Below are positions 1 through 25,701 of a stretch of 25,701 nt of DNA, piece by piece. Within the stretch, counting starts at the first letter, position 1. Every line of letters begins with the position of its first letter. The translations under genes were made by a program, and so were the position numbers. A model generated the notes under the pieces. The model saw only the letters and a program-made list of their open reading frames with translations, was not told the DNA's origin and did no database searches. Source of the DNA: a virus; IMG/VR virus record IMGVR_UViG_3300033141_000944, positions 1 to 25,701 of that record; one strand, 5' to 3'.

Positions 1-1
1 G

Positions 2-268
2 TTCTCCAATCTAAATGATCTATACTCACCGTTTGATTGTCTGAATACTAATGATGAACCTAGTTTTGACAAATCAATAGCGTCAGGCTCAATACAGCGC
101 GTTGTAGGCTCTTCATTTAGTTTTTGAAAGGTAAGATACACCCAGTTGTTTTTTAACGCCTGTAAGAGCTTGTAAATGCGCCAAGCTAATCTGAAGGCTG
201 CTGTTCGTGTTGCGCATGTTGGCAACTTGAATAACGTGTTTGCTAGTGTTGTGATTTGTGATTTCATC
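2..268 (-). CDS. Small phage protein, probably WYL_2/DUF2693 (Sm-like SH3 barrel) family; runs off the left edge of the window
   Basis: Not in the ORF track; translated by hand from ATG at 268: MKSQITTLANTLFKLPTCATRTAAFRLAWRIYKLLQALKNNWVYLTFQKLNEEPTTRC...GEYRSFRLEN. The AN-LFK..AF..AW..V..TFQK..YRSF pattern resembles this family (recalled, not searched). It has its own promoter at 300-330. Confidence 0.55.
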
Positions 269-299
269 GTATTGCGTTTTAGTTGTTGTTATCTGTTTA

Positions 300-330
300 C
301 AAATGTAGCACTATTTTTCTATTCTGCAAA
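300..330 (-). promoter_or_regulatory. Bacteroidota-type housekeeping promoter (leftward)
   Basis: Minus strand TTTG (330-327), 19 nt, TACATTTG (307-300); matches TTTG-N19-21-TAnnTTTG; upstream of ATG at 268. Confidence 0.7.
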
Positions 331-412
331 TTGTTTTGTAAAAAATATTGAAAAAAGTTTCACTATACCTATATATAATAAGAAAGGTAAAAAATATTTG
401 CAATTTGTTTTG
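327..412. repeat. Direct repeats between the divergent promoters (operator-like)
   Basis: GTAAAAAATATT at 338-349 and 387-398; CAA(A/T)TTGTTTTG at 327-338 and 401-412, overlapping both -33 elements. Confidence 0.45.
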
Positions 413-439
413 CGGTTTGCGGAAATAGTTGTATGTTTG
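409..439 (+). promoter_or_regulatory. Bacteroidota-type housekeeping promoter (rightward)
   Basis: TTTG (409-412), 19 nt, TATGTTTG (432-439), followed by an A-rich leader without Shine-Dalgarno and ATG at 471. Confidence 0.7.
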
Positions 440-470
440 CTGATAGATACAAACAACTAAAACAACACTC

Positions 471-752
471 ATGACCCCACAAGAACTAACAACACAACAC
501 CTACCTTTCAAAATAGAACACCCAAGCGCACGTGGAGGAATCTGTACTATTGATTCAGAGAACTTACTAGAGCGCTGGAAGAAAGCTATGGAGAGATGGC
601 CTAACGCAATCCTGATGGAAGCTAGTGAGTCTGCCCCTGTTGATTACGTTATTGCCTGTGAAGACTTTCTACTCGAAAGAGATCGTATTGAGCAGTGGAG
701 AAAAAGCCCAGAAGGAAGACACATGAAACGAATGGCAAACTTTAATCATTGA
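471..752 (+). CDS. Hypothetical phage protein (93 aa)
   Basis: ORF directly after a consensus promoter and A-rich leader; no recognisable motif. Confidence 0.7.
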   Translation: MTPQELTTQHLPFKIEHPSARGGICTIDSENLLERWKKAMERWPNAILMEASESAPVDYVIACEDFLLERDRIEQWRKSPEGRHMKRMANFNH

Positions 753-919
753 GATATGAAAGAAAACTACAAGAGGCATACTACGGCTTGAGTCGTGACT
801 TTGAAAAGGGAATGGGTTTATTGGGAAACGCATGTAAAAATTTGGCTGAAAGCCTTAATGCGTTCAGTTCCGAAATGCCTAAACTAGAAAAGAATGAGAT
901 CACTAAAAAAACGGCCTAA
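749..919 (+). CDS. Possible small hypothetical protein (56 aa, TTG start)
   Basis: TTG overlaps the upstream TGA (TTGA): MRYERKLQEAYYGLSRDFEKGMGLLGNACKNLAESLNAFSSEMPKLEKNEITKKTA. Confidence 0.4.
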   Translation: MRYERKLQEAYYGLSRDFEKGMGLLGNACKNLAESLNAFSSEMPKLEKNEITKKTA

Positions 920-1040
920 GCACCCAGTAAATATCATCCAAGTAGTAGAGCATGAATAGTAGTAGTAAATACGGCCTCTTGAGCAAAACTGCCGTGACAA
1001 CTAAAACCGCAAATAGTAAACGTTGTCTCTTAGGTAGCAT
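903..1040 (-). CDS. Possible small hydrophobic membrane protein (45 aa)
   Basis: MLPKRQRLLFAVLVVTAVLLKRPYLLLLFMLYYLDDIYWVLRPFF; basic N-terminus and two hydrophobic stretches; last ORF of the minus-strand operon. Confidence 0.4.
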   Translation of the reverse strand: MLPKRQRLLFAVLVVTAVLLKRPYLLLLFMLYYLDDIYWVLRPFF

Positions 1041-1090
1041 GTACAAAGCTACCCAATTTCATGGACAATAGAATAGGTGTAAAAGCGTAT

Positions 1091-1137
1091 TCGTTTGCCT
1101 TTTCGACGAATCGACGCAAACGATAGACTACTTTTTT
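1091..1137 (-). promoter_or_regulatory. Candidate -1 ribosomal frameshift signal (A AAA AAG + 7-nt spacer + hairpin)
   Basis: In-frame heptamer at 1137-1131 immediately before TAG (1130-1128); 8-bp stem TCGTTTGC/GCAAACGA (1123-1116/1098-1091) enclosing TCGA-TTCG-TCGA. Confidence 0.5.
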
Positions 1138-1391
1138 TCGTCCTCGATTTCCTTCTCTACCTCTTCGCGGATGCGCTGCACTTCACGCTTGTGTTTAAGA
1201 ATGCTTCGCATGTACGCCAATGCCAACCACCCGACGGCCAATAGAAACGAACTCCACCAAGGCCAGCCCTCGGTACTTGGAATCTGTTCAGCGACAATAG
1301 GACTAGCCACACCGCCAGCGAGATAAAAAATTTGCTCAGGATCGTTCGCAATGCTATTCAACCCCTCAATAACTTTATCAACTATTATCAT
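1128..1391 (-). CDS. Holin-like small membrane protein (87 aa)
   Basis: One clear TM segment (WPWWSSFLLAVGWLALAYM) and a highly charged C-tail (KHKREVQRIREEVEKEIEDEKK); located at the end of the late operon. Function is inference. Confidence 0.5.
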   Translation of the reverse strand: MIIVDKVIEGLNSIANDPEQIFYLAGGVASPIVAEQIPSTEGWPWWSSFLLAVGWLALAYMRSILKHKREVQRIREEVEKEIEDEKK

Positions 1392-1746
1392 CTTTCCGCT
1401 TTTTTAGTCGTGCAATTCGTAGTGTTTCGAAGGTTGCAATGGTCACCATAACGCCCACCGACGTCCAAATAGAACCATAGTCACCGTGGTACATCCAGAT
1501 AGTATATTGATCGCCAATAACAAAGCCACACACACCGAGGGCAATAGAGCGCGATAGGCGTGTTTTAATCACCAACATGTTAGCAAGTATCGCAAGAGCT
1601 ATAGAAACGCGCTCAGACGTTATTAAAAACGCTGCACGCTCAAATGAACCCATCTCAAATAACTCTTGTGCATAGTACCCGCCGATAAATAGCGCGGTAG
1701 TTAAGAGCATCAATATCTCTGGTATGCCTATCTTGAGCCTCCGCAT
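1378..1746 (-). CDS. Multi-pass membrane protein (122 aa), possibly lysis-related
   Basis: About four hydrophobic segments, basic C-terminus, overlaps neighbours on both sides. Confidence 0.6.
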   Translation of the reverse strand: MRRLKIGIPEILMLLTTALFIGGYYAQELFEMGSFERAAFLITSERVSIALAILANMLVIKTRLSRSIALGVCGFVIGDQYTIWMYHGDYGSIWTSVGVMVTIATFETLRIARLKKRKDDNS

Positions 1747-1904
1747 GGTAGCGAGTTTCCAGGTGTAGTAATGCCCAAGTAAAGGTCAACCGCCGCAGCG
1801 CGTTCCGTCCAATATGTTTCTTGGTCGATTTCTTCGGCGTCGAATTGATCCGCTAAATCTTCTAGCTCTGTCTTTAATGCTGCTTTTTCTGATTCACGCG
1901 ACAT
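1728..1904 (-). CDS. Small acidic hypothetical protein (about 58 aa)
   Basis: ORF track starts at 1940; ATG at 1904 (MSRESEK...) avoids the overlap with the upstream gene and has an A-rich leader. Confidence 0.55.
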   Translation of the reverse strand: MSRESEKAALKTELEDLADQFDAEEIDQETYWTERAAAVDLYLGITTPGNSLPCGGSR

Positions 1905-1915
1905 GATGAGTGGTT

Positions 1916-2488
1916 TTAAGCGCAAATATCCTCCAAGCAATCGGTAGGTATTGCGACGTTAATGTTAAAATCTAATTGAAAATAGTGGTATAAATAGTCA
2001 ACATCTACTGGACCTACGTTCTTGTATTGCTTGTCTAGTATTTTTTTACGGTCTGTAATCCAGTTTTGGTTCCCATACTCTACCGAAATAGCGCCAATTG
2101 AGGACTTTAAAGCCTTGTTACTCGTAATAATAGCCTTGGTAATCGTCTGCATAACTCCAAAAGTAGTAGTAGAGCAGTCGTTTTCGATGAGGTCACGAGG
2201 TATAACACACACCAGACCTACAGGAATAGTCAAGTTATTAAGCCATTTACCCGCCTGCTGTGGGTGTGGCTGTGGTCTGTTTTGAACATTGTTGTTCAAG
2301 AACCAGTAACTAATCCCTCGGTAATTAGAAAAGTCCTGATTACTAAACGCATACTGAGAATCGGAGTGATACACCGCATACCACTCCTTATTCCCATCGC
2401 AAACGCGTTCGGCTAAGTCGAAGTTCGCCTCAAAAAAACCTGTTTGATAGAGCAGATTATTGTAATATGTCAGAATGTCTTGTAACAA
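1916..2488 (-). CDS. Virion protein, possibly tail terminator/completion (190 aa)
   Basis: Size, beta-rich C-terminus (YFQLDFNINV) and position in the structural operon; family not verified. Confidence 0.45.
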   Translation of the reverse strand: MLQDILTYYNNLLYQTGFFEANFDLAERVCDGNKEWYAVYHSDSQYAFSNQDFSNYRGISYWFLNNNVQNRPQPHPQQAGKWLNNLTIPVGLVCVIPRDLIENDCSTTTFGVMQTITKAIITSNKALKSSIGAISVEYGNQNWITDRKKILDKQYKNVGPVDVDYLYHYFQLDFNINVAIPTDCLEDICA

Positions 2489-2492
2489 TGTG

Positions 2493-2798
2493 TTAACTTT
2501 TCTTCAATTCTTCTAAGTGATCGGCAAACGCTAGTATATCCTTATGGGCAAAGTTAAAGCCGTCCTGTGACAATTCATGCAGCTTGTCTAGTTCAGCGTC
2601 TTCTAGCTCAATTGTTTCATCATTTACGCCAGCCACTAGCTTGTCCTGAATCTTAAAGCGTAAACGCATCTCGTTAGGATGCCACTTTCCGCCCGCAGGA
2701 GTGATTGTTAGTAACTGCCCCGCTAAATGCGAGAATTTGAGCTTTTCTTGTTCACCCTCGTAGTGAATTTCCGTTTGTCTGTTTTCAAAAGTTTTCAT
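2493..2798 (-). CDS. Hypothetical protein downstream of tail fibre (101 aa), possible fibre accessory
   Basis: Packed in the operon; acidic helical C-half similar to small proteins often following fibre genes (inference). Confidence 0.55.
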   Translation of the reverse strand: MKTFENRQTEIHYEGEQEKLKFSHLAGQLLTITPAGGKWHPNEMRLRFKIQDKLVAGVNDETIELEDAELDKLHELSQDGFNFAHKDILAFADHLEELKKS

Positions 2799-2815
2799 CT
2801 GTTGCTGTTGTTTTG

Positions 2816-3001
2816 TTAATCTTCGTCTTCGCTAAATTCGTAATTACCCTTAGATAAAGTCTCTATAATTTCGTCCTTTGTCTGTTGGCTAAAATAACTA
2901 TTTTGGGCGAAACCATTAGTAGTAAAGTCTACCCTAGTGCCTCCGATAGTCATTGAACCGTTAGTCAACCATAGGAAAAGAATTTTAATAACTTCCATCA
3001 A
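2816..3001 (-). CDS. Hypothetical protein (61 aa)
   Basis: Fills the gap in the operon and overlaps the upstream stop. Confidence 0.5.
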   Translation of the reverse strand: MMEVIKILFLWLTNGSMTIGGTRVDFTTNGFAQNSYFSQQTKDEIIETLSKGNYEFSEDED

Positions 3002-3743
3002 TAATCATTAATAGCTCATCTGCAACTGTATCTGGCGTGTGTCCCAGTCTAAACTTTGAAGCATTAAGCCCTCGGAAACCGTTACCGTTTTGAAAGGGAG
3101 TGCCTGATGTTTCGTCAATATAATCTTTGATTGCAATAACACCATCATCCTCCAAAGATTCCAATCCATTAACATACATACGAGTTAACCGCTTGATTCT
3201 AACTGTGCTATTCAGAACATTAGTAACATCATCAACTTCAATCACGGTATCCTTCATGATTTGCGTGAGGCTAGCAAGAATATCTTTGGCGTAAGACAAA
3301 TCAGATACCCTAAGGAAAACTATCGCCTCCATCAAATTCAATCTCAGTCTGCGAGACTCCATTGTCCAATCCCTGTATTCTTTTGCCATTATGGACCAAT
3401 ACCTAAAATCGTTGACCACCTCTAAAAGAAAATCCTCTTTGGTTACCAAAAACCAATGGGCAGCGATTGATTTTTCTTCAGATGTTAGTAGATTCCATTT
3501 AGCTTCTTGTTCAATATGTTCAGGTGATGTTACTTGCATTTTATTGTACACTACTTCTTTCAGCTTTTCTCGAACACATCGTTTATCTATCCATCCAGCA
3601 GTGTAAACATTTACGGCCATCATGCCGTATTTAGCTACACCATCAATCGAATTAACCTCTGCGTAACCATCGGGCATCGGTTCAGAATCCTTCAAGACTA
3701 TAACTGCGGGAACTGTCTCCCCGTCTTCAATGTAAATTTTCAT
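2985..3743 (-). CDS. Hypothetical protein (252 aa)
   Basis: Long ORF starting 2 nt after the fibre stop; no motif recognised. Confidence 0.75.
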   Translation of the reverse strand: MKIYIEDGETVPAVIVLKDSEPMPDGYAEVNSIDGVAKYGMMAVNVYTAGWIDKRCVREKLKEVVYNKMQVTSPEHIEQEAKWNLLTSEEKSIAAHWFLVTKEDFLLEVVNDFRYWSIMAKEYRDWTMESRRLRLNLMEAIVFLRVSDLSYAKDILASLTQIMKDTVIEVDDVTNVLNSTVRIKRLTRMYVNGLESLEDDGVIAIKDYIDETSGTPFQNGNGFRGLNASKFRLGHTPDTVADELLMIIDGSY

Positions 3744-3745
3744 AT

Positions 3746-5236
3746 CTATCCTATTCGGTTATATGGCCTCCATCTTGAATCAATGTGATCATACCAAAAC
3801 CATGCGGTTTCGTTAGGTTTGATGGATTTATTTCCGTTGTCTCTTAATAAAATTCGATTGGCCGCACTGCTCGTTGCTGCGTTGTGTACGAAACGAATAT
3901 CAGCCGACGCCCCGTTTATGTTGCACCATCCAATAACACGATTAACACCTGCGGGTGGAGCAGGAAATCCCCGTATTTCATTGTTATTACTATTAGTGTT
4001 AATTCGAATGATGCTTGCTGTTGCATAACCAGCTGGGGCAAAATCATCCTCATCAGTTGTTAGGTTGGGTGCTGTGACAATGTTATTAATGATAGCTGAA
4101 TCAGCAAAAGACAACTGACCAGCTCCATCTGTTATAAGCATTTGATTCACTGATCCATCGTTCATAGGATAAGCAATACCAGACACTTGAAGCTCACCAT
4201 CTTGAGCGATAGACATAGCCTCTATAAACGTGTTCTGAGTCGATCCCGTTGTGCTCGCTGGAGCAACAAACCACTTAAAGCCGCTACCAAGACCAGTACC
4301 CGTACCAGCCGCAGCGTAGAATTTGTAATCATAGTTCGCAGCGGATTCATCTGTAACACCTGACGATACGCTAGTCAAACGGAAGCTCACACCGTTAATG
4401 TCAAGTGAAGTATTCTCAATACCTCCACCGAAGTAATAGTTGATGAACTTAGCGCCGTTTGTGAAAGACCCCGTTACAAACTGATTATTATCACTGTACC
4501 TAGCGTTTCTACCTAATGCTGCTGAGTGACTGTAAGAACCTGACGAAGTCGCTCCCGTACAAGCACCAATATTAAGGACTCCATTACCACCAGTAACATT
4601 AATCCCCGACTGTGAGCCTAAAGATGAGTTTTCCGTACCTGAACTACTACTAGTGAAAGATGCATAACCTATACTGGTGTTACTAGAACCTGTGTTAGAA
4701 CTTGCGCCATAAGAAAACGCCCCTAAAGCCGTGTTTCTATCAGTGGTGGTGATGCCGTCGCCTGACAAGGCGCCTATAAAAGTGTTTTGTTTACCCTGCG
4801 TTAAATTCGTACCAGCATTAAAGCCTAGAGTGGTGTTTTCTTCTCCGTCACCCGAACCGCCTGATATACACCCAGTGGGCGACCCTTGACCTATAAAGGT
4901 GTTTCTAGCTGTGTCGTTGTCTCTGTTTCCGTCATGAGTAGCATGGATAAATAGGTTAACTCCAAGTGAATATCCTTGTTCGGCTAAAACATCAGTGGTG
5001 AAAGTAGTTCCTGACCCGCCAGCCGTGACGGTCATGGTTCCATCGGAACTAATAAGCATGGTCTCGTTCGTAGCTCCCGCCTCGATCTTAACGCCGCTGT
5101 CGTATCTAATGACGTTTCCAGCGGTTGACCCTATACGAAACTCTGTAGTGTCGCTTAGTATAATGTTTTGGTCTACACTCTCATTGCCGCGTTTTAGCGT
5201 CCTTTGTAGTGTAGGCTTTTTGATTACGTTTGTCAT
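3746..5236 (-). CDS. Tail fibre / receptor-binding protein with YadA-head-like repeats (496 aa)
   Basis: About 14-residue N-T-x-(I/L)-G repeats (NTFIGQGS, NTTLGFNAG, NTFIGALSG, NTALGAFS, NTSIGYAS, NSSLGSQSG); G/S/T-rich; fibre-type linker GSVNQMLITDGAGQLSF; separate C-terminal domain ending AWFWYDHIDSRWRP. Confidence 0.8.
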   Translation of the reverse strand: MTNVIKKPTLQRTLKRGNESVDQNIILSDTTEFRIGSTAGNVIRYDSGVKIEAGATNETMLISSDGTMTVTAGGSGTTFTTDVLAEQGYSLGVNLFIHATHDGNRDNDTARNTFIGQGSPTGCISGGSGDGEENTTLGFNAGTNLTQGKQNTFIGALSGDGITTTDRNTALGAFSYGASSNTGSSNTSIGYASFTSSSSGTENSSLGSQSGINVTGGNGVLNIGACTGATSSGSYSHSAALGRNARYSDNNQFVTGSFTNGAKFINYYFGGGIENTSLDINGVSFRLTSVSSGVTDESAANYDYKFYAAAGTGTGLGSGFKWFVAPASTTGSTQNTFIEAMSIAQDGELQVSGIAYPMNDGSVNQMLITDGAGQLSFADSAIINNIVTAPNLTTDEDDFAPAGYATASIIRINTNSNNNEIRGFPAPPAGVNRVIGWCNINGASADIRFVHNAATSSAANRILLRDNGNKSIKPNETAWFWYDHIDSRWRPYNRIG

Positions 5237-5847
5237 GCCAAGTAGTTAAAAGTTACACCCTCACCGTTAAAGTCAGAATCAATAAATACCTTAGCTAAAT
5301 CATCAATGCTGATAATAGCCACTTCTTCGGCCTCTAGCGGAGTGCCGTTGGTGCTTGCGACACCAGCTCCACCAACGTAGATAGTGCCTGTGTTAGCTTC
5401 TTTAGCCGTGACAATAACCTCAACGATTGCCGTACTAGCGCCCAACGCCTCAGCAGTTCCCGCCGTAGCAACGTCCTTAAACCCGCTAGTGATAGAACCT
5501 GCAACCTGAGCCGCAATAAGTGTATCGAGCTTAGTGTTGGTGTCCGTGGCTAGTGAAATCTGCGTAGCTTGGTTGGCCGCTGTAGCGTCACCACCACCGC
5601 CGCCACCACCAGTAGGCAGAAGACCGTTAATAAAGTCGCGCAAATCTTCAGCGCTTGTCAATCCTGCTGGGGTTGTTACGTCAGTGTAGACAACAACGTA
5701 AGAGTTTCGGCCGTCTGATACCGCTACGCGATCATCATCGACAGTTAAACTTAAGTCATCTTTAGTAAAGTCAACGTCCTTATCTCCATCTCTGCCAAGC
5801 CCCGTAATGCGAACCGCCGCGCCTTCGTCTGTGATTACTATACTCAT
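5233..5847 (-). CDS. Two-domain structural protein with poly-Gly hinge (204 aa)
   Basis: Gly7 linker (PTGGGGGGGDATAANQ) between two beta-rich domains; ATGA-coupled on both sides. Confidence 0.6.
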   Translation of the reverse strand: MSIVITDEGAAVRITGLGRDGDKDVDFTKDDLSLTVDDDRVAVSDGRNSYVVVYTDVTTPAGLTSAEDLRDFINGLLPTGGGGGGGDATAANQATQISLATDTNTKLDTLIAAQVAGSITSGFKDVATAGTAEALGASTAIVEVIVTAKEANTGTIYVGGAGVASTNGTPLEAEEVAIISIDDLAKVFIDSDFNGEGVTFNYLA

Positions 5848-6365
5848 AGCGATTGTATTTTGTTTTTAATGTTGAAATTGAATGAATCAACCATTAGCTG
5901 TTCCTCGGCACTGGTGAAACCCGTAAATATGGTTCCAAATCGCGCCTCTTGCCCTTTGATCTTTTCGATGTTCTCAGGACGATTGATTACAATACTGTAC
6001 TCTAGCTCGCCCGTTTGATTGAGTTTAAATCCAGACTCCGAGTTATTGAAGTCCGACTGTAGACTGTTGCTTAATCTAAAATTGATGAACCCCGCTTCTC
6101 TTCCTTGTTGTGCGCGATACTCACGGTAACCGCCAGCATAATAACCACCCTGAACAGGGTTTCCAGTCTTACCAGTGCCGTTGGTCGCACGCGGAGAGGT
6201 TTTAGCATTGGCGTAAAATGGCTTTGTGCTGTAACTTCCTACTTTCGAGTCCTTAGCGTTCTTCCCTTCAATGAATATGCGCTCGCTTGCCGCCGCAAGA
6301 GTGTCATTGGCAGCGTCCTTAAACGCTGAATTAACCGCCGCTAATATGTCATTAAGATCAAACAT
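5844..6365 (-). CDS. Neck/tail-completion (virion morphogenesis) protein (173 aa)
   Basis: Follows the adaptor; RIF..GK..G..YS and basic mid-region typical of HK97 gp10/virion morphogenesis-like proteins (recalled). Confidence 0.55.
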   Translation of the reverse strand: MFDLNDILAAVNSAFKDAANDTLAAASERIFIEGKNAKDSKVGSYSTKPFYANAKTSPRATNGTGKTGNPVQGGYYAGGYREYRAQQGREAGFINFRLSNSLQSDFNNSESGFKLNQTGELEYSIVINRPENIEKIKGQEARFGTIFTGFTSAEEQLMVDSFNFNIKNKIQSL

Positions 6366-7366
6366 TAAGGTAGTTTCAAAGTGGTCTTAACTGGTTGGTC
6401 GCACCTAAAGCATACTATGTCCTTTGGTGGACTCATAGTAGCAAGTACGCCCGCCATGTGCTTCTCATACTCCATATTGTACTGGTCGCGACGCTTTTCT
6501 ACGTCTTGGCGTCTAATTGAGGTGTTGCTATTCCATTGCTTTTGCTGTAGAGCGTAGTCCATAATCATCTTAGCAGATAAATAAAGGATTGGTAATGCCG
6601 CTGAATACTTAACACTGCACAACCAGTTACTAAAGTCGCAAGCTACGTTGTACTCTACCGACAAACCGCCCGTGTTATTCGAGCTGGTTACGTTCTGGTC
6701 GAGCTTCTGAGCTGCATTTAGAATAGTGCCGCCTTGGTTTCTCACATATTGAGAACTAAAACGCCATGAACTGCCTCCACAACCCGCGCATCCGTTCGTG
6801 TACACCGTGCTACGATAAGACGCAAAACTAGAATCATAGCCTACAAACAAGTTAAGTCGCTGCTTTAGCCCCGCGTAGTTCTTATTGAGTGTTACCCTAA
6901 CTTTCTCTCCCGCTACCGCGCTCACTGTAATCGTGTCTAATAGCTTATCTTGTACTAAGTCATACACAAATACATCTACGTCGCCTGTATTGTCTACAAG
7001 CAGCGTTAATGCCGTTAGGTTGAGGTTTAAGTACGAGGTAGTATTGCAAAGTTCGAGTTGAATGCCCGTAAGGCTACCCGTAACCGCCGCGTCTTGGATA
7101 AGATTGTCTTGGTAAACACCTACTCTAGTGTTATTGAGTAGCGATCCTGTTTTAAACTTTCCTCCGAAATGCGTGTTTAAGATGTTCTGCACAGACTTAG
7201 CCGCAAAGCTAACCTTGTTCTGCGCTAGCTCAATCCCACTTTCGAACTCATCCCCAATATACGAGTCTAGCTCGCTACGAGAAATGCCCAAATCAATGAA
7301 ATTGTAACCTGACTCCGAAATTGGAGTGCAAACAGAATCAACGCCTATGAAGTTATCCCAACACAT
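6365..7366 (-). CDS. Head-tail adaptor/head completion protein with inserted beta domain (333 aa)
   Basis: Immediately downstream of the capsid gene; helical N- and C-termini (LPILYLSAKMIMDYAL...RRDQYNMEYEKHM) around a beta-rich insert. Confidence 0.55.
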   Translation of the reverse strand: MCWDNFIGVDSVCTPISESGYNFIDLGISRSELDSYIGDEFESGIELAQNKVSFAAKSVQNILNTHFGGKFKTGSLLNNTRVGVYQDNLIQDAAVTGSLTGIQLELCNTTSYLNLNLTALTLLVDNTGDVDVFVYDLVQDKLLDTITVSAVAGEKVRVTLNKNYAGLKQRLNLFVGYDSSFASYRSTVYTNGCAGCGGSSWRFSSQYVRNQGGTILNAAQKLDQNVTSSNNTGGLSVEYNVACDFSNWLCSVKYSAALPILYLSAKMIMDYALQQKQWNSNTSIRRQDVEKRRDQYNMEYEKHMAGVLATMSPPKDIVCFRCDQPVKTTLKLP

Positions 7367-7368
7367 AT

Positions 7369-7415
7369 GAAAAGAAAATAGTGGCTGGATTCAGCATAGA
7401 GCCTAGCCCAGCCAC
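7369..7415 (-). terminator. Probable intrinsic terminator after the major capsid gene
   Basis: GTGGCTGG (7415-7408) / CCAGCCAC (7388-7381) stem followed by TATTTTCTTTT; the loop is long (19 nt). Confidence 0.6.
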
Positions 7416-7435
7416 CGAAGCAACAGATAAAAAGA

Positions 7436-8494
7436 TTACGTATTTACTACTTCAATAGGAGCGAAGAAGTTGATGCCATCGTAGTCTGATCCCGTTGGGA
7501 ACATATCGGCTGGCATAGAAACAACCTTAGTAGTTGAGTACAGGTTGAAACTCAAGTTCTCACAATCATCCTTGATCTTAAGGTCGTAACGTACGCCCGT
7601 CTTAGGTGAACGAACCACCATAGATACGTAGTTAGCAGATGCTTGGATGTCTTCAATCGCACCTTCTTTCCATGTTGAGTTGGTCCACTGAAGCAACTGA
7701 AGCGCTCCAGCTTGTACAGCCCATGAGAATTCGTTACCACCAGCGGCAGCAACAACACGCTTGTCCCATGCAGCGGCAAAACCGAATGCATCAACCATAG
7801 CGCCGATGTCTACACCTTGATTAGCGCAACATCCGTTCTCAACACGACGGAAGTACTTGTAGAGGTCTTGACCACCTACGATAAGCGTGTTAGGGTTGAA
7901 CAATGAAATGTTCTTAGCCAACTCAATGTCTTCCATTGCGTAAGGAGCAAGCTCGTCACTTGTACCAGAACGAAGTGTCTCTACTTCAAGAACGCCAGCG
8001 TTAACGTTTTGTACGTCAGCACCCCATGCGCCCAAGAGAGCAACCGCGTCGTTAGCAGTCTTTGTAGCTACTGCGCGGTCCATCGCGTTAATCATACGCT
8101 CGATCACTTCAAGGAAGTATGTAGCGTTGTCTTTACAGTTCTCACGGAGAGACTCTTCAGAAACCAACTCCTCTACATTGAGGCGGTCCGTTGGATCAAT
8201 AGTGTAAGTCTCGTTACAATCACCACGCTCTGTAGTAGCTACACAGCTAGTAGATGATTGAGTCGTTACTTGATCCTCTTGGATGAATTGGTTATACAAA
8301 AGCTCTACTTGGCGAACTTTGTTTTGACCTGGATGTACGAGTTGTTCTACTCCCCCTGTGTTGTTCACAATGAACTGAAGGAATGGCATTGGTTCGTCGA
8401 TCACACCGCGACCGCTGCCGTTTGTCGAAAATAAGTTGTCGAGACCGTCTTGAATATCAGGACATGCCGTCAACAACGTTGAAAGATATGACAT
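7436..8494 (-). CDS. Major capsid protein (352 aa)
   Basis: Follows the scaffold gene; HK97-like size; structured leader and downstream terminator as expected for a highly expressed gene. Confidence 0.8.
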   Translation of the reverse strand: MSYLSTLLTACPDIQDGLDNLFSTNGSGRGVIDEPMPFLQFIVNNTGGVEQLVHPGQNKVRQVELLYNQFIQEDQVTTQSSTSCVATTERGDCNETYTIDPTDRLNVEELVSEESLRENCKDNATYFLEVIERMINAMDRAVATKTANDAVALLGAWGADVQNVNAGVLEVETLRSGTSDELAPYAMEDIELAKNISLFNPNTLIVGGQDLYKYFRRVENGCCANQGVDIGAMVDAFGFAAAWDKRVVAAAGGNEFSWAVQAGALQLLQWTNSTWKEGAIEDIQASANYVSMVVRSPKTGVRYDLKIKDDCENLSFNLYSTTKVVSMPADMFPTGSDYDGINFFAPIEVVNT

Positions 8495-8515
8495 GTTTAT
8501 AACATTTTAAAAAGT

Positions 8516-8556
8516 AACCTATTCACATTATTTGGCCTGAATAGATTGAGCCACCT
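8516..8556 (-). promoter_or_regulatory. Predicted H-type RNA pseudoknot in capsid gene leader
   Basis: S1 UGGCU/GGCCA; S2 AAUCUAUUC/GAAUAGGUU; 8-nt loop AAUAAUGU; 21 nt of A/U-rich sequence to the AUG. Confidence 0.6.
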
Positions 8557-8623
8557 TAATAAAATGCTGTCTATTATGCCCGATCAGCAAGGCACATAAC
8601 ACGTCTGTCAGTAAACCAGACGA

Positions 8624-9520
8624 CTATCGCCCAGAATTTCTATACTTGAAACCGCCGCCTGTAGCGATCGGCTTATTACTCTTGCTTTGCCCGTTGTTGC
8701 CTGCGGGCTTACGCTCTGGCTTAAAGTTTCCAAGTCCGCTACTAGCAGGCTTGCCGCCATCGTCGTTAATCTTGAGAATCTTGTGCGTTGCCGCTCCTTG
8801 CTTGTATACATCGGTATACGATAGCGATTCCCCGTGCTTCTTAGGGTCAGATACCAACTCTCCGTCCAGACCTCTGATCTCAAGGCCGTAACTAACCTTG
8901 CCTTCATCGTCGGTCGTCTTTTTCAAAGAAGTCTTATACGTCTCGTTCATCTCCGCAAAGAACCCTTTTACCTGCAATTTGTTTGCGTTAGGGTCTAATC
9001 CTAGCTTTGCGTGTGCGTCGTTACGCAACTGATTAAAGATAAACGACTCTTTTTCTTTCTGTGCCCCCGCAATCAAACCGTCTTTCTCCTCAATAGTGCC
9101 CTTAAGCTGAGTGTTGATATTCGTGAGGTCTTGAAGATTCTTTTTTAAATCATGAATCTCCGCAATCTTAGCTTCGAATTCTTTTGTTTGATCTGGGTTG
9201 CCTTTGCTTGCCGCTTCAAGTTTACCTGTAAGCTCCGTAATTTGGTTCTGAAAGTATTGTACCCCCGACTCCATTACGTCCTCCCAGCGATCTGCTTTGC
9301 CGTCTGGAAATACAACGCCAGCATCCTTAAAGGTTTTCTTTGCTGCCGTCTGGTTCGATCCCAAACGCTTTCCGATTAAGTCACGCACTACCTTATGGTC
9401 GCCCGCGTCTTTCACGTTAATTAGGTTTTCTGACCCCCACTTCTGTAGGTCGTCTGCTGTTGTTTCGTCTGTTAAGTCAAAACCTAAGTACTTAACAAAA
9501 TTTACTGCTGCTTCACTCAT
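8624..9520 (-). CDS. Capsid scaffolding protein (298 aa)
   Basis: Central coiled coil (EFEAKIAEIHDLKKNLQDLTNINTQLKGTIEEKDG) and low-complexity G/K/N/P C-tail; directly upstream of the capsid gene. Confidence 0.75.
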   Translation of the reverse strand: MSEAAVNFVKYLGFDLTDETTADDLQKWGSENLINVKDAGDHKVVRDLIGKRLGSNQTAAKKTFKDAGVVFPDGKADRWEDVMESGVQYFQNQITELTGKLEAASKGNPDQTKEFEAKIAEIHDLKKNLQDLTNINTQLKGTIEEKDGLIAGAQKEKESFIFNQLRNDAHAKLGLDPNANKLQVKGFFAEMNETYKTSLKKTTDDEGKVSYGLEIRGLDGELVSDPKKHGESLSYTDVYKQGAATHKILKINDDGGKPASSGLGNFKPERKPAGNNGQSKSNKPIATGGGFKYRNSGR

Positions 9521-9521
9521 A

Positions 9522-9896
9522 TTATTCTGTTAATTTTGCCTTAATCTTTGTAATCAGTTTCACTTCCCCTGTGTTGCTATGGTTGCCTTTCAATGAAAGT
9601 GACTTTGCAAGCGATACCCAGTCATCCCGCTCATACTTTTCCTGAAGCTCTTCCACTCCCATGCTTAGCACGTCCTCGCGAATGTCTTTAATCTCTTCCT
9701 TGAATTCAGGAGTTACCACATCTACTTCTATCTCTGCAACTGGTGGCGTGGGATTAACTGCTGGTTCACTAAGTGCTGGAACTAAACGCAAGTTATGCTT
9801 GTGCATATAAGCCGCGTTATTAGCAAGACGGTCAGAGATGCCGATAATACGCTCGGCGCCGTCCTTGTCTGTTCTGATTACTTTTACCTGTTTCAT
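9522..9896 (-). CDS. Hypothetical protein with P/V-rich linker and small helical C-domain (124 aa)
   Basis: First gene after the promoter at 9902-9933; the C-terminal helices resemble HeH/Rho-N-like domains (tentative). Confidence 0.65.
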   Translation of the reverse strand: MKQVKVIRTDKDGAERIIGISDRLANNAAYMHKHNLRLVPALSEPAVNPTPPVAEIEVDVVTPEFKEEIKDIREDVLSMGVEELQEKYERDDWVSLAKSLSLKGNHSNTGEVKLITKIKAKLTE

Positions 9897-9901
9897 AATA
9901 A

Positions 9902-9933
9902 CAAATATAGTTTATTCATGTTTAAATATCAAA
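9902..9933 (-). promoter_or_regulatory. Bacteroidota-type promoter for the scaffold/capsid block
   Basis: TTTG (9933-9930), 20 nt, TATATTTG (9909-9902); ATG only 5 nt further on, so the leader is very short or absent. Confidence 0.7.
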
Positions 9934-9962
9934 TACTTAGCAAGTCTACCTAAAGTAAAGGT

Positions 9963-10904
9963 TTAAGCCACTAGCCCAAACTCGTCTATCTCGGTTTGTG
10001 TTGGGGTGTAATTGCCATTGTTAATATTCCGCTGTATTACGCTCTTTGGCACCTTGAAAATAGACACAGGCATCAAAGAATGATTGCAATTATACCCACC
10101 GCAAAAGCTAAATATTGTCGTTGAGGTGGTTAAAGGCCGTTGCCCTTGCCACTTTTTACTTGGATCGGGGTTTCCTGCCCCTCTTTGTTCGTTTGTAACC
10201 CATAGCTCTACTTCTTTTTTATGAAAATACTTTCCGTCCCGAGCCTCACAGAACTTGCGTGTGTCCTTGACTCGCCCTCCTGTGTAGAAATACCACTCTA
10301 CGCCCTGTAGGTTGGCGCTCTGCTGTGTAAACTCTCTATCTGATGTTGAGAATTGATCTCGTATATTGTTCTCTCTACTTGTGTAGCTTGATAAAGCCCC
10401 TAGCCTATCATCGTTGCCAGTTATCAAAACGCTCATATTAGCAAAGAGGTCTTCTAATAGTCCGTTCTGGCTTACCGCGTTATCCATTAACGCCTTTATA
10501 GGGCTAAACAATGGCTTATTTAAGCTATCGCCAACCAACAATAATAATGAAGCGTCGCGACTGCTCTCAAAAACACCCTTACTAGCTGGCGTGCTTTTAA
10601 AATCGCCTATCTCTTCCTCGAATAATTGCTTGGTTAGTTTTGCTTGCTTGTCGAATTCACTACCAAAGTTCTTAACAATGTTGGTGTACCTGTCGGTCTT
10701 CATGAAACGGCGTATCTCGCCTAAGATACTATTAACCGTCTTTAGGTTTCCCGCCGTAGGCTTGATGCGGTCGTTCTTGATGTCTAGTTTGCCTAGTAAG
10801 GAATTGATTTTTGCCAATAATCGCGGCTCGAACTTAGCCAATGAGTCGTAGAAGTCCTGCGGTACGGTATCTAACCTATCTGCTTTTTCAGTAATCGCTG
10901 ACAT
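9963..10904 (-). CDS. Minor head protein, MuF/SPP1 gp7-like (313 aa)
   Basis: Follows portal; WYFYTGG..DTRKFC and GGYNCNHSLMPV motifs are characteristic of this family. Confidence 0.8.
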   Translation of the reverse strand: MSAITEKADRLDTVPQDFYDSLAKFEPRLLAKINSLLGKLDIKNDRIKPTAGNLKTVNSILGEIRRFMKTDRYTNIVKNFGSEFDKQAKLTKQLFEEEIGDFKSTPASKGVFESSRDASLLLLVGDSLNKPLFSPIKALMDNAVSQNGLLEDLFANMSVLITGNDDRLGALSSYTSRENNIRDQFSTSDREFTQQSANLQGVEWYFYTGGRVKDTRKFCEARDGKYFHKKEVELWVTNEQRGAGNPDPSKKWQGQRPLTTSTTIFSFCGGYNCNHSLMPVSIFKVPKSVIQRNINNGNYTPTQTEIDEFGLVA

Positions 10905-10906
10905 TA

Positions 10907-12793
10907 TTATACGTCAATTGGAGGTGCTATAGGTGCTTGTGCGTTTCTTGCCGACTCGGCCGCTTCTCTTGCTACCGCTTCAAGCTGCTCTACTTGGTCT
11001 GATAGTGGCAATTCTAGGAAATCAGGGTTGTCTCGTACCAGTTCTGACACAAACGATAGCCCCGAACGGTGCAAGATGATCTGCCAAGGCTCAATCTCAC
11101 CTCTACTAGCGCCCATATCAATGTCTTCTTGGCTTGCCGTAAGTAGTTTATCAGCGTCAGTGAGCAAGTTGAGCACCTTAATGCTTGAGTTTTCACCGTG
11201 GAACGCGCTCTTAATGTACATTCTAAGCAACTCAGCAATAACTGGGTACGGCACATTACCAGATTCTGAAGCCTCTTTGATGTCTGCCAAGTAATCCGAC
11301 TGCGTTTTGAAATCAAAGTCTTTAGGCTCGATGATGTCAGGCATATTAAAGCGGTTTTTATATCGCATAATGCCAGTCATTTTGAACAAAAACCGTACAA
11401 TCTGCCAAGTCTGACCCGATGGAGGTGCTACAAACGAAATCAAATTCTTTAAATCAAGCGCTTTAGCTGTAGCTGTGGCGTCTTCACGGCCCTTAGCTTC
11501 GCCCATAGTAGTATTGAGGTGTAGAAGCCCTCTAGCCTTGTTGATATTGTTTTCAACCTCTTCTCTAAGCATCTTAGGTGCGTCGAGCGGTGGAGCAACA
11601 AACTTAATAGGCTCTGTAATGTCTTTATCACCAGCAGGGTTGAACTGATCTGGCGGCGCAATTAACATCTCGCCAAATGGAGCCATACGGCTAATCATAC
11701 CCTGCCCGTTACATTTTGGGCAAATCTTATTATATTCATCCCCTTCTACTGTATGGCCTTTTAAATATCCTCCTGAGCATTTAACGTTGTAAGCCTCAGT
11801 AATTTCTTCGTATTCACACTGGCTGGCCAAAGTGATCTTATGAGGAAACACCACCTTAGCCTTAATCATCTGCAAGTAGCCGTTATCTAAAATAGCTTCC
11901 TCTAGCAGCGCTGTGCCTAGCATGAATGGGGACTGGTAAATAATCTGATTATCGTCAATACCTGCAACGCCCATGAGTTTAATAACTGGAACCTCCCCAG
12001 CCTCGTGCTCAAACCACGGTATTACGTTATATTCGTTGTCTTCTTTCTTGCCTACTTGGATAATACGGTAAATCCACTGATCGTCATATAGCTCATAGAT
12101 ATAACCGTCCTTGACTGGCTTTTTGTCAATTATCACAATTGACTTCTCAGGCGTCTCGATCATTGCGTAAACGCCGTCTTTATACCCTACCACTCGGTTA
12201 ATGTCGTAGTAGTAAGGGAGTGGTTCAGGCAAATCAACACCTGAAACAACCAATTCACCATCCTCGTTCTCTACTAATGGAATGTCTTTAGGGCGGACAG
12301 CAATAACGCCGTTAGCATCCTGAGCCTTGATTGTGGGCAAGAAATTACGAGCATAGTTCATCAGAGACCCATATTGGCCGTACTCCTTAGTTACATATTG
12401 CTCGTATGTTGTCTCAGTGTTTACAAAATCGTCATCCTCGGCCTTGTAAGAGATATTGAAATTACCCTGTATGAAACAACGTCCTACAGTATTAACGTAG
12501 TCCATCGCTACTGGACCTGTAATTAACTTGTAATTAGCCTTTAACCATTTCGCTTCCTTATCGGTTTGGTTTGGTGAGCGGTTCTCGAACAGTTGCATAG
12601 GCACTACTCGGTTATCAAAGTGCATGCGCACAGCGTCATACAGCCTAACCATGTAGTTGTAATTTGGATAGTACTCAGCTTTATATTCTTTGATATAAGC
12701 GTTCTTATCCTTTTTTAGCTCATTTTCACGCGCCTCACGTACTGTGATTGTATGATTGAGTAACGCTTCTATTTCCTGTCCTTCGAGTGCCAT
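10907..12793 (-). CDS. Portal protein (628 aa) with a CxxCxGxG insertion
   Basis: Size, position before MuF-scaffold-capsid, acidic low-complexity C-tail, and RGREDATATAKALD wing/clip-like segment. Confidence 0.8.
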   Translation of the reverse strand: MALEGQEIEALLNHTITVREARENELKKDKNAYIKEYKAEYYPNYNYMVRLYDAVRMHFDNRVVPMQLFENRSPNQTDKEAKWLKANYKLITGPVAMDYVNTVGRCFIQGNFNISYKAEDDDFVNTETTYEQYVTKEYGQYGSLMNYARNFLPTIKAQDANGVIAVRPKDIPLVENEDGELVVSGVDLPEPLPYYYDINRVVGYKDGVYAMIETPEKSIVIIDKKPVKDGYIYELYDDQWIYRIIQVGKKEDNEYNVIPWFEHEAGEVPVIKLMGVAGIDDNQIIYQSPFMLGTALLEEAILDNGYLQMIKAKVVFPHKITLASQCEYEEITEAYNVKCSGGYLKGHTVEGDEYNKICPKCNGQGMISRMAPFGEMLIAPPDQFNPAGDKDITEPIKFVAPPLDAPKMLREEVENNINKARGLLHLNTTMGEAKGREDATATAKALDLKNLISFVAPPSGQTWQIVRFLFKMTGIMRYKNRFNMPDIIEPKDFDFKTQSDYLADIKEASESGNVPYPVIAELLRMYIKSAFHGENSSIKVLNLLTDADKLLTASQEDIDMGASRGEIEPWQIILHRSGLSFVSELVRDNPDFLELPLSDQVEQLEAVAREAAESARNAQAPIAPPIDV

Positions 12794-12876
12794 TACGCAG
12801 CTTTCAAATAAGGTAGAATAATTGTGCTTTGACAGCCTGACTTTTTGCCGCCACAGCGCATCTTAATAATCTTCAT
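12793..12876 (-). CDS. 27-aa coupled mini-ORF (MKIIKMRCGGKKSGCQSTIILPYLKAA)
   Basis: ATG overlaps the GT stop (ATGA) and its TAA overlaps the portal ATG (TAATG); it fills the gap exactly. Confidence 0.6.
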   Translation of the reverse strand: MKIIKMRCGGKKSGCQSTIILPYLKAA

Positions 12877-14051
12877 ATCGTTGCAAAATTTTTCTGTTGT
12901 CCTTCGTGTACCGTCATCTTACGACCCAATGCCTTAGATAATTTCTTAGCCAATGACATTTCAGCGTCTCGGTTAACGTCGTCAAGTACAAATATAGCAT
13001 CCTTGTTAAATAGGTCTAGGTTCTCTATAAGTTTGCCTCGGTCGCAAATCCGAGCAGGAGGGCCGTCAATCAAATAAACATCTGCATTCTTAATGTCCTG
13101 CATCTTGTCTACGTCGTACCAGTCATCTACAATAGGGGCTAGTATGGTGTTTTTGTGTGATCTTAACCACTTAGGGTTATGCTCAATAGATGTTAGGTCA
13201 TAATTTTTAGCAATCTCACGAGACGCATTACCAGCACCCAGTTCAACTACCTTCCCTCCCTTAACGTTTCCAACTAACCATCGTAATAAATTCCACTCGA
13301 TAGATGCATCGCCTAGCTTGTTTCTGTCCGCACGTTGTGCTGGGAAGTGCTGTAGCTTAGGAATAGAATTGATAATATCGGTCTGTACCGAGTCGTCCTT
13401 AGCTACGCTTTTCCAAATAGCTAAATCCTGACTTCCTTTTTGCTCTATAATCCACGCTCTGTTACGTCTTAAAGTAATTTGCGGCAATGACAAATAGTGC
13501 AAGTGTCTAGCCATCTGTGGGTCTAGCATGTTCTTTTGATCCTTGAACAACTCCCAATCGAACTTCAATGTGTTGGTGTGGAACGCCATAGTTCCCGTTC
13601 CTAGCATGTGTACTGATTGAGTCTTATTCCATCGCTCGTAGCAGTAAAATATTTGGCGCGACTTGTCGCGGTAGTACGATTTAATAGGGTGTCTACGGTA
13701 GATTGTAGCGTGAACGCCTACAACAGCCTTACGATAGTGTAGGTCGATTTCGTTGGTCAAGTATGATACATAGTCCTTTGGATACTTTATATCGTCGTCC
13801 ATTGAAAAGTAATAGCCATCAACGTCCTTAGCTTTATAGAACTTGCCTAAGGCACGTAAATCTCCATCAGCTTCCGAGGATAAGATAGGCGTGATTTTCT
13901 CGTGTTTTAGAAACTCGGGAACCTTCTTGTAGTTGTTGAGGTATACGTAAATCTCGTCGAACTGGTCGATAATAGATTCAATGGTAACCTTTAGAAACTC
14001 CTCTCTCGCTGGATGCGAAGCTATACCGCCAATGACTTTACTTGTTCGCAT
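12873..14051 (-). CDS. GT-A (GT2-like) glycosyltransferase fused to class I SAM-dependent methyltransferase (392 aa)
   Basis: N-domain IASHPAREEFL..IYVYLN..YYFSMDDDIKYPKDYV (DxD); C-domain VVELGAGNAS, SIEHNPKW, YLIDGPP, VLDDVNR. Confidence 0.8.
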   Translation of the reverse strand: MRTSKVIGGIASHPAREEFLKVTIESIIDQFDEIYVYLNNYKKVPEFLKHEKITPILSSEADGDLRALGKFYKAKDVDGYYFSMDDDIKYPKDYVSYLTNEIDLHYRKAVVGVHATIYRRHPIKSYYRDKSRQIFYCYERWNKTQSVHMLGTGTMAFHTNTLKFDWELFKDQKNMLDPQMARHLHYLSLPQITLRRNRAWIIEQKGSQDLAIWKSVAKDDSVQTDIINSIPKLQHFPAQRADRNKLGDASIEWNLLRWLVGNVKGGKVVELGAGNASREIAKNYDLTSIEHNPKWLRSHKNTILAPIVDDWYDVDKMQDIKNADVYLIDGPPARICDRGKLIENLDLFNKDAIFVLDDVNRDAEMSLAKKLSKALGRKMTVHEGQQKNFATI

Positions 14052-14895
14052 GCTTGCTCTTTAGTAATGGGGCAACCTTATACATGTGTCGCGTGTTCAT
14101 TTGCTTGCAAATGTTTCGCATATGACGGTCGTACAACTCTTTATAGCGAACCTTAACAAGGCGCCGCCCTCCGTAGATAGCTAAAATATACCATCCCTCG
14201 AATACCTCGGAGATAGTCTCTTTGTTCTTCCATCCAAAATAGATATGTCTTCCACCATGAGCATCGGTGTTCATGCCTAGCTGCGCCATAGTGCCTGAGT
14301 AAATCAACTCATCTGGTATACTGCCTCCCCATCTCATTGTTAGCTTACGCTTGTCAAACTTCTTATCGTAGTTTTTAGCTACTTTATCGAAGAACGCTTT
14401 GGCCTCATCGCATTTTCTAACAAATACGTATGAGCTTTGAATTGCAGGCAATACCGCATCCTCTTCTAAGTCAAAGAACTCCCAAATATCATCATTGGTA
14501 GCCCAAATAGAGTAAGGTATGTCGTCTGATTTACCGCCTTTACCGTTGACTTGAGTATAGAACCAGCCTTCTTTGGCTGTTAACTCATCCATAAGCGGAT
14601 CGAGGGACTTTAATGCACATCCGTCAACATCTAAGTACAAGTTCTCCTCATAAGGCATGTATTTGTACATGTTGCACTTAATCTGTCCAGCATCTGTGTG
14701 TTTTTTTTGTAGAGGTACCAGCTTATCGAAAACGTCCCAATTCTCGGCTGGCATTGGCTTTAATTTGAAGTTATGAAGGTCATGCACCAAAGCTACCTTT
14801 AATTTAGAGGTAGCCTTGATGCTTAAAGCCATATTGTAGGCCATATTGTAATAGGCCCTGTCGCCAAAGGCGAAAAGTACAATTCCTTTGCTCAT
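14038..14895 (-). CDS. GT-A fold nucleotide-diphospho-sugar transferase (GT8/GT77-like, 285 aa)
   Basis: KGIVLFAFG..AYNMALSIK and YEENLYLDVDGC (DxD after a hydrophobic strand); TAATG-coupled to the major tail gene. Confidence 0.75.
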   Translation of the reverse strand: MSKGIVLFAFGDRAYYNMAYNMALSIKATSKLKVALVHDLHNFKLKPMPAENWDVFDKLVPLQKKHTDAGQIKCNMYKYMPYEENLYLDVDGCALKSLDPLMDELTAKEGWFYTQVNGKGGKSDDIPYSIWATNDDIWEFFDLEEDAVLPAIQSSYVFVRKCDEAKAFFDKVAKNYDKKFDKRKLTMRWGGSIPDELIYSGTMAQLGMNTDAHGGRHIYFGWKNKETISEVFEGWYILAIYGGRRLVKVRYKELYDRHMRNICKQMNTRHMYKVAPLLKSKHANK

Positions 14896-15437
14896 TATTG
14901 ACCGAAAATTCCAGCAGGTGCTGCGTGTAAGGTCGGATCAGTTTTTGATCTCCAACGCAATTCGCCCTCCCATTTTGACTGCTCGTTTTCTACGTCGTTA
15001 AACCCGCCAATAAGGCGTGAGTTACCTTGAATGAACTTTACTTGATCCGATTCGCAGTAGTACAACAATGCTCCACCGAACACTTTTCCGTTAGAGCTAT
15101 TCATTGCATTGTACGCATCGATGTTCAACGCATTAACGTTTCCATCAATCCAAGATATAGTACGATCATAGTTAGATACAGCGTCAGTTTCGCCTGCAAC
15201 CAAAGAAGCCTGTGAAATCTCACTAGGAGCATTCACAAGTACCTTAAGGCTTTTGTACAATACCGCGTCGCCAGCAGCAAGTAGAGCATTAATCTCCGTA
15301 TCGTCTGAAGGGTCTGTTGGTGTTGCACCACATTTGAATAGCATGACTTCAGGAACTACCCCAGTGAGAGGGTCACAGTCGATATTCAACACCTGCTCTT
15401 CGAGGTCGTCACACGTATAGCATGATTCGCATCCCAT
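14895..15437 (-). CDS. Major tail tube protein (180 aa)
   Basis: Size, acidic beta-rich sequence (SNYDRTISWIDG...SKWEGELRWR), own promoter and structured leader; Cys-rich N-terminus. Confidence 0.65.
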   Translation of the reverse strand: MGCESCYTCDDLEEQVLNIDCDPLTGVVPEVMLFKCGATPTDPSDDTEINALLAAGDAVLYKSLKVLVNAPSEISQASLVAGETDAVSNYDRTISWIDGNVNALNIDAYNAMNSSNGKVFGGALLYYCESDQVKFIQGNSRLIGGFNDVENEQSKWEGELRWRSKTDPTLHAAPAGIFGQ

Positions 15438-15464
15438 GATTGTAAATTATTAAATTCAAAAATC

Positions 15465-15500
15465 TTGGGTCACTATATGGCCTCCCAATCTAGGCCACCT
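15465..15500 (-). promoter_or_regulatory. Predicted H-type RNA pseudoknot in major tail gene leader
   Basis: S1 UGGCCU/AGGCCA; S2 UUGGG/CCCAA; 8-nt loop UAUAGUGA; 27 nt of A/U-rich sequence to the AUG. Confidence 0.6.
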
Positions 15501-15515
15501 AAAAGACGTGTGTAA

Positions 15516-15547
15516 CAAATATACTAATTACTAAATACTTACGCAAA
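15516..15547 (-). promoter_or_regulatory. Bacteroidota-type promoter for major tail-GT-portal block
   Basis: TTTG (15547-15544), 20 nt, TATATTTG (15523-15516). Confidence 0.7.
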
Positions 15548-15564
15548 CCACTTAAAGTAATGGT

Positions 15565-16065
15565 TTAACTGAAGTCTAGTATAGTGTACCATGTAATTAA
15601 CTCAAATTCGTTGGTTCCTACTGTGGGATTAGCGCCATTAACCTTGAAAACTAAAGAGTCGTTCTCTACAAATTTCTGCTGTGGTTTTCTGTCCGATTGC
15701 TCTACGTACTCTGTAATGCTTTGCGCGATAGCTAAATCAAATTCATGGAGCGCCTTAGTTCCTGTTGAGTGCCAAATTCCAGCTAAATCAGCGATAACAT
15801 AAGCGCCGCCGCCTCCAATGTTTCGAAGAACTGCAAAAACAGGATTGATAAACGTGTTGGCTCCTTGAGCTGGTAGAATCTCAATAGGTGTAGTCCCTGC
15901 CGCTAGGAATTGAGCCGAGCTGATCTGTGTTGTAATCTTAGAGTAGGTAACTAAATCAAGTGCATCGCCTTGGTAGTCTTTACCTGCTCTAACAATATGA
16001 GTAATATCCCCCGATTCTGGTGCTGACGGCAGGATATCTAATTGTGATAGTGATTTATCTGGCAT
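15565..16065 (-). CDS. Tail-associated structural protein (166 aa)
   Basis: N-terminal KSLSQLDILPSAPESGDITHIVRAG resembles the K-I-S-x-L-P..D...V fibre-attachment motif; the rest is beta-rich. Confidence 0.55.
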   Translation of the reverse strand: MPDKSLSQLDILPSAPESGDITHIVRAGKDYQGDALDLVTYSKITTQISSAQFLAAGTTPIEILPAQGANTFINPVFAVLRNIGGGGAYVIADLAGIWHSTGTKALHEFDLAIAQSITEYVEQSDRKPQQKFVENDSLVFKVNGANPTVGTNEFELITWYTILDFS

Positions 16066-16067
16066 AA

Positions 16068-17735
16068 TTAAGGGTTTATGATGATCTTACCACCATCGGT
16101 TTGTGTTATAAATAAACTGTTGTCCTCCTCCTGTACTAAGAAGTTTGAGTTTGTACATGAGGTGGCGAGACCTGTGCAGTCTCTAAATGTAATAGCTGGA
16201 TCATTCTGCTGCGGGTGAGTAATAATGTTCATGACGTGCGTGGCGTTGCAGTTTAGCCCGTCTGTATAGGTTGGTGTTAATTCGTCGTCTTGTAAGTGGC
16301 GTCTAACGCCGTCGATTGCCCAGTACTTAAACCCTAACATCAATGACAAGAAGTCGTACACATACTCAGGCTGGAAATCAATTTGAAACTCCTTGATCTT
16401 ATCGCGGTCATAGTACACGTTTAAGTAAGAGCCGTTGCTAAGTTTATTAGCTACTCGTGTTCCTGAATATGTCGCGCGACCAATCTTAGACTTTAGCCGT
16501 ATAGTAGGCGAAAACCCGCCATCAAAGTTAAAGCCCGCCGCTGGTCCATTATGGCAAGCGTTGACAAGGTGCGTGCAATGGTGATTGCCTAGATTTATTC
16601 TCGGTCCCTCCTCGTTGCATACGTAGTCCTCTGTATTGGCTTTAGTTACTGTAATCGAGTCAATCGTTATATCCGTAGCTCCTGCGCCTGCTGTGAGTGT
16701 TGTTAGGTTTAAATCTGTGTCGTCTGGTGTGATTTGGAAGTTATATGTGCCTACTGCGTTAATTGACGGACCTGCTACGGTTCCAATCTTAACGCTTAAC
16801 TGAGTGTCTGTGACAGCCGAAACAACTACCTCAACGTCATACAATGTACCAACTTCATACTCTGTAAATATATGTTCAGCTAGACCAATGTCGCCAGCGC
16901 CGCTAGAATTATATTCTAATCCACCTCCCGTAATTTGCCATGTTCCTACAGTACCGTTAGTCAAGAGCCAACCAGTAGTATTTTCATCACCCGAAAAGCC
17001 GTCTATATCAAAGCTGTTATTATACAGGAAGTTCTGACCACCTGAATTTATGTTAGGGTCTGCTATGCAAATCGTATAACACCCCTCGTCGATTCCTAGT
17101 TGAGTCCAATCAATATAGTTAGTGATACTATTGTCAATGATTTCAAATGCGTCGGGATTGTCTGTGATATTCAACTGCTCTATTACCGTTCCTGTGGAAT
17201 CCTTTATAAGTATCTTTGTGTGCTGAGGAAAAACCTCGTACGCATCTACGCGACTTAAGCACCCTAACACATCGTCGTCACCAAACACCCGAACGCCGTC
17301 CGCTGAGGCTTGGATATAGAATGTGTAATCACCTATAGCGCTAATCTCAAATGCATTACCTCCTAACGTAAGGTCAAAAACTCCACCACTCAAAGAATCT
17401 ACCGAGACATTAACCTGATAGTAGTTGCCTATTACGAAAACGCCGTTTTGAAATGATGTTGAAGCACTGGCCGCGCCGTTGAGCACCTTACATAGTTGCC
17501 CACCGCCTACCGTCCATGTGGGACTTACAATAGTCCAAGGACTGCCACCACCAACCGTAAGACTGAACGATGGATCATCAACCACCTGTGGAGCAAATCC
17601 CGAAATGTCGATAAGGTTCTGGAACTGCGTTACGTCGCTCTGATTAACTAACTGATCGATGTCATTCTCATCGCAACAATCACACTCATCCGCAGCTATG
17701 TCAAAAGGGTACGCTTGGTTTCTTAGGTAAATCAT
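16068..17735 (-). CDS. Tail-tip protein (Dit/baseplate-like) with two carbohydrate-binding-like modules (555 aa)
   Basis: Two related modules (DDPSFS..W..W.V.GGGQL..GNYYQV.V.V and NNSFD..GW..WQITGGGL..GTLYDVEV.V..ITIDSITV), plus a C-terminal tail-type domain. Confidence 0.6.
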   Translation of the reverse strand: MIYLRNQAYPFDIAADECDCCDENDIDQLVNQSDVTQFQNLIDISGFAPQVVDDPSFSLTVGGGSPWTIVSPTWTVGGGQLCKVLNGAASASTSFQNGVFVIGNYYQVNVSVDSLSGGVFDLTLGGNAFEISAIGDYTFYIQASADGVRVFGDDDVLGCLSRVDAYEVFPQHTKILIKDSTGTVIEQLNITDNPDAFEIIDNSITNYIDWTQLGIDEGCYTICIADPNINSGGQNFLYNNSFDIDGFSGDENTTGWLLTNGTVGTWQITGGGLEYNSSGAGDIGLAEHIFTEYEVGTLYDVEVVVSAVTDTQLSVKIGTVAGPSINAVGTYNFQITPDDTDLNLTTLTAGAGATDITIDSITVTKANTEDYVCNEEGPRINLGNHHCTHLVNACHNGPAAGFNFDGGFSPTIRLKSKIGRATYSGTRVANKLSNGSYLNVYYDRDKIKEFQIDFQPEYVYDFLSLMLGFKYWAIDGVRRHLQDDELTPTYTDGLNCNATHVMNIITHPQQNDPAITFRDCTGLATSCTNSNFLVQEEDNSLFITQTDGGKIIINP

Positions 17736-17793
17736 TGCTTTAAGTTATGAGTGCTAACATTTTGTTACACAACACTATAAAGATAGTGAAATT

Positions 17794-18165
17794 TTAGTAT
17801 TTGCTAGTTGATATAGTAGTGTTTAGTACCAATTTATTGTCTTCAATGTGCGTGCTATAAATCTGTCTGCGGAATAACCCGTTGAAGTTCAGCAGTATTT
17901 CAATATGTTGCGTTGAATCCTTTAACGTTGATTCGCTTTGTATGTGGTATTGGGCATTTTCAAACAACACAATAGACTTAGAGCCGCGTAGCTCGTCACT
18001 AAATGCTGTGTGTTGGTCGTTAAATATTGTCAGTTGATCCAATTTTACGTCTGTTGTTACGGTCGCATGAACATATCTAGGAGTATCCTTGTCACATGCG
18101 GCAAATAATGCCATCACCAACACTAAGAGAACGGTGTTTCTGTTTCGTTTGATATTAGTTGCCAT
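17794..18165 (-). CDS. Lipoprotein (123 aa precursor)
   Basis: From ATG 18165 (ORF track starts at 18210): MATNIKRNRN-TVLLVLVMALFAA-C-DKD; basic n-region, hydrophobic h-region, lipobox FAAC; overlaps the upstream gene by 43 nt. Confidence 0.7.
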   Translation of the reverse strand: MATNIKRNRNTVLLVLVMALFAACDKDTPRYVHATVTTDVKLDQLTIFNDQHTAFSDELRGSKSIVLFENAQYHIQSESTLKDSTQHIEILLNFNGLFRRQIYSTHIEDNKLVLNTTISTSKY

Positions 18166-20072
18166 GTTGTTTCTCCTGTTATTAGGTTCCTTGTTATTTC
18201 TTGCGGCCATGCTCCGAGCACTTTAGCGTGCCCAAACTCAACATCGTTAAATACCTGTATCTGTCTAGCGGGGTTTTCTTCCATATCTCGCCATAATGTC
18301 TCGTCTATAGCGTGCTCAAACTGGTAATTAATAGCAAAGTATTCTGAAGCCTCTTGGTCTGTTGTGGCCTCTCCTGCTGTTACCGTATTACGAAGCTCAA
18401 AGAATGTATCAGAACCGCCTGAAGATGCAATGTAAGTAGCTGACCACGGAGCGCCCGTCAATGTTGCTACGAGTCGTAGTTGTGCTGTGTTACCTTTTTT
18501 TAGGTATGCTGGTTGATCTTGCCAATCCAAACTAAAAACTAAATTAGCGGCCACTTGCTGCCCAATAGCTAATAAAGTATTGGAAACTATTTCGCCTGCT
18601 GGGGTGATTTGCTGGACAATTGCTGTCAAAGTAATGGTCTCTGGAGCACCTGGATTTGTTGTTACATCTACAAAATATTCACCATGAAATCTATAAACTC
18701 CCGTTTCCTGTACCGTGAAGTCATAGCCTACCGTGTCCCATCGTGAGTTATCATTGAAGAATGGCAGTGGTGAATCAACGTCCAACTCTGTTGGGTTCCA
18801 CTCTGTACTGACCGCAAAAGGCCCAAAAGTATTGGTTGTGCCAACCAAAAACTTGTCGGTAGTCTGTACAAAATTGTTAGTAATGTTGCCTTGCAACCTA
18901 TATCTGTCGATTACACGAATGTTTATAAGCTCAGGGTTATAGATGTACGGACCTCCCGTTACAGGGTCTGTAAGTCGCTCTGATGAGGCTTTAAGTGTAT
19001 TTTGATCGTACTGAACAATAAAAATGTCATCGTCCTTGTCCTCGTCTCCGTCAATTATGGCCTTAGAGATCAGATTGTGGTCAATAACCCAATCAGTAAA
19101 CAACTCCAATGAAGTACCGCCTGTGCATTGCCCTTCTACGTTCCATGTTTCTTCTACGTGTGTGATAAGCGGAATGTATGGAAAGTCGCTCATTACGTCG
19201 TAAACTGGCGTAAGCTCTTGTACGCCGACCTGATCCTTATCTGCATCGCTTGAGCCTACCTTTACGTTAGAATAAAAGCGTTGTATGTCTGTTGTTCTTT
19301 GGATAGCACGCACGTCATCAAGGCGAACCGTAGCTGACTGGGTAATAAATGACTCTTCCTCAAGCCTCAATGTAGATACGTTGTCTATCGTAATGGCGAA
19401 AAACCATAGATTGTACTTCTTAGAAATGTTCTCAAATAGGTCTTGTAGTGAGATGTAAGGGTCTTGCCATGACTGCTGACGCATATTTAGGCCCGTTGTG
19501 ACGCAATAACGCTCATCGTCTGGTAGATTATCATACCATGTGGATTCAAAGTTAATTGTGTCCTCTGATAACGCTTTAACCAAATCCGTAAAACAATCTT
19601 TTAGGTCGTATGCTTTTACTTTTCCAGCTAAATTACTGTTATCACTAGGGTCAAACGTCTGCAACTCAATTGGAGTGCTAGGCGTGAATGTGCCGCCGTT
19701 TATATCGATACCTTCACCAATAAAAAACTCTTTATTCTGTTGGTCTACAATTTTAGCGCCGAAACCTTCATCTTTAAGCTCTACTGTTAACTGCTTTTCC
19801 GATGAGTTGTCCTCTACAAATGAGTCAATAGTAAACAACTCAACCTCTCCTTTAACTGCACTATAAGCCTCGGTGTCGTCCTTTCGTAGGATAATTTCAA
19901 CATCTACCTTGCCGCAAGCTCCTAAAGCGGTGCGTTGGTCACGCATATATTTAGCAGCCTCGTCGCCTAACTCCAATGGCCCTACCTGTTGAACGGTAAA
20001 CACCTTTAGAGTATCATTACGCTTGATTTGCTTGCTTAGGTCACGCCAGTTAAGATAACCCTGCATCAGCAT
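18123..20072 (-). CDS. Tail-tip/baseplate hub protein with C1q-like beta-sandwich insert (649 aa as annotated; native start probably GTG at 20137)
   Basis: First gene after the tape measure gene; F.ND..W....YDFTVQETGVYRF is a C1q/BclA-like motif; 5' end disrupted by a 38-bp duplication. Confidence 0.7.
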   Translation of the reverse strand: MLMQGYLNWRDLSKQIKRNDTLKVFTVQQVGPLELGDEAAKYMRDQRTALGACGKVDVEIILRKDDTEAYSAVKGEVELFTIDSFVEDNSSEKQLTVELKDEGFGAKIVDQQNKEFFIGEGIDINGGTFTPSTPIELQTFDPSDNSNLAGKVKAYDLKDCFTDLVKALSEDTINFESTWYDNLPDDERYCVTTGLNMRQQSWQDPYISLQDLFENISKKYNLWFFAITIDNVSTLRLEEESFITQSATVRLDDVRAIQRTTDIQRFYSNVKVGSSDADKDQVGVQELTPVYDVMSDFPYIPLITHVEETWNVEGQCTGGTSLELFTDWVIDHNLISKAIIDGDEDKDDDIFIVQYDQNTLKASSERLTDPVTGGPYIYNPELINIRVIDRYRLQGNITNNFVQTTDKFLVGTTNTFGPFAVSTEWNPTELDVDSPLPFFNDNSRWDTVGYDFTVQETGVYRFHGEYFVDVTTNPGAPETITLTAIVQQITPAGEIVSNTLLAIGQQVAANLVFSLDWQDQPAYLKKGNTAQLRLVATLTGAPWSATYIASSGGSDTFFELRNTVTAGEATTDQEASEYFAINYQFEHAIDETLWRDMEENPARQIQVFNDVEFGHAKVLGAWPQEITRNLITGETTWQLISNETETPFS

Positions 20073-20114
20073 GCCGGGTCACGCCAGTTAAGATAACCCT
20101 GCATCAGCATGCCG
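20039..20114. repeat. Perfect 38-bp tandem duplication
   Basis: GGTCACGCCAGTTAAGATAACCCTGCATCAGCATGCCG at 20039-20076 and 20077-20114. Confidence 0.95.
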
Positions 20115-20133
20115 TCTAAATACAACTCTGCTC

Positions 20134-23100
20134 TCACACGTTACCCCTTCCTTTGTAGTTAGATTTTTTCAATTGATCTACGATTCTATCACCTATCTGG
20201 TATATTGCTTGCTGTGTTTGTCTCTCGCTTCTCAGTAGGTTGCTATCCGTAAAGCCTGATCCTTTTTGTACGTTGTTGGTTGTTTCGTATTTAAGATATA
20301 GTTCTCTTTGTCGGTGCTCGTCCATCATGTTAGTGATTCGAGAGCCTGATACACCTTGTCTCATAATACGACGTGTTTCTGAGGCTGTTTTTACCTGTGA
20401 ACCTCTAGGCAAATATACAATCTCTGGTCCTTCTTCACCAACAAGCGCCATACCTTCAGGAGAATAATTAGTACCCTTGGCAAACTCAGGCAGTGGTTGT
20501 GAGTTAATAAGTGCTATCTGTGCAAGTGTCTGCGCCGCTGTAATTCCCGCTAAAATACCAGTAGGATCGACCGTTAACGCTTTGGTAAATGCTACAGCAC
20601 CATTAATAAGGGCCTCAAACGTTGCAATTGCCCTCTCGCGTTCTGCTTGTTCGCGTTGTAGTTTTTTAGTTTTCTCGTCTGCCTCGCGTTCAATGCGCTC
20701 TCTTTGCTGTATGAGCTGCTCTCTTTGAGCTTCGCTAAGGTTTTCCGCTTCTAGTTTCTCGTCGATAGCTTTTAGTTCGGCGTCCTTTTCCTCTTCAATC
20801 GAGTTTATTTGCGCTTCTGTTTGTGCTTGTAGAGAAGCTATAGCAATATCACGTAAAGTTCCTGCAAGCTCTAACGCTGCGTCCTTACGTGCTTGGGTAA
20901 TCTCTTGTTCACGCGCTACCTCTTGTTGTCTTATGCCTAGTCTTATGTTAGCTAGTTCTTGCTCTGCCTGTACTGTACTCTCGCCAGCGGCCTTGCGTGC
21001 AGCTATAATGGCTTCCAGCTTCTCGATTTCTATCTGTAGCTCTGCATCTGCTAACTCTTCTGCGTTCGTTAAGGTGTTTGTAGCTGATAGCGTCTCTAGC
21101 TCGGCCTTTTTATTGATCTTGCTAATTTCTAACTCTAGTTCTGATTCCGCTAAAGTTTTACGTTGCTCTAATATTTGAGCATCTACATCTTGCGTTGAAA
21201 GACCAGCATTTAGTAATACCTGTCTTCTCTGTTCTAGCCTGTCTAACTCGATTCTGTTTAACTCAACTGTAAGCTCCTCGGCTGCTCTGATACGTTGTTC
21301 AGCTTCAAATTCTGCCGCAGATGCGTTTTGTTCTACGCCTAACTCGTCAAACTTGCGATTAATGTCTAGCTGATCCTGCGCAAACTTCTCACGTACTAAT
21401 TTTTTACCTTCCTCGCTCTTTTCAACTGCTTCTAATTCCTTCTGGAAGCTCAACTCAAGTAAAGCTAATTCACGCTCTCTCTCGTCCTCTAGTGCGTTCG
21501 CTCGTAAACTTGCTAGCTTCTCTTCAAGTTTTCTCCGTTCATTAGCTTGCTTTTCTCTTTGTTTGTCAGATTTTGAAGTGTCTGCAACCTCCTCTTCTGG
21601 TGGTATTACCGTGGTTAATCCCGCAAAAGCTCCTGTTTGAAGATTGGATATTGCGTCTTGTCTAGCTTGCTCCCTTGCATCCACCTCTGCTTGAATAGCA
21701 TCAACTACTTTTTGCTGTAATTCTAAAGAGTTTTCTGCACGTGTTCTCTCTGCGCCGCTTGTTGTGAGTACTTGGTTTAGAAGTTCCTTGTATTTTTGGC
21801 GCTCTATTTCAATGTTTGCCGTGGTTTGCTCGGATGCGGCTTTTATTTCTTCTGCGCTAGCGCCTGAAGCTATAGCTAGGTCCTCGGTCGCAAATACAGA
21901 CTCTGCCGTTTTCTCTACGTACTTATCCAGAGTCGCGTTAATCCCTGCTAATTGCTTTTCTGCTTCGCTTAACACTCCTGATCCCCCTGAAAAGCGTTCG
22001 AATGTTGCCGTGAAACTATTTAGTGATTCTAAAAGCTGTTGATTGCTGGCTGTTGCATCGTTTGCGGTAGTTAGAAATTCAAATAGAGACTGTTTTAGCT
22101 TTTCATATCCTACCAAGGTTTCAGTTAGCGGACCTGTACCGTTGTCTAATGACAAGACTAAAGACTCATAAGCGGCGTCTGTCTTAGCTGTTTGAAATTC
22201 TAGTGTTTGGCTTGCTATTGCGGCCTGCTCAACTGCGGTATTGGTTCCTGTTACTGCCTCTGTTAATTTCTCAAATCTATCTACGTTTTGAAGTAGGATT
22301 GCTCCCGCCTTTTGACCGCCCTCACCGAATAACTTAAACTGTGTTGTGCCATCGTTGGCAATCTTACTAAGCTCCCTAAGCCTAGTTGCTACTGGTAAGG
22401 TTGTATCCCCTAATATGTCGAGGTTTACCCCAGCTGCTTCAAGCCTTTGTATAGTGTCCTTTGGTAGCGCTTCTGCTGCGTTCAATCTATTGAAGACAGC
22501 GTTTAGGGCAGTTCCCGCTTCAGCTCCAGTTAATTGCTTATCCGCAAGCGTCTCAGCTAATGCAATAGCCTCTTCCGTGCTAGCATTACTCTGGCCAAGG
22601 ATAATACCAGACCTATTGAGTGTTTCCGCTAATTGATCTACTGGGGCGGCTCCTGCTTTAGACCCCGCAGCAAGTGCATTAACAATTTCTCCTGCTCTCT
22701 CGGCTGGCTCGTTAAACTGTGCTAGAATTGTGGTAAGTGATCCAACGGACTTTTCAAGGTCATCACCTGACGCTTGAGATAGTAATAATGCCTGCTCCGT
22801 TACCTTGGCAAGAGCGTCTGCATCATCAAGAAGTAGTGGTTGCGCAGAACCAACGAGCTTAAATGCATCAACAATTTCGGTGGCAGACTTTGCAAATTGC
22901 GGGCCTAAGCCAATAGCTTTTTGCCTGAAGAAGTCTAAGTCTTCACCTGTGGCTCCTGTAATAGCGCTCAATTCAGCTACAGCGGTGTCAAACTTATTAA
23001 TGATCTCGACAGCCTCTTTTACCGCTCTACTTACTCCAGCGATCAACCCGCCAATAGCAAATACAGGAAGTAAGTTGTTCTTGATTGTACTCCCCAACTT

Positions 23101-23238
23101 GTTAAACGCGCCGTTTAGTCTGCCTGTTACCTTTTTCTCGGTGTTGTCTGCAAATTTCTCTGCGCTTTGACCTGCTTTGTTTAGGTCTTGCCTTAAACAT
23201 TCAGCATCTCCGCATATCTGTAAAACTAATTCGCTCAT
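20134..23238 (-). CDS. Tail tape measure protein (1034 aa)
   Basis: TP901-type N-region (FDTAVAELSAITGATGEDL...), Ala/Glu-rich helical body, C-terminal FAKGT..EGMALVGEEGPEIV motif; follows the chaperone genes. Confidence 0.95.
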   Translation of the reverse strand: MSELVLQICGDAECLRQDLNKAGQSAEKFADNTEKKVTGRLNGAFNKLGSTIKNNLLPVFAIGGLIAGVSRAVKEAVEIINKFDTAVAELSAITGATGEDLDFFRQKAIGLGPQFAKSATEIVDAFKLVGSAQPLLLDDADALAKVTEQALLLSQASGDDLEKSVGSLTTILAQFNEPAERAGEIVNALAAGSKAGAAPVDQLAETLNRSGIILGQSNASTEEAIALAETLADKQLTGAEAGTALNAVFNRLNAAEALPKDTIQRLEAAGVNLDILGDTTLPVATRLRELSKIANDGTTQFKLFGEGGQKAGAILLQNVDRFEKLTEAVTGTNTAVEQAAIASQTLEFQTAKTDAAYESLVLSLDNGTGPLTETLVGYEKLKQSLFEFLTTANDATASNQQLLESLNSFTATFERFSGGSGVLSEAEKQLAGINATLDKYVEKTAESVFATEDLAIASGASAEEIKAASEQTTANIEIERQKYKELLNQVLTTSGAERTRAENSLELQQKVVDAIQAEVDAREQARQDAISNLQTGAFAGLTTVIPPEEEVADTSKSDKQREKQANERRKLEEKLASLRANALEDERERELALLELSFQKELEAVEKSEEGKKLVREKFAQDQLDINRKFDELGVEQNASAAEFEAEQRIRAAEELTVELNRIELDRLEQRRQVLLNAGLSTQDVDAQILEQRKTLAESELELEISKINKKAELETLSATNTLTNAEELADAELQIEIEKLEAIIAARKAAGESTVQAEQELANIRLGIRQQEVAREQEITQARKDAALELAGTLRDIAIASLQAQTEAQINSIEEEKDAELKAIDEKLEAENLSEAQREQLIQQRERIEREADEKTKKLQREQAERERAIATFEALINGAVAFTKALTVDPTGILAGITAAQTLAQIALINSQPLPEFAKGTNYSPEGMALVGEEGPEIVYLPRGSQVKTASETRRIMRQGVSGSRITNMMDEHRQRELYLKYETTNNVQKGSGFTDSNLLRSERQTQQAIYQIGDRIVDQLKKSNYKGRGNV

Positions 23239-23241
23239 CGT

Positions 23242-23281
23242 TAGGGTTTAGCCTGTTGCTTCGGTGGCTGAACTCGCCCTA
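23242..23281 (-). promoter_or_regulatory. Hairpin in tape measure leader carrying an 18-nt segment complementary to the capsid 3' UTR
   Basis: UAGGG/CCCUA and AGCC/GGCU stems with 12-nt loop ACCGAAGCAACA, ending 3 nt before the AUG; 23253-23270 is the exact reverse complement of 7409-7426. Confidence 0.55.
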
Positions 23282-23303
23282 TGATGCGCTCTATAATAAT
23301 AAT

Positions 23304-23888
23304 TTAGTTATGCGCTAAGATAGCATTTATTTGTGTGTTAGTCAATTTGCTGCGTTTCTGTACCTCAGCAAGTAATTCTCCCGATATGCCTGAGTCGTAA
23401 AATATACGGTACTCTGGCAGTCTAATTAACTGTTCTGGATTGCTATTTAGTATCTCTAGAAGGTGGTCTACTTTTTTGGCGTGTGTTGCCTTGTCGATCT
23501 TGGACGGGTCTTCATCTTCTAACACCAAGGTCGTAGCCAACATGTCTAGTATAACGTTAATGTTTGGTTCACTTGCACGCTCTTGAAGTTCAAACAGCAA
23601 AGCAAAGACAACTTGAAGCTGTATATTTTTCTTCTTTTTGTTCGCTAACTCAATGCCGTACTTTAAGTTATCAACAATCTTATCAAGTGTCGCGCTGTAG
23701 TCCTCGTGGCTCAAGCCGCTTACTAATAGCTGATAATTTCTTTGAATGCGTGCGTGTCGAATTGGAGGTGGTTTGTCTTTGAATCCGTAGTATTTAGTAT
23801 TGTCGTTACTGATAAACCTAAGTGCCAAGTCTCTCGACGAGTGGCGCGATAGTATCGATAAAAGGTATTTAAGTAGCTTGGTTTTCAT
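23304..23888 (-). CDS. Tail assembly chaperone paralog (194 aa)
   Basis: Aligns by eye to 24061-24603 (KYYGF/KYYTF; ELQER/ELKFR; LVLEDEDP/IVREDENP; KKVDHL/EKVEMI). Confidence 0.6.
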   Translation of the reverse strand: MKTKLLKYLLSILSRHSSRDLALRFISNDNTKYYGFKDKPPPIRHARIQRNYQLLVSGLSHEDYSATLDKIVDNLKYGIELANKKKKNIQLQVVFALLFELQERASEPNINVILDMLATTLVLEDEDPSKIDKATHAKKVDHLLEILNSNPEQLIRLPEYRIFYDSGISGELLAEVQKRSKLTNTQINAILAHN

Positions 23889-24205
23889 CTTCTGCTTCTC
23901 AGTTTAGCTTTCATACGGGCCTCACGCTCCTTGTCTCTTACGCACTTTGAAACAAATGACTTAACCCTAAGGGTGTATTCCCTAATAGGCATCTGTATCA
24001 ATCGCTCGTACTGATCTAGGTCTTCTTGTACTATAGCCATATTTAGGCTAGTATCCGCGTCTATGTTGGCGAGACGCGACGCCCTAACATTAAATCTATC
24101 CGCTGCCTGCTTATCTCCACCTGATCCAAGTTTCTCAAGATGTTTTGAAATTTTTGCTTCGTATGTGGTGGTTTGCTTAACAATGGCATTAAAGGTTTCA
24201 AGGCA
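23885..24205 (-). CDS. -1 frameshift extension of the tail assembly chaperone (gpT-like, 106 aa)
   Basis: The -1 frame is open from the T9 run (24213-24205) to TGA at 23885, which overlaps the next ATG; ends ...EDLDQYERLIQMPIREYTLRVKSFVSKCVRDKEREARMKAKLRSRR. Confidence 0.65.
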   Translation of the reverse strand, partial: CLETFNAIVKQTTTYEAKISKHLEKLGSGGDKQAADRFNVRASRLANIDADTSLNMAIVQEDLDQYERLIQMPIREYTLRVKSFVSKCVRDKEREARMKAKLRSRR

Positions 24206-24603
24206 AAAAAAAACTGCATGTCTTCCGTCATGTCCTTTTCGATCATCTCGACCTTTTCGTCTTGTATCTCTTTGTGGAAGCCTAACGGGTTTTCATCCTC
24301 CCTAACTATCGAAACGGCCATCATTTGATACACTAATTGTGGTCTAATGGTGTTTACCCTAAACTTTAGCTCGTTCATTACCTTAGAGACGGTGGTTAAG
24401 CCTTTAACGCCTTTCGTCAGTGAAGCTGCGCCGTGATCTATTAAACCTAAATACTCTGCCTCACTTTGGCCTATCTGTAGCCACCTGTGAAATTCACGTT
24501 GTTGCTGGTAGCGCACAAAAGGCATTGTTCCAGATGCAAACGTGTAGTACTTGCGTCCCTTTTTGTCGGTGAACTTGTGGTATAGGTTCTCGAATCCTTT
24601 CAT
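24061..24603 (-). CDS. Tail assembly chaperone (gpG-like, 180 aa)
   Basis: Upstream of the tape measure gene; contains TTT TTT TTT GCC slippery run at the FFF codons. Confidence 0.7.
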   Translation of the reverse strand: MKGFENLYHKFTDKKGRKYYTFASGTMPFVRYQQQREFHRWLQIGQSEAEYLGLIDHGAASLTKGVKGLTTVSKVMNELKFRVNTIRPQLVYQMMAVSIVREDENPLGFHKEIQDEKVEMIEKDMTEDMQFFFALKPLMPLLSKPPHTKQKFQNILRNLDQVEISRQRIDLMLGRRVSPT

Positions 24604-24890
24604 TAGGCTAGTTTACAAATGTTTTTGAACGATTCACGCGCCTCTTGTAAGCTCTCTATGGGTTCTTCTGGTATGTGTAGTTGATGAACAAGTAGGTGTA
24701 TTACTCCTTTGTCGCTTAGTGTGGATTCATTGCCCGATTCTTTAAGGTAACATATCACACATGCTGTGTGCAGTATTTCGGGTAGGTTTTTTCTAAACTC
24801 TTCGTCTGTGTATAACAGATATTTGTGATACAACTCCCTTAGTTCTTTATAAGATAGGTCGTACTTAGTTCCTGAGACTACGTATTGCAT
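24603..24890 (-). CDS. Hypothetical protein (95 aa)
   Basis: Stop/start overlaps on both sides. Confidence 0.7.
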   Translation of the reverse strand: MQYVVSGTKYDLSYKELRELYHKYLLYTDEEFRKNLPEILHTACVICYLKESGNESTLSDKGVIHLLVHQLHIPEEPIESLQEARESFKNICKLA

Positions 24891-25162
24891 TATTTATCTA
24901 TCAGTTGCTTTAAATTTTCTTCACTTGTAAAGTTAGGACCCCATACACCAAAATCACAGCTTTCCTCTTCAAATGCGCTCTTGGCATTAAGATAACATCC
25001 GCACCCTCCATTAGCAACTCTGCACCAGCCTGAGTACTTACCGTTCTTTTGAGATATAGGGCATCTCTTGCATAGATTAGTGCGCTCCTTTATTAAGGCT
25101 TTTGAGTCTGTAAATAGGTATCTGTACCAACCTATAAAAATGCTTCTTAACTTGTTAATCAT
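24890..25162 (-). CDS. Small Cys-rich putative zinc-binding protein (90 aa)
   Basis: R..LCKRCP...WC....CGCYL.AK......C..G.W pattern. Confidence 0.7.
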   Translation of the reverse strand: MINKLRSIFIGWYRYLFTDSKALIKERTNLCKRCPISQKNGKYSGWCRVANGGCGCYLNAKSAFEEESCDFGVWGPNFTSEENLKQLIDK

Positions 25163-25326
25163 AAGAAATGATTGCTCGAACGAACAAATACAGACGCTCC
25201 TTGGCGGTAACGGGCTAATTCTGGATGCTGACCTATCTTTCTCTGTGATAATATCCGAATCATCATGCGTGTGTGGCGTATCACATGCAATTTAGCCTCT
25301 AGTATCTGTTGTTCTTTATCTGTCAC
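25159..25326 (-). CDS. Small hypothetical protein (55 aa, GTG start)
   Basis: Not in the ORF track; TAGTG overlap upstream and ATGA overlap downstream: MTDKEQQILEAKLHVIRHTRMMIRILSQRKIGQHPELARYRQGASVFVRSSNHFL. Confidence 0.6.
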   Translation of the reverse strand: MTDKEQQILEAKLHVIRHTRMMIRILSQRKIGQHPELARYRQGASVFVRSSNHFL

Positions 25327-25682
25327 TATAATTCTACTCTTATTGTGGTGTAATTTCCTGCTTGGGGTTTGCTAAATCTTAACAAATAGCAATCAACATC
25401 CGTAGTGCCCCCGTCTTCTGGTAGTGTAATCGTCAAGCCTTCGCTCTGTTGTTCAGAACTTTGCTCGGTAATCCAAATCTTATAGGAAGTGTGAGCTGCT
25501 AGTTCTGGAGTGTTAATTGTTACTATTCCCGCTACAGGGGTAGCCTCGTATCTGTTTAGTCGCTGAGTTCCAATGCTCTCAAAGTAAACATAAACAGGGT
25601 TAGCTGTTGCTACTGTTCCCATTATTAGATTATCCGCGCACTGTGGGACTCTTAGAGTGCTTCGGCAATTATCACAACTCAT
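25326..25682 (-). CDS. Hypothetical beta-rich protein, probably structural (118 aa)
   Basis: MSCDNC N-terminus like other virion proteins here; Thr/Val-rich. Confidence 0.65.
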   Translation of the reverse strand: MSCDNCRSTLRVPQCADNLIMGTVATANPVYVYFESIGTQRLNRYEATPVAGIVTINTPELAAHTSYKIWITEQSSEQQSEGLTITLPEDGGTTDVDCYLLRFSKPQAGNYTTIRVEL

Positions 25683-25701
25683 TTGATTCTGTTGATTTTG
25701 T

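Follow-up and report, generated by a model that had tools for sequence, protein, structure and literature searches.

Among known RNAs, those closest to the arrangement described here are the base-pairing small RNAs that bacteria derive from 3'UTRs, such as CpxQ, DapZ and SdhX (for SdhX, PMC6393394). In these RNAs the seed is single-stranded and sits directly upstream of the parental intrinsic terminator, the target is the 5' leader of another mRNA near its start codon, the seed is conserved above its surroundings and its match to the target is either kept or changes by covariation. The capsid message and tape measure leader described here are alike in these features, the conserved seed being part of a 36-nt exact run shared between our record (lineage A) and lineage G. 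They are unlike them in that the phage pairing is far longer (15-23 bp, with a second helix in addition), in that a processed small transcript is here a prediction, and in that regulator and target would share one strand and one cluster of phage late genes. To our knowledge, Bacteroidota, the probable host phylum, lack the classical Hfq route.

Other antisense systems share part of this arrangement. Immunity of phages P1 and P7 is controlled by the c4 RNA, which is released by processing of the transcript and is encoded a little way upstream of its target. As with c4 and ant/icd, the putative regulator and its target here occupy separate places on one strand and in one transcription unit, and related phages differ in specificity because both partners have changed in concert, but here the regulator would lie 15.8 kb downstream and link morphogenesis genes. 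As in the activation of rpoS by DsrA and RprA (an anti-antisense mechanism), CopA-CopT and OxyS-fhlA, the target sequence occupies the loop and the 5' arm of a stem-loop in the leader, and the 3' side of this stem-loop borders on the start codon. In contrast to that group, the phage stem-loops are weak and lack statistical support, and the effect on translation is a prediction. The lambda sib element exerts its effect in cis, by way of a local hairpin that RNase III cleaves. It is similar in that structure at a post-gene terminator decides the fate of the mRNA, according to the transcript that carries it, and different in that the partner here is a distant leader.

Tailed phages require head and tail proteins in very different amounts, and control is known to be exerted by gene order, by the strength of promoters and terminators, by translational coupling and by frameshifting. 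Our literature search found no described base-pairing link between a capsid message and a tape measure leader, in agreement with the earlier note on this DNA, which knew of no such system. If true, the link would add post-transcriptional cross-talk between morphogenesis modules to these controls. It would also be a rare case of a phage 3'UTR that works as a riboregulator on a defined target, and this in hosts where the structure of the leader is decisive because initiation does without Shine-Dalgarno pairing.

The complementary pair and its genes

The phage comes from marine sediment. Its record of 25.7 kb, about 60% complete, was analysed over its whole length (the window), and the features named below are on the minus strand. 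The major capsid protein gene (7436-8494, 352 aa) had 0 matches in Pfam and PHROG and was assigned to the HK97 fold from an AF2 model (pLDDT 85.6) that Foldseek matched to phage capsids at a probability of 1.0, the top PDB matches being in every case a phage capsid or encapsulin. Its protein family holds 355 representatives. The tail tape measure protein (TMP) gene (20134-23238, 1034 aa) was identified by PF10145 at 5e-23 and by PHROG TMP families. The gene context claimed in the earlier note is thus borne out, the terminator included (see below). The relatives of the TMP fall in Bacteroidota, Shine-Dalgarno motifs are absent from the phage genes, and a pattern scan for the Bacteroidota-type promoter (TTTG ... 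TAnnTTTG) gave 8 matches where 1.1 were expected; initiation in the host is probably independent of Shine-Dalgarno sequences. One of these promoters (9902-9933, pattern scan and sequence) probably drives a scaffold-capsid transcript that stops at the capsid terminator, and a second late promoter was found by the scan at 15516-15547. The scan placed a promoter motif at neither pairing site nor within the end of the capsid gene. The whole window had 0 matches in Rfam at gathering scores, and the phage was present in none of the RNA runs searched.

After the capsid stop the sense strand reads CUGUUGCUUCGGUGGCUG (7426-7409), and its exact complement CAGCCACCGAAGCAACAG is found at 23270-23253 in the TMP leader, 15.8 kb away on the same strand, where the earlier note had placed both. 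This 18-nt match is the longest inverted repeat of the window, and that length was reached by 0 of 200 shuffles (0 of 100 in another run), consistent with the chance of about 0.5% that had been estimated. On the sense RNA the pairing extends through flanking G-U and Watson-Crick pairs to 23 bp including three G-U (helix H1, 7405-7427 with 23252-23274), again as claimed. Beyond a small internal loop, duplex and cofold calculations predict a further helix of 8 bp, H2, between GCUCUAUG in the terminator loop (7395-7402) and CAUAGGGC in the leader (23276-23283).

The record contains two copies of the 18-mer. Elsewhere in IMG/VR it was found in relatives and in 3 unrelated coding matches, and 596 Gb of prokaryote genomes gave 40 single matches with unrelated flanks, which is around chance or slightly above. 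A dispersed repeat element of the REP or MITE kind, raised earlier as an objection, was rejected on this lack of spread. A cis-encoded antisense RNA was rejected as well, with both sites on the sense strand of late genes and 15.8 kb apart.

Of the capsid 3'UTR site, the 5' half (7417-7427) precedes the terminator stem, whose 5' arm is formed by the 3' half. The hairpin (7380-7416, 10-bp stem, fold dG -22.6, z -3.3) and the U-rich tract that follows it (UAUUUUCUUUUC, 7368-7379) have the form of an intrinsic (Rho-independent) terminator, which a simple terminator scanner misses because the loop is longer than 8 nt. The U-rich tract abuts the ATG with which the following gene (6365-7366) starts. 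When the flanking coding sequence is folded too, the seed in the A UTR is predicted to be mostly paired in cis.

The whole TMP leader is 65 nt long (23239-23303) and is without a Shine-Dalgarno or promoter motif. Counted from the TMP ATG, its H1 site occupies -36 to -14, and the 18-mer, 15-32 nt ahead of the start, spans the 5' arm and 12-nt loop of a stem-loop (AGCC / GGCU). The stem-loop described in the earlier note is therefore predicted by folding, but as a weak one (z -0.7 to -1.95), and across the lineages the leader stem-loops are weak, with none better than shuffles. Pairing is predicted to raise start-site accessibility from 0.32 to 0.52 in A, from 0.52 to 0.56 in B1 and from 0.42 to 0.53 in F. 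These gains are small and lend weak support to the proposal that the capsid 3' end opens the TMP hairpin.

Conservation and covariation in related phages

Two lineages with a background nucleotide identity of about 70% keep both sites as exact islands (runs of 36 nt and 23 nt). Lineages A and G have the 36-nt run at 7403-7438 in common while identity in the coding DNA on either side is 65-74%. A and B have a 23-nt run in the leader (23248-23270), the sole non-coding one among their longest exact runs, within a TMP module that is about 70% identical. In B1 (L023, both sites on a single contig) this leader 23-mer is exact and the complement lengthens to 20 nt, with CC for UU turning G-U into G-C pairs. 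In BG (L021 and L081, joined through a 123-nt overlap at 100%) both sites are kept, the head and tail modules are each about 70% identical, and the UTR is 87% identical compared to 65-74% in the flanking genes. Reading of the sequence suggests that shortened forms of H2 (5-6 bp, CUCUA with UAGGG) are possible in B1 and BG. Because the islands are larger than the duplex, by 9 nt in the UTR and by 5 nt in the leader (GCUAA, unpaired with the UTR), constraints beyond the duplex also act on them.

Lineage F (L076, both sites on a single contig, capsid 70% identical at the amino acid level) carries TAGCAGACAAAGCTA in its leader and the exact 15-nt complement of it in its capsid 3'UTR, and the sequence of this pair differs from that of the A type. 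The match is the longest exact inverted repeat in the 21.6-kb locus and was reached by 0 of 2000 shuffles. The sites are spaced as in A, at 11 nt from the capsid stop (12 in A) and 18 nt from the TMP start (17 in A). A gapless alignment of A, B and F gives 22 pairs, of which 92% are paired and 8 are changed on both sides, while slid controls give 27-41% paired and 0-2 double-changed pairs. Partners combined across lineages match over 5-9 nt, compared to 15-20 nt for the cognate pairs. Both F partners could form complementary 7-nt loops on 4-bp stems, which can be likened to loop-loop recognition.

In lineage E, with both sites on a single contig, there are two separate 9-nt complements (P(>=2) = 0.008); either one singly is no more than chance would give, and they do not lie in co-linear order. 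Two short separate contacts are also what is seen in OxyS-fhlA. C, F and E have terminators at the equivalent place that are unrelated in sequence, each a hairpin with a U tract (z -2.3 to -2.9), and C differs from A in both stem arms. The sites of F and E are just upstream of their terminators.

The earlier note had looked to relatives for joint conservation or compensatory change, and this is seen in the exact islands, the F pair and the E complements. We consider it well supported by these comparisons that selection acts on the complementarity between capsid 3'UTR and TMP leader, and the expression of head and tail genes is probably linked through RNA. Covariation by itself leaves the RNA level unproven, since the same changes alter a DNA inverted repeat equally. 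Independent sequence versions of the pair number only three, all from a rare phage family. The same natural versions (A/B/G, F and E) provide three built-in orthogonality controls.

Possible functions of the pairing

The reading that we lean towards, with somewhat better than even confidence, is that the capsid mRNA 3' end carries a base-pairing regulator similar to a 3'UTR-derived small RNA that acts on the TMP leader. A short U-rich stretch is followed by the putative seed (CUGUUGCUUCGG...), which lies directly ahead of the intrinsic terminator and runs into it, and the seed would pair with the TMP leader about 15-35 nt ahead of the start codon, at the loop and 5' arm. In a host that probably initiates without Shine-Dalgarno sequences, the rate at which TMP translation starts would be set by leader structure. 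Capsid transcripts are probably the abundant partner, as the internal promoter adds input, and we infer that they could remodel or occlude the leader, with the duplex perhaps a substrate of RNase III. The output of TMP would then be tied to head-gene expression. Activation by opening the start-proximal structure is favoured slightly over repression. The meeting of the two RNAs in trans, the processed 3' fragment and the direction of the effect belong to the model, while the complementarity, position, conservation and covariation of the two sites are observed directly.

In a more specific form, to which we give a little less than even confidence, the capsid 3' end, as whole mRNA or processed fragment, would be a dedicated trans-acting regulator of TMP translation. 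Such mRNA-to-mRNA cross-talk in a phage would couple tail initiation to head-gene expression, through a code that drifts by compensatory change and leaves A/B/G, F and E orthogonal to each other. Taken as a whole, the interpretation in the earlier note is partly supported.

An unlikely alternative, though the least unlikely of the rivals, is that the repeat is the relic of an inverted duplication, in which a piece of 20-30 nt from the terminator region was copied ahead of TMP during module shuffling. The copies would not interact, and conservation would be purely local, from terminator function on one side and a leader element on the other. Phages of this group are indeed highly mosaic, with a TMP module upstream of a 555-aa gene that is variably present and with jumps in identity, and the A leader shows signs of local duplication. 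The terminator 5' arm would be under constraint regardless, and the unpaired GCUAA within the conserved leader 23-mer also fits a local element. However, this account fails for F, where both sites have changed together in place (the 8 double changes; chance <5e-4), and leaves the two complements of E unexplained. Nor does it account for the exact conservation, against a background identity of about 70%, of that part of the UTR site which precedes the terminator stem; at such identity the chance that both 18-mers survive neutrally would be about 0.7^36.

It is improbable, in our judgement, that the repeats function at the DNA level, either as sites read by one protein (a regulator, a looping protein or a site-specific recombinase) or as repeats that invert the 15.8-kb block from TMP to capsid. 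A single DNA-binding protein on both sites would also give covarying inverted repeats, and given the incompleteness of the record it could be encoded outside. A fixed protein site is disfavoured because the shared segment slides between lineages, from 18-20 nt reaching into the terminator arm in A and B to 15 nt in F that correspond to A positions 4-18. The motif is without dyad symmetry, neither site carries a promoter motif, and the window, itself only about 60% of the genome, has no resolvase or integrase-family gene (PF00239 and PF00589, 0 matches). The orientation is the same in all independent assemblies of A, B1, F and E, and no strand-changing joints at the repeats are listed in the contigs of four DNA runs, although contigs can miss rare forms. 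Finally, the imperfect positions in A are all three G-U on the sense strand and would be A-C on the antisense strand. This last point agrees with the preference for RNA over DNA in the earlier note, but the separation from a DNA-level constraint is incomplete.

Very improbable is the second mechanism suggested in the earlier note, that the leader blocks termination, considered here as pairing in cis. The leader on long late transcripts that start upstream of the TMP gene would bind the terminator 5' arm 15.8 kb downstream, and these transcripts would read through into the genes beyond while those from internal promoters terminate. Internal promoters are present, the sites share a strand, and among the terminators predicted between the TMP leader and the capsid terminator none stands out against shuffles. 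The duplex of A, B1 and BG takes up the entire 5' arm, and its predicted stability greatly exceeds that of the hairpin. However, the pairing of F stops 5 nt short of the terminator stem and the complements of E lie upstream of the terminator, so sequestration of the arm is not conserved, and pairing would have to outrun the local hairpin kinetically across 15.8 kb of translated RNA. A chance match or assembly artefact, conceivable in that an 18-nt inverted match would occur in about 0.5% of windows this size, of which very many were scanned, is effectively refuted by the conservation and covariation in relatives and by the recurrence of both sites in independent assemblies from IMG/VR, ENA, JGI and Logan.

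Returning to a regulator on the capsid 3' end, the predicted energies differ between the lineages. The net gain on cofolding is -24.9 kcal/mol for A and -33.8 for BG, against -8 +/- 3.5 for the null, but the -9.6 of F is no better than that of shuffled leaders (-9.2 +/- 3.4). The setting in which such cross-talk is proposed is that of siphophages of hosts without Shine-Dalgarno use (Bacteroidota-like), with the tail module upstream of the head module.

The two complementary sites

All late genes of the window, an entire IMG/VR record estimated to be ~60% complete, are carried by the minus strand. The gene at 7436-8494 (minus strand) encodes a 352-aa protein for which Pfam and PHROG gave no match, and blastn in distant mode against GenBank phages found none for the capsid region. 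We assign it as the major capsid protein from an AlphaFold model with 63 homologues as input (pLDDT 85.6), which matches solely HK97-fold capsids and encapsulins. The 1034-aa product of the gene at 20134-23238 (minus strand) is the tape measure protein (TMP) by family matches. Past the capsid stop the sense strand begins with a U-rich stretch, followed by CUGUUGCUUCGGUGGCUG (7426-7409), the remainder of a hairpin and then a U tract that runs up to the ATG of the next gene; from sequence and fold, a 10-bp terminator hairpin is placed at 7416-7380 on the minus strand. The exact complement of CUGUUGCUUCGGUGGCUG lies at 23270-23253, in the 65-nt gap before the TMP gene and 15-32 nt upstream of its ATG.

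The earlier note had pointed to this 18-nt inverted match between the capsid terminator region and the TMP leader, and the match holds: it is exact, every other inverted repeat in the window is shorter, the record contains just the two copies, and 18 nt were reached by no shuffle of the window. A chance match or an assembly artefact is excluded. The proposed extension to 23 bp between the sense RNAs, with three G-U pairs, was likewise borne out, and both duplex and cofold calculations predict an extra 8-bp helix (7395-7402 with 23276-23283). Relative to the two RNAs folded on their own, cofolding brings a net gain of about -25 kcal/mol, compared with -8 to -9.5 +/- 3.3 kcal/mol for shuffled leaders.

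A further concern was that more copies of the 18-mer might reveal a dispersed repeat. In IMG/VR it is confined to relatives of the phage and three unrelated contigs, where it apparently lies inside genes, and 596 Gb of prokaryote genomes gave 40 single matches with unrelated flanks, a count equal to chance or slightly more. The 18-mer is not a dispersed repeat. Rfam gave no match, and among public runs no RNA run is listed as holding the phage. The contigs of four DNA runs include the leader indel of the B type described below and list no inversion joint at the repeats; contig ends near 7429-7436 and 23269 in low-depth runs were given no weight.

The sites in related lineages

The family is rare, with 8 clusters for a conserved 555-aa protein and 18 for the capsid. 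Single-protein scans of IMG/VR returned near relatives only, alignment-based scans found no further lineage with both sites, and each contig found in one metagenome scan bears one site only. Lineage B1 (L023, a single 27-kb ENA contig) has a head module 92% identical to the window and a TMP module ~70% identical. Its capsid 3'UTR is identical to that of the window. Its leader is shorter with different flanks, and keeps a 23-nt exact run including the 18-mer; two U are replaced by two C, with which the exact match to the UTR becomes 20 nt. This run is the fourth longest in the ~70%-identical part of the TMP module (18130 to about 24600) and the sole non-coding one among the longest. In BG, which joins contigs L021 and L081 through a 123-nt overlap at 100%, a B-type leader stands with a head module that shares just ~70% identity with that of the window (capsid 72% aa). 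The BG capsid 3'UTR has a 36-nt exact run (7438-7403) containing the 18-mer, while differences from the window are found in the terminator loop, in the U tract and in the flanking genes; UTR identity is 87% vs 65-74% in the flanks. Since both BG sites are kept within a ~70%-identical genome they are conserved islands, and these islands extend beyond the duplex.

Lineage F (L076, a single 29-kb JGI contig; capsid 70% aa) has a different matched pair. Its TMP starts with GTG (L076:4071) and has an N-terminus homologous to that of the window TMP. The leader contains TAGCAGACAAAGCTA, the exact complement of which is in the F capsid 3'UTR. This pair is the longest exact inverted repeat of the L076 locus, and 15 nt were reached in 0/2000 shuffles. 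In F the UTR site follows the capsid stop at 11 nt and the leader site precedes the start of the TMP by 18 nt, as compared to 12 and 17 nt in the window, and the UTR stretches align without gaps in MAFFT. In a gapless alignment of A (the window), B and F, 92% of the 22 pairs are paired and both partners have changed in 8 of them, whereas sliding the partner by 1-3 columns leaves 27-41% paired and 0-2 double-changed pairs; this alignment has three rows, was built by us and takes its structure from the same sequences, so these counts are descriptive and are not a probability. Cross-lineage combinations match over 5-9 nt only. Cofolding the F pair gains no more than cofolding shuffled controls. 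The earlier note had looked to relatives for joint conservation or compensatory change, and both are seen, as B1 and BG keep both sites and the F pair is changed on both sides. The L076 contig also has peculiarities of its own. Relative to the 99.6%-identical L079, ~40 nt of its TMP are missing (L076:4260-4300 vs L079:90-170) and the frame is broken after ~73 codons. Two inverted-repeat pairs at L076:2115-2392 and 9331-9598 have equal spacing (7193-7194 nt), which suggests an inverted duplicated segment involving a reverse-strand 125-aa gene of this lineage.

In lineage E (L027 with L030, one Logan contig; TMP 50% aa) there are two separate 9-nt complements, both of which fall within the final 70 nt of the 342-nt leader and precede the terminator; the probability of two or more is 0.008 in dinucleotide shuffles. 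Lineage H shows an 8+3-nt complement that is not significant (P about 0.1), from a capsid contig (L083) and a TMP contig (L026) of the same sample that are not linked. Lineage C (capsid 78% aa) keeps CUGUUGC and has changed the remainder of the 18-mer; its UTR stretch, about 10-30 nt past the capsid stop, begins CUGUUGCAGUCG. An IMG/VR scan with the predicted complement returned the UTR itself and unrelated chance matches, none near a TMP, and TMP is on no C contig reached. In lineages C (L024/L088) and D (L025) there is no TMP module upstream of the late genes or of the 553/552-aa gene, and small opposite-strand early genes encoding HTH and ANT-domain proteins stand there instead. The tail module has therefore changed place from one lineage to another. 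As a separate matter, the TMP leaders of two more distant relatives form strong long hairpins just ahead of the TMP start (L026:1600-1690 and L027:1490-1580, z -4.7 and -4.8); a G+C-rich stem is flanked there by the arms UGUUACA / UGUAACA. It seems that TMP leaders of this group are generally structured.

Proposed RNA pairing and its alternatives

Judging from these few lineages, we consider it somewhat probable that the capsid 3'UTR and TMP leader RNAs are under selection to pair. This reading is the best supported because chance and artefact are excluded, a duplication relic fails and a function at the DNA level fits less well. The last of these, either a shared DNA-binding site or an invertible segment, is possible. 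However, the stretch common to both sites shifts from one lineage to the next, dyad symmetry is absent from the motif, and neither site has a promoter motif. All assemblies of lineages A, B1, F and E show a single orientation, and there is no recombinase gene within the window, which covers only part of the genome. In the window, the three imperfect positions are without exception G-U on the sense strand. A neutral duplication relic would not account for three observations: that the F sites changed together, that E has complements, and that a UTR part dispensable for the terminator stem is conserved exactly.

As to how RNA pairing could act, the UTR side has an A/U-rich stretch followed by a seed, and then the terminator hairpin with its U tail. 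This is the anatomy of 3'UTR-derived sRNAs, and the module may work in a similar way to these and to the same-strand c4-ant pair of P1/P7. It is not a cis-antisense RNA or a known Rfam family, and our searches turned up no report that connects a capsid 3'UTR with a tape-measure leader. The target in the leader occupies the loop and the 5' arm of a short predicted stem-loop near the start codon. Of the two actions in the earlier note, opening of the TMP hairpin in trans gains weak support from folding: the predicted opening of the start region with the target blocked rises a little, from 0.32 to 0.52 (A), from 0.42 to 0.53 (F) and from 0.52 to 0.56 (B1). The small stem-loops of leader and UTR score no better than shuffled sequences. 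The other, that the leader blocks capsid termination, is unlikely as a conserved function given that the paired stretches of F and E lie upstream of the terminator stem. The conserved last capsid codons, AUUGAAGUAGUAAAU (7440-7465), can pair in cis with the UTR seed (7417-7426). A terminating ribosome would open this cis pairing, which could link seed exposure to capsid translation.

Two other candidates were rejected. A read-through or frameshift product over the leader is contradicted by the 23-mer frames, which differ between A and B, and by stops in all frames. A 14/15 complement between the 5' part of the capsid 3'UTR (7419-7433) and 2792-2806, in the start-codon region of a 101-aa gene (2493-2798), has no counterpart in F.

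Promoters, host and genome features

We scanned the window for a Bacteroidota-type promoter pattern (TTTG, a 15-23 nt gap, then TAnnTTTG) and found 8 matches vs 1.1 expected, including those at 9902-9933 and 15516-15547 on the minus strand; the TMP leader has no such motif. These two promoters have a longer upstream box in common (TTACTTTARGT...). The promoter at 9902 would yield a scaffold-capsid transcript terminating at the capsid terminator. The host is probably a member of the Bacteroidota, since the window's genes have no Shine-Dalgarno motifs, the promoters are of this type and the closest named TMP relatives are Bacteroidota.

The 555-aa protein (16068-17735) is conserved across all lineages, with no match in Pfam or PHROG; an N-terminal CDCC[DE]E motif is invariant in it, and Cys, Gly and Asn residues are conserved at many positions. 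The genomes are strongly mosaic: lineage G (L081) matches the window almost perfectly in the fibre-like region 2400-5000, with exact runs up to 431 nt, unlike in the head genes, which are ~70% identical, and mosaicism is also seen in the comparison of 8486-17753 with L014. Finally, a perfect 38-nt tandem duplication (20039-20114) lies at the junction where the TMP stops and the next gene (649 aa) starts; in lineage B the TMP overlaps that gene (ATGA). The 99%-identical record G002 has the unit once. The length of the duplication is not divisible by 3, and it may have arisen in assembly or be a genuine variant shifting the frame at the TMP end.

Follow-up and report, generated by a model that had tools for sequence, protein, structure and literature searches.

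How Bacteroidota phages drive and balance very high virion protein expression is the question addressed here with two leader regions of an uncultured marine phage. Bacteroidota largely ignore Shine-Dalgarno pairing. The window analysed, 25,701 nucleotides in length, comprises positions 1 to 25,701 of IMG/VR record IMGVR_UViG_3300033141_000944 and contains seven matches to the Bacteroidetes-type promoter pattern as compared to 1.1 expected, which is in line with the Bacteroidota setting assumed by the initial annotation; judged from these promoter motifs only, the phage lineage probably infects Bacteroidota.

Pseudoknots in the capsid and tail-tube-like gene leaders

The first leader precedes the major capsid protein gene, whose AlphaFold model (pLDDT 75) matched phage capsids in a Foldseek comparison with the PDB (probability 1.0, E 6e-8). 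An intrinsic terminator follows the gene, and most relatives possess a G+C-rich hairpin with a U-run at the same place, the capsid gene there often forming a short promoter-to-terminator unit. The second leader belongs to a 180-aa gene which had been labelled as the major tail gene. Its product was modelled poorly (pLDDT 55), whereby the best structural matches were tail-tube and Hcp chains (Z 5.9-4) and the Atlas leads were PF25595 (at 0.88) and PF06199 (at 0.86). A tail-tube-fold protein is hence the probable product, weakly identified as it is, while the identity as major tail protein was not confirmed, given the poor model and the weak leads.

The strings quoted in the initial annotation were found exactly, at 8556-8516(-) in the capsid leader and at 15500-15465(-) in the tail leader, together with an 8-nt connector in each and the spacers to the respective AUG (Table 1). 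Each leader holds a conserved, covarying H-type RNA pseudoknot on the sense strand, and homologous leaders show compensatory changes, as had been proposed. These knots belong to the classical H-type class: covariation supports S1 and S2 alike, and the loop lengths allow the grooves to be crossed. The capsid leader, described earlier with a single knot, contains two of them, as PK-A, upstream of PK-B, had been overlooked.

Table 1. Features of the two leaders and their genes, all on the (-) strand
Feature	Position	Strand	Basis
Intrinsic terminator hairpin 3' of capsid gene, then U-run	7381..7416	(-)	sequence and relatives
Major capsid protein gene, HK97 fold	7436..8494	(-)	AlphaFold model and Foldseek
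A/U-rich 21-nt spacer, PK-B to capsid AUG (8494)	8495..8515	(-)	
X' (UAAAAUGUU), 3' strand of long-range helix, ends 6 nt before capsid AUG	8501..8509	(-)	family-wide tests
PK-B, AUG-proximal capsid-leader pseudoknot	8516..8553	(-)	sequence and alignment
PK-B S1	UGGCU 8553-8549 with GGCCA 8537-8533	(-)	
PK-B S2	AAUCUAUUC 8547-8539 with GAAUAGGUU 8524-8516	(-)	
PK-B loops	L1 C8548; L2 A8538; L3 8532-8525	(-)	
X (AGCAUUUUA), 5' strand of long-range helix	8560..8568	(-)	nested fold and family-wide tests
PK-A, distal capsid-leader pseudoknot	8566..8594	(-)	sequence and relatives
PK-A S1	UGCCU 8594-8590 with GGGCA 8581-8577	(-)	
PK-A S2 and L3	GCUG 8588-8585 with CAGC 8569-8566; L3 8576-8570	(-)	
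180-aa gene, tail-tube-like	14895..15437	(-)	weak structural and Atlas leads
A/U-rich 27-nt spacer, tail knot to AUG 15437	15438..15464	(-)	
Tail-tube-like gene leader pseudoknot	15465..15497	(-)	sequence and relatives
Tail knot S1	UGGCCU 15497-15492 with AGGCCA 15483-15478	(-)	
Tail knot S2	UUGGG 15488-15484 with CCCAA 15469-15465	(-)	
Tail knot loops	L1 15491-15489; L3 15477-15470	(-)	
Bacteroidetes-type promoter TTTG-N20-TATATTTG, ends 18 nt before tail knot	15516..15547	(-)	pattern search

Across six capsid leaders 94.4% of the cells are paired, as compared to 21-48% in slid controls, and five of the nine S2 pairs are altered on both sides; across four tail leaders the corresponding values are 93.2% and 18-49%, whereby a double change from G-C to A-U occurs once in S1 and once in S2. 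Family-wide, S1 loops score 7.99 with their own downstream segment and 5.97 +/- 0.17 with permuted partners, none of 1000 permutations being as high. At the helix edges G.U outnumbers A.C (83 vs 51, p 0.007), an excess indicative of a sense-strand RNA. In the relatives S1 of PK-B is paired to 100% and S2 to 89% (alignment A5), the outermost S2 pair being broken in three of six; as an L1 of 1 nt has to span a 9-bp S2, this helix may lack one or two of its outer A-U pairs. S1 of PK-A occurs in the compensatory variants UGCCU/GGGCA, UGUCU/GGACA, UGUCCU/AGGACA and UGCCU/AGGCA, and its S2 is invariant within the window's clade, while the S2 sequences of distal capsid-leader knots vary family-wide.

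The pattern GGTGGC-N4-25-GGCCA is matched four times in the window (0.10 expected), twice at the leaders. The match at 24486-24467 is intragenic and is attributed to chance, as a relative of 82% identity lacks it and differs there mainly as expected of third codon positions. The remaining match corresponds to a coding run rich in GGC.

Recurrence and a frame common to both leaders

Over more than 50 related phages the knots are kept by compensating mutations, and the same design is found before the capsid gene (about 60 distinct leaders) and before the tail-tube-like gene (37 leaders), with medians of 5 bp for S1, 2 nt for L1, 6 bp for S2, 0 nt for L2 and 6 nt for an A-rich L3 (49% A). At least two knots were returned by the descriptor in 67% of the capsid leaders as compared to 5-7% of shuffled or random windows, and one knot resides at the same place in 73% of the 37 related tail leaders. 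Knots were found upstream of the capsid gene in 67-88% and of the tail-tube-like gene in 73-76% of cases, with 8-39% for six other gene families, whereby the background of the descriptor scan is high in coding sequence, so that individual distant instances may be false. The claim of a cis element shared by the HK97-fold major capsid gene and the probable tail-tube-fold gene is supported.

In tail leaders the knot ends 19-28 nt before the AUG (median 23), and the last knot of capsid leaders does so at a median of 24 nt. The last knot often follows soon after a Bacteroidetes-type promoter, and a TAnnTTTG box precedes the knot by 13-27 nt in 29 of the 37 related tail leaders. Within the window's clade, the capsid knots lie 1.3 kb inside an operon and possess no recognisable promoter of their own; they are operon-internal rather than located at a 5' end, and the position relative to the AUG, not to the 5' end, is hence the conserved one.

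Comparison of tail with capsid knots revealed an S1+L3 similarity of 0.48 within a genome and 0.31 between genomes, a value not reached in any of 2000 permutations, while S2 showed no within-genome excess. The S1/L3 frame is exactly identical between the leaders in a few genomes only. As the knots before the two genes have S1/L3 in common within a genome but differ in S2, a common trans-acting reader, which would couple the capsid and tail genes, is favoured by these comparisons; no candidate RNA-binding protein emerged.

Nor is the capsid leader made up of knots alone, since a conserved helix that pairs the region 5' of the AUG had likewise been overlooked. Within this 9-bp helix, termed X:X', the tail of PK-A is paired with the bases just 5' of the capsid AUG, and X overlaps the 3' arm of PK-A S2 by 3 nt, an overlap small enough in the window that PK-A and X:X' could partly coexist. 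The sequence UAAAAUG of the X' region is invariant in six close capsid leaders and is found too in the distant L011. For capsid leaders family-wide, X:X' scores 14.4, whereas permuted partners reach 12.0 +/- 0.3 and the own Y segment reaches 12.2 when reversed and 11.8 when shuffled, and the paired sequences are unrelated between clades (AGCAUUUUA/UAAAAUGUU, GAGGUUUAC/GUAAACCUU, AAAUGAAUUAA/UUAAUUCAUUU and CAUAAUCACAG/UUGUGAUUAUG). A strong helix (score 16 or more) occurs in only about 36% of the capsid leaders, with 15% of the controls, and the helix was absent when sought in tail leaders; a switch built on it is therefore not general to the family.

A candidate translational operator and its rivals

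No Rfam 15 family matched the whole window at E up to 1 in cmscan, and the two leaders gave nothing but noise at E up to 10 under permissive filters; eight related loci, searched at the gathering threshold, returned only a tRNA, and a literature search for a matching element gave no match. The presumed absence from Rfam was hence borne out, with no family near the gathering threshold, and the knots belong to a hitherto uncatalogued group of compact RNA pseudoknots of the H-type.

The likeness to the leader pseudoknot of T2/T4 gene 32, drawn earlier, holds as to geometry. The gene 32 pseudoknot is an autogenous translational operator, thought to be a protein nucleation site. It is likewise of the compact H-type; its two stems measure about 5-7 bp, its L1 is very short and its L3 comprises 6-8 nt. 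It likewise lies tens of nucleotides 5' of the AUG ahead of an unstructured A/U-rich stretch; the knots described here stand at the 5' side of the leader, with A/U spacers of 21-27 nt. The sequences, however, are unrelated, the units are here tandemly arranged and present in two leaders of each genome, a helix against the start region is found in the capsid leader as well, the reader is hypothetical, and the genes are capsid and tube-like genes instead of one for an ssDNA/RNA-binding protein that binds its own leader. The E. coli rpsO (S15) operator (RF00114) is likewise an mRNA pseudoknot, read by a protein and controlling 30S loading on its own messenger, but includes the Shine-Dalgarno sequence and the AUG, whereas the knot here ends about 23 nt upstream and gave no cmscan match.

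What the analysis shows are the structures, together with their conservation, covariation, placement and strand. We suggest, as a proposition whose chances we take to be about even, that the knots serve as a cis-acting translational operator or enhancer on late mRNAs, possibly with a common trans-acting reader, and that the capsid leader contains a switch; we infer the trans factor and the switch as well as the translational level of action. In each unit, a G+C-rich S1 (about 5 bp) is combined with an S2 (about 6 bp) drawn from the 3' part of the S1 loop; the loops are short, and the A-rich L3 of about 6 nt would sit in the S1 minor groove. The last unit keeps a fixed distance of 20-28 nt from the AUG and is succeeded by an A/U-rich initiation region devoid of structure. 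It would most likely act at translation initiation, bordering the ribosome landing site on its 5' side. Within the capsid leader, PK-A and X:X' would compete for the 3' strand of PK-A, X:X' covering about -15 to -7 before the AUG, so that folding of PK-A would leave the start region free and its opening would allow the start region to be paired, yielding a two-state switch. This logic resembles that of phage Mu com/mom and lambda cIII, where a sequestered start region is freed by a competing upstream structure or by binding; those elements, however, consist of simple hairpins rather than pseudoknots and occur in single genes, and their activators (Com, RNase III) are known, whereas the factor here is hypothetical. 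The reader would most simply be a phage protein recognising the S1/L3 face.

A rather unlikely but still credible alternative regards the knots as constitutive mRNA stabilisers or insulators, in which a triplex pseudoknot, rigid and located close to the 5' end, would block 5'-end-dependent or 5'-to-3' RNases and also prevent upstream RNA from pairing with the A/U-rich start region, raising the output of high-copy virion proteins in the absence of any regulator. The location of the knots 13-27 nt after the TAnnTTTG box in many relatives, close to the 5' end, would suit this idea, as would the frequent promoter-to-terminator unit of the capsid gene and the A-rich L3 and compact geometry, which befit a mechanically stable knot. 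It conflicts, however, with the operon-internal, promoterless capsid knots of the window's clade and with the distance to the AUG being the tightly kept variable, and it leaves both X:X' over the start region and the genome-specific S1/L3 frame unexplained.

Action on transcription, either as a put-like antitermination RNA or as an attenuator deciding on read-through into or past the capsid gene, is improbable. The knots do lie just downstream of promoters, a terminator comes right after the capsid gene in most relatives, and the tandem arrangement recalls the put sites of HK022. The HK022 put sites are two-stem elements. No terminator stands between knots and gene, though, and a terminator scan of both leaders found none; the U-run after S2, earlier counted as a shared feature, is not conserved, being lost in L004, L007 and L008, and the S2 hairpin alone, A/U-rich with a 14-nt loop, would be a poor terminator, so that the leaders do not fall into the intrinsic terminator or attenuator class. 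Moreover, an element acting on the polymerase is not expected to keep a fixed distance to the AUG.

Still less probable are small-ligand riboswitches of the preQ1-I or SAM-II kind, even though a small H-type knot with an A-rich L3 adjoins the initiation region and the capsid leaders possess an alternative pairing with it. The preQ1-I aptamer (RF00522) is of similar size (about 34-40 nt) and H-type topology, with an A-rich L3 in the S1 minor groove, but here the S2 5' arm abuts the S1 3' arm (L2 0-1 nt), conserved ligand-contact nucleotides are lacking and the gene context differs. Loop and junction nucleotides are not conserved family-wide, with S1, L3 and S2 all varying, the leaders matched neither the RF00522 covariance model nor any other Rfam aptamer in cmscan, permissive filters included, and a virion structural gene would be an unusual target of metabolite control.

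That the motif is a signal in the DNA (an operator or late-promoter element), or that two intergenic regions merely resemble each other by chance, is scarcely credible. The shared AGGTGGC...AGGCCA with its palindromic GGCC could be a protein-binding inverted repeat, and just upstream both leaders possess a conserved octamer which is nearly palindromic. Yet S2 covaries despite having no sequence common to the leaders, the sense strand favours G.U over A.C, the wobble changes that keep the helices would mismatch in duplex DNA or on the other strand, and the pattern is expected only 0.1 times per window.

Implications for late-gene control

The translational operator proposed here would rest on a covariation-supported module of about 35 nt, which stands before the two highest-copy structural genes across an uncultured marine phage lineage. 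With a fixed start-codon distance and, for the capsid gene, an alternative pairing within a defined module, the question of how virion protein expression is driven and balanced becomes testable with simple reporters. The module is a candidate for a new Rfam family and offers a compact element with which expression in Bacteroidota could be controlled, and it suggests that the stoichiometry of head and tail may be set post-transcriptionally. As a tentative proposal that may well prove wrong, a phage-encoded RNA-binding factor would read the genome-specific S1/L3 triplex face on the otherwise different capsid and tail-tube knots, whereby the knot, stabilised by this factor, would free (capsid) or expose (tail) an initiation region devoid of a Shine-Dalgarno sequence, coupling head and tail synthesis. 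If true, this would constitute a new class of post-transcriptional late-gene regulon in Bacteroidota phages, in which the capsid leader would be a protein-driven pseudoknot switch.

The two leaders and the genes they precede

The window, which is the entire IMG/VR record, is a linear stretch of 25.7 kb, estimated to be about 60% complete, in which every gene is encoded on the minus strand. In searches of 20 ORFs against PHROGs and Pfam the only assignments were a portal, a tape measure, a virion protein and a weak GT2 match. Comparison of the capsid model with the PDB returned phage capsids with a Foldseek probability of 1.0 and an E value of 6e-8. The second gene of interest had been introduced by the initial annotation as the major tail gene. 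Of this assignment the fold is probable and the identity weak. Just seven homologues are available, the model is poor (pLDDT 55) and the top structural matches, tail-tube and Hcp proteins, reach Z scores of 5.9-4. Leads from the Atlas likewise indicate tail-tube families, and a probable tail-tube-fold protein is the furthest that these data reach. Cultured relatives were sought by blastn and tblastn with three family members as queries, giving zero matches in 50,697 phage records. Genes within 12873-23238 (-) follow an unusual order, starting with the tape measure and distal tail genes. Next are a 555-aa gene and a 166-aa gene, then the tube-like gene and a pair of genes that includes the weak GT2 glycosyltransferase, then the portal and, last, the capsid module.

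Features of the window bearing on the capsid and tail leaders
Feature	Position	Strand	Detail
Distal capsid knot (PK-A)	8594-8566	-	S1 UGCCU/GGGCA; S2 GCUG/CAGC; L3 UAAUAGA
Proximal capsid knot (PK-B)	8553-8516	-	
Tail knot	15497-15465	-	leader of the tail-tube-like gene
X, 5' strand of long-range helix	8568-8560	-	AGCAUUUUA; bases following PK-A
X', 3' strand of long-range helix	8509-8501	-	UAAAAUGUU; ends 6 nt before AUG
Mini-ORF, AUG within X'	8505-8497	-	AUG UUA UAA; ends 2 nt before capsid AUG
Octamer before capsid knots	8606-8599	-	AGACGTGT
Octamer before tail knot	15511-15504	-	ACACGTCT
Hairpin before PK-A	8622-8602	-	CGUCUG-N9-CAGACG, 6 bp
Major capsid protein gene, HK97 fold	7436-8494	-	model pLDDT 75; Foldseek vs PDB
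Capsid-gene terminator stem	7416-7381	-	opens with GGUGGCU
Tail-tube-like gene, 180 aa	14895-15437	-	poor model and structural matches
Portal gene	10907-12793	-	recognisable match
Tape measure gene	20134-23238	-	recognisable match
Bacteroidetes-type promoter	15547-15516	- (gene strand)	pattern match
Bacteroidetes-type promoter	9933-9902	- (gene strand)	pattern match

Pseudoknots in the window and across the family

The initial annotation had claimed twin, covarying H-type pseudoknots, one in each leader, i.e., PK-B and the tail knot, each built of two stems (S1, S2) and three loops (L1, L2, L3). Its quoted strings and pairings were found in both leaders at the coordinates it gave, including the connectors of 8 nt and the spacers of 21 nt and 27 nt to the AUG, and the word pattern common to the two far exceeds chance, with 4 matches in the window vs 0.10 expected. 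The U-run said to follow S2 proved to be unconserved among relatives. Nested folding, which is blind to pseudoknots, retains S2 of the capsid unit and, in the tail unit, S1. The word pattern occurs a third time (AGGTGGC-N7-AGGCCA-AA-GTGA, 24486-24467 (-)) within ORF 24603-24061, a copy that is probably due to chance, as it is coding, is without an S2 partner and is lost in a relative of 82% identity.

The proposed covariation was borne out in homologous leaders. In five further capsid leaders (L013, L014, L078, L079 and L081; capsid protein identity 61-78%) S1 of PK-B is paired throughout (100%), its sole variable pair being U-G, C-G or U-A, and in five of the nine S2 pairs both partners are altered; in total, paired cells make up 94.4% vs 21-48% with slid partners. 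Among four distinct tail leaders one G-C to A-U double change occurs in each of S1 and S2, and 93.2% of cells are paired vs 18-49% with slid partners. Absent from the initial account of the capsid leader is a second, distal knot, PK-A, whose S1 takes compensatory forms in relatives (UGUCU/GGACA, UGUCCU/AGGACA, UGCCU/AGGCA). The hairpin directly before PK-A, which begins one base past the UAG stop of a 298-aa gene, is unconserved in L013 or L014. A few bases 5' of the knots both leaders carry a near-palindromic octamer in opposite orientations, mostly kept in close relatives (most have ACGTGT or ACACGTCT; the L081/L012 sample has GATGTGT and ACACATCT). Its possible roles are those of a DNA operator, of a signal that is transcribed initially, or of a site for RNase.

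For the wider family, a capsid-protein profile yielded 63 viral loci and look-ups five more. As MAFFT placed S2 out of register in a single alignment of capsid and tail knots, and elsewhere misplaced S1 of PK-A likewise, family-wide support for the structure was taken from partner-permutation tests in place of a covariance model. Nearly all of about 60 distinct capsid leaders possess one to three tandem H-type knots, at least two descriptor matches being present in 67% of them; in shuffled leaders, or in windows drawn at random from the genomes, the figure is 5-7%. When S1 hairpins were chosen blind to S2 and downstream segments were exchanged between leaders, pairing of the loop with its own downstream segment (mean score 7.99) exceeded that with exchanged segments (5.97 +/- 0.17), the former value being reached by 0/1000 permutations. 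The median knot comprises an S1 of 5 bp, an L1 of 2 nt, an S2 of 6 bp, an L2 of 0 nt and an L3 of 6 nt, whereby L3 contains 49% A vs 32% across whole leaders. At a stringent threshold one knot was found in 73% of 37 distinct leaders of the tail-tube-like gene (knot end to AUG 19-28 nt, median 23) and in 67% of capsid leaders; regions upstream of six other gene families gave 8-27%. A TAnnTTTG box lies 13-27 nt before the start of the tail knot in 29 of the 37 leaders. The gene following the capsid gene gave 58%, and knots 5' of it were rejected, these matches being intrinsic terminators. In the window the capsid-gene terminator stem opens with the heptamer of the 5' side of PK-B S1. A distant relative of 33% tail-protein identity (L011, 10925-10990 (+)) has two tandem capsid-leader knots, both with GUGGU..ACCAGAAC and with S2 differing between them, and a 10-bp helix (CUUAGCAUUU/AAAUGUUAAG) joins the S2 3' arm of the first knot to the bases preceding the AUG.

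A long-range helix near the capsid start codon

Within the capsid leader of the window X and X' can pair in a 9-bp helix, X:X', that encloses PK-B. Comparison of the 24 nt 5' of PK-B with the stretch from PK-B to the AUG gave a mean best-helix score of 14.4 vs 12.0 +/- 0.3 with partners exchanged between leaders (14.4 reached by 0/500), 12.2 with the own partner reversed and 11.8 +/- 0.3 with it shuffled (Wilcoxon p 3e-4), and strong helices occur in 36% of capsid leaders vs 15% of controls. The sequences involved are unrelated among leaders (GAGGUUUAC/GUAAACCUU in L021, AAAUGAAUUAA/UUAAUUCAUUU in L073, UGGGGUUUAGUU/AGCUAAACUUUA in L063), and in L080 the helix (CAUAAUCACAG/UUGUGAUUAUG) covers the AUG, which otherwise usually follows the end of X' by 2-9 nt. 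For X:X' nothing was gained from a second clade alignment (A9), whose register held only where sequences are near-invariant; in tail leaders an anti-start helix scored no higher than with permuted partners. The AUG within X' is invariant across the clade while the mini-ORF it opens is variable, hence its conservation is probably owed to the X:X' helix. X overlaps the S2 3' arm of the distal knot, in the window sharing three bases with that of PK-A, and the resulting three-way complementarity of loop, X and X' is of a kind typical of a switch.

A common frame and a proposed function of the knots

In 20 genomes having both leaders the frame, meaning the S1 arms and L3, was compared between tail and capsid knots. 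Similarity of the tail knot to capsid knots of the same genome was 0.48, vs 0.31 to those of other genomes (0/2000 permutations reach it) and 0.30 to tail knots of other genomes, while S2 arms are without a same-genome excess (0.34 vs 0.35). Thus L024 carries ACG-AGGCU..AGCCU-GCAUAG and ACG-AGGCU..AGCCU-GCAUAC, the L3s of L035 are AACAAAC and AACAAA, and both knots of the window share AGGUGGCY..AGGCCA. Exact copies of the tail-knot frame elsewhere in the own genome are rare, being confined to L024, L080 and window-like genomes. As the S2 5' arm sits between the S1 arms, gene conversion would need to skip it. The simpler account, which we infer from these sequences, is hence that the S1/L3 face is under selection to be read by one common factor.

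The Bacteroidetes promoter pattern TTTG-N17-23-TAnnTTTG occurs seven times in the window vs 1.1 expected and is the sole evidence for a host that is probably a member of the Bacteroidota. The two promoters listed are alike (TTGC.TAAGTATTT..TATATTTGTTA), and that at 9933-9902 ends 5 nt 5' of the AUG of a 124-aa gene, whose messenger would hence be nearly leaderless. In many relatives the capsid gene forms a unit of promoter, knots, gene and terminator; in the window's clade the capsid knots are without a promoter of their own and lie 3' of the promoter at 9933-9902 plus two genes. Across these arrangements the distance to the start codon is the conserved feature. That the knots work in cis on translation, as an operator or enhancer situated where the ribosome landing site has its 5' edge, is given about an even chance; in capsid leaders PK-A and X:X' would then alternate as a switch, and a factor common to capsid and tail leaders would probably read the knots. 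A constitutive stabiliser or insulator is less likely. An action on transcription is improbable. Still less is to be said for a ligand riboswitch. That the motif is a DNA signal or chance is hardly credible, the edges of the Watson-Crick core showing 83 G.U vs 51 A.C (p 0.007; composition-predicted ratio 0.9), an excess which indicates RNA on the sense strand.

Rfam, proposed initially as a check on novelty, gave no matching family for the window or for eight related loci, nor for the two leaders when filters were permissive, and a literature search found the motif nowhere described. The leader knot of T2/T4 gene 32 is the nearest known system in design, to which the present knots do not belong, since the genes regulated here are not RNA-binding autoregulators. 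The knots are rated as a new RNA family of the already known leader-pseudoknot type, its unusual aspect being the arrangement in which two genes share one frame.
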